A DNA stretch of 64,000 nucleotides from Gammaproteobacteria bacterium (GTDB lineage Bacteria > Pseudomonadota > Gammaproteobacteria > GCA-001735895): contig JAOTYD010000006.1 in NCBI GenBank assembly GCA_029862005.1, positions 69,758 through 133,757 on the forward strand, read 5' to 3'. The notes below the pieces were generated by a model, which saw only the letters and a program-made list of their open reading frames with translations, did no database searches and was not told where the DNA came from. The position numbers and the translations under genes were made by a program. This document shows, piece after piece, positions 1 through 64,000 of this stretch. Numbering within the stretch: the first letter of the stretch is position 1; the number at the start of each line of letters is the position of its first letter.

Positions 1-652
1 AGCCAATGTTCTCCACAGTGCCCTCGATGTCACGATCGGGCGAGCGGATCCAGTCACCAATAACAAACGGCCGGTCAAAATAGATAATCAGCCCACCGAA
101 AAAATTGGCGAGCAGGTCCTTGGCGGCAAAACCAACCGCAATGCCACCAATACCGCCCATCGCAAGCACACCGGAAACGCTGAAACCGAGAGTCTGCAGT
201 ATCACCAACGCCGCTGTGATAATAACCGCGAGGCGCACCAGTTTACCGATTGCGAGGACCGTATGCTTGTCGACCCGGTCCGATTCCTGGCCGAATTCCT
301 GTTCCGCGCCGCGGATAATTCCGAGCACAAACCAGGTGATACAGACCAGTACCCCGACGTCTCGTACCGAGTCAGAATAGGTGAAAATAGTGCTCTGGGT
401 TTCGGCATAGATAATTTCAACCGCGATATCCAGCCCTGCGAGCCAGATTATCCAGGTAACCGGGCGCATCATCGCACCGAACACAATTTCATCCCAGCGT
501 GTGGGCGTTCGGTAAAGCTTTTTATGAATTCGTGCGAGCAAGCGCTTGGCAAAAAAACTGACGACTGCAGTAATCAATACAACGATGAAAACCTGCACTA
601 TCCAGATCGATTCCCGTTCTATCCAGGGTAACCAGTTTTCCAGGTCAAACAT
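1..652 (-). CDS. MscS-family small-conductance mechanosensitive channel (partial; C-terminus lies beyond the window edge)
   Basis: Minus-strand translation from ATG 652-650 gives MFDLENWLPWIE...GGIGGIAVGFAAKDLLANFFGGLIIYFDRPF, typical of MscS TM3 and the beta-domain. The reading frame runs off the window. Its start overlaps the nagZ stop as TAATG. Confidence 0.8.
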   Translation of the reverse strand, partial: MFDLENWLPWIERESIWIVQVFIVVLITAVVSFFAKRLLARIHKKLYRTPTRWDEIVFGAMMRPVTWIIWLAGLDIAVEIIYAETQSTIFTYSDSVRDVGVLVCITWFVLGIIRGAEQEFGQESDRVDKHTVLAIGKLVRLAVIITAALVILQTLGFSVSGVLAMGGIGGIAVGFAAKDLLANFFGGLIIYFDRPFVIGDWIRSPDRDIEGTVENIG

Positions 653-1704
653 TATTCAAACAAGTCTCCGCTTTCAGCCAGACCCAGCCGATGATTAAAG
701 CTTTGTAATTCTTCACATGCATTTTGCCAGGCTTGAGAGTTGAACATATCTTTACAGGTCGCCTGTCCGTGCAGGCGAATCATGCGCAGCTGCGACGTGG
801 GATTAGAATAACCCTGTAGCGAATTCAGCACTTCGTCTGCGCCCTCGGCATTATTACAAACCAGCAGGATGTCACAACCGGCTGCAAGCGCGTGTTCCGC
901 ACGTTGCGGGTAACCGCCAACCGCCTCGGCTCCGCTCATGCTTAAATCGTCGCTGAAGACAGTGCCTTCGAATTGCAGCTGCCCGCGCAGGATTGTCTCG
1001 ATCCAGTAGCGCGAGTAACCCGCGGCATTCTGATCAACCTGGTCATAAATGACATGCGCCATCATGATGCCGGCTAAATGAGTCGCGATAACCCGTCGAA
1101 ATGGTACCAGGTCGAGCGCTTCGATTTCACTGATGCTGCGTCGATCGAATGGCATCACGTGGTGCGAGTCCCCCTTGACCGATCCGTGACCCGGAAAGTG
1201 CTTGCCAACTGCCTCCATGCCCGCCCTGCGCATGCCTCGTATCCAGGCATTGGCCAAATGAGAAACGGTCTCCGGATCCCGGTGAAACGCGCGATCACCG
1301 ATCACACTGCTGACCGGACTGGCGATATCCAGCACCGGCGAAAAGCTCAGATCAACACCGTAATAGAGCAGCTCTGCAGCCATTACCCAGGCAAATTTCT
1401 CGGCCAGTTGGAGCGCCTGCCCCGCATCCTCGTCGTAAAGATCACCTAGCAGGCCCATCGCCGGAATCGCCTGGAATCCGTCACGAAAGCGTTGTATCCG
1501 GCCACCTTCATGATCGACAGCCACCACCAGCCGTGGATCTCTGAGCTTATGAATTTCCGCGCACAGCGCCGCGAGTTGCTCCGGATTCCGGTAATTGCGG
1601 CTGAACAGGATCACACCACCGACCTGTGGATCCAGCAGACGCTTACGATCTTCCGCTTCGAGTTCGCAACCGGCGATATCGAGCATGACAGGTCCCAGAC
1701 TCAC
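652..1704 (-). CDS. nagZ: beta-N-acetylhexosaminidase NagZ
   Basis: 350 aa. The N-terminus MSLGPVMLDIAGCELEAED resembles E. coli NagZ (MGPVMLDVEG...). Glycoside hydrolase family 3 motifs are present. GTG start at 1704 overlaps the ispF stop. Confidence 0.9.
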   Translation of the reverse strand: MSLGPVMLDIAGCELEAEDRKRLLDPQVGGVILFSRNYRNPEQLAALCAEIHKLRDPRLVVAVDHEGGRIQRFRDGFQAIPAMGLLGDLYDEDAGQALQLAEKFAWVMAAELLYYGVDLSFSPVLDIASPVSSVIGDRAFHRDPETVSHLANAWIRGMRRAGMEAVGKHFPGHGSVKGDSHHVMPFDRRSISEIEALDLVPFRRVIATHLAGIMMAHVIYDQVDQNAAGYSRYWIETILRGQLQFEGTVFSDDLSMSGAEAVGGYPQRAEHALAAGCDILLVCNNAEGADEVLNSLQGYSNPTSQLRMIRLHGQATCKDMFNSQAWQNACEELQSFNHRLGLAESGDLFE

Positions 1705-2180
1705 TAATCAGACTCCAGGATTACGACCGCAGCTACGGCAATTCCCTGTTCACGTCCGATAAAGCCGAGCCCCTCGGTCGTGGTCGCCTTGATATTGATT
1801 GCGGTGGCCGGGGTCTCCAGATCCTCGGCGAGAATCGCGGTCATTGAGCCGATATGAGGTGCCATTTTTGGCACCTGTACGATGATCGTGATATCGGCAT
1901 TACCCAGCCGAAAGCCATCGGTATCGATCAACTGTTTAATTTTGCGCAGAAATTCACGGCTATCCCGATTTTCATTGCGTACATCGGTATCGGGAAACAT
2001 CCGGCCGATATCGCCGCGTCCCAGGGCACCGAGTAAGGCATCGCACAGCGCGTGAATAAGCGCGTCACCGTCTGAATGGGCGACGACTGCCTTGTCGCAG
2101 GATACGAAGACGCCGCCCAGGGTAAATCCGTTTCCTTCGACGAAGGCGTGCACATCATACCCGTGTCCAATCCTGGTCAT
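1704..2180 (-). CDS. ispF: 2-C-methyl-D-erythritol 2,4-cyclodiphosphate synthase
   Basis: 158 aa, MTRIGHGYDVHAF...; conserved IspF zinc-binding DVH motif. ATG at 2180. Confidence 0.93.
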   Translation of the reverse strand: MTRIGHGYDVHAFVEGNGFTLGGVFVSCDKAVVAHSDGDALIHALCDALLGALGRGDIGRMFPDTDVRNENRDSREFLRKIKQLIDTDGFRLGNADITIIVQVPKMAPHIGSMTAILAEDLETPATAINIKATTTEGLGFIGREQGIAVAAVVILESD

Positions 2181-2242
2181 GCTCTTCGAAATCCAGTCTC
2201 AATCGACTAAAAGCGGATAATTATAACCGCAGGTTATGCTAA

Positions 2243-3277
2243 CTACACCCGACTTAGTGCATGTATGTTGAAAAGTAATGCGCTGAATAACAGCAAGGCG
2301 CCAGCCTGGTGTAAGGCACCTAACCATACAGGCACCTGCATTAACAGGGTAGCGATGCCGAGTATCAGTTGCAGGACAACCATCATGCCTACCAGCTTGA
2401 AACTGCGCTGCAGCCTTGTCTCCTCGAAGTGCAAGCGCCCCCTGATATACCAGGCAATCAGAATTATTCCGGCCGTAACGGCCAGCCAGCGATGGTTGAA
2501 CTGTACCGTGACCATGTTTTCCAGCGGGTTCAGGTACCACGGTGATAATGCGCCGATGCCCTCGGGTATCAAACTGCCTCCCATCAACGGGAAAGTATTG
2601 AAAATCAAGCCGGCATCCAGCCCGGCAACAAAACCACCGGAGACGATGGTCACCAGTACCAGGATAGCTAATCCAAGGGACAGTAAGCGCCAGCCGGTAA
2701 CGGTCGACTCGGCCAGTCGACGATAGCTGGCTGTCGTCGCGAGGTTGAATATCGTCCACAGGATGAATCCGTAAATCAGGATTGCACTGAGCAAATGTGC
2801 ACTTAATCGGTATTGACTGACATGCGGATTACTGACCAGCCCGCTTTTAACCATGTACCAGCCCAGCAATCCCTGCAATCCACCCAGTACAAACATGATC
2901 ACCAGGCGGGGCGTCAATCCCGGTTTAATCATTTTACGCAACCAGAAGTAAACAAACGGCAGCAGGAATACCAGCCCGATTAAACGTCCCAGCATCCGGT
3001 GCGAGTACTCGAACCAGTAGATCGATTTAAAACCCTCGAGCGTCATGTCGCTATTGATTTTCTGAAACTCGGGAAACTGCTGATATAGCTTGAATTCCGC
3101 CAGCCACTGCTCCGCACCCAACGGCGGTAGCATTCCGGTCGGATGCCAGGTGACCATGGAAAGCCCCGAGCCGGTGAGGCGCGTGACGCCACCAAGTATT
3201 ATCATCGAAAAAATCAAAACCAGACAAACCTGCAACCAACGCGTTATCGCACGATCGTTTTCGCTAATCTCATTCAT
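2243..3277 (-). CDS. ctaA: heme A synthase (COX15/CtaA family)
   Basis: Polytopic membrane protein with conserved HR motifs (EYSHRMLGR, QFNHRWLA) in predicted TM helices. True ATG at 3277 (MNEISEN...). The ORF-track start at 3361 is a TTG lying inside the terminator A-tract. Confidence 0.8.
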   Translation of the reverse strand: MNEISENDRAITRWLQVCLVLIFSMIILGGVTRLTGSGLSMVTWHPTGMLPPLGAEQWLAEFKLYQQFPEFQKINSDMTLEGFKSIYWFEYSHRMLGRLIGLVFLLPFVYFWLRKMIKPGLTPRLVIMFVLGGLQGLLGWYMVKSGLVSNPHVSQYRLSAHLLSAILIYGFILWTIFNLATTASYRRLAESTVTGWRLLSLGLAILVLVTIVSGGFVAGLDAGLIFNTFPLMGGSLIPEGIGALSPWYLNPLENMVTVQFNHRWLAVTAGIILIAWYIRGRLHFEETRLQRSFKLVGMMVVLQLILGIATLLMQVPVWLGALHQAGALLLFSALLFNIHALSRV

Positions 3278-3360
3278 ATGGAACGGGTATCTAGTCTCCA
3301 GGATCTGCCGCCGTAACCGGCAGTCAGCACCACACTGCGTAATTCTATTACAGACGCCCA

Positions 3361-3385
3361 AAAAAAAAAGGCGCCTATGGGCGCC
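3361..3385 (-). terminator. Rho-independent terminator (GGCGCC-tatg-GGCGCC plus a 9-nt U-tract on the minus strand)
   Basis: Perfect 6-bp GC stem followed by A9 on the plus strand (U9 on the minus transcript). Lies downstream of the minus-strand M24 peptidase gene. Confidence 0.6.
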
Positions 3386-3637
3386 TTTCTCGTCCTCGCT
3401 GCCGCTATTATTCTTGTATGGCAGCTATCTCCTCCAGTTGCTTTGCCTTGATCGATCAACCATCCCGCGTTGACTTTTCAACACCAGGGCCCAGGGCCAC
3501 TGATACTTGCTGGCAGTAGTAAACCACAGGCATTTCAAAGTTGCTACCGAATTTTGCAATAATTTTTCCCGGTAATTTTCCGGATTATGCCGGGGAATTT
3601 CCAGACTTCAGGAGATGTCGCTCCGGATACAACTGGC

Positions 3638-4906
3638 TTAACGCCTGGCCTGAATCTCCTCGAACGGAAAGCTGTCCAGACGCTCAACCCCATGGTGCCT
3701 GACCACGACCTGGACCTCCAGCTTGATTGACTCGCTGCCCTTTTCTCCAATCAGGCTTTCCACGCACAGCACCATGTTCTTTTCAAATCGACCTTCGCAG
3801 GCAAATTCAAAATCGGGATGCAGGGGGATGACCGGCCATTCATCCGCCATGCCGACGCCATGCGCGGCCAGCGAATAGCGATAGGGTTGGTAAGGTTCCG
3901 GAATCCGCCAGGACTTCGCATTGAATTCTCGAAAACTCATTCCGCATTCGATAATTTCCAGGTTGTGATTTATCTGTTCCACCGCGGCCGCGTAAAGTTC
4001 GGCCTGCTTTGGCGTCATCTGGGTATAGCCACAGGTCCAGGAGCGCGACAGGTCCGCGCAGTATCCGTATGGCCCGATCATGTCCGTATCAAACGAAATC
4101 ATTTCCCCTTGCCGGCAGACGTAGTCAGAACACTCCTGGTACCAGGGATTGGTACGCGCACCGCAGGTTAGCAACCGGGTCTCGAGCCATTCTCCACCGG
4201 AACGCGCGTTTTCGTAGTGTAATTCTGCCCACAGCTCCTGCTCGGTGCGTCCCGGAACGGAGTTTTCATAGATGCGCGCCATGCCGGCCTCGCAAACGCG
4301 GATCGTCCATCGCATCAGGGTTAGTTCATCCTCGCTTTTAATCGCACGCGCGCGCTCGGTCAACTCCTGTCCATCAACGATCTCCAGGCCATGGGCTTCG
4401 AGTTCCCTGAGCCCGAGCGGTTCAAGTTTGTCAACTGCGAGGCGCCTGTTGCCGGCACCGTGGCTTTGCATTGAATCGACAATCCCCCGGCCCCAGGTAA
4501 CGACTTGCTCCGGGACACGGTCTCCAACTTCCATGAAAATCCATGGAACCGAACTACGAACCTCGTCGATACCCTCGTAGCCCTCGCACAAATGATGGCA
4601 GCCATCAAACTCGAACATAATCGCCGGTCCATCGGTAAAAATGAGTGCATAGCGCATGGCACTGTGCGCACACCAGACCTGCATGTTACGCACATCGAGG
4701 GCGTAACGAATATTAACCGGGTCATATAGTAACAATGCTGCGTAATCGAAATTCTGTAACTGTTCGCGGATTCGTGCCAGTCGATACTGGCGTGCGCTTA
4801 CCAGCGTTTCATGCGGGATCGGACTCTTTAGCGGACGCCCGGCGCCTTCCTGGTTAAGGTAGGTTCTTTTTCGTTCATCGAAGAAAGTATTCTTTAACGC
4901 CTTCAC
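3638..4906 (-). CDS. M24-family metallopeptidase with creatinase-type N-domain (Xaa-Pro aminopeptidase / DddP / ectoine-hydrolase-like)
   Basis: Creatinase-like N-domain plus pita-bread M24 domain (metal-ligand context HGVGM, E..E). Start is uncertain: GTG 4906 sits immediately after the upstream stop, and ATG 5005 would overlap the upstream gene by 98 nt. Confidence 0.72.
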   Translation of the reverse strand: MKALKNTFFDERKRTYLNQEGAGRPLKSPIPHETLVSARQYRLARIREQLQNFDYAALLLYDPVNIRYALDVRNMQVWCAHSAMRYALIFTDGPAIMFEFDGCHHLCEGYEGIDEVRSSVPWIFMEVGDRVPEQVVTWGRGIVDSMQSHGAGNRRLAVDKLEPLGLRELEAHGLEIVDGQELTERARAIKSEDELTLMRWTIRVCEAGMARIYENSVPGRTEQELWAELHYENARSGGEWLETRLLTCGARTNPWYQECSDYVCRQGEMISFDTDMIGPYGYCADLSRSWTCGYTQMTPKQAELYAAAVEQINHNLEIIECGMSFREFNAKSWRIPEPYQPYRYSLAAHGVGMADEWPVIPLHPDFEFACEGRFEKNMVLCVESLIGEKGSESIKLEVQVVVRHHGVERLDSFPFEEIQARR

Positions 4907-4907
4907 T

Positions 4908-5393
4908 TTATTGCCCCGGGTCAATATGAGCCAACCGGTCCAGCTTGTCGCCTTCCAGTTCGTAAGCCTGGCCAAAGCCGCGTACGAATCGACCCGTCTT
5001 TGCATGCACGCAAAACAACTGGAAATCGGGGAGCGGTTCGATAATTTCCATCACCTTACCAAAGCGGTGGTGAAACAGGTCCAACACAGCCCTGAATTGC
5101 CCATTATCCCGGGTTACGAGCTCCGCCCTTCCCTGTAGATTGATGCGTTTTCGGGCAAACGGATTTCCGGCTTCGTCTTCAAGCAGCATCAAGCCAATTT
5201 CAGGGTTGCGCATCAGATTGCCCGTATGACTCGCGAGCCGACTGAGGAAGAGATAGTAATTTCCTTCGAATAAAACGCAGGGAGCGTAACTCGATTCTGG
5301 GGTATGGGCGCTGCCGAGGGTTGCCAATTGAGCGCTGTTGGCATCGTCGCGTAACGCGAGATAATCCCGGTGTGCGCTATCTATGTCGTTCAA
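4908..5393 (-). CDS. pyridoxamine 5'-phosphate oxidase-like (FMN-binding split-barrel) protein
   Basis: 161 aa, PNPOx/HugZ-like fold pattern. TTG start at 5393; there is no in-frame ATG near the N-terminus. Confidence 0.6.
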   Translation of the reverse strand: MNDIDSAHRDYLALRDDANSAQLATLGSAHTPESSYAPCVLFEGNYYLFLSRLASHTGNLMRNPEIGLMLLEDEAGNPFARKRINLQGRAELVTRDNGQFRAVLDLFHHRFGKVMEIIEPLPDFQLFCVHAKTGRFVRGFGQAYELEGDKLDRLAHIDPGQ

Positions 5394-5432
5394 AACGGGC
5401 CCCGGCAGTCAGTACCCGTTTATTCTGCCACG

Positions 5433-6176
5433 CTAGGAAGACATTCGCATCAAGCTCGCGCTGGCGGTGTCGTTTTCACTGGCCAGTTTCATCAGTTTGA
5501 CCTGCTGCTCGTAGTAGCGCGCATAGTCAATCATGCGCACCATGGCGTCCACCGCGTTGACATTGCTGCCTTCGAGCGCACCCGAGGTTACCGAGATCGA
5601 TGCGTCGGCCTGGGCCTCGACACCATCCTGGACACGAAACAGGCCATCCTCGCCACGGTAGATTTGATCCCTGGGTGGATTGACCAGGCGAATTCGATCC
5701 ACACCGACCAACGTATTGGCTGACTGGCCAGTGGCACGAATGCTGATGGTGCCGTCGCGACCGATGACGAGACTTTCAAATTGCGGGATCGTAATCGGAC
5801 CACCGTCACCGAGCACGATCTGGTTGGCTCCATTGACTAAAAGACCGGTTGGGTCGATCCTGAAATCGCCACGACGCGAATAGGCCGTACTGCCATCTTC
5901 TGCCTGCACCGCAAACCAGCCGTCACCATCAATGGCAAGATCGAGGTTGCGACCGGTTATATTTATGGTGCCAGGGTTGAAATTGACACCACTATCCTCG
6001 TCGCTGACATATACCCGATCGAGATGACCGGGGCCAGAAACCGGGTTCGACTCGAAGTGGTCCAGGGTTGCCTTGAAGCCAACCGTACTGATATTGGCAA
6101 GATTATTGGCATTATTTTGCTGCGCAAGCATCGCCTGCGCAGCGCCATTCATTGCCAGGTACAGGTAATTATCCAT
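5433..6176 (-). CDS. flgF: flagellar basal-body rod protein FlgF
   Basis: 247 aa. N-terminal MDNYLYLAMNGA... and C-terminal rod-protein heptads. Confidence 0.9.
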   Translation of the reverse strand: MDNYLYLAMNGAAQAMLAQQNNANNLANISTVGFKATLDHFESNPVSGPGHLDRVYVSDEDSGVNFNPGTINITGRNLDLAIDGDGWFAVQAEDGSTAYSRRGDFRIDPTGLLVNGANQIVLGDGGPITIPQFESLVIGRDGTISIRATGQSANTLVGVDRIRLVNPPRDQIYRGEDGLFRVQDGVEAQADASISVTSGALEGSNVNAVDAMVRMIDYARYYEQQVKLMKLASENDTASASLMRMSS

Positions 6177-6196
6177 GACAGTCTAACCCTGATTCC

Positions 6197-7519
6197 CTAT
6201 CGAATCTGGATGATGGTATCGGTTATCGAGTTCGATGTTTCGATCGAACGCGCGTTGGCCTGGAAGTTCCGCTGCGCCGTGATTAGATTCACCAGTTGCT
6301 GCGTCAGGTCGACGTTGGAAGATTCCAGCGCACCCGATTGAATCAGGCCAAAACGTCCAGTACCGGCAGCGCCGGTGATCACCGGCCCCGAGTCTATGGT
6401 TTCCTGCCAGGCTGATCCACCAACCGCATTCAAGCCCTGCAGGTTGGCAAAATCGGCCAGCGCGACCTGTCCCATCGGGGTCTGAATGCCGTTACTGTAA
6501 GTCGCACGAATCAATCCATCCTCGGAAATATCCAGCCCGGTCAGTCTGCCGGTGGTGAAACCATCCGGATCGAGCGTACTCACCGAGAACGATGCTGCGA
6601 ACTGGGTGGTGCTGTTATTAGCAAAATCATGCAACACTGTGAGCGGGCTGGCGCCGTTGGTCAACGGAATCGCGGTGTTTTGCAGTGCTGCCGGCGTACT
6701 GCTGGCATAACTGCCGTCGGGATTGAAGTTCAAAACACCTGCATTTTGTAGCACAGGCAGGCCGCCATTCAAGTGGTTAACCGCGGTACCGCCGGCGATA
6801 TCAACCTCGGCACCATCGAGATAGGTAAATACTGCCCACTGGTTGGGATTGCTGAGCGGATTGGTAACCGAGCCCCCCAGGTCATTAACGAAGTAATAGG
6901 ACAACACATGCGAGGCACCGAGCGAATCGAAAACCGTGGACGAGGTCGCGTGCGTATAGGTGTTACTCGCAGTCGGATCGAACGCGGCGGGATCAAGCTT
7001 GATCGTCGACGCGTCCAGGTTCAGCCCGACTTCGACTTCGGTTGTTGCCTGTGGCGCGCCAGTGGTCGCCGGCAACGTAATCGGGATCGTGGTATTCAAG
7101 CTGGTCGAGGTGACATTACCGCTAGCGTCTACCGGGAAAGCCTGCAGGTATTCGCCCGCGCTATTGGTAACCGTGCCGGTATTATCAACACGAAACTGCC
7201 CGGCCCGGGTATAGGAAATGTCGCTGCCGGTCAGGGATTTGTTGGTAATGAAGAAACCCTGGCCACTGATTGCCATGTCGAGACTGGCGTCGGTAAATTT
7301 GAGGTTACCCTGGTCGAACTGCTGGCTAACGCTCAATACTTCAACCCCGCTTCCGACCTGGGTGGAAGTGTTGCCAAACGGCGATAACTCGAACAGGTCG
7401 CCGAATTCGGTACGCGAATTCTTGAACCCGGTGGTTGCGACGTTAGCGATGTTGTTGCTGGTAACGCTAAGATCGACGGTTGCGGCCTGTAATCCGCTCA
7501 GTGCTGCATTAAATGACAT
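6197..7519 (-). CDS. flgE: flagellar hook protein FlgE
   Basis: 440 aa. MSFNAALSGLQAA... N-terminus, C-terminus ending ...TDTIIQIR. Strong RBS AGGAGA. Confidence 0.93.
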   Translation of the reverse strand: MSFNAALSGLQAATVDLSVTSNNIANVATTGFKNSRTEFGDLFELSPFGNTSTQVGSGVEVLSVSQQFDQGNLKFTDASLDMAISGQGFFITNKSLTGSDISYTRAGQFRVDNTGTVTNSAGEYLQAFPVDASGNVTSTSLNTTIPITLPATTGAPQATTEVEVGLNLDASTIKLDPAAFDPTASNTYTHATSSTVFDSLGASHVLSYYFVNDLGGSVTNPLSNPNQWAVFTYLDGAEVDIAGGTAVNHLNGGLPVLQNAGVLNFNPDGSYASSTPAALQNTAIPLTNGASPLTVLHDFANNSTTQFAASFSVSTLDPDGFTTGRLTGLDISEDGLIRATYSNGIQTPMGQVALADFANLQGLNAVGGSAWQETIDSGPVITGAAGTGRFGLIQSGALESSNVDLTQQLVNLITAQRNFQANARSIETSNSITDTIIQIR

Positions 7520-7536
7520 TAGTTTCTCCTGCTTTG

Positions 7537-8214
7537 CTACATTATTTTGCGAACCTGGTTCATATCGATATCGCCGAGGCCGGACACGCTAAGCGTAAGA
7601 TCCTGACCACCGACGCCGAGGGTTACACTCTCGACATCAACCACCGTAAACATACTTCCCGAGCTGACCTCGGTACCCCTGTAAACCTCTGCTGCGATCT
7701 GGTACTGACCGCCCGGCAGACTATTGCCGTCCGGGTCCAGTCCATTCCATTCAAAATCGATCAACCCGGCCTGCTGCAGTCCGAGTTCCTGGCGATTCAT
7801 CAGTTGGCCTGCCGAATTCTTGATCGTAATGACGACCTTGCTTGCCGGCTGGGCCAGTTCTACTGATCCCATCAGGCTGGCACCATCATTCAGAATACCG
7901 GTTTGCGACGGCACCAAAACGCGCCTGCCGACCAGCGTCGATGCCTGCAACGCCTGGTTTGACTGGAAAGAGGCACTCATGGTGTTAATCGTGGTATTCA
8001 AATCACTGATTCCGCTAACCGTACCGAACTGGGCCATCTGCCCCAGAAAATTTCCGTTTTCCATTGGCTTGAGCGGATCCTGGTATTGCAATTGGGCAGT
8101 CATCAGTGCCAGAAACTCTGCCTGTCCGAGCTCATCGTTTTCCCTGGTATCATTTTCCGTGGGCTGGTTTAATCCCAGCTGGGTATAAATCGAGTTGGTA
8201 TCGATATCAGACAT
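7537..8214 (-). CDS. flgD: flagellar hook capping/assembly protein FlgD
   Basis: 225 aa, FlgD N- and C-domain pattern; sits between flgC and flgE. Confidence 0.9.
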   Translation of the reverse strand: MSDIDTNSIYTQLGLNQPTENDTRENDELGQAEFLALMTAQLQYQDPLKPMENGNFLGQMAQFGTVSGISDLNTTINTMSASFQSNQALQASTLVGRRVLVPSQTGILNDGASLMGSVELAQPASKVVITIKNSAGQLMNRQELGLQQAGLIDFEWNGLDPDGNSLPGGQYQIAAEVYRGTEVSSGSMFTVVDVESVTLGVGGQDLTLSVSGLGDIDMNQVRKIM

Positions 8215-8226
8215 CTTGATACTCCG

Positions 8227-8637
8227 TTAATTTCCCAACGACAGGACGCGCAGTAACAGGTCGCGCGAGGTATTTAAAACTTCAACATTATTCTGGTAGG
8301 CACGCGAAGCCGAAATCATGTTCGCCATTTCTTCGACCGGGTTGACATTGCTACCAAACACGAAGCCATCTTCATTCGCCAGGGCATGACCCGGGTCGTA
8401 GCGTCGTTCGACCGTCTTTTGACTTTGCACGATCTGAAGCATTTGCACCCCGACCTCACCCGGCCGGTTATGGTTGCCCAGCAATGACTGGAATACCGGC
8501 TGGCGAGATCGATATGCCTCTGCCTCGCTGCTGGCGATGGTTTCTACATTGGCCAGGTTACTGGCAACGGTATTCAAACGCACCGACTGAGCACTGATCG
8601 CGCTACCGGAAATATTGAAATTGGCATACAGCCCCAT
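8227..8637 (-). CDS. flgC: flagellar basal-body rod protein FlgC
   Basis: 136 aa, typical FlgC. Confidence 0.93.
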   Translation of the reverse strand: MGLYANFNISGSAISAQSVRLNTVASNLANVETIASSEAEAYRSRQPVFQSLLGNHNRPGEVGVQMLQIVQSQKTVERRYDPGHALANEDGFVFGSNVNPVEEMANMISASRAYQNNVEVLNTSRDLLLRVLSLGN

Positions 8638-8639
8638 GT

Positions 8640-9041
8640 CTATTCTCCTTTCAGGGCCTTCATAAGACCCGTTACCTTGCTATTCAGGAATGTAAAACTG
8701 GTTTGGAACATTAATGCGTTTTCGGAGAACTCGGCCTGCTCAACGTGGGAATCAACCGAGTTACCGTCCAGCGAGGGATGCAACGGGTTGCGATACATCA
8801 GGGCAGGCTGCATCGAGCTCGATTGAGTCGTCATATGGTCGCGATGCGTGCTGGCCAACACTATGTGGCTGGCCTGTTGCTGGCTTGCGTTGCGCAGCAT
8901 GGCGCCGAAGTCTATGTCACGCGCTTTATAGTTCGGTGTATCCGCGTTAGCGATATTGGCGGCCAGGATCGAGGTACGCTGGCCGCGCAGCAGCAGTGCG
9001 TCATCGTGTATAGAAAAGGCTCGTTCGAAGCTTATTGGCAT
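8640..9041 (-). CDS. flgB: flagellar basal-body rod protein FlgB
   Basis: 133 aa, typical FlgB; first gene of the operon. Confidence 0.93.
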   Translation of the reverse strand: MPISFERAFSIHDDALLLRGQRTSILAANIANADTPNYKARDIDFGAMLRNASQQQASHIVLASTHRDHMTTQSSSMQPALMYRNPLHPSLDGNSVDSHVEQAEFSENALMFQTSFTFLNSKVTGLMKALKGE

Positions 9042-9075
9042 GGTAATACCCGTAATTCAGCAATACGGATCCTGA

Positions 9076-9091
9076 TGCATAGACGATGCCA
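9076..9091 (-). promoter_or_regulatory. sigma-54 (RpoN) -24/-12 element TGGCAT-N5-ATGCA upstream of flgB
   Basis: Minus-strand TGGCATcgtctATGCA has correct GG/GC spacing. Predicted TSS is about 24 nt before the flgB ATG. Flagellar rod/hook operons are sigma-54 dependent in many polar-flagellated Proteobacteria. Confidence 0.5.
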
Positions 9092-9426
9092 CCAAATTAT
9101 TACGTTTGTAAATCAGAGACTTAGTTGAAAGTACCCGGCTAAAAGGTGGCAATGCGGCAATCCGGAGAGGCAATGTTGCCACCTCATTGTTAGCCTTTCA
9201 GAAAGCAGTCACAAAACTCAACAGGCAAGTTCTGCACAGGTTAGGTGCAGTCGGTGACAGCAGCGGGTAAGGTCGAAGCAGCGGAAACTGTCCTGTTGAA
9301 TTGCCTAAAATCCGTAAAACGGAATCCTTGATAAAAGCTCCTCGTCGGATTCGACCCGGGTCGATACTATTTTTCTCACGATAACTAAGGATGTGTTTTG
9401 GCCTGATAATTGCATTGATTTTTATC

Positions 9427-10161
9427 ATGACCAAACAAATGATTCTGCAAACCCTTACGAAGTACCTATTGCAACTTGCGATAACCGTATGTTTCATACT
9501 GGCATCTTCATCGTCACTACTGGCTGCGGAAATCCAGAGCCTGGCGTCGATCCGCATGCAGACCGAATCTTTTATCGTGAATTATCCCTACCAAAGCCCC
9601 TATCCACCACGTTTTCAATTCAGCAAGCTGGATTCAAGACTGCGCCTCAAGGCCTGTCCCGAAGCACTCCATGTCGAATTTGCCCGCCGCGACCTGATTG
9701 CAGGAAACACCGCGGTGCGGGTAAATTGCCCGACCAAAGCCGGCTGGAAAATTCACTTGCCGGTACGCGTTGATGTATTCGAAGACGTCGTGGTTACCGC
9801 AAAACCGCTGCTGAAAGGTCAAAAAATTGACGCATCAGCCGTGACTTTTCGGAAGCAAAATATCGCGCAGCTGAGAAATGGCTACTATGTCAAGAACAGC
9901 AACTTTAATCAGCTGCAGGCCCGTCGCAACCTGAGTCAGGGCACGGTACTTACCCCGAAAAATATGAGTCCCAGGTTAATGGTTCGCTCGGGCCAGCAGG
10001 TTACACTGGTGCTGGATTACAATGGGCTGCAGATTAAATCGAAGGGTACCGCCCTGAAGTCCGCGACCCTTGGCCAGCTCGTCCGGGTACGCAACAGCCA
10101 ATCGCTGAGGATTGTCGAGGGGATCGTCTCGGGCGAGGCCCTGGTGCGGGTAAGCATCTGA
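9427..10161 (+). CDS. flgA: flagellar basal-body P-ring formation chaperone FlgA
   Basis: Signal peptide MTKQMILQ...LLAAEIQ plus SAF/FlgA C-domain. ATG 9427 is preferred over the upstream ATG 9391. Confidence 0.85.
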   Translation: MTKQMILQTLTKYLLQLAITVCFILASSSSLLAAEIQSLASIRMQTESFIVNYPYQSPYPPRFQFSKLDSRLRLKACPEALHVEFARRDLIAGNTAVRVNCPTKAGWKIHLPVRVDVFEDVVVTAKPLLKGQKIDASAVTFRKQNIAQLRNGYYVKNSNFNQLQARRNLSQGTVLTPKNMSPRLMVRSGQQVTLVLDYNGLQIKSKGTALKSATLGQLVRVRNSQSLRIVEGIVSGEALVRVSI

Positions 10162-10183
10162 TGAATCCGGGCGCATTTAACAG

Positions 10184-10210
10184 TAAACTATTTTGTCACG
10201 CTGCCGATAA
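10184..10210 (+). promoter_or_regulatory. sigma-28 (FliA) promoter TAAACTAT-N11-GCCGATAA upstream of flgM
   Basis: Near-perfect match to the sigma-28 consensus TAAAGTTT-N11-GCCGATAA, about 30 nt upstream of the flgM ATG. Confidence 0.7.
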
Positions 10211-10239
10211 GGTAAGCAGGAACCTCCAGGAGTCCAGCA

Positions 10240-10557
10240 ATGACTGACGCGATTAACACGCAAAACCGCCCGCGCAATACCGGGGTATCAGCGGATACCA
10301 AGGCTAGCGCTACTGCGAAAACCAGCCCGCAGACCGCTCAGAACAAGTCCAAAGCTGACGCCACGGGTGAGACGAGCACGGTTGAGCTAAGTACTACCGG
10401 TTTGATCGAGCAATTAAGCGAACAAATCAAGAATCTACCCGAGGTTAACGAGGCCCGCGTGGAAGCAGTCAAACAGGCACTGGGTAAAGGGGAATACAAA
10501 CCCGATGCCGAAGTCATCGCACGTAAATACAGTGAAATCGAGAAGTTACTGCCATGA
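10240..10557 (+). CDS. flgM: anti-sigma-28 factor FlgM
   Basis: 105 aa. Disordered N-terminal region and conserved C-terminal helix (...NEARVEAVKQALGKGEYKPDAEVIARK...). Confidence 0.85.
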   Translation: MTDAINTQNRPRNTGVSADTKASATAKTSPQTAQNKSKADATGETSTVELSTTGLIEQLSEQIKNLPEVNEARVEAVKQALGKGEYKPDAEVIARKYSEIEKLLP

Positions 10558-11042
10558 ATAACCAACAATGTCGCGAGCAACTGACAGCACTGCTGGAAGA
10601 ACACAATCAACGCATTACCAGTGCCAGCGAGTACCTTGCTGGAATCAGGCAGGCGATCGCCGAGAATCAACTGGAGAGCCTGCAGGACTCACTGGCAAAG
10701 CCAGAGTTTGTGGTTGACGATATCGAGCAGCTCGAGCAGCAGCGTTACCAATTGCTGTCAAACTACGGATTTAGCCAGGATGCCGATGGATTTGAGAAAT
10801 GCATGGCCTGGTGTGACGATGGGAACCAACAGGTATCCGCGCTATACCAGCAACTGATACAGAACCTGGTGCGGCTGCAACATTCCACCCAGGTCAATAG
10901 TCTACTGGTTAACCGGGGTCGCGATCGGGTGCGACGCTCGCTCGGTATACTGACCGGGCTTGGCACCACGGGTACTTGTAAAACCTATAGCAGTGATGGC
11001 AAGCTTGGTTCCAGCGATCCGCGCGATATCGCAATCGCCTGA
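10554..11042 (+). CDS. flgN: flagellar export chaperone FlgN
   Basis: 162 aa helical protein immediately after flgM (ATGA overlap); FlgN-like. Confidence 0.8.
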   Translation: MNNQQCREQLTALLEEHNQRITSASEYLAGIRQAIAENQLESLQDSLAKPEFVVDDIEQLEQQRYQLLSNYGFSQDADGFEKCMAWCDDGNQQVSALYQQLIQNLVRLQHSTQVNSLLVNRGRDRVRRSLGILTGLGTTGTCKTYSSDGKLGSSDPRDIAIA

Positions 11043-11173
11043 TCTTCGGTCCTGTCGTCCTTAACGGCAGCAACCCTTACCGATCACAATCGCAAGATAC
11101 CCGCCTTTAGGTGGATGAGCGCTTTTCTTTCTCAGGTTTCAAATCCCGGTCTGTGCAGGCAATCAAGCGAATC

Positions 11174-11200
11174 AAAAAAAACCCCATCGCGTAAATGGGG
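11174..11200 (-). terminator. Orphan terminator-like hairpin (CCCCAT-N7-ATGGGG) with an 8-nt U-tract on the minus strand
   Basis: A8 on the plus strand precedes the stem, so it is oriented for minus-strand transcription, yet no minus-strand gene lies upstream. Confidence 0.35.
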
Positions 11201-11412
11201 TCAACACACAAAAATATAACTGGAGGGTCTTGAGATATAATCATAAGCATTTATGCACCCTTGTTTGGGACCTGGGTCTCAGTTCCTGATTCCTTAAAAG
11301 TAATTTAATCACAGATCTCCCGCCCAGGAGGCCGGCAATTCAATTGCCTGTCGATCATTTAAAACTCTGCCAGCGTCGTTATACTGTTCGTACCAGTATG
11401 GACGAAGCACCC

Positions 11413-12612
11413 ATGAACAAAGAAATATCCCTGTTACAGCCTTACCCGTTCGAAAAACTCGTCCGGCTGAAACAGGGCCTGAAGCCGCCCCAACATCTCG
11501 ATCATATCGCCCTGTCAATCGGTGAACCCCGGCATCTGGCACCGCATTTCGTAGTCGAGAGCCTGATCGCCCATTTGCACCAGTTATCGAACTACCCCGG
11601 TACCCGCGGCATAGAAGAATTGCGCGAGGCTATCGCGGCCTGGCTGACCTCAAGATACCGGATCGAACCGGGATTACTGGATCCCGAGACCAACCTGTTA
11701 CCGGTAAGCGGCACGCGTGAAGGTCTGTTTGCCATCGCCCAGTGCGTGGTCGATCGTAGTGCCTCGAATCCCCAGGTTCTGTTGCCGAATCCGTTTTACC
11801 AGATCTACGAGGGTGCTGCGCTGCTGGCTGGCGCAACACCGCGTTACCTCGACTGCCTGCCCGAGAATGATTTCCTGCCTGATCTTGACGACATTAGTGC
11901 GCGGGAATGGTCGGACTGCCAGATGATTTACATCTGCAATCCGGGTAATCCCAGCGGGGCGGTCATGCCAGGCCATTACCTCGAACGGTTGATCGAGCTT
12001 GCTCATCGCTACGATTTCGTGATCGCGAGCGATGAATGCTATGCCGAAATTTACTTTGACGAGCGGGATCCTCCCCCAGGCCTGCTGGGCGTTGCCGCAG
12101 CAATGGGAAATGACAGCTTCAGCCATTGCCTGGTTTTTCACAGCCTGTCGAAAAGATCCAATCTACCCGGACTGCGCTCGGGATTCGTCGCCGGTGACTC
12201 GGCAATCATCGAAAAATTTCTGCTGTACCGGACTTATCACGGTTGCGCGCTGCCTCCGGCAACCCAAACTGCCAGTGCCGTGGCCTGGCGTGACGAAACC
12301 CATGTCGTTGCAAACCGCGACCTTTACCGGCAAAAATTTGAGCAGGTTTTGGCAGTGCTTTCTGATACACTCGCGCCGCAGAAACCGCAGGCAGGTTTTT
12401 ACCTGTGGGCAAAAACGCCAGTTTCAGATACCGAGTTTGCACAGCGTCTTTACGCCGAGCAAAACGTAACCGTGCTGCCAGGCAGATTCCTGGCGCGCGA
12501 TCACGGCGGCCGGAATCCCGGCGAAAACCGGGTACGTATGGCACTGGTAGCTCCTCTGGACGAATGCCTCGATGCGGCCAAACGCATCAATTCACTGTTA
12601 ACGGTTCTTTAG
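11413..12612 (+). CDS. dapC: N-succinyldiaminopimelate aminotransferase (class I PLP aminotransferase, DapC type)
   Basis: [16 protein letters not shown]... matches the DapC N-terminus, with a PLP-lysine region. Located immediately upstream of dapD. Confidence 0.8.
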
Positions 12613-12622
12613 GAGAAACACC

Positions 12623-13444
12623 ATGGCTGAAATTCAGCAAATTATCGAACAGGCGTTCGAAAATCGCGCTGAAATAAATCCCGGTAATGTCGATGCCGGG
12701 ACCAGGAATGCCGTACTCGAAGCAATCGATCTTCTGGATAGCGGGCGCGAGCGGGTTGCCGAGCCTGTTGCGGGGGGATGGCAGGTCAACGAGTGGCTGA
12801 AGAAGGCCGTGTTGCTGTCGTTTCGTATTCGTGAAAATCAGATCATGCCGGGTGGATTTACCCAGTACTTCGATAAAGTCGACTCCAAGTTCGACGGCTG
12901 TTCCGCCGAGCAGCATGCCGCCAGCGGGGTTCGAGTGGTACCGCCCGCCGTGGCGCGCAAAGGCTCGTTCGTGGCCCCGGGCGTCGTTATGATGCCCTCC
13001 TACGTCAATATCGGCGCCTATGTTGACAGCGGCACCATGGTCGACACCTGGGCGACCGTTGGCTCCTGTGCGCAAATCGGCAAGAACGTGCATCTTTCCG
13101 GGGGCGTCGGTATCGGTGGTGTACTCGAACCGCTGCAAGCCTCTCCGACCATCATCGAGGACAACTGTTTTATCGGGGCCCGTTCGGAGGTCGTCGAAGG
13201 CGTCATCGTCGAGAAAAACTCGGTTATTTCGATGGGCGTTTATATCGGCCAAAGCACCAAGATATATGACCGTGAAACAGATGAAGTGACCTTCGGGCGT
13301 ATTCCGGCAGGCTCGGTAGTGGTTGCCGGAAATTTACCATCTGAAGATGGCAGGTATAGCCTCTATTGCGCGGTAATCGTCAAACAAGTCGACGAAAAAA
13401 CGCGTGCCAAGGTCGGCATCAACGAGCTGATACGTAACATATAG
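12623..13444 (+). CDS. dapD: 2,3,4,5-tetrahydropyridine-2,6-dicarboxylate N-succinyltransferase
   Basis: 273 aa with hexapeptide-repeat left-handed beta-helix. RBS AGGAGA. Confidence 0.92.
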
Positions 13445-13451
13445 ATCGAAC

Positions 13452-13805
13452 ATGGTTAACGAAATGACGCTCTACGGCATCCCCAACTGTGACACGATCA
13501 AAAAAGCCAGGGCATGGTTGGACGATCACAAGATCGCGTTCCGGTTCCATGACTACCGCAAGCAGGGTCTTGATAGGGAACAACTGCTATCCATGGTGTC
13601 TGCACTGGGCTGGGAAGCCATGCTGAATCGCCGGGGCACGACCTGGCGTGCCTTGCCAGGCAAAGTTAAGGACCACATCGACCTTGAGTCGGCGATTCAG
13701 GTCATGCTCGAGAACCCGACCATCATCAAGCGTCCGATACTGGCCACAGGTGATCAACTTCACGTGGGCTTCAGCGATGCACAATACCGGAAGATTTTCG
13801 GCTAG
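13452..13805 (+). CDS. yffB: ArsC/Spx-family protein (YffB-like)
   Basis: TLYGIPNCDTIKKARAWL motif of the ArsC/Spx thioredoxin-like family. The alternative start is ATG 13464. Confidence 0.8.
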   Translation: MVNEMTLYGIPNCDTIKKARAWLDDHKIAFRFHDYRKQGLDREQLLSMVSALGWEAMLNRRGTTWRALPGKVKDHIDLESAIQVMLENPTIIKRPILATGDQLHVGFSDAQYRKIFG

Positions 13806-13808
13806 GAC

Positions 13809-14939
13809 ATGGACAGTGCAACCCTGAAACTGGCATCAGACCTCATCGCAAGGCCCTCGGTTACGCCCGATGATGCCGGCTGCCAGGCGCTGTTGATAGA
13901 GCGGCTCAACGAAATCGGATTTGATTGCGAGACCCTGGTTTTCGAGGATGTCACCAACCTGTGGGCACGCCGCGGTAATTCCGGCCCGGTACTCGCCTTT
14001 GCCGGACATACCGATGTGGTGCCGCCTGGGCCACTGGAGAAATGGCTTAGCGATCCCTTTGTTCCGGAAATTCGGGATGGAATCCTTTATGGCCGGGGTG
14101 CCGCGGATATGAAATCGAGCATTGCCGCGATGATAACCGCCTGCGAGCGATTCATTGCGCAACGACCCGGGCACAGGGGTTCGATCGCTCTGCTGATTAC
14201 CAGTGACGAGGAAGGCAGGGCAGTTAACGGTACGGTCAAGGTAATTGAAACACTCGAGGCACGAGGTGAAAAAATCGACTGGGCGCTGATCGGAGAGCCC
14301 TCGAGTCACCTGCATGTAGGAGACGTTGTCAAAAACGGTCGCAGGGGATCCATCGGCGCAAAGCTCGTGATTCACGGGGTTCAGGGGCATGTCGCTTATC
14401 CACACAAGGTCGATAACCCAATCCACCGCGCAATGCCGGCTCTGCACGAGCTCGCTCGACACGAGTGGGACCAGGGCAATCGATTCTTTCCGCCCACGAG
14501 TTTTCAAATATCCAATATTAACTCGGGGACCGGTGCGCACAACGTGGTTCCAGCACATGCCGAGATTGTGTTTAACCTGCGCTACTCAACCGAGATCGAC
14601 GCGAAACAGATTATTGAAACCACCCGGGTAATCCTCGATAAACACGAGCTCGATTTTGACATCGACTGGTCGATTTCAGGGTATCCGTTCCTGACAGCCG
14701 AGGGAGAACTGGTCGCGGCAGCAAAGCAGGCCATCAAGCTGCATACCGGGCTTACCACCTCGCTGGAAACCACGGGCGGAACGTCGGATGGCCGATTTAT
14801 CGCTCCTACCGGTGCACAGGTCCTCGAACTCGGTCCCGTGAACGAGTCCATTCATAAACTCAATGAACATGTGAATACAAAAGAACTCGACCAACTGTCC
14901 GATATTTACCAAAGTATTCTCGAAAACCTGCTGTCTTGA
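13809..14939 (+). CDS. dapE: succinyl-diaminopimelate desuccinylase
   Basis: 376 aa M20 peptidase with the DapE N-terminus [22 protein letters not shown]. Confidence 0.92.
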
Positions 14940-15844
14940 TCCCGTTAATCGGACGATTCGCGCCCTCGCCTTCGGGCCCCCTGCATTTCGGCTCCCTGGT
15001 CGCAGGTCTCGCGAGTTACTGTCAGGCGAAGTCGCAACAGGGCAACTGGTTATTGCGCATCGAGGATGTCGATACACCGCGTGTCGTCGCCGGTGCCAGC
15101 GAGCAGATTCTGCGCGATCTGGAAGCCTTCGGTTTCGAGTGGGACGGACCGGTCTCCTACCAGAGCGATCGATTCGAACACTACCAGTATTACCTGGACA
15201 AGCTCTTCGAACGGGGCGACTGCTACGCCTGCGAATGCAGCCGCAGGTCCTTGCGCGAACAGGGCGTGCGCAGTGGCCCCCTGGGACAGATTTATCCGGG
15301 AAACTGCCGCTTGAAACGACTGGTGCCGGCCAACCATTCTATCCGGCTGAATATCGAGCATGCGCAATCCATCAGGTTTGTCGACAAGGTCTATGGCGAT
15401 TTCACGCTCAACCTGCCCGAATCGGTCGGTGATTTCGTGCTCAAGCGGGCGGACAATATCTATGCCTATCACCTGGCGGTTGTGGTCGATGACGAGCTAC
15501 AGAAGATTTCCGAAGTCGTTCGCGGCGCCGATTTGCTGGAGAACACCTGTCTGCATATCTACCTGCAGCAGAGACTGGGCTTCAAGACGCCTGAATACCT
15601 GCATATTCCACTGGTCAATAATGCCGAGGGCCTCAAGCTCAGCAAGCAAACCGGGGCCAATGCCCTAGATCATCGCAATGCCCCGAGACAGTTACTGGCC
15701 GCGTTGCACCACCTCGGCCAGTCACCACCGTCGGAACTCGAGCACCGACAACCGCGGGAAATCTTGCAATGGGCGCTCGACAACTGGTGTATCACGTCGA
15801 TTCCGGTGCAGCGCCCGGAGATTGCCGAAACTTTTGAAAATTAA
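14936..15844 (+). CDS. gluQ: glutamyl-Q tRNA(Asp) synthetase
   Basis: [15 protein letters not shown] class-I HIGH-like motif. TTG start overlapping the dapE stop (TTGA). Confidence 0.85.
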
Positions 15845-15922
15845 CCGATCAGACATTTGTTGTGCCCGGTTCATTTCGCTGTAAACTATGGTCCTCGTCC
15901 GTCATTAAACCAGGTGCAAAGC

Positions 15923-16273
15923 ATGCTCAAATCTGCAGGTGACATGATCCAGGAAGCCCAGCAGCATATAGAATGCGTGGACGTCACGACGGCAAAGAAG
16001 ATATACGATGAAAATTCGGATGCAGTCATTGTCGACGTGCGCGAGGCGCACAGCGCGAACGAGTCCAAGCTCTCCAACTCGATCAATATTTCGCGCGGAC
16101 TGCTGGAAATGCAGGTACATAAGGTCTGTCCCGAGGCAACGACCGTCATCCTGACTCACTGTGGTGGTGGGGGCCGTGCTTCACTTGCGGCACACACGTT
16201 GAAACAACTCGGTTACGCGGAGGTTTACGCGATCACGGCACCGTTTGAAGATATCAAGGAAGTCTTCGGCTGA
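15923..16273 (+). CDS. rhodanese-domain sulfurtransferase
   Basis: Rhodanese fold with active-site Cys loop THCGGGGRAS. ATG 15923 is preferred over the ORF-track start at 15857. Confidence 0.75.
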   Translation: MLKSAGDMIQEAQQHIECVDVTTAKKIYDENSDAVIVDVREAHSANESKLSNSINISRGLLEMQVHKVCPEATTVILTHCGGGGRASLAAHTLKQLGYAEVYAITAPFEDIKEVFG

Positions 16274-16281
16274 CCAGGTGC

Positions 16282-17496
16282 CTACTTGACCTGGTCAATC
16301 GTCAGAACGATTTTCTCGGGTGGATTGCTGCTGTCCACTGCTTCAAGCTCGGTGTAGAAGTCACCCGCCTGGGCCACCGGGTTGCCGCTGCTCGAGACCC
16401 GCGCGCCGACGATAACCTGGTCGAAGGTCGATAGCTTCATCGTCGGCATCATCGCGTCGTCGTCGCTCAACGTCAGCGTTGCCGGTAAATCGCTGAGTTG
16501 CAACTTTCTGACTGCCAGCGGCATCGGAGGTCCCTGCATCGCCTTGGCATAGATGAATACCGCTGCTCCGGGATTTGCCCTTGATTTAAGATCAGCGATG
16601 ATATCGACAACAACATTTAGTGTGGCCTTGTTGATCGCTTTGCTGGCGAGTTCCGGATCACGTTCTTCGAGCATCGCGATAAGATCCCTGATTTCACGGG
16701 TCGAATTTGGGTTGTCGGCGATCAACGGCAGCAACTGCGTCCAGTGTCGATGCGCCGTCTTGTAGTCCTGGCGTTGTTCGGCAGCCATTCCGGCCAGCCA
16801 GAGACCGTTCGGAAAACGGGGCGCGAGCTCGAGCCCCCGTTTAACCAATTTCTCCGGCTCACCCAGCAGGTTGCCATTGTTTTGCATTGCCAGAGCATCC
16901 GCGAGCGCAAACATGATTCCGGGTTCATCGGCAATCAGGTCATGGCTGCGTTGAAACGCGGTCACGGCCTGGCTGTACTGCTGCTTGCCCATATAGGATC
17001 TGCCCAGCATAAACCAGCCTTCTGCATCCTCGGGGTTGGCGCGTAACCTGTCCTTTATCGCGACGATCATTTCATCGAGCGTCATCTGTGGTGCTGCGGC
17101 CGTTTGTTGCGCCGGTACCGCGCGCGCCAGTTCCGGGTTCTTGATGACCCGGTACTCACCGTAAACCAGGTACAGCGCAACGCTCGACAGCGGTATTGCC
17201 AGTAACACTACGACAGCCATCCATTTGCCGCGTAATCTGTCACTGTCTGCTTCCTTGCCCTCCAGTTCCAGCGCGAGCGAGGTTTGTAAATCAACGAGTG
17301 CGCTGTCGTAACTGTCCTGGTCGATTTCGCCGTCGGCGAGCTGTGCTTCGAGCTGCCGTTTCTGTTCGCGTGCGATTTGAATATTCTGCTGCTGTCGTTG
17401 ATTATGCTGTTGCGCGCGGTTAGATCGAACCAGCGGCACCAGTAAAATGACGAGCGCTAGCGCGAGCAGCGCGATGGCGATAATCCAGAAACTCAT
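16282..17496 (-). CDS. ccmI: cytochrome c-type biogenesis protein CcmI (CycH), TPR-containing
   Basis: N-terminal membrane anchor plus periplasmic TPR repeats; last gene of the ccm operon. Confidence 0.85.
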   Translation of the reverse strand: MSFWIIAIALLALALVILLVPLVRSNRAQQHNQRQQQNIQIAREQKRQLEAQLADGEIDQDSYDSALVDLQTSLALELEGKEADSDRLRGKWMAVVVLLAIPLSSVALYLVYGEYRVIKNPELARAVPAQQTAAAPQMTLDEMIVAIKDRLRANPEDAEGWFMLGRSYMGKQQYSQAVTAFQRSHDLIADEPGIMFALADALAMQNNGNLLGEPEKLVKRGLELAPRFPNGLWLAGMAAEQRQDYKTAHRHWTQLLPLIADNPNSTREIRDLIAMLEERDPELASKAINKATLNVVVDIIADLKSRANPGAAVFIYAKAMQGPPMPLAVRKLQLSDLPATLTLSDDDAMMPTMKLSTFDQVIVGARVSSSGNPVAQAGDFYTELEAVDSSNPPEKIVLTIDQVK

Positions 17497-17951
17497 TTAC
17501 CCTGCTCGTTTTCTTCCAGCAGCTGTTTTGCTTCGGCCATTGCAGCGGCGTCCACTTCGACCGGCTTCTGGGCATTACGCAACCTGCGAACAAGCAGATA
17601 AAGAACCAGCAGCAATAACAGGAAAGGTCCCAGCCAAAGCAGGTAAGTCGTCGATTTGAATTGAGGACGGTAAAGCACGAAGTCGCCATAACGGGTGACC
17701 ATGAATTCGACCACCTGTTGTGGGGATTTGCCCTGCTGCAGCATCTCGTAGGTTTCGCGGCGCAGGTCACGAGCGAGGTCAGCATCGGAACCCGAAAGGT
17801 TCTGGTTCTGGCATACCAGGCAGCGCAGTTCGTCGATGAGTTTCTTGTAGTCTGCCTCCATCTGTTCAGACTCGAACTCGTAGGCCTCGATCGCGGCCTG
17901 CACCGGTACGACCCAGAGCACCAACATGAGCATCAGTAGTAGCGACTTCAA
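17493..17951 (-). CDS. ccmH: cytochrome c-type biogenesis protein CcmH
   Basis: Signal peptide plus LRCLVCQNQ (CxxC) motif. The ORF-track start at 17951 is TTG (TTGA overlap with ccmG); alternative ATG at 17933. Confidence 0.85.
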   Translation of the reverse strand: MKSLLLMLMLVLWVVPVQAAIEAYEFESEQMEADYKKLIDELRCLVCQNQNLSGSDADLARDLRRETYEMLQQGKSPQQVVEFMVTRYGDFVLYRPQFKSTTYLLWLGPFLLLLLVLYLLVRRLRNAQKPVEVDAAAMAEAKQLLEENEQGK

Positions 17952-18472
17952 CTCAGCAGCTCCCTGAGAACAGGCATAATTTTCTGCTCCAGCGATTCAT
18001 GCGTAACCGGACCAATATGCTTGTACTTGATCAGTCCGTCGGCGCCGATGACAAAGGTTTCCGGCACCCCGTAAACACCCCAGTCGATTCCAACTCGGCC
18101 ATCGCGATCGATAACGCTGGTGGCATAGGGATTGCCAAACTGCTGCAACCACCGGATTGCGTCATCCGGTTCATCCTTGTAGTTGAGCCCGACCACGGTA
18201 ACCAGGTTTTTGCGCGCAAGCGCCGAGATCACTGCATGCTCGGCACGGCAGGATACACACCACGAGGCCCATACGTTAAGTACCCAGACCTGTCCTGTCA
18301 TGTCCGCAGTCGAAAGCTGCCGGGTCGGATTATCCAGCATCGCCAGTGAAAACGACGGTGCCGGTTTATCGATCAGCACTGACGGCACTTTCTTGGGATC
18401 AAGACGCAGGCCGTAGCCGAGCAGACCGACCATTAGTACGAATACCGCAAGCGGCAGGATAAAACGATTCAC
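17948..18472 (-). CDS. ccmG: thiol:disulfide interchange protein CcmG/DsbE
   Basis: WASWCVSC thioredoxin motif plus GVYGVPETF. GTG start overlapping the ccmF stop. Confidence 0.9.
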   Translation of the reverse strand: MNRFILPLAVFVLMVGLLGYGLRLDPKKVPSVLIDKPAPSFSLAMLDNPTRQLSTADMTGQVWVLNVWASWCVSCRAEHAVISALARKNLVTVVGLNYKDEPDDAIRWLQQFGNPYATSVIDRDGRVGIDWGVYGVPETFVIGADGLIKYKHIGPVTHESLEQKIMPVLRELLS

Positions 18473-20439
18473 GCCGCACGCTCCCCGGCATCGGCATCGA
18501 CAGTGACGCTGCGGGCGAGTCGGCGATAGCGTCGGTCGGATGCGGCAAACAGCCCGCCAATCGCCATAATGATCGCACCGAGCCAGATCCAGCGGATAAA
18601 AGGTTTGTAATAGATTCGTACCGCCCAGGCGCCCTCCTTGTCGAGGGGTTCGCCCAGGGCGATAAACAAATCACGCGTGAATCCCGCATCGATCGCAGCC
18701 TCGGTCATCGGCATGGTTTGCACGAGGTAGGTCCGTTTCTCGGGGAACAGGTCAACCTTGAAATTTCCGCTTTCGGAACGCACCGAAAACCCACCCCGGG
18801 TTGCAACATAGTTCTCAATATTATAATCACGCACCCCGTGGAAGGTGAATTCATAACCCGCCACCGAGTAGGTATCGCCCGGCGCCATGCGCAGATCTTT
18901 TTCCTGGTTGTACAAACTGGTCAGCGTCACCCCGACGATGAAAACCGCGATACCGAGATGTCCGAGTAACATGCCATAGAAACCGGCCGGTGTTGAACGC
19001 AGGATCGAGAGTACAGCCCGGTTATGAAATCGATCGTAAATCGCGACGGCGCCCGTGACTACAATCCACAACGCCATCGCAATACCGAGGTAAGCACTCC
19101 ATATCCATTGCGGCAATGCCAGGCTGAGCGGCAAGGCCACAACCAGCACTACCAGGGCGGGAATTTTCAACTTGGCCCCCAACCGCGAAAGACTGTCAGT
19201 CTTCCAGCGAATCAACATACCGATACCGATTAATATGCCCAGTGGTGCGGTCAACGTTATGAACATCAGGTTGAAATACGGCGGACCAACAGAAATTTTC
19301 CCGCCCATGGCATCGATTGCAATCGGGTAAAGCGTACCCAGCAGGATCGCGCTGGTCACGACCGCGAGAAACGCGTTGTTCAATAACAGGGCCCCGTCGC
19401 GAGACAACAAGCGGGTCTGGGCCGCGCTCTTGAGTAACGGCGCGCGCCACGCATAAAGGGTTAACGAGCCGCCGACCACCAACACCAGGAATCCCAGGAT
19501 GAATATGCCGCGTTCCGGGTCACTGGCAAAGGCGTGCACCGAAGTCAAAACGCCGGAGCGAACCAGGAAGGTACCCAGCAAACTCAGCGCAAACGCGAAG
19601 ATTGCCAGTAGCGCCGTCCAGGCCTTGAAGGTGCCGCGCTTTTCGGTAATCGCCAGTGAATGCATCAGCGCGGTACCAATTAACCACGGCATGAAAGACG
19701 CATTTTCGACCGGGTCCCAGAACCACCAGCCACCCCAGCCGAGTTCGTAGTAAGCCCACCAGCTGCCCAGCGCGATTCCCAGCGTCAGAAACAGCCAGGC
19801 GACATTGGTCCACGGCCGCGACCAGCGCGCCCAGGCCGAATCGACCTGGCCGGAAATCAGTGCCGCAATCGAAAACGCGAACGCCACCGAGAATCCGACA
19901 TAACCGAGGTAAAGCATGGGCGGGTGAATCGCAAGCCCGATGTCCTGCAGCAACGGGTTCAAATCGCTGCCCTCGGTCGCCGCGGGAAACAGACGCTCAA
20001 ACGGATTCGATGTAATGATAATAAACAACAGGAATCCACAGCTTACCAATCCCAGCACCGACAGCACCCGGGCGCGCATGGCATTCGGAACATTCGGCGT
20101 AAACACTGCTACCGCGCCCGTCCACAACGCGAGCACCAGCGCCCACAACAACAGCGAGCCTTCATGCGAACCCCAGACCCCGGAAATCCGATAAATCAGC
20201 GGCAACGCGCTGTTCGAATTCTTGGCCACGTAAAGCACCGAGAAGTCATGGCTCAGGAAAGCCCAGGTCAGGCAGGCATAAGATATGCCAACGAATAGTA
20301 ACTGGCCCAGGGCGGCGGGCACTGCCAGCGCGACCCAGCGCTGTACCCCGAGACCGGCACCGGCGAGCGGCACTAGTGACTGGATCACGGCGATACTGAG
20401 CGCAATAATCAGTGCGAGTTGACCGATTTCGGGAATCAT
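18469..20439 (-). CDS. ccmF: cytochrome c heme lyase subunit CcmF
   Basis: 656 aa polytopic protein with a WWD domain. Confidence 0.93.
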   Translation of the reverse strand: MIPEIGQLALIIALSIAVIQSLVPLAGAGLGVQRWVALAVPAALGQLLFVGISYACLTWAFLSHDFSVLYVAKNSNSALPLIYRISGVWGSHEGSLLLWALVLALWTGAVAVFTPNVPNAMRARVLSVLGLVSCGFLLFIIITSNPFERLFPAATEGSDLNPLLQDIGLAIHPPMLYLGYVGFSVAFAFSIAALISGQVDSAWARWSRPWTNVAWLFLTLGIALGSWWAYYELGWGGWWFWDPVENASFMPWLIGTALMHSLAITEKRGTFKAWTALLAIFAFALSLLGTFLVRSGVLTSVHAFASDPERGIFILGFLVLVVGGSLTLYAWRAPLLKSAAQTRLLSRDGALLLNNAFLAVVTSAILLGTLYPIAIDAMGGKISVGPPYFNLMFITLTAPLGILIGIGMLIRWKTDSLSRLGAKLKIPALVVLVVALPLSLALPQWIWSAYLGIAMALWIVVTGAVAIYDRFHNRAVLSILRSTPAGFYGMLLGHLGIAVFIVGVTLTSLYNQEKDLRMAPGDTYSVAGYEFTFHGVRDYNIENYVATRGGFSVRSESGNFKVDLFPEKRTYLVQTMPMTEAAIDAGFTRDLFIALGEPLDKEGAWAVRIYYKPFIRWIWLGAIIMAIGGLFAASDRRYRRLARSVTVDADAGERAA

Positions 20440-20441
20440 CG

Positions 20442-20876
20442 CTAGTTTTCCTTTTTCATTTTCATTTTCATGTCGGCAAGCTCCGGCGGCATGTAAGTTT
20501 CGTCGTGCTTGGCCAACACTTCCTGGGCGACAAATTCGCCGGAATCATTCAACTTGCCATTGGCGATGATGCCCTGGCCCTCGCGAAACAGGTCAGGCAA
20601 TATTCCAGCGTATTGAACAGTTACCTGCTGTTCATTGTCAGTCAAATCGAACTTCACGGTCAGGCCGTCACCCGGGCGGTTGACGCTGCCTTCGACCACC
20701 ATGCCACCCATTCGAAACAGCTTGTTGGTGGGCGCCTTGCCGGAGATTACTTCGCTGGGTGTAAAAAAGAACATGATATTCTGATCCAGCGATTTGAGTG
20801 CGAGCCCGACGCCAACAGCCACGCCGGTAACCATCAACAGGATTAACGCGAGTCTTTTCTTTCTTGCAGGTGTCAT
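20442..20876 (-). CDS. ccmE: heme chaperone CcmE
   Basis: 144 aa, N-terminal anchor plus OB fold. Confidence 0.93.
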   Translation of the reverse strand: MTPARKKRLALILLMVTGVAVGVGLALKSLDQNIMFFFTPSEVISGKAPTNKLFRMGGMVVEGSVNRPGDGLTVKFDLTDNEQQVTVQYAGILPDLFREGQGIIANGKLNDSGEFVAQEVLAKHDETYMPPELADMKMKMKKEN

Positions 20877-21031
20877 TTCTGTTCATCCCTTGTGCGCCGC
20901 TTCAGCTGGCGCAGTTCTTTCTCGTGTTGCTTGCGCGGCAGGTACCAGTTCAGCCACAGCACCACTGCGACCAGTGCATAGCTTGGCCAAACAAAAACTG
21001 CATATCCGCCCATTTGGAAAAATTCTGCCAT
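20873..21031 (-). CDS. ccmD: heme exporter protein CcmD
   Basis: 52 aa single-TM protein (MAEFFQMGGYAVFVWPSYALVAVVLWLNWY...) found by manual translation between ccmC and ccmE. Its stop overlaps the ccmE ATG (ATGA). It is absent from the ORF track because it is shorter than 60 aa. Confidence 0.75.
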   Translation of the reverse strand: MAEFFQMGGYAVFVWPSYALVAVVLWLNWYLPRKQHEKELRQLKRRTRDEQK

Positions 21032-21757
21032 TTAAAGTTCCTCAACCCACTTGCTGTTGCGTTCGCGCCGCAACAACTCCAGGCGACACTTCTGAAACAG
21101 GGCCAGAACGTAGTAGATCTGGAAAGCCATCGCCATTAGCAGCAACGGGATCAACATGCTCCAGTGTATAGACGGCTTGTCGAACTTGGTAACGGTCGGC
21201 CCCTGGTGTAACGAATGCCACCACTCTACCGAGTAATGGATAATAGGAATATTCACCACGCCGACCAGCGCCAGGATTGCGACCGCCCGGGCAGCGATAC
21301 GTCGATCATCGATAGCATTGTGAAGCCCGATAATGCCGAGGTACAGGAACAGCAGGATAAGTTCAGATGTCAGGCGCGCATCCCAGACCCAGTAAGTGCC
21401 CCACATCGGTTTGCCCCACAACGAACCGGTGACCAGCGCTAGAAAGGTGAAGCTGGCACCAATCGGCGCACTGCTGATCAATACCACCTCGGCCAGTTTC
21501 ATGTGCCAGATTATAACTATGGCGCCACAAATCGCCATGACAACATAGATAAACAACGACATCCAGGCCGAGGGCACGTGGACAAAAATAATGCGATAGC
21601 TTTCACCCTGCTGGTAGTCGGGTGGTGCTTCGATTAAACCACCGTAAAGACCCGTCAGCAAGAACGCGAGAAAGATCCACGTTAACCATGGGATCCATTT
21701 ACCGGCAATGCGATAAAAGTGCGGGGGCGAACCTAACTTGTGAAACCAGAGAAACAT
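21032..21757 (-). CDS. ccmC: heme exporter protein CcmC
   Basis: WWD-domain membrane protein. ATG at 21757 (MFLWFHKLGSPPHFYRIAG...). Confidence 0.9.
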   Translation of the reverse strand: MFLWFHKLGSPPHFYRIAGKWIPWLTWIFLAFLLTGLYGGLIEAPPDYQQGESYRIIFVHVPSAWMSLFIYVVMAICGAIVIIWHMKLAEVVLISSAPIGASFTFLALVTGSLWGKPMWGTYWVWDARLTSELILLFLYLGIIGLHNAIDDRRIAARAVAILALVGVVNIPIIHYSVEWWHSLHQGPTVTKFDKPSIHWSMLIPLLLMAMAFQIYYVLALFQKCRLELLRRERNSKWVEEL

Positions 21758-21767
21758 TAAGATCCCT

Positions 21768-22454
21768 TTAACTTGCCGACATTCGTAACGCTGCTGCGGT
21801 GGCCCAGGGCGACAGCGAAATCGACAGGAACAGAAAAGCCAGAAGCATGTAAATCTGGGCTGATACGTCAAATCCCATCGCGGCATTTTCGATCGCGCTG
21901 GCCGCAAAAATCAAAACCGGCACATACAGGGGCAACACCAACAGCGACAGAATTATACCACCTTTTCTTAAGCCTACCGTAAGCGCGACACCGATCGCGC
22001 CGATGAGGCTCAAGATTGGGGTTCCGATGAGTATAGTCAATAGCAGCGTTATCTGCGCCGCCGATGGCAAGCCCAGCATTTCTGCCAGTAATGGCGCCAC
22101 GATCAGCAAAGGTAATCCGGTGACCAGCCAGTGTGCGCACACTTTCGCCAACACCAGTACCGCAACGGGATGCGCACTCAACAGAATCTGTTCGAGCGAG
22201 CCATCGTCAAAATCCGAGCGAAAGATGCTATCCAGCGACAACATCGCCGCGAGCAATGCAGCGACCCAGACAATCCCTGGCGCAATTCGCGCCAGCAGCT
22301 CGGGTTCGGCACCCAGCGCCAATGGAAAAAGAGTAATGACCAGCACAAAAAATAACAGCGGCATCGCGTACTCGGCGCGATTGCGCAGGGCCAACAGCAG
22401 GTCACGCCTGAGCAGAAACACGAAAGCCTGGGTCAGGGATAATCGATGACTCAT
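21768..22454 (-). CDS. ccmB: heme exporter permease CcmB
   Basis: 228 aa, 6-TM CcmB pattern. Confidence 0.9.
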   Translation of the reverse strand: MSHRLSLTQAFVFLLRRDLLLALRNRAEYAMPLLFFVLVITLFPLALGAEPELLARIAPGIVWVAALLAAMLSLDSIFRSDFDDGSLEQILLSAHPVAVLVLAKVCAHWLVTGLPLLIVAPLLAEMLGLPSAAQITLLLTILIGTPILSLIGAIGVALTVGLRKGGIILSLLVLPLYVPVLIFAASAIENAAMGFDVSAQIYMLLAFLFLSISLSPWATAAALRMSAS

Positions 22455-23083
22455 GCCGGTGCTCCGAGTTGAAGTCGCTGCACGGATTGTCCCGGCAGCG
22501 AAATATCGTGATGTGATGTCATCACAATCAGACCCTGGTTCTCCAGGTGATGTTCAAACAGTGAAGCGAACATCGCCATGCTGTTTCTGTCGAGCGAGGT
22601 AAACGGCTCATCCAGAATCCACAGTATTGATTCCGTCGCCAGCAGACGGGCCAGCGCCAGTCTGCGTTTCTGACCCGCCGACAGGCTGCCTACCTCGGTT
22701 TCACCGTAGGCGTAGAGGTTAACCTGCTCGAGTACGTCGTCGAGATCCCGCTCCGACGGCACGCCCATTGCTCTCGCCAGGCGCATGTTTTCGAGACAGG
22801 ACAGTTCGTTCTTGACACCGTCGTGATGCCCTACATAGGCTACCTGTTCGTAATAATTTCCAGCCAGGCGGTCAATCGGAGTACCGCGCCATCGAATCTC
22901 GCCACTATCAGCGAGCCTGAGTCCGGTCAGAATACGTAACAGGCTGGTTTTACCGCAACCGTTGGGGCCTTCGACCACCAGCATCTCGCCCGCTTCGAGT
23001 GCGAATTCGAGGTTCGCGAACAATTGACGATCGTTACGGATACAGCCGAGATCCCGGGTTTCGAGTAAGGTCGATGTGGACAT
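22451..23083 (-). CDS. ccmA: heme exporter ATP-binding protein CcmA
   Basis: Walker A GPNGCGKTS and ABC signature LSAGQKRR. Confidence 0.9.
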   Translation of the reverse strand: MSTSTLLETRDLGCIRNDRQLFANLEFALEAGEMLVVEGPNGCGKTSLLRILTGLRLADSGEIRWRGTPIDRLAGNYYEQVAYVGHHDGVKNELSCLENMRLARAMGVPSERDLDDVLEQVNLYAYGETEVGSLSAGQKRRLALARLLATESILWILDEPFTSLDRNSMAMFASLFEHHLENQGLIVMTSHHDISLPGQSVQRLQLGAPA

Positions 23084-23216
23084 GCAATGGTTGGATTTTA
23101 ATGTGCCCGAAGATTAGCCTTGCCCATGATCACGATCAACCCATTTTTTTGATATAGATCAGACAAGAGAGTATAAACGGTAGTAATGTAATGCCGTAAA
23201 TATCGGAGAAAACAGA

Positions 23217-23516
23217 ATGACTACCACCAAGGAACAATTAATCGATCAACACATTCGTGAGTACGAATCACGAATGAAACATATCGATGAACTTTACGAA
23301 CGCGCTGAAAAGGCGACCGAACACCTGGACGAAGAGCATGAAAGCCGCTCCGAGTTGAAATGGTTCGAAGAACGACTGCCGAAGGTTGCGGATGCGATCA
23401 AAACCATGCCGGTAAAGAACTGGCGCGAGGAAACCGTGCAAAAAGCCGGCCCCATGGCGATCTGGGATATTATCGCGCAACAACTCGAGGATTTTCTCGA
23501 ACGCCACGAAAAGTAG
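23217..23516 (+). CDS. hypothetical small highly charged helical protein
   Basis: 99 aa. Strong RBS GGAGA 7 nt upstream. Divergent from ccmA. Confidence 0.5.
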   Translation: MTTTKEQLIDQHIREYESRMKHIDELYERAEKATEHLDEEHESRSELKWFEERLPKVADAIKTMPVKNWREETVQKAGPMAIWDIIAQQLEDFLERHEK

Positions 23517-23615
23517 CGGCGGTGCGGCTGAATTAGTTTCTCCCGATCACTGCAGAAATCCCAGGTTTAGCAATATTCAATCGGATTCCAGGGAAGCCTC
23601 GCTAATTCGAGCAGG

Positions 23616-24542
23616 CTAGCTGCTATGTGGATACTTGTTGCCCCGCTTTTCTGCTTCGATAAATACACGCTTTATCTCCGGAAATTTTTGCTTGATTGAG
23701 CGATCGACTTCGGCGATGTCAGCCTCGACCAGCTGCGCGCTTATCGAATCCTTAAAATCAACGCTAATATTGACGAGAATAAAATCCGGCCCCATGTGCA
23801 TGGTCAATACCTCGTTGACATGTTCGATATTTTCTCGACCTGCCAGGGTGTTGCGAATACCGCGAATCACCGACTTTTTGGCCCGTTCTCCAATCAACAG
23901 GCCCTTGGTTTCATAAGCCAGCCAGATTGACGTGCCTAGCAGGATCAGACCGATCATGACCGAGGCGATGCCATCGAATACCAGGATGCCGGTCACCTGG
24001 CTCAGCAACACCCCGAAAAATGCAACGACCAGGCCGAGCATTGCCGCACTGTCTTCAAACAGCACGACGAACACCGTGGGATCCTTGGCAAGCTGAATAG
24101 CTTCCAGGTAACTCCAGTGTCCCCGGGTACGGTTGAATTCGCGAAACGCGAAATACCAGGCAGCACCTTCAAAAACCATTGCTAGCCCAAGCACGATGTA
24201 GTTAACCATCGGACTACTAATCGGCTCAGGGTGCCTGATATGCTGGAGGCCCTCGTAAATCGAGATACCGCCACCGAGCGCAAAAATCAGGATCGCAACG
24301 ATAAAACTCCAGAAATATATTTCTTTGCCATGACCAAAGGGGAAGTCTTCATCAGGCGGTTTCGCAGCCCGCTTCATCCCGTAAAGCAATAATCCCTGGT
24401 TACCGGTATCGACCAGCGAATGAATGCCTTCCGACAGCATCGCCGAACTGCCGGTAATCGATGCCGCGAAAAACTTGGTAATTGAAATCAGCGAGTTACC
24501 GACCAGTGCCGCAATGATGACCAACTTCGAGCCCGATGCCAT
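23616..24542 (-). CDS. cation diffusion facilitator (CDF) family metal efflux transporter
   Basis: 6-TM plus cytoplasmic domain; HSLVD...GN motif of FieF/CzcD-like CDF proteins. Confidence 0.88.
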   Translation of the reverse strand: MASGSKLVIIAALVGNSLISITKFFAASITGSSAMLSEGIHSLVDTGNQGLLLYGMKRAAKPPDEDFPFGHGKEIYFWSFIVAILIFALGGGISIYEGLQHIRHPEPISSPMVNYIVLGLAMVFEGAAWYFAFREFNRTRGHWSYLEAIQLAKDPTVFVVLFEDSAAMLGLVVAFFGVLLSQVTGILVFDGIASVMIGLILLGTSIWLAYETKGLLIGERAKKSVIRGIRNTLAGRENIEHVNEVLTMHMGPDFILVNISVDFKDSISAQLVEADIAEVDRSIKQKFPEIKRVFIEAEKRGNKYPHSS

Positions 24543-24806
24543 GTTTCTACCCCAAAAAATTTGCGCTTACTATATCTCAACAGCCACTCCGAGCGAAAGG
24601 CGAAGGTATATTCGGAATCACCATGCATTGTGATCTGACAGCGACCAGTGGCGGAAGTTGTCAGCCTGTTTTTGAATTCAGGACCTCAAGGCTCAGGGCG
24701 ATTTAATCGACAACGAATTAATCGTTGCTGGCAGGCCAACCCTCTACTAAACTCCGCGCAGCTTTGACCCAACTGACTTGCAGTTACTAGCTGGAATCAA
24801 ACCCTT

Positions 24807-26102
24807 ATGTGGAAAAATCTTGGCGCTTCCTGGGCGATATTAATTGGCATCGGATGCATGATGCTAGCCAATGGCCTGCAGGGTACCCTGCTGGGTGTGC
24901 GCGCCGGCATCGAGGGATTTTCGACGTTCACAACCGGGATATTGATGTCGGGATATTTCATCGGCATGTTTATCGGTTCGCTGGTGTCACCAATGCTGGT
25001 CAATCGAGTTGGCCATATTCGTGTGTTTTCGGCACTCGCGTCGATGGCCTCCATTTCAATCCTGTTTCACGGCGTTTATATCGAGCCGTGGATCTGGATG
25101 CTGATGCGCATCATTACCGGAATCAGTTTTGCCGGGTTCTACGTGGTAACCGAGAGCTGGCTCAACGACCGGGCCAGTAATGAAACCCGTGGCAAGGTGT
25201 TATCGGTATACATGCTCATTGTTACCGGCGGCATGGGCGCTGGTCAGTTTTTACTCAACCTTGCAAAACCCGAAGCGATTGATTTGTTCATACTGATTTC
25301 CGTGATCATATCATTTGGGCTGATTCCAATACTGCTAACGGCCAAGCCCGCGCCAAACTTCGCCACGTCGTCCAAGATGTCGGTAGTCGACCTGTATCGC
25401 GCCTCACCGCTGGCCGTTATCGGCAACTGCCTGACGGGAATGGCTCATGGTACGATTTTCGGGCTGGGAGCAATTTATGCGAGCGCGGTACTGGTCGACC
25501 TTAAGGCAATCTCGTGGTTCATGGCCTGCTTCCTGATTGGCAGCCTGATATTCCAGTGGCCCGTCGGATTTATCTCCGACCTCGTCGGCAGACGTGGCAT
25601 CATGGCCGGTCTGTCGAGCATTGCTATCGCCTGCTGTTTACTCGCGCTCGCTACACCGAGTGACAGCTGGCTGTTTTACGCATCGATCATCGCCCTCGGC
25701 GGCGCCGCAATGCCGATGTACTCGGTTTGTATTGCTTACGCCAACGATCGACTGGAACCACATCAAATCGTTGCCGCCAGTGGCAGCCTGGTCATGGTCG
25801 CAGGTTTTGGTGCAATGATCGGGCCTATTGTAATCGCCTTTTTCATGGACCTGTACGACCTGTCATTTTATTTCTGGGGTATCGCGACGGTATTCGCGAT
25901 TATCTTCTTTTTCACCTTGATCCGCATCGGCTCCCGTGCCGGAGTCGCAATAGCTGATCAATCGCACCTGATCGCTGGCCCTATTGGTACCCCGATTGCC
26001 GAGTTTATCGCACCCGATTCGTTCGAATACGCGGACGCCGTCGCAAAGCACAATGTGCGGGAGCTCGATCAACGCGAAGACATTACCGAGCGTCGGCTAT
26101 AG
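24807..26102 (+). CDS. MFS transporter
   Basis: 431 aa, 12-TM, major facilitator pattern. Confidence 0.88.
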   Translation: MWKNLGASWAILIGIGCMMLANGLQGTLLGVRAGIEGFSTFTTGILMSGYFIGMFIGSLVSPMLVNRVGHIRVFSALASMASISILFHGVYIEPWIWMLMRIITGISFAGFYVVTESWLNDRASNETRGKVLSVYMLIVTGGMGAGQFLLNLAKPEAIDLFILISVIISFGLIPILLTAKPAPNFATSSKMSVVDLYRASPLAVIGNCLTGMAHGTIFGLGAIYASAVLVDLKAISWFMACFLIGSLIFQWPVGFISDLVGRRGIMAGLSSIAIACCLLALATPSDSWLFYASIIALGGAAMPMYSVCIAYANDRLEPHQIVAASGSLVMVAGFGAMIGPIVIAFFMDLYDLSFYFWGIATVFAIIFFFTLIRIGSRAGVAIADQSHLIAGPIGTPIAEFIAPDSFEYADAVAKHNVRELDQREDITERRL

Positions 26103-26106
26103 CGAT

Positions 26107-27711
26107 TTAAAGCGTCCACCGCAGATCGAGCGTGAAGATGTCCTCGTCACCGATATCGTCACCGATTTCCTTTAACGGATGTCCCCAAAGCAGGCGACCA
26201 TTGAAGTTTGCATCCGATACTTCAATCCCTACACCAACACTGTAAATTTCTCCACAAACATCTGGATTGTCGACTTCACATTTGGCATCGCCATAGTCGA
26301 CGCCGGCCGACAGAGAAATTGTTTTGGTGAAAGGGTTTCCACTGAAGGGATTCACCACCGACCGTAATTGTCGGGTCAGGTTACTGTGCAGATACCAGGC
26401 ATTGCTTCCACTCAGTGACGACGAATAGCCACGCACGGTGTAGGGGCTGCCCAGGTACAGCTTATCGTTATCGAACAGTATATCGTCACTGTATTGCAGG
26501 TATAGCTTGATGCTCGCGTACCAGGCAGGATCAGGCAGGTAATAAAACAGCTGGCTGTCGATATTGAATTTTTCAAATTGAAGTCTTGCTTCATTTTCAA
26601 ACCCATCCGCGAGCGTGTAGTAGTCATCGTCTCTGGCCCCGAAGGAATCAAGCCCCCGGTGATAACTGAAACCGGTGCTGAGCTGACCCCATGGTTGTAT
26701 CCAGTCGTGCCGCAGATCGAGTCGCAGCTGGCTGGTTTTATAGCTGGAAACATCAATTAGCTGGTCATCAAAAAAACTGCGCGTGTCCTTAAGCTCCAAT
26801 GCCAACGCCAGGGTCAGCCTGGCCGTCTGGCTACGGGTTAGCAGCTTGCTGACCTGTAGCTGATTGCTGACAGTATCACCCTCGGAAAGAAAACTGTCGT
26901 TGATTCCCTGTACCCGTTGTTCATATTCGATATCGCTATGATTCAATAGCAGCAGGTAATCCCCCAGGGGAAAAGAGTAACTTAACTCGCGACTTCGATT
27001 ACTTTGATAGGTCTGAAATATTTCACCGCCGTTATAGCGAAACTCTATTATGTCATTGATATTGAAAGGATTATCGAGGGTTGCCAGTAAACTCAACTGG
27101 GGATCGATATCCGTTCGCACATTGATTCCAAGCTCGGTGCGAACCGTATCCGACTCCGTGGTCCTGATCGCTACGATGCTGCCACCCTGTTGTGTCCCCG
27201 GCCTGATCTCGAAACTGGCGCTGACCGAGGCCACGCGCTCGATGGCCTCAAGCGAAGTCTCAAGTTCGCGCAGGTTTAGAATCTCGCGGTTGAACATGAA
27301 AGCCGTCGCGATCTTGCCATTGCTGGTACCGCTATTGGCATCGATGATCGCCTCGACTCTGCCCACCAGGATACGAATCTCGATCTGACCATCGCTGATA
27401 TCCTGTTCCAGTAAATAAGGACGTGAGGTGACATAGCCTCGCCCGATAAAGTCATTCGAGATTGCTGACAGAATGCCTCGAATCAGGCTGCCATCGATAC
27501 AGTTGCCGAGGAATGGTCGGATCAATGATGCCTGGCCGGCATCGCTGAGAATTTCGCTGGCCTCAATATCCACCCTTGCCAGGGGGACACATTCAGCTTC
27601 GCTTGCCGCGTGTACCACGCCCTGCAGCAACAGGCTGAGTAGAACTACCCTAAAACCAGATTGACGTAAAAAGGCGCGTGACGGTAGCGTCAAAACTGTA
27701 AAGCGGTTCAT
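26107..27711 (-). CDS. Omp85-superfamily TpsB/ShlB/FhaC-like outer-membrane transporter (POTRA plus beta-barrel), orphan
   Basis: Signal peptide, POTRA-like N-region, C-terminal barrel carrying the conserved L6-loop VRGY motif (GSPYTVRGYSSS). ATG 27711 preferred; TTG 27717 also possible. Confidence 0.72.
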   Translation of the reverse strand: MNRFTVLTLPSRAFLRQSGFRVVLLSLLLQGVVHAASEAECVPLARVDIEASEILSDAGQASLIRPFLGNCIDGSLIRGILSAISNDFIGRGYVTSRPYLLEQDISDGQIEIRILVGRVEAIIDANSGTSNGKIATAFMFNREILNLRELETSLEAIERVASVSASFEIRPGTQQGGSIVAIRTTESDTVRTELGINVRTDIDPQLSLLATLDNPFNINDIIEFRYNGGEIFQTYQSNRSRELSYSFPLGDYLLLLNHSDIEYEQRVQGINDSFLSEGDTVSNQLQVSKLLTRSQTARLTLALALELKDTRSFFDDQLIDVSSYKTSQLRLDLRHDWIQPWGQLSTGFSYHRGLDSFGARDDDYYTLADGFENEARLQFEKFNIDSQLFYYLPDPAWYASIKLYLQYSDDILFDNDKLYLGSPYTVRGYSSSLSGSNAWYLHSNLTRQLRSVVNPFSGNPFTKTISLSAGVDYGDAKCEVDNPDVCGEIYSVGVGIEVSDANFNGRLLWGHPLKEIGDDIGDEDIFTLDLRWTL

Positions 27712-28828
27712 TTCCAACCGTCCCCGCCTTGGTCAGGTCGCGGAAATCGTCATAGTCGAAGCTTATGAAATCGAGCTGCAGGTTCAGACTGCCACGTTCA
27801 ACCGCACTCCAGGACCGGCCAAATTCGTAACTTGCACCCAGGCCAACAGTAGTGCTAGAAAAGGTGCTCAATTCCTTGTCACGTGCGAGGAAATTCAGTG
27901 CACCCCTGCTCGGGAACAAGTCGCTGTAGAATTCGGCGCTGCTTTGATCGTGATATCGAAAACTGGCCTCGACAATCCAGGCGTCACCGTAGGGGAAGGT
28001 ATACCCCAGCTCGTAGGTGGTCGCGTCGATATCCCAGGTATCTTCGAATATTCGAACCCCAGCATGTAACGCGGCACGTTGTGGCAGAAAATAATTGGCG
28101 CGCACGGCAATAGCGTTGCTAGTGCGGGTATCCGGATAGATTTCCGGCTCAAAGCTATAGCTAGTGCATGCTGGTGGATCACTACAAAATCGTACCGAAC
28201 GATAGGGATTATTGAGATAACCATCATCGGTTATCGTTTCCAGGGTTAAAGCCATGACCAGATCCTTGGTCAGGATTTGCGAAATCCCAAACCGATAGCT
28301 GCGCACCTTGGTGTCTTCTTCAAAAGCATCATCCCCATTTCGTCCAACTGTATTATCACCCAGCGCAAAGCTCATGGTGACGGTGGTCAGGTCACCAAAC
28401 ATGTCCTGCGAAATCCCGAGACTTAATGTATTAGCCTCGAAGTCACTTTCATCGCTAACCGTATAGCCGAGACTCATGGTTGTCTTTTGACGCAGGTAAT
28501 CGATGCTGACAGAATTTTCTGTGCGTTCCTCGGTGTACTCGCTTGCACTAACGAGCACATCAACCGAGGCACTGGTGACATTATCGACATAGTGATTCAA
28601 GCCTACTGATAGGCTATCACCCACATTCTTGCGCACCAGAAACGATGGTCCATCGATTTCGGCGCCACCACCATCGTATCGATGGTAGAGCAGGTCCACG
28701 CGCTCTTCCGGCAATACAGCGGCTCGCAATTCCTGGATGGACGATACCAACAGGGAGATAACCACCAACAGCCAACTGGATGATTTCACGAAAGCATGAC
28801 ATTGCTTGGTGGCGGTCATATTTACCAT
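27650..28828 (-). CDS. DUF3570-like outer-membrane beta-barrel protein
   Basis: About 390 aa, signal peptide, alternating beta-strand pattern ending in an aromatic residue (...SIWF). Family assignment is from memory of the DUF3570 size and context. ATG 28828 is preferred over GTG 28885. Confidence 0.55.
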   Translation of the reverse strand: MVNMTATKQCHAFVKSSSWLLVVISLLVSSIQELRAAVLPEERVDLLYHRYDGGGAEIDGPSFLVRKNVGDSLSVGLNHYVDNVTSASVDVLVSASEYTEERTENSVSIDYLRQKTTMSLGYTVSDESDFEANTLSLGISQDMFGDLTTVTMSFALGDNTVGRNGDDAFEEDTKVRSYRFGISQILTKDLVMALTLETITDDGYLNNPYRSVRFCSDPPACTSYSFEPEIYPDTRTSNAIAVRANYFLPQRAALHAGVRIFEDTWDIDATTYELGYTFPYGDAWIVEASFRYHDQSSAEFYSDLFPSRGALNFLARDKELSTFSSTTVGLGASYEFGRSWSAVERGSLNLQLDFISFDYDDFRDLTKAGTVGNEPLYSFDATVTRLFTSIWF

Positions 28829-28865
28829 GCAAGAGTTTTTTGCGGTAACCAGCAGGGCAGGCAAG

Positions 28866-29090
28866 CTAATTGCAGCCGCATCCACCGCCTGTTGCTATGC
28901 CCGCGCCCCTTGCGCCCTCACGAGAATCATAAACATGATGTATATAGCTTGCCGATACCGGATCTCGGTTGAAGCTCATGATGGGGTCTGCGAGATTGGC
29001 GCGTTCGTAGGGCTTGACCCAGGGCTCGATCGCACAACCCCCCAGAATAAAGACACTACTAATTAATGCAAATGCGATTTTCTTTTGCAT
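28866..29090 (-). CDS. DUF4266-like small lipoprotein (C-terminal GGGCGCN)
   Basis: 74 aa with lipobox LGGC and an unusual Cys/Gly C-terminal tail. Confidence 0.55.
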   Translation of the reverse strand: MQKKIAFALISSVFILGGCAIEPWVKPYERANLADPIMSFNRDPVSASYIHHVYDSREGARGAGIATGGGCGCN

Positions 29091-29094
29091 CTTT

Positions 29095-29607
29095 TTACTC
29101 GCGCACCAGTTTTTTCACCATCTTGCGATACTTCTCTTCATCGCCCGGCTTGTAACCCTTATGCAGATAGCGCACGTTGCCATCACGGTCGAGGACAACC
29201 GTGGTCGGCATCGCGATCACATTGTATTTCTTACTGACCAGGTTGTTGTTATCCAGCAATACCGGAAAATCAACCGGGAAGTTCTTGAGGAATCCCCGCG
29301 CTTTCTTGACGTCCTCTTCGACATTAACGCCGAGCACGGTAAATCCGAGCGGTTCATACTTATTATGCAGGTTGTTCAGCAAAGGCATTTCTTCTCGGCA
29401 GGGGCCGCACCAGGACGCCCAGAAATTAATCAGGACCACGTTACCCGTCAATTCGCTGAGTTTGAGGTTTTTACCGGTAAGCGACTTTAACGTGAAATTC
29501 GGCGCCGGACCCTTTAACGAGGCCGCGTGCGAGAGATTTAATCCTGCAAACGATAAAAAACACAGCAGTAACAAGCTGATTCCGGTTCGCGATAACATGC
29601 TGTTCAT
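29095..29607 (-). CDS. TlpA-like periplasmic thioredoxin (redoxin family)
   Basis: Signal peptide plus WASWCGPC. Strong RBS AGGAGA. Confidence 0.88.
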   Translation of the reverse strand: MNSMLSRTGISLLLLCFLSFAGLNLSHAASLKGPAPNFTLKSLTGKNLKLSELTGNVVLINFWASWCGPCREEMPLLNNLHNKYEPLGFTVLGVNVEEDVKKARGFLKNFPVDFPVLLDNNNLVSKKYNVIAMPTTVVLDRDGNVRYLHKGYKPGDEEKYRKMVKKLVRE

Positions 29608-29619
29608 ATCTAATCTCCT

Positions 29620-30273
29620 TTAGAAAAATAAGTTAAATGCCACTGTTAGTTCAATATTGTGGGTCGTTTCCTCGCTGCCGAAGAGGTCCTGCTCGAAGAT
29701 CAAGTCTCGCATTTCAATGTCGAGGCTGAAGCCGTCGGCAAACAAGGTGCGATGCCCTACTGCATAAGCGATGGTAAATCGATCATCGCCCGCAAATTCC
29801 GTGTTACCCACACCCGCAGACAGATAAAGCACAGTATTGAATGTAGTTGAATCGGTTAAAAATGCCTCCCCGGGGAACAGGTTGAATCCAAGGGAAACGA
29901 TGTAGTACTCGACTTCCCGCTCCTCATTGGACAACAGGGGGGCACCGCCACTCAGAATCTCGAAGCTGGTCTTTCCGGAGTCGCCGAGGCCGTAGGAAGC
30001 CTGCACGAAAAAATCTTCAGAAACGTTATAACCAAGCTTGATACCTTTCACGAGATCGGTATCAAAATCCTCGAGCGCCAGGTAACCTACGTAAACAGCG
30101 ATTTCAAAATCGTCTGAATCGATCTGGGATTCATCGAACTCGATACGCTCGATCTGAGGCTCGATCAGACTAGATTGATCCTCTTCATCACTCTGCGCAG
30201 CAACCTGGGTCACCGGCATCATTGCGATCAACCAAGCACTCGCTAGAAAAATACTGCGAAACCGAATTTCCAC
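29620..30273 (-). CDS. outer-membrane beta-barrel (OmpA-like / porin-family barrel domain) protein
   Basis: GTG start with signal peptide (MEIRFRSIFLASAWLIAMMPVTQVAA); amphipathic beta strands ending in ...AFNLFF. Confidence 0.6.
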   Translation of the reverse strand: MEIRFRSIFLASAWLIAMMPVTQVAAQSDEEDQSSLIEPQIERIEFDESQIDSDDFEIAVYVGYLALEDFDTDLVKGIKLGYNVSEDFFVQASYGLGDSGKTSFEILSGGAPLLSNEEREVEYYIVSLGFNLFPGEAFLTDSTTFNTVLYLSAGVGNTEFAGDDRFTIAYAVGHRTLFADGFSLDIEMRDLIFEQDLFGSEETTHNIELTVAFNLFF

Positions 30274-31118
30274 TCGTTTACTACCTCGCTGTTGTCACTG
30301 GTGCCGGATGAAAAAATTACATACTCGTTAGCCTCGAATCGAAACAGAAAACTGCGGCTGACATAGCGTTGCAATCCCAGACCAAATTGCGCAAAGCTAT
30401 TTTTATCGTCTCTTGCTGAAATCAGGATAACACTGGGATCAACCTCAATCTCACCCAATCCAAGAGTGAGATAAGGCGAGTACTTAAAATCCGGAAACGG
30501 CTGCATTACCAGATTTCCCTTGTAGAATGTACTACTCGATTTATCGCCTACTGACTTCCCAAAATGAAACTCACCCGTCAGGTTCTCGGAAAACGAATAT
30601 CCGGTAAACAGAGTAAACACCGGAGCCGATTCAAATTCACCGCCGGTATATCCCAGGATCCACTTGCGCTGGGTAAAATCTTCCAGATCGGACTCGACAA
30701 CCCTGAACTTTTCGCCGGTGAGTAGAAGTGTTTCCCGCATCTGATCACGACTCGCCCACCCGGTCTTGCCTGTGCTGGTTTCGATTCTGAACCAGTCGGT
30801 TTTGCGTCTGATAACACTGACCTCGGTGCCTCGATCAACCACGTAAAAAATCGGGTAGCCTGCGCCTGGGCCGGTATGCAGCTCGATAAAAGGATCAGCG
30901 ATTTTAACCTTGTAATAAACCTTTCCTTCCGCATCAATATTTTTCTCAGGCGCGACTTCACTCTCAGCTGTCCTTTTCGATGCTCCCTCTTCCATTACGG
31001 TAGGTGCTTTTTGTGCCACCAGGATATCTGCGTCGATCGATTGCGACTGTGACGGTCTGGAAGCGACAAATAGCAAAAGAAACAGGCTGGGCAAAAGTAT
31101 CCCCTTGAGACGTTTCAA
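30243..31118 (-). CDS. secreted SH3b-domain protein fused to an outer-membrane beta-barrel domain
   Basis: TTG start with signal peptide. Bacterial SH3-like segment (YYKVKIADPFIELHTGPGAGYPIFYVVDRGTEVSV...WFRIE...GWASRDQM) followed by a barrel ending ...GFAVFF. Confidence 0.6.
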   Translation of the reverse strand: MKRLKGILLPSLFLLLFVASRPSQSQSIDADILVAQKAPTVMEEGASKRTAESEVAPEKNIDAEGKVYYKVKIADPFIELHTGPGAGYPIFYVVDRGTEVSVIRRKTDWFRIETSTGKTGWASRDQMRETLLLTGEKFRVVESDLEDFTQRKWILGYTGGEFESAPVFTLFTGYSFSENLTGEFHFGKSVGDKSSSTFYKGNLVMQPFPDFKYSPYLTLGLGEIEVDPSVILISARDDKNSFAQFGLGLQRYVSRSFLFRFEANEYVIFSSGTSDNSEVVNEWKFGFAVFF

Positions 31119-31149
31119 GTTTATTTTCCCGTGTTATTACAGCCACTAG

Positions 31150-33975
31150 CTAGTTTTGTGGCGCCGCCGGGTCAAAAGGATCATTAAAGTTCTGGGCGCC
31201 TAAATCTATCCACTCTGAGATTAGCTTTAATTCGGCACCTGTCAACATAGTCGTATGATCGACACTGCCCACCGGCAATGCGCGCCCGGCGTCCAGCTCG
31301 GTTCCGGTCATCTTTTCAATGAAAAAGCTGCTGCGGGCACCAGCCGAAGTCATGATCGGAGCGATCGCAGCTGCCGGGTCGGGAATTGTACCGCCGATGC
31401 CGTCGGGCACAGTAAACTGCTCGAGCATACCCCCCGCATTGATGAACTGGCCCTGCCTGGTGTTAAACATTTGTTGATAAGACCTGAAACGATCGTTCGG
31501 GTCCTGGTTGGGATCGGTGGTCAAATCGAGCTGCCCATAGGGTAGGCGTGTACCGTTGTTAGTGGTGTGACAGCTAATACAGGTATCGTCACCGACGCCA
31601 TCGGCCACCGCCACTGACACCAGTGGCGTATTGGTCGGGTCGTTGTTTGGTGGATTGACCGGATCCATCGGCGTAATGGCGTCAACAGCGCCGCGATTAA
31701 GCTGGAAAATCGCGTGAATATGGGGTGGATAATGGATTGCCACACGGCAATTGTAGAGCCAGTTGGGAGCGCAAAAGGTATTAGTCGGCCTCAACATGCC
31801 GGGGCTCAGATCGGCATAAAGATAATCGATATCCGGGTCTGGAGTGCTTATGCCGGGATCGGTCCAGTAATCTCGGTATATCAGGTCAGCGCTGAGCTTC
31901 GGTTGATTGGCGACCGCAAGGCTATCGAAACGTACCTCCGCCATGGTTTGCCCGGGAGTACCCATGTAAGGACTAGCTGGCATCGAGCCTGGAATCAAAG
32001 TATTGACGAATATCCCACCAGCCGGCAGACCGCTATTGATCGATGGCGCCTCGCCATCGCTGCGCGCATGAATTTCGGGCGGACTACCGCCATTGTTGAC
32101 GTCATGACAACCGACGCAGGTTAGCATATCTCCCGGTTGCACCTGGAACCAGTTCTCATGCGACGGGCCAATCCTGCGACCTTCACCATCGAGCACCTCG
32201 ACCGCTAACGGGACATAGGCCGGAACTTTGACCTTGACCGAACCGTCGGGTTCGACCGGCGCGTAGCCGACGATCTCGCGCATACCCCGATTACGTTGCG
32301 GTCCAAACGCATTGCCATCAAGGTCCGGTGGGTTGACCAGCGTCGGGTCATCGGGATCGGGTATTCCGACCGACTTTACGAAACGCACGAAACGGGCGGG
32401 ACGATCGACTGCGGCGGAATTCACCGGATCGGCAAAATCCTGTACCGAGGTAATGCCGAGGCCAGCGGGCGCGCATTCGGTAAAGAAACAACCGTTAAAC
32501 GCGGGATCGCTCAAATCGTAAACGCTTTTGATATTGACCACGCCAACGACTTCGGTCTCCCAGCCAGGATCAAGCTCACCGAGCAGGCTCTTGTCGAAGA
32601 TAACCGGCGCCCGGGTTCTGTTCTCGAGCGCAATGACGTCGGTGATAACCCTGCCCGCTTCCGCCAACACGATGGGTTTCTGGGTATCGACGTCCATATC
32701 GTAAATCCAGATCGAGTAAGAGGGCGACCTTTCCACGGCCGCTGGATCATTCACATATTCATCAAGACAGGGCCTTATTACACCATTGACGTCCACCTGG
32801 CAGGTGGATTTACTGACCAGCATGCGATTCGATCCATCCCATAACGGGTAAACCGTGGCATAGCGGCCGTTGGCTGAGATCGAACCATCGTTGGTGACAT
32901 TGGAGACGGTGGCATCACGCTGCGCCGGACCGGGCATGCCCGCCAGTGACCAGAGCGGCTTATTGATATCCACAAAGCGATCGACGCTGATAACCTCAAC
33001 ATTGCCGCCGTCGAAGGTTCCGTCAAACGGCTTGGTGATTACCATCAAGTCACCGTTTTCCATTTCGCGAAAATTGGTAAAGTGGATTTCTGCGCCGCCG
33101 GTGCCGGTATTGTGACTTTGCGATCCATATAGAATCTGCAAATCGCTGCCGTCCGGATTGACGGTGTATAAATTGATTTCGTCATTGCCGCCGGCATTGT
33201 CCCAACGACTGAATACTATTTTTCCACCCTTGAAACTGGTAAATACCTGCGGGTAAAGATCGTGGCTCTGGTTGAAGGAAATCTGCTTGATTTCGGTGCC
33301 GTCGGCATTCATGACGTGCAGCACCAAAGCCTGAACACCCTCGTCTTCGTCGAGTGCGGAAAATCTCGGCTTGCCTTCGTTGATCAGCATTTCGCGAGAC
33401 TGGCGCTGACGATTCGAGGAAAATACGATACGGCCATCGGGCAGGTAGCTGGGGAAAAGATCATCACCCTCCTCGGCAATCAGAGCGGTGGAGATAACTC
33501 GACGAAGTTGACTCGTGGTTAAATCGTATTCGTAAACATTCCAGCTGGGGAACGGGGGATTGTTCGGGTCGGGGTCGAACAGGCGCAGTGAAAAAACCAG
33601 CTTGGTGCCATCGTGGCTGGCGCTCAAGCCCTTGACGTCGCCGATACCGGTGGTAACGGAGCTCGTGATATTAATCTCGTTGTCGTTACTCCGCAGATAA
33701 ACATCGCCGCCGGAACTGAACAGCCTCGGCTCGCGCACATCGACCTGAACCTCGTCGCCCATGTCGTCTACCGGAATCGGACGCTTGACGTAAGCAATCG
33801 GGATTTCGATGATGCCGGGATCGATTCCTTCGCCTGAGTCGGATCCGGGATCACATGCGCTCAGGGCGACGACTGCGGTGCATATTACAGCTAATCCTAA
33901 CCAGTGAAACTGGAATTCCATCAACTGCCTGGATCTCGTCAGAATGCGTGTATATAAGGCTGTCGTATGTTTCAT
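31150..33975 (-). CDS. lipoprotein with TolB-like PD40 beta-propeller and a C-terminal di-heme c-type cytochrome-like region
   Basis: Lipobox VALSAC. PD40-like repeats (DGTKLVFS, DGRIVFSSNR, KIVFSRWDNAGG). Two CxxCH modules: CVGCHDVNNGG at 32104-32118 and CISCHTTNNGT at 31567-31581. RBS AAGGA. Confidence 0.7.
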   Translation of the reverse strand: MKHTTALYTRILTRSRQLMEFQFHWLGLAVICTAVVALSACDPGSDSGEGIDPGIIEIPIAYVKRPIPVDDMGDEVQVDVREPRLFSSGGDVYLRSNDNEINITSSVTTGIGDVKGLSASHDGTKLVFSLRLFDPDPNNPPFPSWNVYEYDLTTSQLRRVISTALIAEEGDDLFPSYLPDGRIVFSSNRQRQSREMLINEGKPRFSALDEDEGVQALVLHVMNADGTEIKQISFNQSHDLYPQVFTSFKGGKIVFSRWDNAGGNDEINLYTVNPDGSDLQILYGSQSHNTGTGGAEIHFTNFREMENGDLMVITKPFDGTFDGGNVEVISVDRFVDINKPLWSLAGMPGPAQRDATVSNVTNDGSISANGRYATVYPLWDGSNRMLVSKSTCQVDVNGVIRPCLDEYVNDPAAVERSPSYSIWIYDMDVDTQKPIVLAEAGRVITDVIALENRTRAPVIFDKSLLGELDPGWETEVVGVVNIKSVYDLSDPAFNGCFFTECAPAGLGITSVQDFADPVNSAAVDRPARFVRFVKSVGIPDPDDPTLVNPPDLDGNAFGPQRNRGMREIVGYAPVEPDGSVKVKVPAYVPLAVEVLDGEGRRIGPSHENWFQVQPGDMLTCVGCHDVNNGGSPPEIHARSDGEAPSINSGLPAGGIFVNTLIPGSMPASPYMGTPGQTMAEVRFDSLAVANQPKLSADLIYRDYWTDPGISTPDPDIDYLYADLSPGMLRPTNTFCAPNWLYNCRVAIHYPPHIHAIFQLNRGAVDAITPMDPVNPPNNDPTNTPLVSVAVADGVGDDTCISCHTTNNGTRLPYGQLDLTTDPNQDPNDRFRSYQQMFNTRQGQFINAGGMLEQFTVPDGIGGTIPDPAAAIAPIMTSAGARSSFFIEKMTGTELDAGRALPVGSVDHTTMLTGAELKLISEWIDLGAQNFNDPFDPAAPQN

Positions 33976-34321
33976 CTATTTCCTTAAAGTTGGTACCCGG
34001 TGGAGCGCCCTATGTCATTAATTTTATAGTTTATCTTCGAACTTATATAACCCGCTGCCGAATTCTGACCAGATGTACTTATTTCCTTACGAACGGTATA
34101 CGTGAGAGCGAGCCAGTCTCGTAAAATAGGGTATTAGGTTTAATACGCAAACAGTATTTACGAGTTAACAGCTCTGAGCTTAACAGCATAAATAAAATGG
34201 TCAGGTGTAATTGAGGTTTTTGTGACTTAATTAACGCAGTTTATCCATTTGACGTTAACTCGTTGTGCTAGGTTTAAACCTTCGGCTTTGAGCCCGCGCA
34301 ACAGCGGTTGATAAGGAAATA

Positions 34322-35635
34322 ATGGGGATACTGATGGGAAAGAACAACAAAATATCGCTGCCGTTGTTAATCATGGTGGCACTGACAAGCCAGCCGCTCT
34401 GGGCCGATGCCCAGGATAGAGCGCAGGCCAAAAGAATTCATGATCGGCTCGTTGGCGTTACCGCTACTAACGCGACGATAGACGCCATGGAAGCACTGCT
34501 GATCAGTGATCCTACCGGTAAAACCGCCGCTGAATACGCGATCGACACCGCGCAAAATCCCAATGCACGATTCTTCTACAACGTAACCCTGAAGAATTTC
34601 GCCGCGCCCTGGACCAACGAAGAGCAGACGGTATTCACCCCGCTAAACGATTATTCGGCGACCGTGATCGGCCTGATACGCGATGGCGGCGATTTCAGGC
34701 AAATATTGCACGGCGACATCATCTATCGCGGTGATCCGGGCCTCGGCATCGCGGCTTACTCGAATAGCAACAACAACCACTATGAACAACTGGAAGCGCT
34801 TGGTCCCACTACTGGTGACCTCGCCAACCCGAATATCCTCGAGGGTAGCGTAACCCAGCCGGGCATAACCCAGAGCTCGGTGACAGGCCTGGCCAGTGGT
34901 GCCACCGCCGGTGTGATGACCACGCGCGCGGGCGCAATGGCGTTTTTCTCCGCAGGCACCAACCGCGCCATGTTCCGCTTCACGCTAATGAATCACCTGT
35001 GCACCGATCTCGAACCGCTCAAGGATGTCTCGCGCTCCCCCGACAAGGTTCGCCGCGATGTATCGCGCAGCCCAGGCGGCGATAGCCGTCTCTACATGAA
35101 TGGCTGTGTCGGCTGCCACGCCGGCATGGACGGCATGGCGGGCGCGTTCGCCTTCTACGAGTGGGATAGTGCCGCCGGCCGTATGCTGTACCAGGACATC
35201 GGCAGCCCGCTTTTCGACCCCGCCACCGGCGTATCGCTCAAGCACAACATTAACGGGAATAACTTCGAGTACGGTCACATCACCGAGGATGACAGCTGGA
35301 TCAACTACTGGCGCAACGGTCCCAACTCGAAGCTCGGACTCCGGCCCGCCGATGACGGCCCGAATGCTACCGGTTGGGGACCGCTCATCAATCCCGATGC
35401 CAATGGCAATGAAACCGGTAACGGGGCGAAATCTCTTGGCATCGAAATGTCCAATAGTAAAGCCTTCGCCCAGTGCCAGGTAGACAAGGCATTCAAGTCG
35501 ATCTGCCTGCGTGATCCCAATAATTTCGCCGCGGACCGCAGCGCACGCGACGGATTTGTTTCCAACTTGGTCGGCAGCGGATACGACATGCGCGAAGTCT
35601 TCACCGACGTCGCCGCATACTGCAAAGGGAGTTGA
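34322..35635 (+). CDS. secreted mono-heme c-type cytochrome-like protein
   Basis: Signal peptide; one CxxCH (CVGCH at 35105-35119); SGAT motif at 34895-34906. RBS AAGGA. Confidence 0.62.
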   Translation: MGILMGKNNKISLPLLIMVALTSQPLWADAQDRAQAKRIHDRLVGVTATNATIDAMEALLISDPTGKTAAEYAIDTAQNPNARFFYNVTLKNFAAPWTNEEQTVFTPLNDYSATVIGLIRDGGDFRQILHGDIIYRGDPGLGIAAYSNSNNNHYEQLEALGPTTGDLANPNILEGSVTQPGITQSSVTGLASGATAGVMTTRAGAMAFFSAGTNRAMFRFTLMNHLCTDLEPLKDVSRSPDKVRRDVSRSPGGDSRLYMNGCVGCHAGMDGMAGAFAFYEWDSAAGRMLYQDIGSPLFDPATGVSLKHNINGNNFEYGHITEDDSWINYWRNGPNSKLGLRPADDGPNATGWGPLINPDANGNETGNGAKSLGIEMSNSKAFAQCQVDKAFKSICLRDPNNFAADRSARDGFVSNLVGSGYDMREVFTDVAAYCKGS

Positions 35636-35637
35636 AT

Positions 35638-38304
35638 ATGAATAAAAATCACCCTTTTATTAAGATCATTTCACTCCTTGCACTGGGCGCGATGATGGCG
35701 GCCTGTGACAGTGGCGGCGTTGGCACCACGGCTAACCAGAACCTGGGTAACACGGCTAACAATTTCGCCTACACCGGTCCGGCCGCGCGCGACATCGCCG
35801 TCAGTAATTTCCAGTACTACCTATGGCGGAACGTGACCGACGTAACCCGCTGCGGCGGCTGTCATAACTCAGAAGCCAGCGCGCCGGTTACCCCGTTATT
35901 CTTCGATACCTCCAATGTTAACGTAGCTTACGACGCGACTGTGGCCAGGGATCCGTCACTTTTACCCGCGAATCTACCGACGATGAATCCGTTGAACGCG
36001 GTATTTGTCGACAAGCTCAACAATAATCACTTTTGCTGGGAGACCAATCCCGCGATCTGCGCCACGCTGATAGCTGGTTGGATCGACGACTGGAAAAATG
36101 CGGCCAATGGCGGCGCTGGGGCGCGCCAGATCAATCTGACTGCACCGGCCAGCATCAGGGACCCGGGCGACTCCAAGTCGTTTCCCGCCACCGCGACCAC
36201 TGTCGGCACCAACGGCACCAGTTTCGCCGATACCGTGTACGAGCTGCTGGTTGGCAGCAACCCGGTAATTGCCGACAATAACTGCCAGAACTGCCACAAT
36301 GAAGTTGGCCCAATATTGCCGCAGGCGCCGTTTTTTGCCCACACCGATGTCGATGTAGCTTACGAGGCCGCCAAGTCAAAAATGGACATCGATACACCCG
36401 CTAATTCGCGATTGGCCGTGCGCCTGTTCGAGCAGCACAACTGCTGGAGCACCTGTGGCCCCGACGAAACGCTGATGGTGCAGAGGATCACGGATTTTGC
36501 CGATGGCATTGCGGTTTCGTCGATCGACCCCACCCTGGTCACCAGTAAGGCACTGACCCTGGGCGAAGGTATTATCGCCTCCGGTGGCAATCGCCATGAA
36601 ACCGATCAATTCGCCATCTGGGAATTCAAAACCGGCACTGGTCTGACCGCTTACGACACCAGCGGTGTCGGCGCCTCGATCAACCTGTCACTGATCGGCA
36701 GCGTCAACTGGGTTGGCGGCTATGGTCTCGAATTCACTGGTGGACGGGCACAGGCCGATACTATCAGCAGCGATAAAATCTTTACCTATCTTCAGGATAC
36801 CGGTGAATATGCCATCGAAGCCTGGGTCATCCCGGCCAACGTCACCCAGGAAGACGCCAATATCGTCAGTTACTCCGGTGGTGACCTCGCGCGCAATTTC
36901 ACGCTGGGCCAGGATATGTACAACTACGAGTCTTACAACCGGATTGACTCGGTTATTCCTGCACCGAACGGCGAACCCGTTATGTCTACCGGGGAAGACG
37001 ACGAGGAGCTGGCGCAAGCCAGCTTGCAGCATGTCGTGATCAACTATGATCCCCTCGATCGCCTTGGCAATGGCGCTGGCCGCAGCATTTACGTCAACGG
37101 CCAGCTGGTCAATAACCTGACTGACACCGCGGCGGGATTACCGATCACAAACGTCTGGGACGATACTTTCGCATTCATCCTCGGCAACGAAATCTCAGGA
37201 AACCGCCCGTGGATGGGACAGGTCAAAATGGTTGCGCTACACAACAGGGCACTAGCCCAACCAGAGATTCAGCAGAACTTCGACCTCGGCGTCGGCCAGA
37301 AATTCCTGCTGCTATTCTATGTCGGTCATCACCTCGGTGAAATCGGCAACCCCAACAGCTTTATCATGTTCGAGGTGGCCCAGTTCGACAGCTACAGTTA
37401 CCTGTTCAACAAGCCCACGTTCGTCACCCTTGATGGCAGTGCCCCGAGTTCAGACATTGATATTAAAGGCCTGCGTATCGGCATCAACGGCAAAGAGGCG
37501 CTCGCAGGCCAGGCTTATGCCAACCTCGACACCAGCGTCATCGCCGCCACCTACGACCCGGCGACCGGCCAGGAACTGTCTTCTAAGGGTACTATTATTT
37601 CGCTCGAAAAAGGCTCCGACAGCGACGAGTTCTTCCTGACTTTCGAGGATTTCAACGGCTTCACCAAGGCCTTTAGTGATATCGTTCCGACAGTAGCTGC
37701 CGATCCGGGCGATCCGGTCAACCCGCTTGAGGCCGACATCGGCGTGCGCACCTTCCAGGAGATCAATGTGACCATCGCCGAGATTACCGGCGTGCCTGTC
37801 ACCAACACGGCAGTCGCAACGGTTTACAACGACTACATCCAGCAGTTGCCGACGATAGAGGCGATCGAAGCCTTCCTGCCCTCGCACCAGATGGCGATCG
37901 CGCAACTCGCGTTGACTTCCTGTAGCGAACTGGTCGAAGGCAACGGTTCGATACCCAGGGCGACCTACTTCCCTGGATTCAATTTCGGCACCAACGCGCA
38001 AACCGCTTTCGATACCCAGGCCGAGCGAGATGCGATTATCGATCCGCTGCTAAGCGCGGCGATGAACGTCGACCAGGCCACGCCTGCGAATAATCTCATC
38101 ACGCAACCAGTGGAACTGGAAGTCGCTGACTTGCTGAGTTCTCCGGCCGCGCAGGATCTTGATCCCGCACTCACCGGCGACTCGTATGACAGTCTGATAA
38201 CAGAAATGTTATCCGATCTCGTAAACACGCCAGCACGCACCGAGCAAATCGTGAAAGCCGTCTGCGCCGTCGCCACTGGTGGCGCGGTAATGCTAGTACA
38301 ATAG
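35638..38304 (+). CDS. lipoprotein with two cytochrome-c-like CxxCH modules and a LamG/concanavalin-like domain
   Basis: Lipobox LGAMMAAC. CGGCH at 35851-35865 and CQNCH at 36283-36297 lie in an internally duplicated module (...P..FF...V.VAY). Jellyroll/LamG-like middle region. RBS AGGGAG. Confidence 0.68.
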   Translation: MNKNHPFIKIISLLALGAMMAACDSGGVGTTANQNLGNTANNFAYTGPAARDIAVSNFQYYLWRNVTDVTRCGGCHNSEASAPVTPLFFDTSNVNVAYDATVARDPSLLPANLPTMNPLNAVFVDKLNNNHFCWETNPAICATLIAGWIDDWKNAANGGAGARQINLTAPASIRDPGDSKSFPATATTVGTNGTSFADTVYELLVGSNPVIADNNCQNCHNEVGPILPQAPFFAHTDVDVAYEAAKSKMDIDTPANSRLAVRLFEQHNCWSTCGPDETLMVQRITDFADGIAVSSIDPTLVTSKALTLGEGIIASGGNRHETDQFAIWEFKTGTGLTAYDTSGVGASINLSLIGSVNWVGGYGLEFTGGRAQADTISSDKIFTYLQDTGEYAIEAWVIPANVTQEDANIVSYSGGDLARNFTLGQDMYNYESYNRIDSVIPAPNGEPVMSTGEDDEELAQASLQHVVINYDPLDRLGNGAGRSIYVNGQLVNNLTDTAAGLPITNVWDDTFAFILGNEISGNRPWMGQVKMVALHNRALAQPEIQQNFDLGVGQKFLLLFYVGHHLGEIGNPNSFIMFEVAQFDSYSYLFNKPTFVTLDGSAPSSDIDIKGLRIGINGKEALAGQAYANLDTSVIAATYDPATGQELSSKGTIISLEKGSDSDEFFLTFEDFNGFTKAFSDIVPTVAADPGDPVNPLEADIGVRTFQEINVTIAEITGVPVTNTAVATVYNDYIQQLPTIEAIEAFLPSHQMAIAQLALTSCSELVEGNGSIPRATYFPGFNFGTNAQTAFDTQAERDAIIDPLLSAAMNVDQATPANNLITQPVELEVADLLSSPAAQDLDPALTGDSYDSLITEMLSDLVNTPARTEQIVKAVCAVATGGAVMLVQ

Positions 38305-38316
38305 GATTCGAATATC

Positions 38317-39945
38317 ATGGCCAGATTTAAAAAGAACCAGTACATCCCCCCCCAGGCACCGTTGTTGTACGAAGACCACGGACGTCCTGTCACCCGACGG
38401 CAGTTTATTCGCCAGGGCATGATGACCGGCTCGGCTACCGTGCTTTCGGCCGGCGCCTTCGGTATGTTTGCGAATCCGAACATGGCGCGTGCAGCGGTCG
38501 CACCCGATCTTGACGCCCTCGCGACCGATATCGGCTGTATCCTGGGCGGTGTCGGCGCCGGTCAAAGCGTACCCTTTATCGCCTTTGACCTGGCCGGGGG
38601 TGCTAATTTTGCTGGCTCCAACGTGCTGGTCGGCCAGGGCGGCGGACAGATGGATCTGCTGTCCACGGCCGGTTACAGCAAACTCGGTCTGCCGGGCGAT
38701 ATGCTGCCCGGACAGGACAGCACCGGCGTAACCCTGTTAAATACCAGCGCCAACAACGATTTCACCAATAATGATCTCAATCTCGTATTTCATGCGGATA
38801 GCCCGATGCTGTTCGGCATTCTCGAGAAAGCCAGCACGGCAATCGGCAATGTCGATGGCGCCGTGATCCCGGCACGCTCGGACAACGACACCGGCAACAA
38901 TCCGCATAACCCGCTCTACCCGCTGGCGATGGCCGGTGCGCGCGGCAGTGTGGTCGACCTGATTGGTTCGCGCAGTAGCGTCTCGGGCGGCAACTCGATG
39001 GCGCCGGCGATGTATATCGATCCCAATTTCCAACCCACCAAGGTAGATCGTCCCAGCGATGTCACCGGGCTTGTGGATGTCGGCGATCTGACCACAATCC
39101 TGGGTCCGGACGATGTCACCGCGGTGATGGAATCCATTACCCGGATAACCCACAAAAAACTCAAGCTGGGTACCATCGACACCGGGCTGACCAACGACGA
39201 CGTGGTCAAGGACCTGGTACGCTGTGGCTACCTCAAGGCCTCCGACATCGCCGACCGCTTTGCCGGCGTCGAAGTCGATCCGACACTCGATACCAACATT
39301 GCTGGTCCGATCTTTTCGGCAACCGAACTGGCCAACGATGGTGAGTTCAGAAAAACCGCCTCGGTCATGAAAATGGTCATGAATGGCTATGCCGCAGGCG
39401 GCTGCATCACCATGGGTGGCTATGATTACCACACCGGTGACCGGCGCGTCGGTGAAAATCGCGATTTGCGGGCCGGGCGCTGCATCGGCGCCTGCCTCGA
39501 ATATGCGCGCCTGCTGGCGTCTCCGCTAATGATTTACGTGTTTAGCGACGGTTCGGTGGCCAGTAACGGTAACACCGACGATACCGCGTCTGCCGGTGCT
39601 GGTGAGAACCTGGTACTCGGTGGCGGCGGCAAGGGCGAATGGACTGGCGATAATTCCTCGACCGCCTGTTCCTTTTTCCTGGTGTTCGACCCGACAGCCG
39701 CACCTACGCTGGTCGGCACACGCCAGATCGGACGTATGAACGCAGGCGCTTCCGTGGTCACCTCGGCCACGCCCGCGGCAAATAACGTCAACCTGCTGGT
39801 TAATATGGTCATACTTAACTATATGGCCGTGAACGGGCAGGTGTCGCCCGGAAATACAACCGCCTTCACCAATATTTTTCCGAATCACGGCCTGGGTAAT
39901 CAGGCAAACCTGGACAGCTTTATTTCGTTTGGTTCTTTGGTGTAA
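38317..39945 (+). CDS. Tat-signal secreted protein of unknown function (possibly DUF1501 / sulfatase-superfamily-like)
   Basis: Twin-arginine motif TRRQFIRQG plus an h-region. 542 aa. Tightly coupled to the preceding heme lipoprotein. Confidence 0.6.
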   Translation: MARFKKNQYIPPQAPLLYEDHGRPVTRRQFIRQGMMTGSATVLSAGAFGMFANPNMARAAVAPDLDALATDIGCILGGVGAGQSVPFIAFDLAGGANFAGSNVLVGQGGGQMDLLSTAGYSKLGLPGDMLPGQDSTGVTLLNTSANNDFTNNDLNLVFHADSPMLFGILEKASTAIGNVDGAVIPARSDNDTGNNPHNPLYPLAMAGARGSVVDLIGSRSSVSGGNSMAPAMYIDPNFQPTKVDRPSDVTGLVDVGDLTTILGPDDVTAVMESITRITHKKLKLGTIDTGLTNDDVVKDLVRCGYLKASDIADRFAGVEVDPTLDTNIAGPIFSATELANDGEFRKTASVMKMVMNGYAAGGCITMGGYDYHTGDRRVGENRDLRAGRCIGACLEYARLLASPLMIYVFSDGSVASNGNTDDTASAGAGENLVLGGGGKGEWTGDNSSTACSFFLVFDPTAAPTLVGTRQIGRMNAGASVVTSATPAANNVNLLVNMVILNYMAVNGQVSPGNTTAFTNIFPNHGLGNQANLDSFISFGSLV

Positions 39946-39969
39946 GCTAACCTTTTTGGTGCACTTTAC

Positions 39970-40989
39970 ATGTCTGAATCTCTGGCAGGCAAAGCCAATG
40001 GTTTGCCTCGGCAGACATTAGCCTCGTCTATCTTTACGATAATTCTCCTGTGTAGCCAAACGACGGCGCACGCCGAATGGCATCAACAGCAGCGCGACAT
40101 CATGGGAACCCGGGTTTCAGTTGAACTCTGGCATGATGAAGCCACAACCGCATCCAGATGCAGTGAAAAGGTTTTCACCGAAATGCGTCGCATCGAAGCA
40201 AGGATGAGCTCATATAAAAGCGACAGTGAGCTTTCATTTATCAATGACAACGCCGCGATGAACGCGGTCAAAATCAGTGATGAAATGATGCATCTGATTA
40301 AAAGATCGATTCACTTCTCCGAGGTTTCGAAAGGCGCGTTCGATATCACTTATGCCAGCGTCGGCTATGCCTACGACTACCGTAAACGCCAGCAGCCCAG
40401 CAATGAATCTATCTCGGAGAAACTGCCAGCTATCGACTATCATCATATTATGATTTCCGGAGATGAGATTCAGTTTGGCAACGATGCGGTACGTATCAAC
40501 CTCGGCGGCATCGCCAAGGGTTACGCGGTCGATCGTGCTGCCGATATTATCGGCCAGTGTGGCATCACCGAGGCCATGGTAAGTGCGGGCGGTGACAGCC
40601 GTATCATCGGAGATCGCAAGGGTCGCCCCTGGGTCATGGGTATCAAGCATCCTCGCGACCCTGAGGGCATTGCGATACGTCTGCCGCTCAGCGAAAGCGC
40701 GATTTCAACGTCGGGTGATTACGAGCGGTTTTTTATTGACGACGGCAAACGCGTGCATCACATTATCAATCCCGCCACCGGCCGCTCCGCGACGGCCAGC
40801 TGGAGTGCAACCGTCGTCGGCCCCGATGCCCTGACAACTGACGCTTTATCTACTACTATTTTTATTCTGGGTGCAGTCGACGGAATTACCCTGATTGAAA
40901 CCCTGGAAGGAATCGACGCCATCATTATCGATAGCGATGGAAAAGTGCATTACTCCTCTGGCTTTGAAGTACCTGAAGTCAAACAATAA
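39970..40989 (+). CDS. apbE: FAD:protein FMN transferase (ApbE family)
   Basis: Lipoprotein-like signal; the ApbE fold signature is spread along the protein. Confidence 0.85.
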   Translation: MSESLAGKANGLPRQTLASSIFTIILLCSQTTAHAEWHQQQRDIMGTRVSVELWHDEATTASRCSEKVFTEMRRIEARMSSYKSDSELSFINDNAAMNAVKISDEMMHLIKRSIHFSEVSKGAFDITYASVGYAYDYRKRQQPSNESISEKLPAIDYHHIMISGDEIQFGNDAVRINLGGIAKGYAVDRAADIIGQCGITEAMVSAGGDSRIIGDRKGRPWVMGIKHPRDPEGIAIRLPLSESAISTSGDYERFFIDDGKRVHHIINPATGRSATASWSATVVGPDALTTDALSTTIFILGAVDGITLIETLEGIDAIIIDSDGKVHYSSGFEVPEVKQ

Positions 40990-41011
40990 TCGCCCAAAAT
41001 CTAGCAGACCT

Positions 41012-41620
41012 ATGAAATATTTCAGCCTTATCATCCTTTTACTTGTTTACCTCGCCGTTCCCGTTGTCGGGCAGGAAACTTCATCAGAGTTGATCGAAGG
41101 CGAGATCGAAGTGCCACAAGCGGAAGAATCGGACGAGGCCAATGCAGAATCGATCGATGAAGATGAGTCCCTGGAAGGCTCGCTCGACGCGGATATCGAA
41201 GCCCTGAAAAAAGAAGTACTATCGCTTAACCGGGACCTGTTTATCCTCGAAGAGGACTTACTGTTTCCTTCGAACACCCAGTTCAGCGTCTTCCTGTCGA
41301 TGAACGCCGGTGCACTGTTCAGTCTCGATTCGATCCAGCTGAAAATTGACGACAAGAACATCGCCAATCACCTGTACACCGAGCGCGAACTCGCGGCCCT
41401 CAAGCGCGGTGGCGTGCAGCGTCTCTACATCGGCAACCTGCCGACAGGTGAGCACGAAATTATCCTGATTTTTACCGGGGTTGGACCCAAGGGTCGGGAC
41501 TACCGCCTCGGTGAAACAATCGTCATAGAAAAGACAACCGATCCCCAGTTCGTGGAATTCATGATCGCTGATGATACCGGTAAGGAACAACCTCAATTCG
41601 ATGTGCGTGTCTGGGAATAA
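41012..41620 (+). CDS. secreted acidic coiled-coil protein
   Basis: Signal peptide, a D/E-rich stretch, a coiled coil (ALKKEVLSLNRDLFILEEDL), then a beta-rich C-domain. Confidence 0.5.
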   Translation: MKYFSLIILLLVYLAVPVVGQETSSELIEGEIEVPQAEESDEANAESIDEDESLEGSLDADIEALKKEVLSLNRDLFILEEDLLFPSNTQFSVFLSMNAGALFSLDSIQLKIDDKNIANHLYTERELAALKRGGVQRLYIGNLPTGEHEIILIFTGVGPKGRDYRLGETIVIEKTTDPQFVEFMIADDTGKEQPQFDVRVWE

Positions 41621-43487
41621 GCGCCATCAAAAATTCCTGAGGCACGTATCGCGCGGCATTCGTCGCTCATTCTACGGGCTACTGTTAAGCTGTGCCTGCA
41701 GCCCGGTCATCGCGGTTCAAACGGTCGAACATAGAGTCGAGGATCTCGACTATGGTCGCGCACTCTACCAGTTTTTCCAGGATAGCAGGCTGGCGGCAAT
41801 TACCCAACTGATGATAGCCGCGGAAAGACCTCGCAGCCGTAGCCAGGTCAATGAGTCCAACCTGTTGCTCGCAGATCTATACTACGGGTACGGGCTATAC
41901 GAAGAATCGCGCGACCTGTTTGCCCAGCTCCTGACCGCCGAGGTTTCGGACTCGATTCAAAACAGGATCTGGTTCAACCTGGCACGGCTTCGCTACGAGC
42001 AGGGTTACTATGAACCAGCGCTTGACCTGCTATCACGCATTAACGACCAGCTACCGGGTGGTGTGGAGTCAGAAAAGAGATACCTGCTGACCAACCTTTA
42101 TCTTGACAATCGCCAGTACGACGAGGCCGCCGATCTCAGCAACCAGATCAACCCGAAATCGATCTGGAAGATCTACGCGCGCTACAACCTGGCGGTAACG
42201 CTCATCGAAGACGATCGCTACGAGTCCGGTAAGACACTGCTCGAAAAGATCGGCCAGATGGAAGCCGGTACACCCGAATTGATTGCCCTGCGCGATCGCG
42301 CAAATCTTTCGCTGGGGCTCAAACAGCTGCGCATGGAACTGGCCGAGCCGGCACTGGAAAGCCTTTCCAGGATCAGGCTCGAGGGACCCCTGAGCAACGA
42401 GGCGCTACTTGCATCCGGCTGGGCCTGGTATCGACTCGGCAAGTTCGACAAGGCAATGATCCCCTGGCAGGTGCTGCTGCAGCGCAACGCAGTAGATGCA
42501 GCGACACAGGAAGCGATCCTGGCGATTCCCGCCAATTACGCCAAGTCAGGCCAGGACGGGCTGGCAGTACGCCATTATGAAATTGCCGCGACACAGTTTG
42601 ATTTGCAGCTGCAGTTGCTCGATAACGCGATCAAGTCGATCGAAAGTGATGAATTAATTGCAGCGCTGCGGGAAAACGCCATTCTCTACGATCGCAGCAG
42701 CCTGCAACGCTTACCACCGAGTTCCGATGTTACCCCGCAATTACACCTTCTGCTGGCTTCGACAGAATTTCAACGCGAAATTACACGCTACCAGGAATTG
42801 CTCGATATTCGTAACTCGCTTCGATTCTGGGGCAATAACTTCCCTGCTCTGGAGCTGATGCTGTCAGAGCGTCGCCGTGGTTTTGAAAACAAGCTGCCGT
42901 TACTGCAGCAATCCAGCAGTTTCGATCAGCTCGATCTACTGCGTGAACAGAGGGACCAGTTTGCCGGCCGGGTCAGTGCGATCGAGGCGGCACAAGACTT
43001 CGAGGCGCTCGCAAATCCGGATGAGCAGGAACAGCTGTCAAGGCTGCAACGCGTCTCGACGTCTATTGACATGGTCGCACCGGAACGTAATACGGCCTAC
43101 CAGCAGGATATGTTTCGCCTGTTATCCGGATTGCTGCGGTACGAGTTGGAGACCGACTTTCCGGTAAGATTCTGGAAAACAAAGAAACAGCTGATACTGC
43201 TGGATCGTGCACTGGCTGAATCCGAGCAGCGGGTTAATGACTTACGCAGGATCACGGAGCGTACCGACCTCGAGTTCGGTCTGTTCGAGAAACGCATCGG
43301 CGGCCAGACAGAGCGCATCAGTCAATTGCGTAGCAAGGTCTCAACCCTGTTGTCGTCACAGGAGCGACTCATCAATCAAATGGCAATTGACGCCATTCGT
43401 CAACAGCAGCAGCATATCGTGCAGTTACGCCTTAATGCCCGTTTTGAACTGGCCAAAATTTTCGACCGGATGGCGGCAGAACAATGA
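41601..43487 (+). CDS. TPR-repeat protein with C-terminal coiled coil
   Basis: Signal-like N-terminus (…RRSFYGLLLSCACSPVIA), multiple TPR-like helices, long coiled-coil tail. Start is uncertain: ATG 41601 overlaps the upstream gene by 20 nt. Confidence 0.6.
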   Translation: MCVSGNKRHQKFLRHVSRGIRRSFYGLLLSCACSPVIAVQTVEHRVEDLDYGRALYQFFQDSRLAAITQLMIAAERPRSRSQVNESNLLLADLYYGYGLYEESRDLFAQLLTAEVSDSIQNRIWFNLARLRYEQGYYEPALDLLSRINDQLPGGVESEKRYLLTNLYLDNRQYDEAADLSNQINPKSIWKIYARYNLAVTLIEDDRYESGKTLLEKIGQMEAGTPELIALRDRANLSLGLKQLRMELAEPALESLSRIRLEGPLSNEALLASGWAWYRLGKFDKAMIPWQVLLQRNAVDAATQEAILAIPANYAKSGQDGLAVRHYEIAATQFDLQLQLLDNAIKSIESDELIAALRENAILYDRSSLQRLPPSSDVTPQLHLLLASTEFQREITRYQELLDIRNSLRFWGNNFPALELMLSERRRGFENKLPLLQQSSSFDQLDLLREQRDQFAGRVSAIEAAQDFEALANPDEQEQLSRLQRVSTSIDMVAPERNTAYQQDMFRLLSGLLRYELETDFPVRFWKTKKQLILLDRALAESEQRVNDLRRITERTDLEFGLFEKRIGGQTERISQLRSKVSTLLSSQERLINQMAIDAIRQQQQHIVQLRLNARFELAKIFDRMAAEQ

Positions 43488-46309
43488 CTAAAAGCCTGTC
43501 CCATCGCCTGCCCATCATGATGCTCACCGCGACACTTGTTGCCTGTGGTTCAGGTGGGTCCGATTTCGGACCGACGATCGGTGATCTCGAGGAACTGCCG
43601 CCCCTGCTGGAGACCGCGGAACTGGAGCCGCAGGCGAGTTTCAAAGTCGATCGTCAGCAAGTCATAGACAGCTTTCGGGCCCTGGTTGAGATAACGGCCG
43701 ACGGTGGCGGTACCGGAGATGAATTACGACGCCTGGCTGATCTCGAACTGGAATCCAGCCTCGATAACCGAATATCCGATGACGAGACGACCCAGCAGCA
43801 GGGCATTGGCGAAGCGGCACGGGCAATCGGGATTTACGAAGCCTATCTTAAAAAATACCCCGAACGCCCGAGTAACGATATGGTGCTTTACCAATTGTCT
43901 CGTGCCTATGCCCTCGAAGCTGAATCTGAAAAATCCATAGCCGCGCTGGATCGCATCGCGCGCGAGTACCCGGATTCACAATACATGGACGAGGTTCAGT
44001 TCCGGCGTGGCGAGAACCTGTTTGTGCAGCGGGAATACCAGGCTGCAGAGCAGGCTTATGGCAAGGTCGTAAACGATCACCCGGATTCGCTGTTTTTCGA
44101 AAAAGCGCTCTATAAATATGGCTGGACGCAGTTCAAACAGAGTCGCTATCGCGATGCCCTAGCCAGCTACACGCGCTTGCTCGACGTCAATTTTGAACAG
44201 GATAAGATCTGGGAAATCGGTTTCAATCCAGGGCTGCCTAGAGCAGATCGGGAGCTACTCGAAGATGTCGTGCGCGTCGTCTCACTCAGCTTTTCCTACC
44301 AGGACGAAAAATACTATATTGCACAATACTTCAATGAAACCGGAAAGCGAAACTACGAGCCCCTGCTTTACCTGCGGCTGGGCGAACTTTACCTGGACAA
44401 AAAGCGCATCATCGACGGTTCGGATCTGTTCCTGGCCTACACCAAGCAATACCCCTACTCATCGCATACCCCGCGTTTTCACCAGCGTGCAATTGAAACC
44501 TTCCAGCAAGCCGGTTATTCGGACCTGGTGCTAAAAGAAAAGATCGCCTTCGTTAACCGCTACGACGTAAACGGCGAATACTGGGCGTTGCAGGAACCCG
44601 AAACCCAGCGAACCCTGACCAAGACCCTGGTCTTGCACATGACCGAGCTGGCTACCCATTTTCACGCACTGGCCCGGGCCAGCAAGAAAATGAAAGACTA
44701 CGGGATTTCGGCCGACTGGTATCGCCGCTTTCTAAAATCCTTTCCGAATGATCCGGGCGCACCGCGGATGAATTTTCTGCTCGCCGAAAACCTCTACGAT
44801 GCAGGTCAATATCCGCAGGCAATCGACGAGTACCAGAAAACAGCATATAACTATGCGCCACACAAGGATAGTGCCGAGGCAGGCTACGCAGCGCTGATCG
44901 CGTTTGATGCCCTGTTCAAGACGACCAATGCAAGTGACATTCCCGCATTGCGGCGCAAGCGCATTAAATCGGCGGTCCGCTTTACCACGGCTTATCCCGA
45001 TGATCCCCGATTGTCGGTGGTTGAACTGCAGACCGCACAACAGTTCTTCAAGTGGAAGAATTATCCTGACGCGATCGCGTCGGCAAACCGCCTGATTGAA
45101 AACCAGCGCGTTGACAAAACCACCAAGCAAACCGCGTGGACAATACTGTCCGATGCGCAGTTTTCAACGGCGGACTACGCCGCGGCTGAAAAATCCTATC
45201 TCACGCTGCTGACTTTTATGCCGAAACAGGACCAGAAGAGAAAGGCAGTGCGCGAACAGGTCGCCGCGAGTATTTACAAACAGGGGGAAATCGCTCGTGA
45301 GGTGGGGAATCACCTGCTCGCAGCACAAACCTTCACCCGACTTGGCCAGGTGATCCCAGAATCTCCAAAACGCAAGGTCGCCGACTACGATGCGGCAACC
45401 GCGTACATACAACTCGAAGACTGGTCGACCACGATCGCGCAACTGGAAGCCTTTCGCAAGAGATACCCGAGTGATAAAAAGTTCACGGATGGTGTCACCG
45501 AGAAACTCGCGCTGGCCTACAGCAAAAATGGAAACCAGTCCAAGGCGGCGCGGGAAATACTCGCGTTATCGAATCTTCCCGGCACGGCTGAGCGCAAGCG
45601 GGACCTGATGTGGCGTGCTGCCGAACTGTATCAGCAGGACGGCCAGCCCGAACAGGCGATTGCAATCTACAAGCAGTACGTCAAGGTTTATCCCTACCCG
45701 CTGGAACGCTCGATCGAACTGCGTCACAAGATCGCCGAATCATATCGCGCCAAGAACGATACCAAGAACCGTAATTACTGGCTCAACGAAATTATCAGGG
45801 CGGATGCAGCTGGAAAATCGGAACGCAGTGCACGTAGCCGGTACCTGGCCGCTACCGCCAGCCTGGAATTGATCCAGCCACTGCATCGAACCTATAGCAA
45901 AGCCAGGCTGACAATACCGCTTAAAACCAGCCTGGGCAAAAAGAAAAAACTGATGCAACAAGCGATTGACGCCTACAGCAAGGCAATGAAATACCAGGTG
46001 CAGGAAGTAACCACCGAAGCCACGTTCCAGATTGCCGAAATCTACCATGATTTCGCAAGATCCCTGATGGATTCACAAAGACCCAAGGGTCTTGATGAAG
46101 AACAACTCGAAGAGTACGAACTGTTGCTGGAAGAACAGGCCTTTCCGTTCGAGGAGAAGGCAATCGATATACATCTGGCGAACTTCAAGCGCATCCCCGC
46201 CGGCACTTTCGATGAACCCACGAAAAAGAGTTTACAGGTCCTGGGTGAAATGATGCCGTTTCGTTACGCCCGGGCTGAGAGCACTGATAATTATGTTGAA
46301 ATTCAATAA
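43484..46309 (+). CDS. large TPR-repeat lipoprotein
   Basis: Lipobox LVACGS; about 940 aa of TPR-like repeats. ATGA overlap with the upstream gene. Confidence 0.72.
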   Translation: MTKSLSHRLPIMMLTATLVACGSGGSDFGPTIGDLEELPPLLETAELEPQASFKVDRQQVIDSFRALVEITADGGGTGDELRRLADLELESSLDNRISDDETTQQQGIGEAARAIGIYEAYLKKYPERPSNDMVLYQLSRAYALEAESEKSIAALDRIAREYPDSQYMDEVQFRRGENLFVQREYQAAEQAYGKVVNDHPDSLFFEKALYKYGWTQFKQSRYRDALASYTRLLDVNFEQDKIWEIGFNPGLPRADRELLEDVVRVVSLSFSYQDEKYYIAQYFNETGKRNYEPLLYLRLGELYLDKKRIIDGSDLFLAYTKQYPYSSHTPRFHQRAIETFQQAGYSDLVLKEKIAFVNRYDVNGEYWALQEPETQRTLTKTLVLHMTELATHFHALARASKKMKDYGISADWYRRFLKSFPNDPGAPRMNFLLAENLYDAGQYPQAIDEYQKTAYNYAPHKDSAEAGYAALIAFDALFKTTNASDIPALRRKRIKSAVRFTTAYPDDPRLSVVELQTAQQFFKWKNYPDAIASANRLIENQRVDKTTKQTAWTILSDAQFSTADYAAAEKSYLTLLTFMPKQDQKRKAVREQVAASIYKQGEIAREVGNHLLAAQTFTRLGQVIPESPKRKVADYDAATAYIQLEDWSTTIAQLEAFRKRYPSDKKFTDGVTEKLALAYSKNGNQSKAAREILALSNLPGTAERKRDLMWRAAELYQQDGQPEQAIAIYKQYVKVYPYPLERSIELRHKIAESYRAKNDTKNRNYWLNEIIRADAAGKSERSARSRYLAATASLELIQPLHRTYSKARLTIPLKTSLGKKKKLMQQAIDAYSKAMKYQVQEVTTEATFQIAEIYHDFARSLMDSQRPKGLDEEQLEEYELLLEEQAFPFEEKAIDIHLANFKRIPAGTFDEPTKKSLQVLGEMMPFRYARAESTDNYVEIQ

Positions 46310-46934
46310 CATAACCGCACTTTTACTTGCCGCATTACTGCTCGTAGCCTGCCAGAGCGGTCCCGACAAGGCATCGCCTCCAAAACCCGAGGTCGCGGCG
46401 ACGCCGAGTACAGAAGAGCCAGCAACTGAAGCAGAGGTGGTGGATTTTTATCAGCAATTTTATGAAGACGCGGTGGCTTCGCTTAAAAGCGGCAAAACTG
46501 CGCAAGCAGTAGAACTGCTGGTGCAGGTCAGCAACGATGCACCCGACAAGCCCTACGTTTTCACTAACCTCGGGCTCGCTTACTTCAAACTGCAGGAACT
46601 GGACCTTGCAGAACAGGCGTTCAAACAGGCAATTACGCGCGACGATAATGATGCCGTTGCGCATAACCATCTCGGAATCCTGCAGCGCCAAAAAGGGCAA
46701 TTTAAAGAGGCGATGAATCGCTATCAACGTGCCATTAAGATCGATTCCAGCTACGCGTCGGCGCATCTGAACCTCGGCATCCTATTCGATATCTACCTGC
46801 AGGATCTGGACCTGGCGTTACGACATTACCAGAATTACCAGTCTCTGATCGGCGAGGAAGATACCCAGGTGGCCAACTGGATTGTCGACATCAAGCGACG
46901 CCTGAAATCGGGCACTACCAAGTCCCAGGGATAA
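46293..46934 (+). CDS. TPR-repeat lipoprotein
   Basis: Lipobox LLVACQS; three or four TPR motifs. Confidence 0.72.
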   Translation: MLKFNNITALLLAALLLVACQSGPDKASPPKPEVAATPSTEEPATEAEVVDFYQQFYEDAVASLKSGKTAQAVELLVQVSNDAPDKPYVFTNLGLAYFKLQELDLAEQAFKQAITRDDNDAVAHNHLGILQRQKGQFKEAMNRYQRAIKIDSSYASAHLNLGILFDIYLQDLDLALRHYQNYQSLIGEEDTQVANWIVDIKRRLKSGTTKSQG

Positions 46935-46938
46935 ACAA

Positions 46939-47223
46939 ATGAGAAAACTTTCGCTAGCATTTTTCCTATTATTTGCTATTTCAAGTACTGCTAATGTGTG
47001 TGCTCAAGAAAGACTGCAAATGGAAGGCACCGAGATAACCGGAAACAAGGAATTGCCCAGGGTTTTGTATATCGTTCCATGGAAATCGGTTGAACGTTTC
47101 GAGATTTCGTCACCCCCGATTACAAGTATCATGGACCAGCAACTAACCCCCATCGAAAGGGCTGCTTTCAAACGACAGATTCACTATCACGACGCCATTT
47201 TTTCAAAGGCAAAACTGGAATAA
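46939..47223 (+). CDS. small secreted protein
   Basis: 94 aa with signal peptide; lies immediately upstream of exbB. Confidence 0.45.
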   Translation: MRKLSLAFFLLFAISSTANVCAQERLQMEGTEITGNKELPRVLYIVPWKSVERFEISSPPITSIMDQQLTPIERAAFKRQIHYHDAIFSKAKLE

Positions 47224-47259
47224 TCCAGCAGTTGACCAGAGACCGCGGAGGCTCTCGCA

Positions 47260-47907
47260 ATGAACGAAATACTAGTTACAGTAATCAGGTTTTTCCAGGA
47301 CGGTGGACCATTCATGTACCCTATTCTGATTGTTCTGGCTATCGGCCTGGCGATTACGATAGAGCGCTGGTTGCATCTTACCGTTGCAAAAACGAAAAAT
47401 CGCCTCATGATTGCCAAGCTGATGCCACTGGTGGCAAAAGGTGATGTAAACAACGCCAGCGAACTCGCTCGAAAATCAAGCGCTACGGTTAGCCGAATTC
47501 TGCTGCAGGGTATCGAGCATTACAAATCTGCTCGCCGCAGGGATGATTTCGAATCGGCAATGGATGAGAGCATCATGGAGGCAATTCCACGTCTCGAAAA
47601 GCGCACCCATTACCTGGCAATGTTTGCCAATATAGCGACCCTGCTCGGGCTGCTGGGAACAATTATCGGCTTGATCAAGGCGTTCACCGCGGTCGCCCAG
47701 GTCGATCCATCGATGAAAGCGGAGATACTATCAACCAGTATATCGGTCGCTATGAATACCACCGCGTTCGGACTCATCGTCGCGATCCCGCTATTATTTT
47801 TCTACACGGTATTACAAACCAAGACGACCGAAATCGTCGACAGCCTTGAGATGACTGTCGTCAAGTTCGTCAATCATTTATCTCGCGTTAAAAACAGCGC
47901 CGGGTAG
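47260..47907 (+). CDS. exbB: MotA/TolQ/ExbB proton-channel family protein
   Basis: 3-TM topology with conserved C-terminal TM helices. RBS GGAGG. Confidence 0.9.
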   Translation: MNEILVTVIRFFQDGGPFMYPILIVLAIGLAITIERWLHLTVAKTKNRLMIAKLMPLVAKGDVNNASELARKSSATVSRILLQGIEHYKSARRRDDFESAMDESIMEAIPRLEKRTHYLAMFANIATLLGLLGTIIGLIKAFTAVAQVDPSMKAEILSTSISVAMNTTAFGLIVAIPLLFFYTVLQTKTTEIVDSLEMTVVKFVNHLSRVKNSAG

Positions 47908-47916
47908 GTACTACAA

Positions 47917-48408
47917 ATGTCAAGACGGGTACATCGGCGCAAGCATCCGGCTGTCGAGCTGAACATTACTGCCTTCATGAACTTGATGGTAGTGCTGGTG
48001 CCTTTCTTATTGATGACGGCGGTGTTCAGCCATATCACCATCCTCGATTTAAACCTGCCCCCACCGGGCGGGCAGGATACCAAGCAACCAAAAAAGCCTC
48101 CTTATGAACTGCGCATCACGATTCGCAAAAATATGCTGGTGCTCTCCGATAACCGCCTGGGCTTGATTCAACGTATTCCGTCCAAGGGCAAAGAACATAA
48201 TTTCGCCATGCTGAAGGAGACCCTGAAACAGGTTAAAGCTCGGATTCCCAAGCATACCAATATCACGATCCTGGCCGAGCAACAAACCCGTTATAACGAC
48301 CTGATCAGAGCGATGGACAGTTCGCGTTCGTACCGCACAGAAGTCGAGGGTGAGTGGGTCTTTGCCGAACTGTTCCCCGATATATCGATTGGCGATGCGG
48401 CCAGGTGA
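47917..48408 (+). CDS. exbD: ExbD/TolR family protein (copy 1)
   Basis: Single TM (LNITAFMNLMVVLVPFLLM) plus periplasmic domain. Confidence 0.88.
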   Translation: MSRRVHRRKHPAVELNITAFMNLMVVLVPFLLMTAVFSHITILDLNLPPPGGQDTKQPKKPPYELRITIRKNMLVLSDNRLGLIQRIPSKGKEHNFAMLKETLKQVKARIPKHTNITILAEQQTRYNDLIRAMDSSRSYRTEVEGEWVFAELFPDISIGDAAR

Positions 48409-48426
48409 TAACAGGATGTTGATGCA

Positions 48427-48918
48427 ATGAAATTATCCAGACGCGCCAAACGCATGAATCAGCACCACGTTCGTGGGCAGAAGCGAAACGCCATGTTAAA
48501 CATGGTGTCGTTAATGGATATATTTACGATCCTGGTTTTTTTCCTGTTGGTGAATGCGACCAGTACCCAGATTTTGCCCTCACCCAAGAACATCGTGTTA
48601 CCCGAGGCCGCGGCTGAGAAATTGCCTTCCCGCAACCTGGTCATCGCCGTTGACGAACGTGTCATCCGCCTGCAGGGGAAAGCCATTGTTACGGTCAAGG
48701 ATGCGCTCAAAGGTGACCGCAACTCGATCAAGCCTCTGTTTAATGCGTTGCGACTTGCCTCGACGACGGTCAAGGATATCACCGACAAGCAGGGTGTTAC
48801 GATTATGGGTGACCAGGAGATTCCTTACCTGCTGCTGAAAAAGATCATGCTGACCTGTGCCGGTGCGCAATATACCAATATCTCGTTCGCTGTAAACCAG
48901 AAGGTATTAGACAGCTAA
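48427..48918 (+). CDS. exbD: ExbD/TolR family protein (copy 2)
   Basis: Paralogous to copy 1 (MVSLMDIFTILVFFLL). Confidence 0.88.
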   Translation: MKLSRRAKRMNQHHVRGQKRNAMLNMVSLMDIFTILVFFLLVNATSTQILPSPKNIVLPEAAAEKLPSRNLVIAVDERVIRLQGKAIVTVKDALKGDRNSIKPLFNALRLASTTVKDITDKQGVTIMGDQEIPYLLLKKIMLTCAGAQYTNISFAVNQKVLDS

Positions 48919-49910
48919 TGGCAAGGGCAGTGGCTATATCCGAACCGAATCTGCCCTGGATCGACCAGCAGGAAGATCGCAGTTTTCGCCGCCTATTGAT
49001 TATTATGATGCTGCTGTTTTTAGGCGTGGGCGTGGTATTGAATACGATCAAGCTGCCGGAAGTAGTACAGAAAAACCTGGTCGATGTTTCACCGCGCCTC
49101 GCGAAGCTGATCCTGGAAAAGCAAAAAGTTAAACCACCACCTCCCAAGAAAGAAAAACCAAAGGAAGTAAAGAAAAAGGAGCCTGAAAAAAAGAAAGAAA
49201 AACCGAAAAAAAAGGAACCTGAGAAAAAGAAGCCTGAGAAAAAGAAGCCTGAGAAAAAGAAGCCTGAGAAAAAGAAGGAAGTTAAGAAACCCGACGCACG
49301 TGAAGTCGCCAAGAACGCGGGCCTGATCGCGTTAAGTGATGAGCTCGAGGACTTGCGTGAAAGCTTTGCCCTCGACGACGTCGCCAAATTGCCGCAACAA
49401 ACGACCGGCAAGCAGGCAGTCAAGGTCGCGACTGCCAGCGACCTGCTAACCTCGAGCGCGCAAAGAACCAGCGGCGGCATAAAGACAGATACTCTCAACC
49501 GCACCATAAAAACCAATGAATTAACACAACGTCAGACCACGAGGGTTGAAAGCAAGATCGAAGCCGACAGTAAAAAGCTCGCCAAGGCCTCTACCACCCA
49601 GACCCGGGGGGGATCGGCCGCCAGGCGCAGCGAGGATGAAATCGAACGTATTTTCCAGCAAAACAAAGGCGGTATCTTTAATATCTATAATCGGGCATTG
49701 CGCAAAAATCCGTCACTCGCCGGACAGGTTGTGGTTGAACTGACGATCGCGCCCGGCGGTCAGGTGACCGCGGTTAAAATTCTCTCCAGCGAGTTGGGTG
49801 ACGAGACACTCGAGCGTAAATTGATACTAAAGATAAAAAAATTCAAATTCAGCAGTTCCAACGTGGCCGAAATCACGGTCACCTATCCAATCGACTTTCT
49901 GCCCTCCTGA
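48918..49910 (+). CDS. tonB: TonB-family energy transducer with Pro/Glu/Lys-rich linker
   Basis: N-terminal TM helix, KKPEKKK-rich spacer, C-terminal TonB_C-like domain (GQVVVELTIAPGGQVTAVKILSS...). Confidence 0.8.
   Translation: MARAVAISEPNLPWIDQQEDRSFRRLLIIMMLLFLGVGVVLNTIKLPEVVQKNLVDVSPRLAKLILEKQKVKPPPPKKEKPKEVKKKEPEKKKEKPKKKEPEKKKPEKKKPEKKKPEKKKEVKKPDAREVAKNAGLIALSDELEDLRESFALDDVAKLPQQTTGKQAVKVATASDLLTSSAQRTSGGIKTDTLNRTIKTNELTQRQTTRVESKIEADSKKLAKASTTQTRGGSAARRSEDEIERIFQQNKGGIFNIYNRALRKNPSLAGQVVVELTIAPGGQVTAVKILSSELGDETLERKLILKIKKFKFSSSNVAEITVTYPIDFLPS
49218..49277 (+). repeat. perfect 4x15-nt in-frame tandem repeat (CCTGAGAAAAAGAAG, encoding PEKKK) inside the tonB-like linker
   Basis: Four identical nucleotide copies read directly in the sequence. 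Confidence 0.9.
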
Positions 49911-49916
49911 GCGCAA

Positions 49917-50435
49917 ATGAAAAGGCCGATGTCCATCGAAACCGCACGTTTGAGGATTCGATGGCTAAAACCCGGCGACGCAGAATTTATCTATCACCTG
50001 GTCAACGACCCGATGTGGATGCACTACATCGGGGATAAAAATGTCTCGAACCTCGAGGACGCCAAAACCTACATCGAAACCGGTCCTCGTAATATGTACC
50101 GGAACCTGGGATTTGGTTTGAACCTGGTATCGCTTAAAGAGAATGACACGTCAATCGGCATCTGCGGATTATTGAAACGAGAAACTCTCGATGATGTCAA
50201 AATCGGATTTGCCTTGCTGCCCCGGTTCAGAAGACAGGGATATGCATTCGAAGCTGCCACCGCAGTGCTCGAGCAGGGCCGCAGGGATCATAACACATCA
50301 CATGTCCTTGCGATCCTGACAGCGGATAATGAAGCTTCCAAAATGCTGCTGACCAGGCTCGGATTTAAGTACCAGAACAGCTTTCAAAGGGAACCAAAAT
50401 CAGGCATTCTCGATCGATACGTAATCAAATTATGA
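49917..50435 (+). CDS. GNAT-family N-acetyltransferase
   Basis: Acetyl-CoA binding motif region (RRQGYAFEAATAVLE). Confidence 0.85.
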   Translation: MKRPMSIETARLRIRWLKPGDAEFIYHLVNDPMWMHYIGDKNVSNLEDAKTYIETGPRNMYRNLGFGLNLVSLKENDTSIGICGLLKRETLDDVKIGFALLPRFRRQGYAFEAATAVLEQGRRDHNTSHVLAILTADNEASKMLLTRLGFKYQNSFQREPKSGILDRYVIKL

Positions 50436-50450
50436 TTTAAGAAACTACCG

Positions 50451-50918
50451 ATGACATTGCGGCGTATTATGGCGGTATTGATAATCGGCCTGTTATCCCT
50501 TTCGATACAGGCCGCTGATACCGGCGATTACCAGCTGCGAGACATGGATGGAAATCTTTATCGCGTTTCAGATTATCGAGGCAAGTGGTTGATTATCAAC
50601 TTCTGGGCAACCTGGTGTGCACCCTGTATCAAGGAAATACCTGAACTGGAACGCTTTTATCAGCAAAACAAGGCATCTGCGCAGGTATGGGGGGTGACAT
50701 TTGAAGATACCGACAAGATAAAAATCCTCGAGTATATTAATCGTCTAGGTGTCACCTATCCCATCCTCGGGTATGGCCAGGATCCACTCACCGGCTTTGG
50801 CACGGTTACGGTGTTGCCAACCACCTTTGTTATCGATACCAATGGACTTTTCTTCCATCGTTTTGAAGGACCGATAACGAGGCAGGATATATCCAGCGTA
50901 ATTCAGCAATCAAACTGA
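50451..50918 (+). CDS. TlpA-like periplasmic thioredoxin
   Basis: Signal peptide plus WATWCAPC. Confidence 0.85.
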   Translation: MTLRRIMAVLIIGLLSLSIQAADTGDYQLRDMDGNLYRVSDYRGKWLIINFWATWCAPCIKEIPELERFYQQNKASAQVWGVTFEDTDKIKILEYINRLGVTYPILGYGQDPLTGFGTVTVLPTTFVIDTNGLFFHRFEGPITRQDISSVIQQSN

Positions 50919-50997
50919 TCAGACGCGTAATCTAACGTCACTTATTTCCGGTCTTCGATCGATAACCTGTTTTTTATGCGATTAGTGGCTGTCCATG

Positions 50998-51756
50998 CTA
51001 CGCGACCAGTATCGCCGGGCAGCGCAGCGCATTCAGTATTCGAGCCAACTCTTCGACCTTTTCGTGTTGTGACATGATCGCGCAGTCGAAATTCGGGCCG
51101 GCTCGAGACAGCAATTCAAACAGCTTGTCTCTATGAGTCCTGGTTATCGTTATCTCCCCGTGCTTGTCTTCAGTCCCGGTCGCAAATATCGATGACAAAT
51201 CCATATCAGGATCTTCACCAACGACAGTCAATTCAATCCTTTCATGTTGAAAACGTCGCAATACTACGTCGAGCGCATGTTGCTGCCGCGGTGAATCATC
51301 CAGGATCAGCAGGACCCTGCGAGTCTTGGGCACTTGCCCGGATTGCAGTCGGTGCGATACCGGGCGGCTAACAATCGTATAGGACACGTCCAGGTGGGGT
51401 TTGAGACCGATATCCCGCATGCGGCCACGAACCGTGTCGAAGTGCCAGGTAATTTGCGACGCCTGTGCTTCCTTTTGCAGGGATTTCTTGAATTGCAGGG
51501 CAGCAGCCTGAAGTGAGCGCTGCATCTGGTTGGTACTGGTGGGACGTTCACGTGTCGTCGTCAGGGTGATTTCACGCGTACATGGCAATCCTGCGACCCG
51601 GAGTAAATCTTCGTCCTCGATAAACAGGCAGAGCAAACCGGTCTGTACCGACGCTGCCATCTCCACCGCCAGGGTCACAGTGGTGACGGAATAGCTGCTG
51701 ACATCTGCCGCGAGCATCACGTTTGCCTGCTTTTGATTCGGTTGATCTGCCGTCAT
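50998..51756 (-). CDS. hypothetical protein co-transcribed with the Lon-like protease
   Basis: ATG 51756 overlaps the upstream stop (TGATG). There is no recognisable motif. Confidence 0.5.
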   Translation of the reverse strand: MTADQPNQKQANVMLAADVSSYSVTTVTLAVEMAASVQTGLLCLFIEDEDLLRVAGLPCTREITLTTTRERPTSTNQMQRSLQAAALQFKKSLQKEAQASQITWHFDTVRGRMRDIGLKPHLDVSYTIVSRPVSHRLQSGQVPKTRRVLLILDDSPRQQHALDVVLRRFQHERIELTVVGEDPDMDLSSIFATGTEDKHGEITITRTHRDKLFELLSRAGPNFDCAIMSQHEKVEELARILNALRCPAILVA

Positions 51757-54185
51757 CACTTCTTATCCGATTTCGCGGGAGAATTTCCGTTACCATTTCG
51801 TTGAGCGAACTGTTTTTGTATGGATTGCAGCTGCTTGATGCGCTGTTGCACCCTGTAATTGAAACTCTTTTGCGGATAGTTACCGCTGGCGTCAGCCTTG
51901 CCCGGTTCCAGGCCAGTAAGCAGCCGCATTACGTCTTCTACCTGCTCGGCAACGTAAATATTGAACGCTCCTTTTTTGACCGCTTCACGAACATCCTTGT
52001 GCAGCATCAGGTGTGCCTGGTTGGCAGCAGGGATAATAACCCCCTGTTCCTTGTTCAATTCGCGCGCTGTACAGATCTCGAAAAAACCCTCGATTTTTTC
52101 GTTGACACCCCCGATCGCCTGGATTTCGCCCAGTTGATTGATCGAACCGGTAACGGCCAGCGATTGTTTGAGCGGTATTTCACCCAGTGCCGACAACAGC
52201 GCGCACAATTCTGCCGCCGAAGCACTATCGCCGTCGACCATACCGTATGATTGTTCGAAAGCCAGGCTTGCGGCCAGCGGTAAAGGCTGGTTCGCGGCAT
52301 AGCGATGGGCCAGGTAGGACGACAGGATCATAACCCCCTTGGAGTGTATTTCACCACCCAGCTTGGCCTCGCGTTCGATATCAACAACACCGCTGCGGCC
52401 GAGCCTCGCGGTCGCGGTGATGCGGGAGGCCTGTCCAAAACGATAGCCACCAACCTGCAGTAACGAAAGCGCGTTCACCTGGGCAACCCTGCTGCCCTCG
52501 GTATCGATGAGCTTTATGCCACGCAGTACCTGCTCCTGCAACAGTTCGCGGTATCGGTCCTGGCGACGGGTCTGCTTTTCGATTGCCTGCTCGACATCAG
52601 CCAGGCCTATGATTTTCCGGTTTGCCTTGCCTGCCCAGTAATTGGCTTCGTTCACCAAATCGCGCATATCGTCCATATGCAAAGACAGCTTTTCGGTATC
52701 GCCCACGTTGCGTGACGCCTCTTCGATAATTCGGCCAACGCCTGCCTTGTTCAAAGGCCGGACCTCGCTTTTCTGTTGCACTGCCGCGATCATGCGTGCA
52801 TAACCAAGCATGCTCTCAGTGTCACGCTTCGTGGTTTGTGCAAAATCTGCCGATACCTTGAACAACTGTTCAAACTCGTGATCATGGGACCTCAGCAGGT
52901 AATAAAGCCAGGGCTCACCTACCAGGATTACCTTGACGTCGAGTGGCATCGACTCCGGTTCGAGTGAAACCGTGTTAACCAGGCTCAGCATCTGTTCCAG
53001 CGATTGAATCTTGATTTCCCCGGACTTGAGAGCCCCCTTGAGACCCTCCCACGCAAAGCCATGCCTTAACAGATTAAAAGCATCCAGAATCAGGTAACCG
53101 CCGTTGGCGCGATGCAGGGCCCCGGGCTTGATCAAGGTGAAGTTTGTGAGCAGAGTTCCCATCTGGGAAACATACTCGACGCGGCCGATAAGGTTCTGGT
53201 AGGTGGGATTGTCTTCAAACATGATCGGCGCACCCCGGGTATCGGTATTGTCGAGAATAACGTTGATGCTGAAAGCATGAAACTCGGCCACGCGGCTGGC
53301 AATATTATCGGTTCCCTGGGTCTGCTCCGAAGGTAAAAACGCGTTTACGCCCTTGATCGCATTCTCTTTTACCGCTTGCAGATATTGCATGACATCGGGA
53401 TGATCGCGATAGCTGTTTTCCATCCAGGCAATTAATTGCTCTACCGTATGTTCGGTAATTTCCTGGTTCAAAGCCTTGATCCGCTGCAGGTGCTCGCGCT
53501 GCACCAGCGGCATCTGCTGCAAAATAGCCTGCAACTTGGCCTGCAAATCGGTAATCACCTTCTCGATGCGCTGTTTTTCGTCATCGGGGAGTTTCGCGTA
53601 TCCTTGTTGATCAAGCAGGTGACCATCGACCATCGGTCCCATCGTGTAACCACCCGGCGTGCGCATGATGATGATGCCTTTCTCCTCGGCTTCCTTGTCG
53701 AGTTCGTGGAAAACCTGCTCCTGCTGGTCCTGCAGTTCCTGCTCGATTTCCTGTCGCCGCGATTGATATTCCTCGCTCTGAAAAGAGGACGGCAACAGGG
53801 TTAGCAGGTCCTCAACCAGCGTCTCCATGTCGGCGCGCAGTTGCTGACCCATGCCGGCCGGAAGCTTTAACAATCGCGGTCGCTGCGGATTTTCAAAGTT
53901 GTTCACGTAGCACCAGTCGTTACGAGCCTCCAGGTCCTGCGCCTGGCGCGACAGTATCTGCTGCACGAGCTCGTGTTTGCCGAGCCCGGTATTTCCCAGT
54001 ACAAACAGGTTGAAACCCTGCTGATCGATATCGACGCCGAATTCGATTGCTTCCAGCGCCCGGTCCTGTCCCAGCGGTTGATCCAGCAGCTCAAGATCCG
54101 CTGTCGTTTTAAAATCAAACTGCCGCAGGTCGCAGGCCTGGTAAAGGTTTGCGTACTTCAGTGAAACGGGTTTCCTGGTTGCCAT
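51756..54185 (-). CDS. Lon-like ATP-dependent protease (AAA+ domain plus Lon S16 proteolytic domain; YcbZ/LonC-like)
   Basis: Walker A GNTGLGKHE; C-terminal Lon protease domain (...GDSASAAELCALLSALGEIPLKQSLAVTGSINQLGEIQAIGG...). Confidence 0.8.
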   Translation of the reverse strand: MATRKPVSLKYANLYQACDLRQFDFKTTADLELLDQPLGQDRALEAIEFGVDIDQQGFNLFVLGNTGLGKHELVQQILSRQAQDLEARNDWCYVNNFENPQRPRLLKLPAGMGQQLRADMETLVEDLLTLLPSSFQSEEYQSRRQEIEQELQDQQEQVFHELDKEAEEKGIIIMRTPGGYTMGPMVDGHLLDQQGYAKLPDDEKQRIEKVITDLQAKLQAILQQMPLVQREHLQRIKALNQEITEHTVEQLIAWMENSYRDHPDVMQYLQAVKENAIKGVNAFLPSEQTQGTDNIASRVAEFHAFSINVILDNTDTRGAPIMFEDNPTYQNLIGRVEYVSQMGTLLTNFTLIKPGALHRANGGYLILDAFNLLRHGFAWEGLKGALKSGEIKIQSLEQMLSLVNTVSLEPESMPLDVKVILVGEPWLYYLLRSHDHEFEQLFKVSADFAQTTKRDTESMLGYARMIAAVQQKSEVRPLNKAGVGRIIEEASRNVGDTEKLSLHMDDMRDLVNEANYWAGKANRKIIGLADVEQAIEKQTRRQDRYRELLQEQVLRGIKLIDTEGSRVAQVNALSLLQVGGYRFGQASRITATARLGRSGVVDIEREAKLGGEIHSKGVMILSSYLAHRYAANQPLPLAASLAFEQSYGMVDGDSASAAELCALLSALGEIPLKQSLAVTGSINQLGEIQAIGGVNEKIEGFFEICTARELNKEQGVIIPAANQAHLMLHKDVREAVKKGAFNIYVAEQVEDVMRLLTGLEPGKADASGNYPQKSFNYRVQQRIKQLQSIQKQFAQRNGNGNSPAKSDKK

Positions 54186-54299
54186 TCAGTAATACTCGCG
54201 CAACCGGTGACATCAAATACCGACACAGATCAATTCAAGTGTTTAAAGTTTAGACAACCTGGACAGGCATCCCCACCCGCCCGGCACAAATACCGAGGC

Positions 54300-54325
54300 A
54301 AAAAAAAGCCCCGCATAAGCGGGGC
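54300..54325 (-). terminator. Rho-independent terminator downstream of groEL (GCCCCGC-ttat-GCGGGGC plus U8)
   Basis: 7-bp GC stem with an 8-nt U-tract on the minus transcript. Confidence 0.65.
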
Positions 54326-54398
54326 TCTCTCGTTATTGGAACATCTGCGAGACCAGAAGGATTTCTGGCGCCGCTATTGCGAGCGCAGCAGCCAGAAA

Positions 54399-56060
<1,662 letters not shown>

Positions 56061-56073
56061 TTAATATTCCGAA

Positions 56074-56361
56074 TTATTCAACAACCGCGATGATGTCATC
56101 TTCGCGCATGATCAGCAGTTCTTCGCCTTCAACCTTGATTTCGGTGCCGGAGTACTTGCCGAAGTAAACGGTGTCACCCACCTTTACATCCAGGGCGCGT
56201 ATATCACCGGAATCAGTGACTTTACCGTGGCCTGTCGCGAGGATTTCACCCATGCTTGGTTTTTCAGTGGCAGAATCGGGGATGACGATACCACCAGCGG
56301 TGGTGCGCTCCTCTTCCATACGCCTGACGACTACTCGATCATGCAGGGGACGAATTTTCAT
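56074..56361 (-). CDS. groES: co-chaperonin GroES
   Basis: 95 aa, [12 protein letters not shown]... Confidence 0.95.
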
Positions 56362-56435
56362 TGTTGCTACGCTCCGTAGTTTTCGTTAATGACTTGCCAT
56401 CCGCCAGGGATGGGCCTATTAAGTTTAGTCGCGAG

Positions 56436-56462
56436 TTAGCACTCGCCTTTTGAGAGTGCTAA
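56436..56462 (-). promoter_or_regulatory. CIRCE element (HrcA operator) TTAGCACTC-N9-GAGTGCTAA
   Basis: Perfect match to the CIRCE consensus, positioned just downstream of the sigma-70-like -10. Confidence 0.8.
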
Positions 56463-56489
56463 TAATATTCAGCGGCTTTTCGTAGTCAA
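56462..56489 (-). promoter_or_regulatory. sigma-70-like promoter (TTGACT-N16-TATTAT) for groESL
   Basis: Read on the minus strand. The -10 abuts CIRCE, so the TSS would fall inside the operator. Confidence 0.45.
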
Positions 56490-56492
56490 GAG

Positions 56493-56520
56493 AAATGGGG
56501 TAGAAAATCGAGGATTCAAG
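56493..56520 (-). promoter_or_regulatory. sigma-32 heat-shock promoter (CTTGAAT-N13-CCCCATTT) for groESL
   Basis: Matches the CTTGAAA-N13-15-CCCCATNT consensus on the minus strand. Confidence 0.6.
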
Positions 56521-56545
56521 CGAAATCCTGATAAAAAATTGATTT

Positions 56546-57001
56546 TTATCTCAATTTTTCGTGGGAATCGTCTTCCCGGTGGAATTTGACGCCGTCAATA
56601 ACGTCATCATCGCGATGCGGATGAGCGTGCATGTTGACCGAAGTCGAAACTACCATGCGCGATGCCATACGGCTAACCAGCCAGATACGGGTTGGCGGAA
56701 AAAGCAGCAGGAAGCCCACGGCATCGGTGAAAAACCCGGGCGTGAGCAGTAATGCGCCGGCCACGACGAGCCCCATGCCCTCGAGTATCTCCCGTGCCGG
56801 TAATTCGTTTTCCTGTAATTTACGCTGTGCTCGTGTCAAAGTTGATAACCCCTGTATCCTCAGCAACCAGACGCCGATTACGGCGGTCAATACCACCAAA
56901 AATACGGTCCAACCCGCCCCGATCACCTGGCCAACCTGGATTAACAGGTAGATTTCGACGATTGGCACAATCAGAAAAAGCGTGGCGATCAGTGGGAACA
57001 T
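56546..57001 (-). CDS. fxsA: FxsA family inner-membrane protein
   Basis: 151 aa with a MFPLIATLFLIVPIVEIYLLIQVG-type N-terminus. Confidence 0.8.
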   Translation of the reverse strand: MFPLIATLFLIVPIVEIYLLIQVGQVIGAGWTVFLVVLTAVIGVWLLRIQGLSTLTRAQRKLQENELPAREILEGMGLVVAGALLLTPGFFTDAVGFLLLFPPTRIWLVSRMASRMVVSTSVNMHAHPHRDDDVIDGVKFHREDDSHEKLR

Positions 57002-57122
57002 AAGCTTGGAAATTGGTTAATATCGATTATTTTACTATTCGGGTGTATTACCAGAGTAATACTGATATTTGTACTATATGTGGTTAGCATAACACTTATT
57101 CAATCTCGTCTAAGGAAAACCG

Positions 57123-57440
57123 ATGTCGGAGCATTACCTCGTGATTACATCCTGGCCCGATATTGAGGGAGCCAGACATCAGGCCATGAACTGGCTGCAA
57201 AATAAACTTGCGGCGAGTGTAAACATTTTGCCGCAAATGGACTCTATATATCATTGGAAAGGTGAGCTACGACAGGGTAAGGAACATAAGATTTTCATAA
57301 AAACGAGCGCTGACCGCATCGATGCACTGCAACGGGAAATTAGAGCCGCTCATCCGTATGCCGTAGCCGAAATCTTACAGTTTGAGATAGACTCTGGCGA
57401 ACCCGATTATCTGGACTGGATTACAGCTTCGACGAGATGA
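57123..57440 (+). CDS. cutA: divalent-cation tolerance protein CutA
   Basis: 105 aa CutA1 fold; precedes dsbD as in the E. coli cutA locus. Confidence 0.88.
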   Translation: MSEHYLVITSWPDIEGARHQAMNWLQNKLAASVNILPQMDSIYHWKGELRQGKEHKIFIKTSADRIDALQREIRAAHPYAVAEILQFEIDSGEPDYLDWITASTR

Positions 57441-59887
57441 CGATACTGCGACCTATCTTTGGAATTTTTCTAATCCTGTTGCTGGCCTACAGCCAGCTGC
57501 TGCAAGCCCAGGAAGAGGAACTGCTGCCGCCCGAGCAAGCCTTCGCGCTACAGGCGTGGGTCGATGGCGATGCATTGGTGGCGGAATATAAAATTGCGCC
57601 CGGATATTACATGTACCGCGAACGTTTCGATTTCCAGATCGAAGCGGGCGACGCGCCGGTGCGCTTTGGCACTGCACAAATTCCCAAAGGCAAGATCAAG
57701 GTCGATGAATTCTTCGGCGCAATGGAGACCTACCGCGACCGCGTATTAATAAAGCTACCGCTGGTCTACCAGGCCACTCCGGCGAGCCAATTACAGGTCA
57801 AGGCGGTAAGCCAGGGCTGCGCCGACATCGGGGTTTGTTACCCGCCACTTAAGCAGGTGCTTAAAGTCAACCTGGCGTCGACTGCACGCATTACCCCGAC
57901 TGCCTGGGTCGCAACTGACGTTGGCAACGAGACCGTCAGCGATGACGTTGCGGCCTTGCAAGCGCTACTGGGTGAAGTTACCGAAAACCTTGGAAACCAG
58001 CAACAATCGCAAAGCATCGATAGCGACACGGGTTCGGATGCGCTTGCCATTTTACAGGACCTCGGAGCGGACATCGGGCTCAGCGATGAGGACGAAATTC
58101 TGCACCCCGACCAGGCTTTTATCCTGTCGGCCCGGCTCGATGCCAACAATATCATTCAGTCGAATATCCTATTGGCCGAAAATATATACGTTTATCGGGA
58201 CAAAATTCGGATCGCGGTGGTCGAAGGACAGGGTCATTCGCTTGGGGCGATCTCGCTACCGCGCGGGAAACAGAAGTACGATGAATTCTTCGGCGATACC
58301 GAAGTCATCTACGACCAGATCAATGTATCGATCCCGGTCATTTCCGACGCGGGGGCCAGTGACAAATTTGCTTTGTCTTATACCTACCAGGGCTGTGTCG
58401 AAGACCGCATTTGTTATCCGCCGATAACCAAGTACCTGGCGGTGGATGCCAGTCAAGGATTGCTCGAAGTACGACATGAAATGGCTGCAGGCAGCTCCAC
58501 CAGCGAGCAGCCGCAGAGCGGCGACAATCAGCCGGCGCCGATATCGGAACAGGATCAGTTCGCGCAGCTGTTAAGTAGCGGCAGCTTGTTGTTGATCATC
58601 AGCCTTTTTTTCCTGGCCGGCATCGGCCTTACCTTTACCCCTTGCGTGTTTCCGATGATTCCAATTTTATCCAGCATCATCGCCGGCCAGGGATCATCGA
58701 TAACCACGGGTAAGGCCTTTTTCCTGTCGCTGGTTTACGTGTTGTCGATGGCTGTAACCTACGCCGCTGCGGGCGCGATCGTCGGTTATTATGGTGCCGA
58801 GTTCAACATACAAATCTGGTTCCAGGATCCGATAATCTTGAGCCTTTTCGCGGCGATTTTCGTCCTACTTGCGCTGTCGATGTTCGGCTTTTACGAACTG
58901 CAAATGCCGAATGCAATCCAGTCACGCCTGACCGCGATCAGCAACAGCCAACAGGGCGGCACCTTGATCGGCGTGGGCCTGATGGGATTTTTCTCAGCGA
59001 TAATCGTGGGCCCCTGCATTACCGCACCTCTGGTCGGTGCCCTCATTTTCATTTCTCAAACCCAGGACTGGCAGCTCGGCGGGCTTGCGTTATTTGCACT
59101 CGGACTCGGTATGGGTGTGCCGCTGCTCGTAGTCGGTACCTCGGCGGGCAAATTGATGCCTCGCGCCGGTGGCTGGATGGACACGGTCAAAGCGGTATTT
59201 GGGGTCGTCCTGCTAGGTGTCGCTATCTGGTTGCTCGAACGAATTCTGCCGGTGGGCATGACCATGCTATTGATCGCGGCGTTGTTAATCGCTTCTGCGA
59301 TTTACATGGGGGCGCTGGATTCGCTCGGCGAAGCCGCATCCGGCTGGCAACGCTTTTCCAAATCGCTGGGATTACTGGTGCTGATCTATGGGATTGCTTA
59401 TCTGATTGGCGCCGCTGCCGGTAACAACGACTTGATACAGCCGCTGCGCGGCATCGTCGCCTCGACTGGCGGCAGTGGCGCAAATGCCTCGGAGCATGTC
59501 GTTTTTCGCCAGATCAAGGGTAAGCAAGGCTTACAGGTTGCGTTGCAAAATGCGGCCCAACTCAAGCGCGGCACCGTGCTCGATTTTTATGCCGACTGGT
59601 GTATTTCGTGCAAGGAAATGGAAAAGTACACCTTTTCCGATCCCGAGGTTCGCCAGGCACTCGAATCGCTGTCGCTAGTGCAGGCGGATGTCACCGCCAA
59701 CGACAGGATCGATGTCGAACTAATGTCTTCGTTGGGTATTTATGGCCCACCCGCAATCCTGTTTTACGATGCCAACGGCGAGGAAATCAAGGGTCGAAGA
59801 ATAGTCGGGTTCATGTCGGCCCAGAAATTCAGCGCCCACATTAAAAATACCTATAGTCAGCAATACGTTCGATTGAATGAATACTAG
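57437..59887 (+). CDS. dsbD: thiol:disulfide interchange protein DsbD
   Basis: Tandem duplicated N-terminal DsbD-alpha-like regions (CxxxxxC), an 8-TM core with Cys, and a C-terminal thioredoxin-like domain (WCISC). Confidence 0.9.
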   Translation: MTILRPIFGIFLILLLAYSQLLQAQEEELLPPEQAFALQAWVDGDALVAEYKIAPGYYMYRERFDFQIEAGDAPVRFGTAQIPKGKIKVDEFFGAMETYRDRVLIKLPLVYQATPASQLQVKAVSQGCADIGVCYPPLKQVLKVNLASTARITPTAWVATDVGNETVSDDVAALQALLGEVTENLGNQQQSQSIDSDTGSDALAILQDLGADIGLSDEDEILHPDQAFILSARLDANNIIQSNILLAENIYVYRDKIRIAVVEGQGHSLGAISLPRGKQKYDEFFGDTEVIYDQINVSIPVISDAGASDKFALSYTYQGCVEDRICYPPITKYLAVDASQGLLEVRHEMAAGSSTSEQPQSGDNQPAPISEQDQFAQLLSSGSLLLIISLFFLAGIGLTFTPCVFPMIPILSSIIAGQGSSITTGKAFFLSLVYVLSMAVTYAAAGAIVGYYGAEFNIQIWFQDPIILSLFAAIFVLLALSMFGFYELQMPNAIQSRLTAISNSQQGGTLIGVGLMGFFSAIIVGPCITAPLVGALIFISQTQDWQLGGLALFALGLGMGVPLLVVGTSAGKLMPRAGGWMDTVKAVFGVVLLGVAIWLLERILPVGMTMLLIAALLIASAIYMGALDSLGEAASGWQRFSKSLGLLVLIYGIAYLIGAAAGNNDLIQPLRGIVASTGGSGANASEHVVFRQIKGKQGLQVALQNAAQLKRGTVLDFYADWCISCKEMEKYTFSDPEVRQALESLSLVQADVTANDRIDVELMSSLGIYGPPAILFYDANGEEIKGRRIVGFMSAQKFSAHIKNTYSQQYVRLNEY

Positions 59888-60410
59888 CAAGCTGCCCCTG
59901 CTTGCGATCGGGTTGGTCTCGATGCTGGCTGGTATGCTGCTGTTCAATCTGCTGCCGCCAGACCCGCCGCGACCTCCGATTGCGAGCGAGACGGCTATCG
60001 AACTGGATTCGATACCCCTGACCGACCTGGATGGGAAACAAACCCGGATCGCTGATTGGGAGGCAAATATTCTGATTGTCAATTTCTGGGCTCCCTGGTG
60101 CGCGCCCTGCCGACGCGAAGTGCCGACCCTGATAAAGTTTCACAGGGATTTCGCTGAACGGGGTGTTCGGGTAATGGGAATTGCCTACGATAGTGAATCC
60201 CAGGTAAGTCGGTTTGCCGATGAGTATCAAATTAATTACCCGCTGTTTCTCGCCGGAAATCGTACCGCGATGTATAACGCCGCATTCGGGAATCACAGCG
60301 GTAGCCTACCGTTTACCGCCCTGCTGGACCAAAATCATCGTATCGTGTTTCAGCACAATGGAGAACTCACCGCCAAACAATTGCACGAGCAACTCGAAGC
60401 ACTGTTATAA
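59877..60410 (+). CDS. TlpA-like thioredoxin (membrane-anchored)
   Basis: WAPWCAPC motif; overlaps the dsbD stop. Confidence 0.85.
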   Translation: MNTSKLPLLAIGLVSMLAGMLLFNLLPPDPPRPPIASETAIELDSIPLTDLDGKQTRIADWEANILIVNFWAPWCAPCRREVPTLIKFHRDFAERGVRVMGIAYDSESQVSRFADEYQINYPLFLAGNRTAMYNAAFGNHSGSLPFTALLDQNHRIVFQHNGELTAKQLHEQLEALL

Positions 60411-60544
60411 ACATTCTACGGGCCCGAAAAGACTAAAACTGTCGTTAACTTCGTCAATCTGGCGGTTATCTCTCAAAAACTGGACTCTATCTGGTCGTTA
60501 TGTGAAAATCGCGCCACGCTAGTCCAAATCTGGAAACGTTCAAA

Positions 60545-60988
60545 ATGGCGAACATCCTGGTCATTCATGGCCCCAACCTGAACCTGCTCGGTACCCGTGA
60601 ACCCGAGGTTTACGGTACCGATACCCTTGCCTCGATAAACAAGCACCTCGCCCAGATGGCGGAACAAAACGAGGTAAGGCTCAGGACTTACCAGTCCAAT
60701 ACCGAGGGCAATATCATTAGCTGTATACAGCAGGCAGCTTCGAAGGATATTCAGTTCATCATCATTAATCCCGGCGCTTTCACACATACCAGTATCGCGA
60801 TTCGTGACGCGTTCCTGGCGACTCGAATCCCGTTCATCGAAGTCCACGTGTCCAATGTTTACGCGCGCGAAGATTTCAGAGCGCACTCCTACCTTTCTGA
60901 TATCGCCTTGGGCGTTATCAGTGGCTTCGGCAGAAACAGCTATCTGCTGGCATTCGAGGCCGCTATCATCCATTGCAATCAATCTTAA
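60545..60988 (+). CDS. aroQ: type II 3-dehydroquinate dehydratase
   Basis: [24 protein letters not shown]... Confidence 0.92.
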
Positions 60989-61007
60989 TAAGTCGAGAAC
61001 CGCATTA

Positions 61008-61463
61008 ATGGATATTCGCAAAGTAAAAAAATTGATTGAACTCCTCGAGCAATCGGGCATAGCCGAGCTTGAAATCAAGGAAGGTGAGGAGTCGGTCAGA
61101 ATCAGCCGACAGTCGTCAACCAGTGTCCACAGTGCGGCATCGGTAGCCGCCCCGCCAGTATCGACCGCCCCGCCAGTTCCCGCTGCGGCACCCCCGACCT
61201 CGATACCGGAAGTTGCCGATAAAGTAGACGGGCACCAGGTCAAATCGCCAATGGTGGGCACCTTTTATATCGCCGCCTCCCCGACGTCGGGCCCGTTTGT
61301 GACACCAGGGCAGCAGGTGAACATCGGCGATACCCTGTGCATTATCGAAGCCATGAAAATGATGAACCAGATCGAAGCCGACAAGGCCGGCACGGTGCGC
61401 TCCATCATGGTTGAAAATGGCAGCCCGGTCGAGTTTGACCAGGTTTTGTTTATCATCGATTAA
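61008..61463 (+). CDS. accB: acetyl-CoA carboxylase biotin carboxyl carrier protein
   Basis: Ala/Pro linker plus biotinyl-lysine motif EAMKMM. Confidence 0.92.
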
Positions 61464-61482
61464 ACCGGCGGGAATCCACTCG

Positions 61483-62826
61483 ATGCTGGAAAAAATTGTT
61501 ATCGCCAACCGCGGTGAAATCGCACTTCGGATCCTGCGCGCCTGTCGCGAAATGGATATCAAGACAGTCGCGGTTCATTCGACCGCCGATCGGGACCTGA
61601 AACACGTGCGGCTTGCCGACGAATCGGTGTGCATCGGACCGCCCTCCTCGCTGGAAAGCTATCTCAATATCCCGGCGTTGATCTGCGCTGCTGAATTGAC
61701 CAACGCCGATGGCATCCATCCTGGCTACGGTTTCCTGTCTGAAAACGCAGAATTCGCGGAGCAGGTCGAGTCGAGTGGTTTCAAATTCATCGGACCAAGC
61801 GCGGCAGCGATCCGCATCATGGGTGACAAGGTGGCCGCGATCAAGGCGATGAAGCAGGCCGGCGTGCCGACCGTGCCTGGCTCGGACGGGCCTCTCGGTG
61901 ACAGCGACAGCAAAAACCTGGAGATGGGCCGCAAGATCGGATACCCGGTCATTATCAAGGCCGCCGGTGGTGGCGGTGGACGCGGAATGCGGGTGGTGCA
62001 TGCCGAGGGCAGCCTGTTGAACTCGATCCAGTTAACCAAATCGGAGGCGGCAGCCGCTTTCGACAACGACACGGTCTACATGGAAAAATTCCTCGGTGCA
62101 CCGCGCCATATTGAAATACAGGTACTCGCGGATGCCCACGGTCACGCCATCCATTTGGCCGAACGCGATTGCTCGATGCAAAGGAGACACCAGAAAGTAG
62201 TCGAGGAAGCGCCGGCGCCGGGCATCACCGAGGAGCAACGCAATCGAATTGGCACGCGTTGCGCCGAGGCCTGCATCAAGATGGAATATGAAGGTGCCGG
62301 TACTTTCGAGTTCCTTTATGAAAATGGCGAGTTTTACTTTATCGAGATGAATACGCGCGTCCAGGTGGAACATCCGGTGACCGAAATGATTACCTGGGTG
62401 GATATTATCAAGGAACAGATCTCGATCGCCTCCGGTAATCCACTGCGCTTTAAGCAGGAGGATATTCACGTGCACGGACACGCCATCGAATGCCGCATAA
62501 ACGCCGAGGACTCGAAAACCTTTCTGCCCTCGCCCGGCAAGATCACGCTCTACCACGCACCCGGTGGGCCCGGCGTCCGCATGGACTCCCATATCTACAA
62601 CGGCTATACCGTGCCACCCTATTACGATTCGATGATCGGCAAGCTAATCACTTACGGCAGCACGCGCGAATCGGCGATAGCACGCATGAACGGCGCACTT
62701 TCTGAAATCGTGATCGAAGGCATCAAAACCAATCTCGAGCTGCAAAAGGACATCATCAGCGATGGAAACTTCGCCGCCGGTGGCACCGATATCCACTACC
62801 TCGAAAAGAAACTCGGGCTGGACTAG
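61483..62826 (+). CDS. accC: acetyl-CoA carboxylase biotin carboxylase subunit
   Basis: [21 protein letters not shown]...; ATP-grasp fold. Confidence 0.95.
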
Positions 62827-62838
62827 CACTTTATAACG

Positions 62839-63738
62839 ATGACATGGTGGCAATTCAGCCTAAACTGTCAGGCGTCTGAACTCGAGCAGGTCGAAGCGTT
62901 GATGCAGGAGCTGGGCGCGCTCAGTATCTCGCTGCGTGATGCGGGTGACGAACCCATCTATGAACCGCTGCCGGACGATAATCCTGTCTGGCAGGAATCA
63001 GTCGTCACCGCGACCTTCGACGCTGGCCTGGACCCCGGGCAGTTAAAGCAGCAATTGACCCAGGGATTACCGCGTCACCTGGCAGTCGAAGTCCGGCAGG
63101 AAACGCTTGAAGAACAGGCCTGGGATCAGGCTTACAAGCAGCATTTCCAGCCGTTGCAGTACGCGCCCGATCTCTGGATCGTCCCGAGCTGGTCGGAGCC
63201 CCCGGTTCCCGACGCAACGGTCATCCGGCTCGATCCGGGCCTTGCCTTTGGCACCGGAAGCCATCCGACAACCGCACTGTGCCTGGCCTGGTTGGGTGCA
63301 AACAAAATTAAAGATCGCCACGTCATCGATTTTGGTTGTGGCTCCGGCATCCTGGCGATTGCAGCGATTAAACTTGGCGCCAAACAGGTTACCGCGGTCG
63401 ATATTGACGAACAGGCTCTGACCGCCTGTCAATCAAATATGGAAGTGAATGCCATCAGTGCAGAACAGATCAAGGTTTGTCGGCCCGAGAATTTGACGAC
63501 TGCCGGAACAGACCTGTTGGTCGCTAACATTCTGGCCAGCCCGCTGGTCGAGCTCGCACCCCGCTTTGCATCGTTGATCAGGCCCGATGGCCAAATATTG
63601 CTCTCGGGTATACTCAACACACAGCTGGAAGAGATACAATCGTCTTATCAACCCTTTTTCGATCTCGATCCAGCCAGTTACCGCGACGAATGGGTATGTG
63701 TCAGCGGTTACCGACTTTTACGGGAGAATAATGACTAG
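62839..63738 (+). CDS. prmA: ribosomal protein L11 methyltransferase
   Basis: SAM motif DFGCGSGILAI. Confidence 0.9.
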   Translation: MTWWQFSLNCQASELEQVEALMQELGALSISLRDAGDEPIYEPLPDDNPVWQESVVTATFDAGLDPGQLKQQLTQGLPRHLAVEVRQETLEEQAWDQAYKQHFQPLQYAPDLWIVPSWSEPPVPDATVIRLDPGLAFGTGSHPTTALCLAWLGANKIKDRHVIDFGCGSGILAIAAIKLGAKQVTAVDIDEQALTACQSNMEVNAISAEQIKVCRPENLTTAGTDLLVANILASPLVELAPRFASLIRPDGQILLSGILNTQLEEIQSSYQPFFDLDPASYRDEWVCVSGYRLLRENND

Positions 63739-64000
63739 CAGCACCCATTTGGGCATCGTGATGGAAACCACCTGCACCGAGTGCGGGAGTCGTTTTCGCC
63801 TCACCGAAAACCAGCTGAAGCACGCTTACGGTAAGGTTCGCTGCGGGGAATGTGAGACCGTGTTCAATGCGCTAGTCAACCTCAGGAATTATGAAGGCGA
63901 GATCCCGCCGGGTTACCTGGACCAGTTTCAACGCGAGGATTTCACGTCGGGAAAGGCATCGCCGTTAACCGGCTCTGACGACGAATCGGATTTTGAGCAG
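63731..64000 (+). CDS. zinc-ribbon (MJ0042-type) domain protein, partial at the window end
   Basis: CTECGSRF...CGECETVF zinc-ribbon motif. ATGA-type overlap with the prmA stop. Confidence 0.55.
   Translation, partial: MTSSTHLGIVMETTCTECGSRFRLTENQLKHAYGKVRCGECETVFNALVNLRNYEGEIPPGYLDQFQREDFTSGKASPLTGSDDESDFEQ

Follow-up and report, generated by a model that had tools for sequence, protein, structure and literature searches.

A conserved gammaproteobacterial envelope locus linking flavin and haem proteins to an Agl/Glt-type ExbB/ExbD/TonB motor

Introduction

The described systems closest to the locus presented here are two. The first is the gammaproteobacterial Agl/Glt 'core complex' of Luciano et al. 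(2011; PMC3169522), whose function is unknown and for which an AglR–GltG interaction has been reported. The Agl/Glt core is the ancestral core of the Myxococcus gliding motor; the outer-membrane platform of the Myxococcus Glt system controls the exposure of the lipoprotein CglB. The second is the flavinylation system of Méheust et al. (2021; PMC8238504), in which the DUF3570 protein of Chlorobium luteolum was demonstrated to be flavinylated by ApbE and a route from DsbD to a Trx-like protein was proposed. Flavinylation clusters have links to the reduction and assimilation of iron, and the VIT1 iron transporter is found in 25 DUF3570 clusters (PMC8238504). A sequence-only reading of the DNA studied here had called its gene combination undescribed; indeed, no paper describing a motor core together with flavin and haem proteins was found in the literature, but both halves have been published (PMC3169522, PMC8238504).

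Layout of the locus

The window is the whole stretch of gammaproteobacterial DNA that was analysed (64,000 nucleotides). Gene content, motif conservation, folds and genomic linkage were computed, and the locus proteins were assigned to families with Pfam and NCBIfam profile searches. The locus spans about 25 kb and consists of two gene sets diverging from a 346-bp spacer (Table 1). Based on the ORF listing and translation, seven closely packed minus-strand genes run from 33975 down to 26107, with gaps of −31 to +46 nt, and 15 plus-strand genes run from 34322 to 50918. The sequence-only reading had described the same seven genes and the AT-rich spacer, but had counted 16 genes on the plus strand; the families it named are present, and the ccm and dsbD genes lie nearby in the window as it said. 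The locus is modular, comprising M1, M2, ApbE and M3, and in the canonical form the genes at module boundaries overlap or have a few bases between them.

Table 1. Features of the locus and its surroundings in window coordinates, with profile matches or content
Feature	Position	Strand	Match or content
ccmABC..FGHI	16282-23083		
Cation-efflux (CDF) gene	23616-24542		
TpsB-like Omp85-family transporter	26107..27711	minus	ShlB 2.9e-55; POTRA_2 4.3e-14
Module M1	27650-33975	minus	DUF3570, DUF4266, TlpA, two small outer-membrane barrels, dihaem propeller lipoprotein
DUF3570 protein, predicted outer-membrane barrel and predicted ApbE substrate	27650..28819	minus	PF12094 2.3e-40
DUF4266 small lipoprotein, 74 aa	28866..29090	minus	PF14086 3.8e-22
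Periplasmic TlpA/ResA-like thiol-disulfide oxidoreductase, CGPC	29095..29607	minus	Redoxin 3.1e-32; ResA subfamily 2.4e-35
Small outer-membrane beta-barrel	29620..30273	minus	TIGR04565 OMP_myx_plus 3.4e-42, 144 bits vs cut-off 60
SH3_3 fused to small outer-membrane beta-barrel	30243..31118	minus	SH3_3 1.1e-10; OMP_b-brl 1.7e-5; TIGR04565 1.1e-6
Dihaem propeller lipoprotein	31150..33975	minus	HZS_alpha 4.1e-15; PD40 1.1e-5
Control region, 346 bp	33976..34321		GC 0.40 vs about 53% for the window
Footprint TCTGACCA	34064-34071		inverted partner TGGTCAG at about 34198-34204
Footprint ACGGTATAC	34093-34101		
Footprint TTTTGTGA	about 34218-34225		
Footprint CTGTGCTAG	about 34263-34271		
Module M2	34322-39945	plus	monohaem protein, dihaem LamG lipoprotein, Tat-exported alkaline-phosphatase-superfamily-fold protein
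c437, periplasmic monohaem protein, mostly helical	34322..35635	plus	
Dihaem LamG lipoprotein	35638..38304	plus	Laminin_G_3 2.7e-17
Tat-exported protein, alkaline-phosphatase-superfamily fold	38317..39945	plus	
Periplasmic ApbE FAD:protein FMN transferase, own unit between M2 and M3	39970..40989	plus	PF02424 3.2e-78
Module M3	41012-49910	plus	nine genes, assigned from sequence to the Agl/Glt core complex
h241, secreted, 202 aa, part of motor module	41012..41620	plus	
GltC-like TPR protein, 628 aa	41601..43487	plus	TPR_16, TPR_19
GltD-like TPR lipoprotein, 941 aa	43484..46309	plus	TIGR02795 tol_pal_ybgF 5.6e-28, 97.9 bits vs cut-off 90.1
GltE-like TPR lipoprotein, 213 aa	46293..46934	plus	NF033758 gliding_GltE 1.2e-13, far below cut-off
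s94, secreted, 94 aa	46939..47223	plus	conserved motif GNKELPKVLYIVPWK
AglR-like ExbB/TolQ proton channel	47260..47907	plus	MotA_ExbB 2e-30
ExbD/TolR paralogue 1	47917..48408	plus	ExbD 6.8e-17
ExbD/TolR paralogue 2	48427..48918	plus	ExbD 9.6e-15
GltG-like TonB/TolA-type protein	48948..49910	plus	NF033768 4.4e-21, 74.8 bits vs cut-off 40
Cytoplasmic GNAT acetyltransferase	49917..50435	plus	Acetyltransf_3 1e-24
Second TlpA-like redoxin, CAPC	50451..50918	plus	AhpC-TSA 3e-19
DsbD	57437-59887		

Flavin and haem proteins

The DUF3570/DUF4266/Trx/ApbE set is the one described as a flavinylation system by Méheust et al. The DUF3570 protein, whose gene start was taken from the gene call in locus L084, carries the tandem flavinylation motifs DNVTSAS and DVLVSAS (aa 101–115), in which D101, S105, A106, S107, D109, A114 and S115 are 94–100% conserved (52 sequences). 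Its C-terminus is ...SIWF; the two small barrels end in ...NLFF and, for the SH3_3 fusion, ...AVFF, and the former has a conserved N-terminal periplasmic motif, I.P.IERR, ahead of the barrel. Lipobox Cys19 and the C-terminal GGGCGCN (CXC) of DUF4266 are 100% conserved (35 sequences), and C67 and C70 of the M1 TlpA/ResA-like protein are conserved at 95% or above. ApbE is found in 24 of 31 loci with full flanks, its position varying, while seven have none within 10 kb.

CxxCH motifs were found by motif scan in three proteins (two, one and two), the number that the sequence-only reading had reported. The dihaem propeller lipoprotein combines a PD40 beta-propeller with two haem domains, a middle one resembling the haem domain of hydrazine synthase alpha and a C-terminal one; the protein's sole PDB sequence match is 5c2v_A (three collinear segments, E 1.9e-5), and every full-length homologue keeps lipobox C41, both CxxCH and H636. 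For c437 there is no Pfam family and no match among solved structures. The LamG lipoprotein has a central LamG (concanavalin-like) domain and a helical C-terminal region, with C25 and both CxxCH invariant. Throughout the homologue alignments, the haem motifs, lipobox cysteines, both flavinylation motifs and the DUF4266 CXC are 94–100% conserved. The most conserved protein of the locus is the Tat-exported one, which, from its fold, is probably a metallo-hydrolase or transferase; its nearest structural relatives include EptC, MCR-1, BcsG, LtaS, GacH and sulfatases.

The motor module

Judged from sequence, M3 is the core complex of Luciano et al., because its genes agree in order and size with Table S3 of PMC3169522 and the AgmX/PglI domain passes its cut-off. 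The GltC-like protein agrees in position and size with the GltC homologues of the published cores (640–648 aa), and the GltD-like lipoprotein, which contains YbgF/BamD-like repeats, and the GltE-like lipoprotein are to be compared with homologues of 939–964 and 162–230 aa, respectively (PMC3169522). The s94 gene lies where the published core complexes have an extra gene: a locus tag is skipped between GltE and AglR (Maqu_1599, Sde_2958, TERTU_3744, Tgr7_0540; PMC3169522 Table S3) in each genome for which both flanking tags were read. The h241 protein has no Pfam match and a strongly conserved C-terminal region of 130 aa; its gene is always upstream of the GltC-like gene and stays with the Glt-like set where loci are rearranged, as well as in L107, where M3 stands alone.

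The AglR-like channel shows 50–99% identity across loci. ExbD paralogue 1 has Asn22 in place of the expected protonatable transmembrane Asp (N22 in 20 of 24 homologues), and paralogue 2 keeps its transmembrane Asp31 in 10/10. The GltG-like protein (gene start from the L084 gene call) consists of an N-terminal transmembrane helix, a Lys/Pro/Glu-rich linker and an AgmX/PglI-type C-terminal domain; it also matches the TonB-type TIGR01352 (38 bits, cut-off 27.1), and its match to NF033760 GltG (8.7e-15 over aa 21–326) is far below the cut-off.

Conservation and linkage across genomes

Relatives of the LamG cytochrome are found in 546 species-level genomes, nearly all of them Gammaproteobacteria, and the gene set is kept as a block in 80 species-level genomes with LamG identity as low as 42%. 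Linkage was counted in 31 species-level loci that have 9 kb or more on each side. M1 and M2 are together in all 31, and M3 adjoins them in 28, with LamG identity down to 42–45%. This adjacency takes three architectures: M3 after M2–ApbE, M3 inverted and divergent from M2 (L022, L037, L038, L102), and M3 after M1 (L042, L067, L068, L083). M1 and M2 are present without adjacent M3 in L061, L070 (Aliikangiella marina) and L074, and L107 has M3 by itself, flanked by housekeeping genes, which shows that the modules can be separated.

Flanking genes differ between loci, the commonest being an MFS gene (eight loci). The Omp85-like transporter and the second TlpA, both counted as locus members by the sequence-only reading, lie outside the conserved unit. 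The TpsB gene is accessory, present in only 4/31 full-flank loci, and no TpsA or TPS-domain partner was matched in the locus by Pfam. The GNAT gene, too, is a variable neighbour outside the unit, lying downstream of the TonB-like gene in six loci (L090, L091, L096, L097, L105, L108) and absent from six that show sequence past that gene (L087, L088, L094, L099, L100, L107). The second TlpA is a frequent, non-universal neighbour (downstream of the TonB-like gene in L087, L088, L097 and L099; not in L094, L100, L102 and L107). DsbD is 6.5 kb from the operon, past Lon-like and GroEL genes.

The footprints of the control region are invariant blocks in an 11-sequence alignment, each motif being unique within the window; neither a sigma-70 consensus nor an Rfam match was found in the 346 bp.

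Based on these counts, the redox proteins and the ExbB/ExbD/TonB-type motor of the locus form an envelope unit that is conserved and inherited together. The observation of the sequence-only reading is thus confirmed, including the neighbourhood conservation it had proposed to check (a block kept in the 80 genomes, flanks not common to loci), and its interpretation is partly supported: the redox and energy-transducing envelope unit stands on the conserved linkage, but an Mtr-like form of extracellular electron transfer is unlikely, given the low haem counts and the probable metallo-hydrolase or transferase of M2.

Proposed mechanism and alternatives

Our preferred reading, to which we give about an even chance, is that the locus encodes a single envelope machine, with a proton-driven Glt/Ton-like motor working for a flavin–haem module of the outer membrane. 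M3 would convert proton-motive force into mechanical work reaching the outer membrane through the AglR-like channel, two ExbD proteins (one with a protonatable Asp), the GltG-like transducer, three TPR scaffolds and two small secreted proteins. ApbE would place FMN on two conserved serines of the predicted DUF3570 barrel, whose partners would be the CXC lipoprotein DUF4266 and the TlpA-type reductase, fed from the cytoplasm via DsbD as in the published proposal. The propeller dihaem lipoprotein, c437, the LamG lipoprotein and the Tat enzyme would form the catalytic or electron-transfer end, acting on a periplasmic or surface substrate. The GltG-like protein may engage the two small barrels at their N-terminal extensions, or else DUF3570. 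By analogy with the Myxococcus platform and CglB, the model for this coupling, it would gate or position the lipoprotein redox proteins or expose them at the surface. We take from the literature that ApbE flavinylates DUF3570 and that AglR interacts with GltG, and the electron path, motor-to-barrel coupling and physiological role are what we infer.

Co-localisation by itself is no proof of physical or functional coupling. The Glt core, DUF3570/ApbE and the haem/alkaline-phosphatase-fold trio could be independent neighbours, brought together only by common regulation or biogenesis needs, or by descent from one ancestor. The separability of the modules and the description of published core complexes as self-contained clusters (PMC3169522) agree with this, but the adjacency in 28 of 31 loci, down to such low LamG identity, its survival through three rearrangements while the flanks turn over, and the tight gene packing across module boundaries make it unlikely.

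Energised reductive uptake is likewise unlikely. Here, the TonB-like protein would open DUF3570 or a small barrel, which would serve as an unconventional gate in the outer membrane. A metal or other nutrient, e.g. Fe(III), would be reduced or released by the flavin and haem proteins, either at the outer membrane or within the periplasm, and the alkaline-phosphatase-fold enzyme would free it from a carrier. The ExbB/ExbD/TonB-type motor with its TonB_C-type domain matches, the iron links of flavinylation clusters and the nearby CDF gene are consistent with uptake. However, neither Plug nor TonB_dep_Rec is matched anywhere in the locus (Pfam/NCBIfam), as the sequence-only reading had noted of receptors, no inner-membrane importer was found in it, no Fur-box-like element is among the conserved control-region footprints, and no transporter family was seen to recur in the flanks.

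Rather improbable is a machine for surface polymer or envelope maintenance, Nfs- or Tol–Pal-like, whose motor would move or assemble a cell-surface polymer or envelope component. LamG would bind this material, the alkaline-phosphatase-fold enzyme would modify it like phosphoethanolamine transferases, LtaS or sulfatases, and the thiol, flavin and haem proteins would serve redox maturation. The envelope modifiers among the Tat protein's structural relatives, the LamG domain, the YbgF-like TPR repeats above cut-off and the TolB-like PD40 propeller point this way, and the sister Agl–Nfs machine transports a spore-coat polysaccharide (PMC3858216); but the locus and the genes next to it include no glycosyltransferase, polymerase, flippase or Wza-type gene, and maturation alone would hardly account for five conserved haem and two flavin sites.

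Very improbable is extracellular electron transfer, the suggestion of the sequence-only reading, through a conduit exchanging respiratory electrons with insoluble minerals in the MtrCAB/PioAB manner: a barrel with predicted covalent flavin sites does stand beside two lipoprotein cytochromes, in carriers that are mainly sediment and symbiont Gammaproteobacteria, but the cluster has no inner-membrane quinol dehydrogenase, the proposed DsbD/TlpA thiol donor route is low-flux, the module holds a hydrolase-like enzyme, and cytochromes of 437–941 aa with only one or two haems each make no multihaem wire, so that a classic multihaem conduit is unsupported.

Significance

The proposed flavin–haem machine driven by a Glt/Ton-like motor would bring together two envelope gene sets that are already in the literature but have no assigned function, and that are joined here to a conserved haem-lipoprotein set. 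The linkage recurs in dozens of gammaproteobacterial species and offers a testable lead to the roles of both gene sets.

Gene content and organisation of the locus

Profile searches against Pfam and NCBIfam recovered nearly all of the protein families which the sequence-only reading had named for this locus. The seven close-packed minus-strand genes that it described are present, from 33975 down to 26107, as is the divergent AT-rich spacer of 346 bp (40% GC against ~53% for the window mean); on the plus strand we count 15 genes instead of the sixteen claimed, close-packed or overlapping, from 34322 to 50918. The minus-strand products are a ShlB/FhaC-type TpsB, DUF3570, DUF4266, a TlpA/ResA-like redoxin, two small outer-membrane barrels of TIGR04565 (one of them fused to SH3_3) and, as the seventh, a 941-aa protein with PD40 repeats and a hydrazine-synthase-alpha middle domain (hereafter HZSa-like). 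The plus strand starts with a 437-aa CxxCH protein (c437), an 888-aa protein that has a LamG domain and two CxxCH motifs, and a 542-aa Tat-signal protein, in that order; it continues with ApbE, a 202-aa secreted protein (h241), three TPR proteins, a 94-aa secreted protein (s94), ExbB and two ExbD, and ends with a TonB-like protein, a GNAT protein and a second redoxin. Our literature search found no paper mentioning TIGR04565, and an Rfam search of the whole window matched no family. The window itself comes from a metagenomic contig of 184.7 kb belonging to an uncultured gammaproteobacterium.

Based on the separability of the modules and the variable presence of the GNAT and second redoxin genes, four parts were defined: M1 (DUF3570, DUF4266, TlpA, the two small barrels and the HZSa-like protein), M2 (c437, the LamG cytochrome and the Tat-exported protein), ApbE, and M3 (the motor set from h241 to the TonB-like protein). 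TpsB, GNAT and the second TlpA were rejected as members of the unit on conservation, and are regarded as accessory or neighbouring genes. TpsB is an orphan found in the close clade only, and its gene overlaps the end of the DUF3570 gene; no TPS/Haemagg_act cargo domain, which would mark a TpsA partner, was matched in the locus, though TpsB scores 188 bits (ShlB).

The ccm operon and dsbD reported to lie nearby are both there. The ccm operon is a complete System I (CcmA, CcmB, CcmC, CcmF, a CcmG-like redoxin, CcmH and CcmI/CycH) at ~3 kb from the locus, with a CDF cation-efflux gene and an MFS gene in between; the MFS flank is common to close relatives only. DsbD lies outside both operons, beyond a LonC-like protease and GroEL; it is unusually long (816 aa) and contains two DsbD_N stretches, DsbD_TM and a C-terminal thioredoxin domain according to Pfam.

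Modules, genes and conserved spacer elements of the locus (window positions)
Feature	Position	Strand	Remark
ccm operon	16282-23083	-	System I
CDF cation-efflux gene	23616-24542
MFS gene	24807-26102
TpsB	26107-27711	-	ShlB/FhaC-type
M1	27650-33975	-	module defined by locus conservation
HZSa-like lipoprotein	31150-33975	-	dihaem; part of M1
Divergent spacer	33976-34321
Inverted pair TCTGACCA / TGGTCAG	34064-34071 / ~34198-34204		spacer; conserved footprint
ACGGTATAC	34093-34101		spacer; conserved footprint
TTTTGTGA and CTGTGCTAG			spacer; invariant blocks, eleven-relative alignment
TCTCGTAAA and GAGCTTAACAGC			spacer; conserved footprints
M2	34322-39945	+	module defined by locus conservation
LamG lipoprotein	35638-38304	+	dihaem; part of M2
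Tat-exported protein	38317-39945	+	part of M2
ApbE	39970-40989	+	set as separate part
M3	41012-49910	+	module defined by locus conservation
h241	41012-41620	+	secreted; part of M3
s94	46939-47223	+	secreted; part of M3
ExbD/TolR paralogues	47917-48918	+	part of M3
LonC-like protease	51756-54185
GroEL	54399-56045
DsbD	57437-59887	+	outside both operons

The spacer between the two operons was aligned across eleven relatives and contains invariant blocks. The motifs TCTGACCA and ACGGTATAC each occur once in the window in a window-wide motif search. A scan of the spacer for sigma-70 promoters and terminators returned nothing, Rfam gave no match on it, and no known regulator could be assigned to its footprints.

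Conservation and linkage of the modules

Thousands of database proteins are related to the LamG cytochrome. In the genome collection its relatives occur in 546 species-level genomes, nearly all of them labelled Gammaproteobacteria; Thiohalobacter, Ca. Thiodiazotropha, Sedimenticola, Chromatiaceae, Steroidobacteraceae, Porticoccaceae and Aliikangiella marina are among the labels. Of the named relatives in that collection, the nearest is a scaffold from the Olavius algarvensis Gamma 3 endosymbiont (LamG identity ~75%). All window proteins were mapped by tblastn onto the best 80 loci, and only loci that extend at least 9 kb to either side, 31 in all, were used for the counts. The sequence-only reading had proposed a check of gene-neighbourhood conservation; the cluster is kept across related genomes.

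The genes of DUF3570, DUF4266, TlpA, both small barrels and the HZSa-like protein adjoin those of c437, the LamG cytochrome and the Tat-exported protein in all 31 full-flank loci. In 25 of the 31, four or more genes from the TPR/ExbB/ExbD/TonB set are within range, and in three more the first two genes are seen before the locus ends; ApbE is found in 24/31 and TpsB in 4/31. Two homologues at 50-55% identity, looked up independently with precomputed Pfam labels, gave a matching gene-by-gene picture. Since no gene family outside the set recurs in more than eight loci, these counts reflect conservation of the cluster and not general synteny. The majority architecture has the motor set after ApbE on the plus strand; in four loci (handles L022, L037, L038 and L102) the set is inverted and divergent from c437, and in another four (L042, L067, L068 and L083) it is appended after DUF3570. 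Dozens of sediment and symbiont Gammaproteobacteria show the linkage, among them the Olavius Gamma 3 symbiont and genomes with the labels Ca. Thiodiazotropha, Sedimenticola and Thiohalobacter.

The genomic association suggests a single machine whose motor serves the redox module, a reading to which we would give an even chance. One rival is that the modules are independent neighbours without coupling. Beside the conserved clustering stand loci in which the modules occur apart: in L061, L070 and L074, M1 and M2 have no motor set next to them. Of these, L070 is from a cultured species, Aliikangiella marina, and has M1/M2 without ApbE or the motor set within 10 kb; the genes next to them (78-2146 of that locus) encode a YtkA-like protein and a member of the dihaem cytochrome c peroxidase/MauG family (CCP_MauG), and an RND pump is a neighbour too. 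A metagenomic scan with the TonB-like protein, covering the best 80 loci, listed one stand-alone motor core, L107 (2105-10942 of that locus, on a 259-kb contig), which is a nine-gene set including an h241-like gene; its flanks contain only housekeeping genes (SprA-related, cobalamin adenosyltransferase, ParA, HAD, NUDIX and PtsP). In the same scan some relatives have the GNAT gene and others do not, and only some loci have the second redoxin behind the TonB-like gene. A tblastn search of the GltD-like (TPR) and Tat-exported proteins against plasmids gave no match.

M3 and the Agl/Glt core complex

Luciano et al. 2011 (PMC3169522) describe a core complex encoded in one region of several Gammaproteobacteria, consisting of gltC, gltD, gltE, gltG, aglR, aglQ and aglS plus one extra gene not found in Myxococcales, which is the ancestor of the gliding (Agl-Glt) and sporulation (Agl-Nfs) machines of Myxococcus xanthus and whose function has been unknown since that report. 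In Table S3 of that paper, the proteins of Marinobacter aquaeolei are GltG (321 aa), two TolR-like proteins (162 and 176 aa), AglR (221 aa), GltE (162 aa) and GltD (939 aa), with a locus tag skipped between AglR and GltE, and a second core copy in the same species has a GltC of 648 aa (PMC3169522). The published sizes are 640-648 aa for GltC, 939-964 for GltD, 162-230 for GltE, ~220 for AglR, ~165 for each of the two TolR-like proteins and ~325 for GltG (PMC3169522). Placed in the order of Table S3, the window proteins measure 320-330, 163, 163, 215, 94, 213, 941 and 628 aa. Gene order and sizes thus agree with the core, and the 94-aa gene (s94) stands where the published core has its extra gene.

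Concerning the domain models, the TonB-like protein contains the AgmX/PglI (GltJ/GltG) C-terminal domain (NF033768, 74.8 bits, cut-off 40); the GltG equivalog model aligns to its residues 21-326 at 54 bits, below the cut-off of 650, and the GltE model scores 50.8 bits on the small TPR lipoprotein (213 aa), below the cut-off of 225. The channel and stator genes match MotA_ExbB (2e-30) and ExbD (6.8e-17 and 9.6e-15). On gene order, sizes and this domain model, M3 is identified at sequence level as the gammaproteobacterial Agl/Glt core complex. Both lack the gliding-specific genes. Unlike the core as the text of that paper describes it, M3 shares its operons with genes for flavin, haem, thiol and alkaline-phosphatase-fold proteins and for two small outer-membrane barrels, and it has an additional conserved secreted protein, h241, before the GltC-like gene.

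The two ExbD/TolR paralogues differ in the transmembrane segment: the first has Asn22 at the canonical Asp position in 20/24 homologues, and the second has an invariant Asp31 (10/10). This difference suggests a heteromeric stator that would contain a single protonatable subunit type.

Energised reductive nutrient uptake is a second rival. On the TonB-like protein TIGR01352 scores 38 bits (cut-off 27.1) and Pfam TonB_C 23.0 bits (cut-off 24.6), and a PDB sequence search with this protein returned only low-complexity noise. The absence of a TonB-dependent receptor, already pointed out from the sequence, holds: no Plug or TonB_dep_Rec match was found by Pfam in the 22 proteins or in recurrent flanks. 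A surface-polymer or Tol-Pal-like role is a third rival. The locus resembles Tol-Pal and ExbB-ExbD-TonB in its MotA_ExbB channel, its ExbD/TolR stators and its Pro/Lys-rich transducer with a TonB-type C-terminal domain, and further points of likeness are TPR repeats of YbgF/CpoB type and a PD40 propeller protein similar to TolB. In contrast to those systems, it lacks both a TonB-dependent receptor and Pal, and has two stator paralogues, one of which is without the Asp; the equivalog models of TolQ, TolR, ExbB, ExbD and TonB all score below cut-off on the motor proteins.

The flavin branch: DUF3570, DUF4266, TlpA and ApbE

The redox module that the motor would serve contains a second published system. 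Flavinylation of DUF3570 by ApbE, at two [S/T]GA[S/T] motifs, was shown by Méheust et al. (2021), who also described clusters made up of ApbE, DUF3570, a thioredoxin-like protein and a DUF4266 protein ending in CXC; some of these clusters include DsbD, and 316 have none co-localised. A thiol-to-flavin relay was proposed, with a purpose unknown since then (PMC8238504). The window is like this system in having all four extracytosolic families, two tandem DUF3570 motifs and the CXC end of DUF4266. Its DUF3570 protein (PF12094, 2.3e-40) carries the tandem motifs DNVTSAS and DVLVSAS, the key positions of which are 94-100% conserved in 52 homologues; TSAS and VSAS come after Asp residues and have Ser, not Gly, at position 2. 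The lipobox Cys and the GGGCGCN end of DUF4266 (PF14086) are invariant, and both a thioredoxin-like protein (Redoxin) and ApbE (PF02424) are present in the cluster. Outer-membrane barrels typically end in aromatic residues, and the C-terminal residues of DUF3570 and of both small barrels are aromatic; the smaller barrel also has a conserved I.P.IERR motif in an N-terminal extension ahead of the barrel.

There are also differences from the Méheust system: ApbE is beyond the +/-5-gene window of that study (PMC8238504), DsbD lies outside the cluster, the match of the redoxin is to Redoxin/AhpC-TSA and not to PF13899, and the window adds cytochromes, small outer-membrane barrels and a motor. With ApbE on the opposite strand and nine genes (11 kb) away from DUF3570, windows of +/-5 genes would have split this arrangement. 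The searched supplement text of Méheust et al. mentions neither HZS_alpha nor the genera listed by Luciano et al. (PMC8238504). In a few species, genes of DUF4266, DUF3570 and TlpA adjoin proteins with JDVT-CTERM sorting signals, as reported in a preprint by Haft (bioRxiv 10.1101/2023.06.07.544157).

Haem proteins and the Tat-exported protein

The three haem proteins (HZSa-like, c437 and LamG) contain two, one and two CxxCH motifs, respectively, and these counts are kept across homologues. The single PDB sequence match of the HZSa-like lipoprotein is hydrazine synthase alpha (5C2V chain A, E 1.9e-5), to which it aligns in three collinear segments: the propeller, the middle haem domain and the C-terminal haem domain. 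Both CxxCH motifs, the lipobox Cys and His636 are invariant in all full-length homologues, and the middle domain scores 56.5 bits with Pfam HZS_alpha (PF18582, cut-off 26.6), the sole threshold exceeded. A true hydrazine synthase alpha was rejected, NF052339 giving 37 bits against a cut-off of 800; families of the beta and gamma subunits have no match in the locus. The protein has no Tyr four residues after CxxCH, which is the position of the haem-ligand Tyr in hydrazine synthase alpha, and differs from that enzyme in being a lipoprotein and in occurring in non-anammox Gammaproteobacteria. In a 2025 study, the top structural matches of hydrazine synthase alpha included no homologue with experimentally confirmed function (PMC12758564).

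In the two haem lipoproteins of the window, the lipobox Cys is followed at +2 by Asp. This residue is an inner-membrane retention signal in E. coli lipoproteins; it was rejected as such a signal here as it is not conserved, Gly being the commonest residue in HZSa-like homologues. The +2 position of the LamG protein is variable in an alignment of 14 sequences. The possibility that c437 and the LamG cytochrome are paralogues was also rejected, since hhalign aligns the haem motif only (probability 2%).

Both c437 and the Tat-exported protein belong to sizeable families without a Pfam model. In a fold comparison made against the PDB, c437 has no solved structural relative, and the Tat-exported protein has the alpha/beta core fold of the alkaline-phosphatase superfamily. 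Three NCBI records of homologues of the latter (P0121, P0131 and P0156) are named ‘general secretion pathway protein GspF’, which looks like a propagated misannotation. Planctomycete PSCyt/PSD (DUF1549/DUF1553) and DUF1501 pairs likewise place a big secreted CxxCH protein beside a Tat-exported protein of the alkaline-phosphatase superfamily, but Pfam gave no match to any of these families, even at E<=5, and their resemblance to M2 is architectural only.

An Mtr-like conduit is the weakest of the rivals. Porin-cytochrome conduits (MtrCAB, PioAB, Geobacter Pcc) have 8 to 12 haems per protein; the locus resembles them in encoding an outer-membrane barrel beside lipoprotein and periplasmic c-type cytochromes, but has one or two haems per protein, a predicted covalent FMN as barrel cofactor, an attached proton-driven motor and a hydrolase-like enzyme. 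Extracellular electron transfer, suggested by the sequence-only reading, is unlikely in the Mtr sense, as multihaem cytochromes (at least eight CxxCH) are absent. The low haem counts together with the hydrolase-like enzyme speak for an enzyme complex and against an electron wire.

Proposed function and implications

Both named modules have already been published, each without an assigned function; their joining is the new part. The sequence-only reading had not recognised the combination as a described system, and the literature agrees: searches for Agl-Glt with ApbE or flavinylation, and for ExbB, ExbD, TPR, ApbE and LamG together, found none, and no paper was found that links a Glt-type core with the flavinylation system or with the haem/alkaline-phosphatase-fold set.

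In Myxococcus, outer-membrane Glt barrels govern the surface exposure of the lipoprotein CglB, and AglR interacts with GltG according to Luciano et al. (PMC3169522). If the four parts form one machine, the small barrels or DUF3570 would be the targets on which the motor acts by way of its GltG-like transducer and TPR scaffolds, and the flavin-haem lipoprotein module would in this way be gated, positioned or exposed. Electrons could pass from DsbD to TlpA, DUF4266, the FMN of DUF3570 and the haems, or in the reverse direction. Any specific substrate would be far less probable than the machine itself.

The joined modules, with the haem lipoproteins and the alkaline-phosphatase-fold enzyme, turn two open questions into one testable hypothesis, that of a motor-served outer-membrane redox module. 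A wider proposal, possible but rather doubtful, is that the ancestral gammaproteobacterial Agl/Glt core, driven by protons, energises a module of flavin and haem enzymes at the outer membrane. The function of the core complex bears on the evolution of gliding motility and spore-coat assembly. If the proposal is true, it would reveal an unrecognised class of TonB-like-powered outer-membrane redox machinery, place the DUF3570 flavoprotein and the non-anammox hydrazine-synthase-alpha-like proteins in a physiological context for the first time, and identify the original job of a motor which Myxococcus later turned into its gliding and spore-coat engine.

Follow-up and report, generated by a model that had tools for sequence, protein, structure and literature searches.

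An orphan TpsB/CdiB-family transporter gene at the end of a DUF3570 redox operon in one clade of sediment Gammaproteobacteria

What does a two-partner secretion transporter carry when it closes a redox operon and no partner gene lies beside it? The question is raised by a tpsB/cdiB-like gene in the window, a stretch of 64,000 nucleotides from contig JAOTYD010000006.1 of a gammaproteobacterial assembly (GCA_029862005.1). The gene and the parts of its predicted product are as follows.

26107..27711, minus strand: tpsB/cdiB-like gene, ATG start, 534 aa plus stop (ORF list, Pfam, PDB profile, AF2, Foldseek)
27607..27711, minus strand: Sec signal peptide, residues 1-35, ending ...VHA ahead of ASEAEC (translation, N-terminal alignment)
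27154..27591, minus strand: two POTRA domains, about residues 41-186 (Pfam, AF2 secondary structure)
26110..27153, minus strand: predicted 16-stranded beta-barrel, about residues 187-534 (Pfam ShlB, AF2)
26425..26436, minus strand: L6 hallmark motif VRGY, residues 426-429 (translation; invariant in 39 sequences)
26290..26304, minus strand: strand-13 motif GVDYG (F/GxDxG), partner of the L6 arginine, residues 470-474 (translation)

Identity of the transporter

The 534-aa protein matched the Pfam family ShlB (PF03865; E=2.9e-55, 188.4 bits, cut-off 22.7) over profile positions 1-309 of 311, corresponding to residues 178-498, and POTRA_2 (PF08479; E=4.3e-14, 52.6 bits, cut-off 24), with POTRA_3 (PF17287) at 25.0 bits, just below its cut-off of 27. 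An alternative TTG start at 27717 would extend the ORF to 26107..27717 on the minus strand (536 aa). The AF2 model of the transporter (pLDDT 81, pTM 0.76) contained two beta-alpha-alpha-beta-beta units at residues 46-186 (pLDDT about 86-92) and 16 strands beyond POTRA2, with L6 placed between strands 11 and 12. Alignment of 39 homologues showed G470 of the strand-13 motif to be invariant and D472 and G474 to be conserved in at least 90%; the motifs are taken here as defined in PMC5422565, VRGY/F at the tip of L6 and F/GxDxG on strand 13. Two cysteine pairs, Cys41 and Cys71 in the POTRA region and Cys478 and Cys486 in the barrel, also fell in invariant columns. These matches confirmed the preliminary description, which had recognised a POTRA-containing N-region and an Omp85 barrel with VRGY.

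Comparison with solved structures narrowed the class. The best PDB profile matches were CdiB (4e-60), a second CdiB (8.5e-48) and FhaC (8e-35), and Foldseek with the AF2 model as query gave TM-scores of 0.80 and 0.76 to CdiB (PDB 6WIM and 6WIL). Query-normalised TM was 0.66-0.80 for CdiB/FhaC versus at most 0.52 for BamA/TamA. PF01103 was absent among the Pfam matches of the transporter, which has two POTRA domains instead of three (TamA) or five (BamA). A BamA/TamA paralogue was ruled out by these Pfam, PDB sequence and fold comparisons, and the earlier assignment to the TpsB class stood up to the profile search (PF03865, PF08479) and to the fold comparison. By sequence and predicted fold, the product of 26107..27711 is a genuine TpsB-type (CdiB/FhaC) outer-membrane transporter.

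With CdiB it has in common the two POTRA domains, the 16-stranded barrel, the VRGY motif of L6 and the POTRA1 cysteine pair, which is also present in the 6WIM chain (alignment); moreover, the TpsA partners of its nearest canonical relatives are CdiA/FHA-like. It differs from CdiB in having no adjacent cdiA or cdiI and in terminating a redox operon. Bordetella pertussis FhaC (PDB 4QKY) belongs to the same Pfam family and shares the architecture and the L6 and strand-13 motifs, but identity in the structural alignment is just 14-16% and fhaC is accompanied by its cargo gene, fhaB. Both solved transporters also possess an H1 helix and linker that are missing here: in the profile alignment, the CdiB chain carries about 44 extra N-terminal residues ahead of the aligned region. 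The last residue of the signal peptide is A35, and Cys41 of POTRA1 follows 5 residues on (translation; alignment with orthologues and canonical relatives), so the mature protein leaves no room for an H1 plug helix and linker. Most TpsBs are predicted to carry both elements. H1 can be dispensed with, and FhaC requires its linker for secretion (PMC5422565). Two TpsA-linked relatives, P0119 and P0120, likewise lack H1 in the N-terminal alignment, and its absence is therefore not tied to orphan status.

The redox operon and the search for a partner

The genes around tpsB, and two further ones that bear on its operon, are these.

24807..26102, plus strand: MFS transporter gene, convergent, ending 4 nt from the tpsB stop
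27650..28822, minus strand: DUF3570 gene (Pfam E=2.3e-40; protein end ...SIWF)
28866..29090, minus strand: DUF4266 small lipoprotein, 74 aa, lipobox LGGC, C-terminal GGGCGCN (orthologues PF14086)
29095..29607, minus strand: TlpA/ResA-like periplasmic thiol-disulfide oxidoreductase with WASWCGPC (Pfam Redoxin, AhpC-TSA; NCBIfam ResA, TlpA)
29620..30273, minus strand: OMP_myx_plus small outer-membrane beta-barrel gene (Pfam, NCBIfam)
30243..31118, minus strand: SH3+OMP small outer-membrane beta-barrel gene (Pfam, NCBIfam)
31150..33975, minus strand: 941-aa heme lipoprotein, first gene of the operon (translation; Pfam HZS_alpha E=4e-15)
39970..40989, plus strand: ApbE flavin transferase, in the divergent arm of the cluster (Pfam E=3e-78)
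57437..59887, plus strand: DsbD (Pfam DsbD_TM, DsbD_N)

As the preliminary description had it, tpsB is the last gene of a same-strand series that runs from the heme lipoprotein through SH3-OMP, OMP, the TlpA-like protein, DUF4266 and DUF3570 to ShlB. The ORF coordinates give tight or overlapping spacing throughout, and the ATG of tpsB lies 62 nt within the DUF3570 gene, so that tpsB overlaps the 3' end of the latter by 62 nt. This layout suggests that tpsB is co-transcribed with the operon; a scan for promoters and terminators gave results at or below chance level. A foreign base composition of tpsB was ruled out, since its GC and GC3 did not differ from those of the adjoining operon genes.

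The 941-aa lipoprotein combines PD40 propeller repeats with a hydrazine-synthase-alpha-like heme domain and two CxxCH motifs. Clusters of DUF3570, DUF4266 and thioredoxin-like proteins associated with DsbD or ApbE have been described, and DUF3570 is a known family of ApbE flavinylation substrates (Meheust et al. 2021, PMC8238504). The window holds the corresponding set (DUF3570, DUF4266, a TlpA-like thioredoxin-fold protein, ApbE and DsbD) but differs from the described composition in that TpsB is not part of the latter and is here a clade-specific extra. It also differs in its flavinylation-like sites: DUF3570 carries D-N-V-T-S-A-S and D-V-x-V-S-A-S, so that the motifs read TSAS and VSAS, with Ser replacing the Gly of [S/T]GA[S/T]. 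Presumably ApbE modifies DUF3570, which it immediately follows in loci L036-L039, and DsbD presumably donates electrons to the TlpA/DUF4266/DUF3570 module. DUF3570 itself is predicted to be all-beta in secondary structure, with an AF2 model of pLDDT 57.5 from a shallow alignment.

We searched for the missing partner at increasing distance from the gene. Pfam found no TPS domain (PF05860) in window ORFs of at least 250 aa or in the cluster proteins of the window, and neither Pfam nor tblastn gave a Fil_haemagg match near tpsB. When the TpsA partners of the closest canonical relatives served as tblastn queries, the best match in the window had an E-value of 4.8; three TpsA proteins searched against the window and 89 loci retrieved no TpsA. 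No TPS or ShlB gene was found in about 10 kb past each window end (contig span scanned around the window, positions 80.5-162.6 kb of 184.7 kb). Pfam scans, tblastn and the contig-flank scan thus ruled out a hidden TpsA in the window or its flanks. The earlier claim that the window encodes no TpsA therefore held, and the partner just outside it that would have overturned that claim did not appear. An adjacent TpsA was likewise found at 0 of 43 metagenome and 0 of 15 genome orthologous loci (orthologues of at least 50% identity), and no TpsA remnant was seen between ShlB and the MFS gene of orthologous loci. Window, flanks and orthologous loci accordingly hold no two-partner secretion system in the sense of a TPS-domain TpsA beside tpsB. 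Nor is there a CDI system with adjacent CdiA and CdiI, the place next to the tpsB stop being taken by the MFS gene, which occupies the position held by tpsA in canonical relatives.

For a partner encoded at a distance, the search used the TPS domain of the closest canonical TpsA. The best 120 of 630 matches were CdiA/FHA-like proteins of other taxa, with no group among them that could be recognised as belonging to this clade. P0255, encountered in the search for an unlinked TpsA, came from an unrelated MAG.

Distribution, history and selection

The heme-lipoprotein/OMP/TlpA/DUF4266/DUF3570 cluster is present in many Gammaproteobacteria and was complete in 49/49 loci with sufficient upstream sequence. 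ShlB, by contrast with this spread, was carried by only 15 of 80 species genomes, all in one clade, and 62 of the 77 with informative downstream sequence keep the cluster without it. Both the DUF3570 tree (84/100) and the ShlB tree grouped the ShlB-positive loci into one clade, indicating a single gain, and in sister lineages the operon ends with DUF3570, followed by housekeeping genes. Within the clade, ShlB was lost twice with DUF3570 retained (nesting support 100/100): L016, the Olavius Gamma3 symbiont, kept the whole cluster, and in L093 (CP070646.1) the loss of ShlB went along with that of the heme lipoprotein and both OMP genes. ShlB is therefore dispensable, and its restriction to 15/80 genomes together with these two losses did not bear out a regular component of DUF3570 systems. 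There was no sign that other DUF3570 clusters had recruited a TpsB of their own: searched with the ShlB profile, the 65 ShlB-less loci contained no other Omp85/TpsB gene within 10 kb on either side.

Where ShlB is present, its position is constant. It lies directly 3' of DUF3570 in 32/32 metagenome loci with upstream sequence and 15/15 genome loci, commonly with an overlap of 26-62 nt. The MFS gene follows in 30/32 metagenome loci; at three loci the downstream genes are instead DoxX/GST/Fic, a beta-lactamase-fold protein or an amidase, and in L108 and L110 the downstream gene differs while ShlB is still fixed behind DUF3570. Orthologues at about 60 loci range from 47 to 100% in ShlB identity and have intact full-length ORFs. 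Below 50% identity the picture changes: relatives with flanks present adjoin a giant TPS-domain protein (10 of 12 with downstream sequence, 13 overall), and the partner of the nearest canonical relatives matches Pfam TPS at about 1e-45. Since every relative below about 45% identity adjoins a TpsA, the gene is evidently an ordinary tpsB whose neighbouring tpsA has been lost.

Loss of the neighbour has not been followed by decay. In unsaturated pairs, dN/dS was 0.10-0.25 for tpsB versus 0.05-0.17 for its neighbours; judged by these ratios, tpsB is still under purifying selection and, with the intact ORFs, is by the same sequence evidence functional. Conservation was 0.51 and 0.60 for POTRA1 and POTRA2 versus 0.54-0.56 for the barrel. 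Because the POTRA domains match the barrel in conservation, and because POTRA2 and L6 are the regions closest to canonical relatives, the capacity to bind a substrate appears to be retained.

Cargo and role of the orphan transporter

At just short of even confidence, we favour a functional CdiB/FhaC-type TpsB, derived from a tpsB-tpsA pair, left as an orphan on the redox operon and serving an unlinked TPS-domain cargo encoded elsewhere in the genome. On this reading, the ancestor of one clade of uncultured sediment Gammaproteobacteria would have acquired, a single time, an ordinary tpsB-tpsA (cdiBA-like) module at the 3' end of the widespread DsbD/ApbE-linked TlpA-DUF4266-DUF3570 operon. The tpsA beside it would afterwards have been lost and tpsB kept by purifying selection, its expression probably depending on read-through or translational coupling from DUF3570. 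For the cluster, tpsB is an accessory, dispensable addition and not a core part. Its POTRA domains would bind, in the periplasm, the TPS domain of an unfolded exoprotein, which the barrel would thread across the outer membrane; the most likely cargo would be a TPS-domain protein from another place in the genome. TPS genes mostly, though not always, share one operon, and in some cases a single TpsB secretes two or more TpsA proteins (PMC5422565). Such non-operonic or multi-TpsA systems resemble the present case in that the TpsB is not tied to one adjacent partner gene. Pseudomonas aeruginosa TpsB4/LepB, which we take also to handle the TpsA-like CupB5, encoded elsewhere, would be an instance. 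They differ in that their TPS-domain cargo is known, whereas here the orphan state is fixed clade-wide and the cargo putative. Three observations speak against an unlinked cargo: no TpsA partner was detected for the clade in loci, flanks or the best 120 of 630 TPS-domain matches; the H1 helix and linker of FhaC/CdiB are missing; and tpsB is always fixed behind DUF3570, at about 60 loci and down to 47% identity, a linkage more easily explained by a role tied to the cluster than by an unrelated cargo.

Such a role would follow if the DUF3570 redox cluster had recruited the clade's TpsB pore to move a cargo without a TPS domain, such as the 941-aa heme lipoprotein, DUF4266 or another cluster protein. 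Its constant place directly downstream of DUF3570, the common overlap, the long-lasting purifying selection, the orthologous loci without any TpsA and the joint loss in L093 of ShlB, heme lipoprotein and both OMP genes all favour this, and recruitment keeps some probability because ShlB sticks to DUF3570 even when the downstream neighbour is different. Most Gammaproteobacteria, however, have the cluster complete without ShlB, as does the Gamma3 symbiont; no other Omp85/TpsB gene turned up in the ShlB-less loci; and no cluster protein has a TPS domain or a ShlB-correlated domain gain. A TPS-like module gained by a cluster protein was excluded, as the only differences were loop insertions of 6-14 aa, which the ShlB-less L016 retains too. 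We know of no characterised TpsB that carries a cargo without a TPS domain (see also PMC5422565). Recruitment thus strikes us as rather doubtful, and a permanent one, of a TpsB/CdiB pore by a flavin/thiol/heme redox cluster for a TPS-less cargo such as the heme lipoprotein or DUF4266, as unlikely. The preliminary suggestion that the transporter exports or inserts neighbouring barrels or cytochromes fared poorly on the same grounds: 62/77 genomes keep the cluster without ShlB, ShlB was lost twice with DUF3570 kept, the cluster proteins have neither a TPS domain nor a ShlB-linked domain gain, and the nearest outgroup transporters belong to ordinary tpsB-tpsA pairs.

We also consider it improbable that tpsA has gone from the genome for good and that the lone barrel, carried by operon transcription, is kept as a general channel or for an envelope function. 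No TpsA in window, contig flanks or orthologous loci and two ShlB losses without DUF3570 loss would agree with this, as would the absence of an H1 plug, with a pore perhaps more open as a result, were it not that TpsA-linked P0119 and P0120 lack H1 as well. The POTRA domains, moreover, are conserved as strongly as the barrel; we know of no role for them in TpsBs besides substrate binding, and a TpsB that functions without a cargo would, to our knowledge, be the first of its kind. A decaying, functionless relic of a degraded CDI/TPS locus could explain the missing adjacent tpsA and the loss of tpsB in two lineages, but the selection data (dN/dS 0.10-0.25) weigh strongly against it, the hallmark motifs are all invariant or nearly so, and full-length ORFs are intact at about 60 loci spanning 47-100% identity; intact ORFs and dN/dS rule out a pseudogene, and we regard a relic as very unlikely. 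Least credible of all is a BamA/TamA-type insertase that assembles DUF3570 and the two small OMPs: Omp85 superfamily membership and three predicted beta-barrel proteins encoded upstream would suit it, but the missing PF01103 match, the number of POTRA domains and the much closer sequence and fold of CdiB/FhaC (TM 0.71-0.80, against at most 0.52 for BamA/TamA) do not, and 62 genomes have these barrels without ShlB.

An orphan tpsB added to a redox operon by one sediment clade is therefore an unusual arrangement of a known protein, not a new machine. If, as we favour, a TPS-domain cargo is encoded elsewhere, it would be one more non-operonic two-partner secretion arrangement, mainly of interest to annotators. 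If the redox cluster were served instead, the range of known type Vb substrates would broaden, with the first type Vb transporter of a non-TpsA substrate, and heme and flavin proteins might be surface-exposed in abundant uncultured sediment Gammaproteobacteria by a new route of redox-protein display. The comparison also maps a widely conserved cluster of about 20 genes around DUF3570, which may merit study above the transporter. An exact NCBI copy of the tpsB product is annotated 'hypothetical protein', for which TpsB/CdiB-family transporter would be a fitting name.

Identity of the transporter

The minus-strand ORF at 26107-27711 encodes 534 aa from an ATG; a TTG two codons upstream would extend it to 27717. 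An identical NCBI protein, from a Gammaproteobacteria MAG, is named 'hypothetical protein OES20_06335'. Pfam assigned ShlB/FhaC/HecB (PF03865, E=2.9e-55, 188 bits) and POTRA_2 (E=4.3e-14), the second POTRA being a POTRA_3 at 25.0 bits, slightly under the cut-off of 27; an NCBIfam scan returned no matching model. The L6-tip motif VRGY (26425-26436) and the strand-13 motif GVDYG (26290-26304) showed little or no variation across 39 homologues. The POTRA region and L6 motif reported in the preliminary description are both confirmed. The family profile matched solved structures of CdiB (E=4e-60 and 8.5e-48) and FhaC (E=8e-35). An AlphaFold2 model (pLDDT 81, pTM 0.76) predicted two POTRA units ahead of a 16-stranded barrel in which L6 connects strands 11 and 12, and Foldseek with this model gave TM 0.80 and 0.76 for CdiB and 0.66-0.75 for FhaC versus ≤0.52 for BamA and TamA. 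Since CdiB and FhaC outrank BamA and TamA in profile and fold comparisons, the transporter is TpsB-class, as first described. A BamA/TamA paralogue is thereby ruled out, and a BamA-like insertase is extremely improbable.

The Sec signal peptide spans residues 1-35 (ending VHA, followed by AS), and POTRA1 begins five residues later. In contrast to FhaC and CdiB, the protein lacks the H1 plug helix and linker. These are likewise absent from two TpsA-linked relatives (P0119, P0120), so their absence is a trait of the subfamily and not of the orphan state. Two invariant Cys pairs, Cys41/Cys71 in POTRA1 and Cys478/Cys486 between strands 13 and 14, likely form disulfides. Both pairs are common to TpsA-linked relatives, and the POTRA1 pair was also seen on aligning CdiB chain 6WIM; the putative disulfides are curious given the TlpA and DsbD genes nearby. 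Another canonical TpsA-linked relative, P0118 (loci L005/L006), carries an N-terminal extension of ~90 aa ahead of POTRA1, lacking in the others.

The host operon

Six same-strand genes precede tpsB, separated by gaps of ≤31 nt or overlapping; the list also includes two further genes of the window.

31150-33975, minus strand: heme lipoprotein, 941 aa, with PD40 repeats, a hydrazine-synthase-alpha-like domain and two CxxCH motifs
upstream of tpsB, minus strand: SH3+OMP barrel
upstream of tpsB, minus strand: OMP_myx_plus barrel
upstream of tpsB, minus strand: TlpA/ResA-like oxidoreductase
upstream of tpsB, minus strand: DUF4266, a 74-aa lipoprotein with C-terminal GGGCGCN
directly upstream of tpsB, minus strand: DUF3570
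39970-40989: ApbE
57437-59887, plus strand: DsbD

Counted from its ATG, tpsB overlaps the DUF3570 gene by 62 nt; overlaps of 26-62 nt recur among orthologues, and in one orthologue a gap of 194 nt separates the two genes. From this layout we infer that tpsB would be co-transcribed with the upstream genes, in agreement with its initial placement as last gene of the operon. A scan for consensus promoters and terminators performed at chance level.

As published (PMC8238504), DUF3570 proteins serve as substrates of flavinylation by ApbE, and their cluster partners are DUF4266, a thioredoxin-like protein, ApbE and, in many cases, DsbD. Its presumed flavinylation sites here (residues ~80-94, 28541-28582, minus strand) read D-N-V-T-S-A-S and D-V-x-V-S-A-S. 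The published motif is [S/T]GA[S/T] (PMC8238504); sites of the window clade have Ser at its Gly position, invariant in 11 aligned sequences. The hydrazine-synthase-alpha-like domain of the heme lipoprotein matches PF18582 (E=4e-15), which describes the heme-binding middle domain of this enzyme subunit from anammox bacteria, and the host of this PD40-bearing protein is a non-anammox gammaproteobacterium. A complete System I cytochrome c maturation operon (ccmA-H/I; 16282-23083, minus strand) lies ~3 kb from the end of tpsB, a linkage to the cluster kept in distant orthologous contigs. A second TlpA-like redoxin (59877-60410, plus strand) follows DsbD (region 57437-60410, plus strand).

Missing partner, probable gain and loss of tpsB

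Pfam scans found no TPS domain in any window ORF of ≥250 aa, and TpsA sequences from the nearest canonical relatives, used as tblastn queries, had no match in the window, nor in any of 89 related loci. Beyond both window ends, the contig (positions 80.5-162.6 kb of 184.7 kb) held only unrelated genes. The absence of TpsA noted initially thus extends past the window. The canonical tpsA position is occupied by a convergent MFS transporter gene ending 4 nt from the tpsB stop.

The top 117 database homologues, down to 46% identity, were orthologues with the same arrangement in every context examined; downstream of the next relatives (41-44%) lay giant proteins carrying TPS domains and haemagglutinin-repeat domains. 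A metagenome scan revealed the same sharp split by identity to the window ShlB. At ≥50% identity (43 loci), DUF3570 lay upstream in 32/32 loci with upstream sequence, MFS downstream in 30/32 with downstream sequence, and TpsA was never adjacent, whereas at <50% (23 loci) DUF3570 was never upstream and TpsA was downstream in 10/12 with downstream sequence (adjacent in 13 overall). At three orthologous loci the downstream neighbors differed (DoxX/GST/Fic, a beta-lactamase-fold protein, an amidase), and the two with enough upstream sequence (L108, L110) retained the DUF3570-ShlB junction.

A species scan by DUF3570 alignment, with one genome per species, yielded 80 gammaproteobacterial loci, including Thiodiazotropha, Alcanivorax, Paraglaciecola, Woeseiaceae, Steroidobacteraceae, Chromatiales and the Olavius Gamma3 symbiont. 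The core cluster has one arm with 437-aa, LamG and Tat-signal proteins and another with the heme lipoprotein, two OMPs, TlpA, DUF4266 and DUF3570; most of it was present in all 49 loci with sufficient upstream sequence (TlpA in 42). ShlB was present at only 15 of the 80 loci and missing from 62 with ≥400 bp downstream of DUF3570; searching 10 kb to each side of the ShlB-less loci with its profile detected no further TpsB. In sister lineages DUF3570 ends the operon and housekeeping genes follow. The DUF3570 tree grouped ShlB+ loci in one clade (84/100 bootstraps), with two ShlB-less genomes nested inside (100/100). The Gamma3 symbiont keeps the full cluster, its MFS gene starting 56 nt past DUF3570; CP070646.1 (positions 2587680-2608789 of a closed 3.72-Mb genome) retains only a truncated TlpA, DUF4266 and DUF3570. 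A single gain followed by two or more losses is the most parsimonious history.

We tentatively favor, at somewhat under even probability, a CdiB/FhaC-type translocator captured a single time at the 3′ end of a DUF3570 redox operon that is itself widespread; the adjacent tpsA would then have been lost, and selection would have retained tpsB as a dispensable accessory, probably exporting a TPS-domain protein encoded elsewhere. TPS arrangements beyond a single operon have already been described in a review (PMC5422565). A relic is very improbable: dN/dS of tpsB (0.10-0.25, unsaturated pairs) was close to that of neighboring genes (0.05-0.17), POTRA domains (0.51 and 0.60) were as conserved as the barrel (0.54-0.56), POTRA2 and L6 were the regions most like canonical relatives, and in the TpsB tree the stem of the orphan clade was only moderate (0.12 versus a crown depth of 0.28). 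These values give no sign of decay or radical functional change.

The preliminary description had suggested neighboring barrels or cytochromes as examples of a cargo to be exported or inserted; its observation is confirmed, and its interpretation is partly supported. Service to such cluster cargo is unlikely, yet keeps an appreciable share of probability because the DUF3570-ShlB junction is strict and long-lived. Against it, TPS domains are absent from all cluster proteins, most lineages have a working cluster but no ShlB, and the only ShlB-correlated segments gained by cluster proteins are loops of 6-14 aa, kept also by the Gamma3 symbiont, which has no ShlB. Some other, cargo-independent role is a rather poor prospect.

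The wider DUF3570-centered cluster

A cluster of ~20 genes (29095-50000, both strands; loci L010-L089), conserved in many Gammaproteobacteria, among them Thiodiazotropha, Alcanivorax, Paraglaciecola, Woeseiaceae and Steroidobacteraceae, may be a more interesting target than TpsB. It comprises the Tat-signal 542-aa, LamG/CxxCH 890-aa and 437-aa CxxCH proteins, the heme lipoprotein, two OMPs, TlpA, DUF4266, DUF3570, ApbE, a 241-aa protein, three TPR proteins and ExbB/ExbD/ExbD/TonB-like proteins; several had no Pfam match. Among these is the 542-aa protein (38317-39945, plus strand), with twin-arginine signal TRRQFIRQG, whose gene adjoins the LamG/CxxCH gene and is conserved in nearly all related loci.

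The ApbE, 241-aa and TPR genes lie directly 3′ of DUF3570 in several other genomes (L036-L039). In the window clade they follow the 542-aa gene in the divergent arm (39970-46934, plus strand). This different placement marks the DUF3570 3′ end as a rearrangement breakpoint, with which the tpsB insertion site coincides. The CP070646.1 locus lacks the heme lipoprotein, both OMPs and ShlB, and its TlpA is N-terminally truncated (130 aa, without signal peptide), which suggests that the cluster is eroding there. Several cluster genes appear split into two or more fragments in L016 (a scaffold of the Gamma3 symbiont), L063 and L073; these may be assembly-quality frameshifts or real pseudogenes.

Follow-up and report, generated by a model that had tools for sequence, protein, structure and literature searches.

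The 64-kb window analysed here (the whole stretch of DNA) raises the question of whether a gammaproteobacterium encodes a relative of the hydrazine synthase alpha subunit (HzsA) of anammox bacteria, and what such a protein might do outside anammox. An earlier note on this DNA described one gene product as a lipoprotein fusing a TolB-like PD40 propeller to two CxxCH haem modules, compared it with the hydrazine synthase alpha architecture, and could not place it in a family. We consider that this product is a Sec-exported, lipid-anchored, periplasm-facing dihaem c-type cytochrome that is a distant homologue of HzsA and not a hydrazine synthase, a reading to which, together with the envelope redox role proposed for it below, we give a probability of about 60%. 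The features discussed are collected in Table 1.

Table 1. Features of the HzsA-like protein and of the genes around it, in window coordinates
Feature	Position	Strand	Evidence or occurrence
HzsA-like dihaem c lipoprotein, 941 aa	31150..33975	(-)	Span exactly filled by this single ORF, including stop; ORF list, Pfam, PDB profile, Foldseek
Signal peptide and lipobox LSAC, predicted lipidation at Cys41	33853..33975	(-)	Translation
Six-bladed PD40/TolB-type beta-propeller, about aa 55-490	32506..33813	(-)	
HZS_alpha middle domain, aa 563-625, haem site 1 at its end	32101..32289	(-)	Pfam; aligned with HzsA chain residues 502-575
Haem site 1, CVGCH (C620, C623, H624), counterpart of HzsA haem alpha-I	32104..32118	(-)	Aligned with HzsA CSGCH; 72/72 invariant
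Cytochrome-c-like C-terminal domain, about aa 745-941	31153..31743	(-)	Collinear third HzsA segment; helical in AF2 model
Haem site 2, CISCH (C799, C802, H803), counterpart of HzsA haem alpha-II	31567..31581	(-)	Aligned with HzsA CAMCH
His907, predicted distal ligand of haem 2	31255..31257	(-)	Aligned with HzsA His772 in GRLLHNKFLT; 72/72 invariant
SH3 domain and OM beta-barrel protein, downstream	30243..31118	(-)	Pfam SH3_3, OMP_b-brl; beside the HzsA-like gene in 76/80 loci
OM beta-barrel protein (TIGR04565), downstream	29620..30273	(-)	71/80 loci
TlpA/redoxin-type periplasmic thioredoxin, downstream	29095..29607	(-)	48/80 loci
DUF4266 small lipoprotein, C-terminal GCGCN, downstream	28866..29090	(-)	Pfam 3.8e-22
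DUF3570, known ApbE flavinylation substrate, downstream	27650..28885	(-)	Pfam 2.3e-40
437-aa monohaem protein, CVGCH at aa 262, divergent operon gene 1	34322..35635	(+)	76/80 loci
890-aa dihaem lipoprotein with LamG domain, divergent operon gene 2	35632..38304	(+)	Laminin_G_3 2.7e-17; 68/80 loci
542-aa Tat-signal protein, orphan family, divergent operon gene 3	38317..39945	(+)	56/80 loci, count limited by flank length
ApbE FAD:protein FMN transferase	39970..40989	(+)	Pfam 3.2e-78; within flank in 36 loci, position variable
241-aa secreted protein, 638-aa TPR protein and 941-aa YbgF/BamD-like TPR lipoprotein	40895..46309	(+)	Co-occur in 32-34 loci, arrangement variable
Complete Ccm system I	16282..23083		

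Domain anatomy and relationship to HzsA

The ATG of the HzsA-like gene is preceded by an AGGA ribosome-binding site that is kept at related loci. Its description as a lipoprotein agrees with our own call, which is made from sequence pattern: the predicted lipidation site Cys41 is invariant in homologue alignments A1 and A2, and 64 of the 72 orthologues show a lipobox pattern, in which the +2 residue varies. Pfam searching identified HZS_alpha (PF18582, 4.1e-15, 56.5 bits against a gathering cutoff of 26.6), which also exceeds the Pfam threshold in four homologues, one of them a Woeseia orthologue, and PD40 (1.1e-5), in line with the TolB/PD40-type propeller proposed before. Orthologue alignments of the propeller show many invariant polar residues besides the PD40 repeat signature, and the linker between the haem domains, with its conserved Cys735 and Cys743, is specific to the gammaproteobacterial family.

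HzsA of Kuenenia stuttgartiensis (PDB 5C2V/5C2W chain A) is the only sequence relative in the PDB. The chain 5c2v_A was found with E values of 1.9e-5 using the single sequence, 2e-11 using a 33-sequence profile and 2e-14 using a 106-sequence profile, and the match consists of three collinear segments that correspond to the propeller, the middle domain with haem 1, and the C-terminal domain. An AF2 model built from 106 sequences (pLDDT 83.6, pTM 0.85; with 33 sequences the pLDDT was 53.7 and the C-terminus unusable) retrieved the same chain first in a Foldseek search of the PDB (E 4.1e-27, TM 0.61 on the target, 991 columns, about 15% identity), followed by TolB, which matched in the propeller only (6e-11). 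Both Foldseek on an AlphaFold model and Pfam had been suggested in the earlier note as checks, and together they bear out the hydrazine-synthase-alpha-like architecture that it recognised, full-length in the Foldseek match; its statement that the protein cannot be placed no longer holds, as the protein belongs to the HZS_alpha-domain superfamily.

The two proteins share the order of propeller, HZS_alpha CxxCH domain and bis-His cytochrome c domain. They also have in common the motifs I-x-G-Y, D-G-S and L-D, a W before haem 1, the G inside CxGCH, a His 12 residues past haem 1, the equivalent of His772, and EW(I/L)DLGAQ in the C-terminal domain. They differ in the spacing between the haem motifs (179 here versus 100 in HzsA, about 80 extra residues), in the lipoprotein anchor, and in host, the gammaproteobacterial proteins coming mostly from aerobic or facultative organisms, whereas HzsA belongs to anammox Planctomycetota. 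TolB, the propeller of the Tol-Pal system, is unlike the HzsA-like protein in having neither haems, nor an HZS_alpha domain, nor a lipid anchor.

Haem sites

The two motifs lie in CVGCHDVNNG (aa 620-629) and CISCHTTNNG (aa 799-808). From composition, 0.0024 CxxCH motifs would be expected by chance in this protein, compared to the two that are seen. Across 72 orthologues of 37-90% identity, residues C620, C623, H624, C799, C802, H803 and H907 never vary, except that site 2 takes the form CX4CH in three of them, with Cys...Cys-His retained; H606, H636 and M565, near haem 1, are also invariant in orthologue alignments. The window encodes the Ccm system I and DsbD, and contains only three CxxCH-bearing ORFs of at least 100 aa, which are mutually adjacent and carry five motifs in all. 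With conserved CxxCH motifs and Ccm genes, the HzsA-like protein has the marks of a c-type cytochrome, and haem attachment is predicted at the two sites that had been proposed, both of which align with the haem sites of HzsA.

The claim that these sites are an internal duplication did not survive comparison. It had been drawn from an "identical extended signature", CxxCH-xx-NNG, which is not a trait of the family: NNG follows both motifs in one of 106 aligned homologues, namely the window protein itself, and the corresponding columns are variable across the 72 orthologues. When the two haem regions were compared with each other, hhalign paired 24 columns with CxxCH at their centre (probability 36%), and blastp aligned just 15 residues. 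We therefore reject an internally duplicated haem module. HzsA itself binds its two haems in unlike folds, one in a unique middle domain and the other in a domain of the class I cytochrome c type (PMC12607021).

The HzsA-like protein is not a hydrazine synthase

Given this architecture, the protein could be thought a genuine hydrazine synthase alpha subunit, which would place anammox-type N-N bond formation in Gammaproteobacteria. The three-domain build is seen in the collinear HMM alignment and in the Foldseek match, and the HMM alignment also pairs the CxxCH of haem alpha-I, that of haem alpha-II and the distal His, with His907 opposite chain index 745, which is His772. Residues were compared using HzsA numbering from PMC12758564, with an offset of +27 relative to the 5c2v_A chain, in which the positions of Cys303, His587, Tyr591 and His772 are then occupied by C, H, Y and H. 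Tyr591 (chain index 564), which is the catalytic haem's proximal ligand, has a gap opposite it and lies in an insert that has no counterpart in the query ("hdvn.ngg" versus "HYGSyRGR"). Cys303, which together with His587 is a zinc ligand, is opposite Gln286, in an alignment segment that is weak (9.6 bits), and is not universal even among anammox bacteria (PMC12758564). The same losses are the published grounds for rejecting other non-anammox homologues (PMC12758564). Identity to HzsA is only about 15%, and with the NCBIfam equivalog NF052339 (hydrazine_alpha) the protein reaches 37 bits, where the cutoff is 800.

The partners of HzsA are likewise missing. No genes like HzsB and HzsC, that is for a beta (propeller) or gamma (CCP/MauG-like dihaem) subunit, were found in the 64 kb or, by synteny, in 80 related loci, and the window has no octahaem HDH/HAO-like ORF. 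Its other CxxCH-carrying ORFs are a monohaem protein and a dihaem LamG protein, neither of which has an NCBIfam match at E ≤0.1. A functional hydrazine synthase is thus rejected, and we regard this identity as highly improbable.

As haem 1 is without the HzsA tyrosine ligand and the zinc-site cysteine, it is predicted to have ordinary His ligation via H624. For haem 2 we predict low-spin, bis-His ligation by H803 and H907, as in HzsA alpha-II, and a role as the electron-exchange site on the protein surface. Ligand geometry, the spacing of the two haems and the placement of haem 1 with respect to the propeller are taken by analogy from HzsA, following which haem 1 would adjoin the propeller and could bind a small ligand or substrate there.

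A conserved cluster of cell-envelope redox genes

The HzsA-like gene is part of a cluster of cell-envelope redox genes that is strongly conserved in many marine Gammaproteobacteria (Table 1). Downstream of it on the same strand are genes for two OM barrels, a thioredoxin, a DUF4266 lipoprotein and a DUF3570 protein, the real start of which is probably downstream of the listed GTG. All 59 DUF3570 orthologues carry the flavinylation motif D-x-x-[ST]-[GS]-A-[ST]; flavinylation of DUF3570 by ApbE has been shown experimentally, and ApbE, DUF3570, thioredoxin and DUF4266 are a recognised extracytosolic electron-transfer module (PMC8238504).

On the other side is the divergent operon of three genes. 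Its 437-aa protein has CxxCH in 67 of 67 orthologues, and PDB profile, Pfam and NCBIfam searches gave just weak matches to PSD2 (24 of 31 members) and PSCyt3 (17 of 31). The 890-aa LamG protein has two CxxCH motifs in 49 of 49 orthologues, and the 542-aa protein has a RRxF motif in 47 of 51, with no Pfam, NCBIfam or PDB profile match. None of the three has characterised relatives, and the context therefore points to no substrate. A promoter and terminator scan of 25800-41200 gave sites no more numerous than in shuffled sequence, and inspection by eye of the conserved blocks between the divergent genes recognised no known operator. Synteny of this kind shows co-inheritance, not physical or electron-transfer coupling.

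Possible roles of the HzsA-like protein

Gene content and haem predictions together suggest that the HzsA-like protein would be the haem subunit of a conserved, co-encoded envelope redox system. Its other parts would be the two OM barrels, the TlpA-like thioredoxin, the DUF4266 lipoprotein with its CXC motif, the DUF3570 protein flavinylated by ApbE, ApbE itself, and the divergent trio (monohaem protein, dihaem LamG lipoprotein and Tat-exported protein). Electrons would likely pass from thiol to flavin to haem, DsbD being encoded in the window, or among the five haems of the three cytochromes, and such a relay would likely end or start at haem 1. Taken furthest, the conserved cluster of at least 14 genes could be a new trans-envelope redox machine of marine Gammaproteobacteria, in which an HzsA-type haem enzyme is wired to a thiol/flavin relay (thioredoxin, DUF4266 and flavinylated DUF3570 barrel) and to three other haems, with haem 1 acting on a small molecule such as NO, hydroxylamine or peroxide, or on a metal. 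We put this forward tentatively, as a rather unlikely proposal.

Catalysis may not be involved at all. The protein could be purely an electron carrier or scaffold, both of its haems being six-coordinate and its propeller docking OM barrels or TPR proteins in the manner of TolB, and this is possible, if on the doubtful side. Any of the invariant H606, H636 and M565 could give a sixth ligand to haem 1, but H636 is also found in HzsA, whose haem alpha-I is five-coordinate (PMC12607021). The YbgF-like TPR, ExbB, ExbD and TonB-like genes in the window have a Tol-Pal-like flavour; however, ExbB, ExbD and TonB genes do not follow the cluster at L032, the single distant locus checked, the TolB equivalog (TIGR02800) reaches just 22.1 bits against a cutoff of 343 and covers propeller blades only, and the invariant polar residues of the propeller exceed what the PD40 signature accounts for. 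Going further, one could take the CxxCH motifs as incidental and the product as a non-redox periplasmic protein of the TolB/PD40 family, or a peptidase-associated propeller, since there are PD40 and weak TolB and Dpp5 matches, and propellers of S9 peptidases are among the Foldseek matches. This is very hard to reconcile with two motifs that are invariant, opposite the HzsA haem sites and far in excess of chance expectation; moreover, Pfam finds no peptidase catalytic domain, and the C-terminal 320 residues match HzsA alone. We retain the reading of the protein as a distant, dihaem homologue of HzsA.

Distribution and relation to described homologues

Synteny of the HzsA-like gene holds in 76 of 80 gammaproteobacterial loci, in hosts that include Woeseiaceae, Steroidobacteraceae, Kangiella and the Olavius Gamma3 symbiont. 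The order of the genes is shared across the 80 genome loci, even where identity falls to 37%, and recurs on metagenome contigs; with the exception of the scaffold from the Olavius symbiont, the related loci retrieved are from MAGs. In all, 585 clusters at 50% identity reach E ≤1e-30. Literature searches found no paper on the gammaproteobacterial family, and when complete sequences of HzsA and of clades I-IV were sought using 74 aa of HzsA as query, one 94-aa fragment alone was returned.

Non-anammox homologues of HzsA were described in 2025 by Hagglund et al. (PMC12758564), who conclude that hydrazine synthase evolved from pre-existing periplasmic haem proteins, and whose homologues all lack parts of the alpha-subunit haem set. 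Their clades I-IV, found for example in Syntrophobacter fumaroxidans, Aquisphaera, Thermogutta and Opitutus, resemble the gammaproteobacterial family in having the HZS_alpha domain, a canonical haem 1 pocket, the Tyr591 gap and no Cys303. What defines those clades, however, is a fused beta-gamma homologue encoded at the same locus, in many cases together with an FG-GAP/CRTAC1 gene. The gammaproteobacterial family has none; its context is instead ApbE, DUF3570, thioredoxin and DUF4266 and an operon with a PSCyt-like cytochrome. In clade I there is also no equivalent of His772, and haem alpha-II is missing altogether from clades II and III, whereas the gammaproteobacterial family retains both. 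Because this family keeps both alpha haem sites and the distal His of alpha-II, has no beta-gamma partner and is abundant, it is a possible experimental system for the HzsA fold outside anammox. Should the redox-machine proposal be true, the hydrazine synthase alpha fold would for the first time have a function beyond anammox, and its ancestry a tractable model. By itself the family is a result at the level of annotation.

The orphan ApbE/DUF3570 flavinylation module in turn gains a candidate haem partner. Four genes of the cluster, with the flavinylation motif intact, correspond to the module of Meheust et al. 2021 (PMC8238504), which was described without an HzsA-like cytochrome; a search of supplementary files of that paper gave no HZS_alpha entry. 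Here the module is joined to an operon that begins with the HzsA-like gene and the two OM barrels. The gammaproteobacterial clade is not discussed in PMC12758564, where gammaproteobacterial HzsA matches are confined to a supplementary BLAST table. One of these, a 961-aa protein in the RefSeq genome of Wenzhouxiangella sp. XN24, is of similar length and is a candidate relative.

Family placement

The window protein, a 941-aa HzsA-like protein, is a lipobox protein with the three-domain build of HzsA (the alpha subunit of anammox hydrazine synthase), two conserved haem sites and co-inherited genes for envelope redox proteins. The hydrazine-synthase-alpha-like architecture suggested in the earlier note was borne out by the searches that it had proposed. 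Pfam HZS_alpha (“hydrazine synthase alpha subunit middle domain”) covers residues 563-625 (4.1e-15, 56.5 bits, cutoff 26.6), and the sole relative among all PDB sequences searched is 5c2v_A, a Kuenenia HzsA chain, with the E-value falling from 1.9e-5 for the single sequence to 2e-11 and 2e-14 as the query is deepened to 33 and 106 sequences. The matches are collinear, running through the propeller blades, the middle domain with haem 1, the second CxxCH and a C-terminal helix carrying EW(I/L)DLGAQ. AlphaFold modelling was poor with the 33-sequence alignment (pLDDT 53.7) and reached pLDDT 83.6 and pTM 0.85 with 106 sequences of 41-86% identity. Foldseek searching of the PDB with the AlphaFold model ranks the HzsA chains 5c2v_A (E 4.1e-27) and 5c2v_D (E 7.3e-26) at the top, with a TM-score of 0.61 on the target over ~990 columns; TolB follows at 6e-11, covering only ~435 columns.

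Hydrazine synthase itself was rejected as an identity. With the NCBIfam hydrazine_alpha equivalog the protein reaches just 37 bits, where the cutoff is 800, and no HzsB/HzsC-like gene and no octahaem gene was found in the 64-kb window. Published HzsA numbering equals the 5c2v_A chain index plus 27, so that indices 276, 560, 564 and 745 are Cys303, His587, Tyr591 and His772. Site 1 (C620/C623/H624) aligns to haem alpha-I, with a one-residue gap at Tyr591 and Gln286 opposite Cys303; site 2 (C799/C802/H803) aligns to haem alpha-II, and the invariant His907 to its distal ligand His772. On these sequence comparisons, the window protein is an HzsA homologue and not a hydrazine synthase. Given the missing Tyr591 and Cys303 counterparts, haem 1 should be an ordinary haem ligated by His624, with no Tyr/Zn arrangement, and bis-His ligation is expected for haem 2. 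Tyr591 and Cys303 are likewise lost in the non-anammox HzsA homologues of Hagglund et al. (PMC12758564), but the window protein keeps the His772 equivalent, unlike their clade I, and haem alpha-II, unlike clades II and III.

Lipobox and haem sites

An AGGA ribosome-binding site, kept in related loci, lies 7-8 nt 5' of the ATG. The N-terminus, MKHTTALYTRILTRSRQLMEFQFHWLGLAVICTAVVALSAC, closes with a lipobox at Cys41, which is invariant in the homologue alignments and agrees with the proposed lipoprotein assignment. The two CxxCH motifs reported earlier are present as CVGCHDVNNG (620-629) and CISCHTTNNG (799-808), where the Cys and His content of the protein predicts 0.0024 by chance. CxxCH occurs in just three of the window's ORFs that reach 100 aa, namely this one and the adjoining first two genes of the divergent operon. 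Residues C41, H220, C392, H606, C620, C623, H624, H636, C735, C799, C802, H803 and H907 are invariant in 72 orthologues of 37-90% identity, C403, C743, H238 and H288 are kept in at least 95% of them, and many polar propeller residues are invariant or nearly so. Three orthologues (loci L030, L064 and L076) have CX4CH at site 2 (C-SRGG-CH, C-TQAG-CH); the preserved Cys...Cys-His argues for site 2 being a real haem site.

The earlier proposal of an internally duplicated haem module with a shared xxNNG extension did not hold. NNG follows both motifs in one of 106 aligned homologues, the window protein alone; N627 and N628 occur in 24/72 and 11/72 genome-derived orthologues, and the site-2 extension positions are mostly V and G. 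Residues 560-740 and 741-941 match with 36% profile-profile probability over 24 columns around CxxCH, and by blastp over 15 residues. Duplication was therefore rejected: beyond the haem motif itself, the likeness of the two sites is coincidental. HzsA is in line with this, the surroundings of its haem alpha-I being unique and its haem alpha-II occupying a class I cytochrome c fold (PMC12607021).

Distribution

At a threshold of E 1e-3, over 3,100 database proteins match. Profile searching of 1.84 billion representatives gave 585 clusters with E-values of 1e-30 or lower, along with 150 full-length members, each scoring over 500 bits. The genome scan found 80 loci, nearly all in Gammaproteobacteria: unclassified marine MAGs (90% identity), the Olavius algarvensis Gamma3 symbiont (77%) and, with about 40% identity, Woeseiaceae, Steroidobacteraceae, Kangiella, Thiohalobacter, Chromatiaceae and Azotimanducaceae. 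The cluster also occurs in two loci labelled Acidimicrobiia and Bifidobacteriaceae, which are probably mis-binned. Gammaproteobacterial hits to HzsA appear in a supplementary BLAST table of PMC12758564, one of them from Wenzhouxiangella sp. XN24 (961 aa, “PD40 domain-containing protein”, 22% identity, E 7e-16), and are not treated in that paper's text.

Gene neighbourhood

Synteny around the gene is very strong across the 80 loci and metagenome contigs. The cluster also comes with ApbE, a 241-aa secreted protein and two large TPR proteins, whose positions vary.

Features of the window, with the number of the 80 loci carrying each cluster gene
Feature	Position	Strand	Remarks
Cytochrome c maturation system I (Ccm), complete	16282-23083	-	matches to CcmA, CcmB, CcmC, CcmF, CcmH/I
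ShlB/FhaC-type two-partner-secretion transporter	26107-27717	-	POTRA + ShlB; directly after DUF3570
DUF3570	27650-28885	-	downstream of HzsA-like gene; 70/80
DUF4266, 74 aa	downstream of HzsA-like gene	-	C-terminus GCGCN
TlpA-like thioredoxin	downstream of HzsA-like gene	-	48/80
TIGR04565 OM barrel	downstream of HzsA-like gene	-	71/80
SH3 + OM-barrel protein	downstream of HzsA-like gene	-	76/80
HzsA-like gene, 941 aa	31150-33975	-	single ORF in ORF list
Intergenic region, 346 bp	33976-34321		between HzsA-like gene and divergent operon
Monohaem protein, 437 aa	34322-35635	+	76/80
Dihaem LamG lipoprotein, 890 aa	35632-38304	+	two invariant CxxCH; 68/80
Tat-signal protein, 542 aa	38317-39945	+	orphan family; 56/80, count limited by flank length
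YbgF/BamD-like multi-TPR lipoprotein, 941 aa	43484-46309	+	unrelated to HzsA-like gene
TPR protein, 213 aa	within 46293-50918	+	after TPR lipoprotein
Secreted protein, 94 aa	within 46293-50918	+	conserved in related locus L032
ExbB	within 46293-50918	+	
Two candidate ExbD genes	within 46293-50918	+	163-aa ORFs
TonB_C-like protein	within 46293-50918	+	
ORF, 172 aa	within 46293-50918	+	family unassigned
Putative second thioredoxin-like protein	within 46293-50918	+	27-36% tblastn similarity to cluster redoxin; WCxxC
DsbD, full-length	57437-59887	+	

ApbE, DUF3570, thioredoxin and DUF4266 form a published flavinylation-associated extracytosolic electron-transfer module, in which DUF3570 flavinylation at [S/T]GA[S/T]-type sites is experimental (PMC8238504). 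The D-x-x-[ST]-[GS]-A-[ST] site is kept in 59/59 DUF3570 orthologues. The window copy has two adjoining motifs of this type, DNVTSAS and DVLVSAS, the second found in only 11/60 orthologues. Since its listed GTG start overlaps DUF4266 and orthologues have 363-381 aa, the real start probably lies further downstream. The transporter gene is confined to close relatives (nine loci), and no TpsA-like exoprotein was seen nearby. Ccm system I and DsbD, the usual electron donor for TlpA-like thioredoxins, share the window with the cluster.

In the divergent operon, the 437-aa cytochrome family weakly matches Planctomycete PSD2 (DUF1585) in 24/31 and PSCyt3 (DUF1588) in 17/31 members. The Tat-signal protein is strongly conserved (56% mean column identity) and has no match in Pfam, NCBIfam or PDB, even by profile; its invariant motifs GGYDYH and DLAGGAN may be of the kind seen in DUF1501-type proteins. 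As a set, the three genes are similar to the uncharacterised PSCyt/PSD plus DUF1501/DUF1552 gene pairs.

Several short blocks of the intergenic region are kept between loci whose proteins share only 50-77% identity (reading the HzsA-like gene as the plus strand, AATCTAGCACA, TTCACAAAA, GCTGTTAAGCT, GTTTACGAGA, CGTATACCGTT and TTGGTCAGAA). These blocks may be promoters or operators; a sigma-70 scan was uninformative, and none of them matched a known regulator.

Possible function

The window protein would be anchored through Cys41, facing the periplasm. Haem 2 (H803/H907) may be a low-spin electron-exchange haem on a cytochrome c domain, and haem 1, placed by analogy with HzsA at the junction of middle domain and propeller, may be ligand-accessible. 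Electrons could pass among this protein, the three haems of the divergent-operon cytochromes and a thioredoxin/DUF4266/FMN-DUF3570 relay. In HzsA the distance between the two alpha haems is too great for electrons to pass efficiently (PMC12607021); the linker between the haem motifs is ~80 residues longer in the window protein, which bears on any internal haem-haem path. The main rival explanation, which we consider rather unlikely, is a carrier or scaffold and not an enzyme; this would follow if the invariant H606, H636 or M565 made haem 1 six-coordinate.

HzsA-like proteins outside anammox are already known (PMC12758564) and the HZS_alpha domain is already in Pfam, so that to this extent the finding has an explanation. 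The literature searched gave no description of this abundant gammaproteobacterial HzsA-like clade, of its full alpha-subunit haem set kept without beta-gamma partners, or of its fixed tie to the DUF3570 flavinylation module and a PSCyt-like cytochrome/Tat-protein operon. The clade is a solid lead on what the HzsA fold does and how it evolved, and the cluster one for the orphan DUF3570 flavinylation module; the claim stops short of surprising chemistry.

Genes beyond the cluster

No ExbB follows the cluster in L032. The TPR lipoprotein has exactly the length of the HzsA-like protein, which is a coincidence, and the genes after it give the neighbourhood a Tol-Pal-like flavour.
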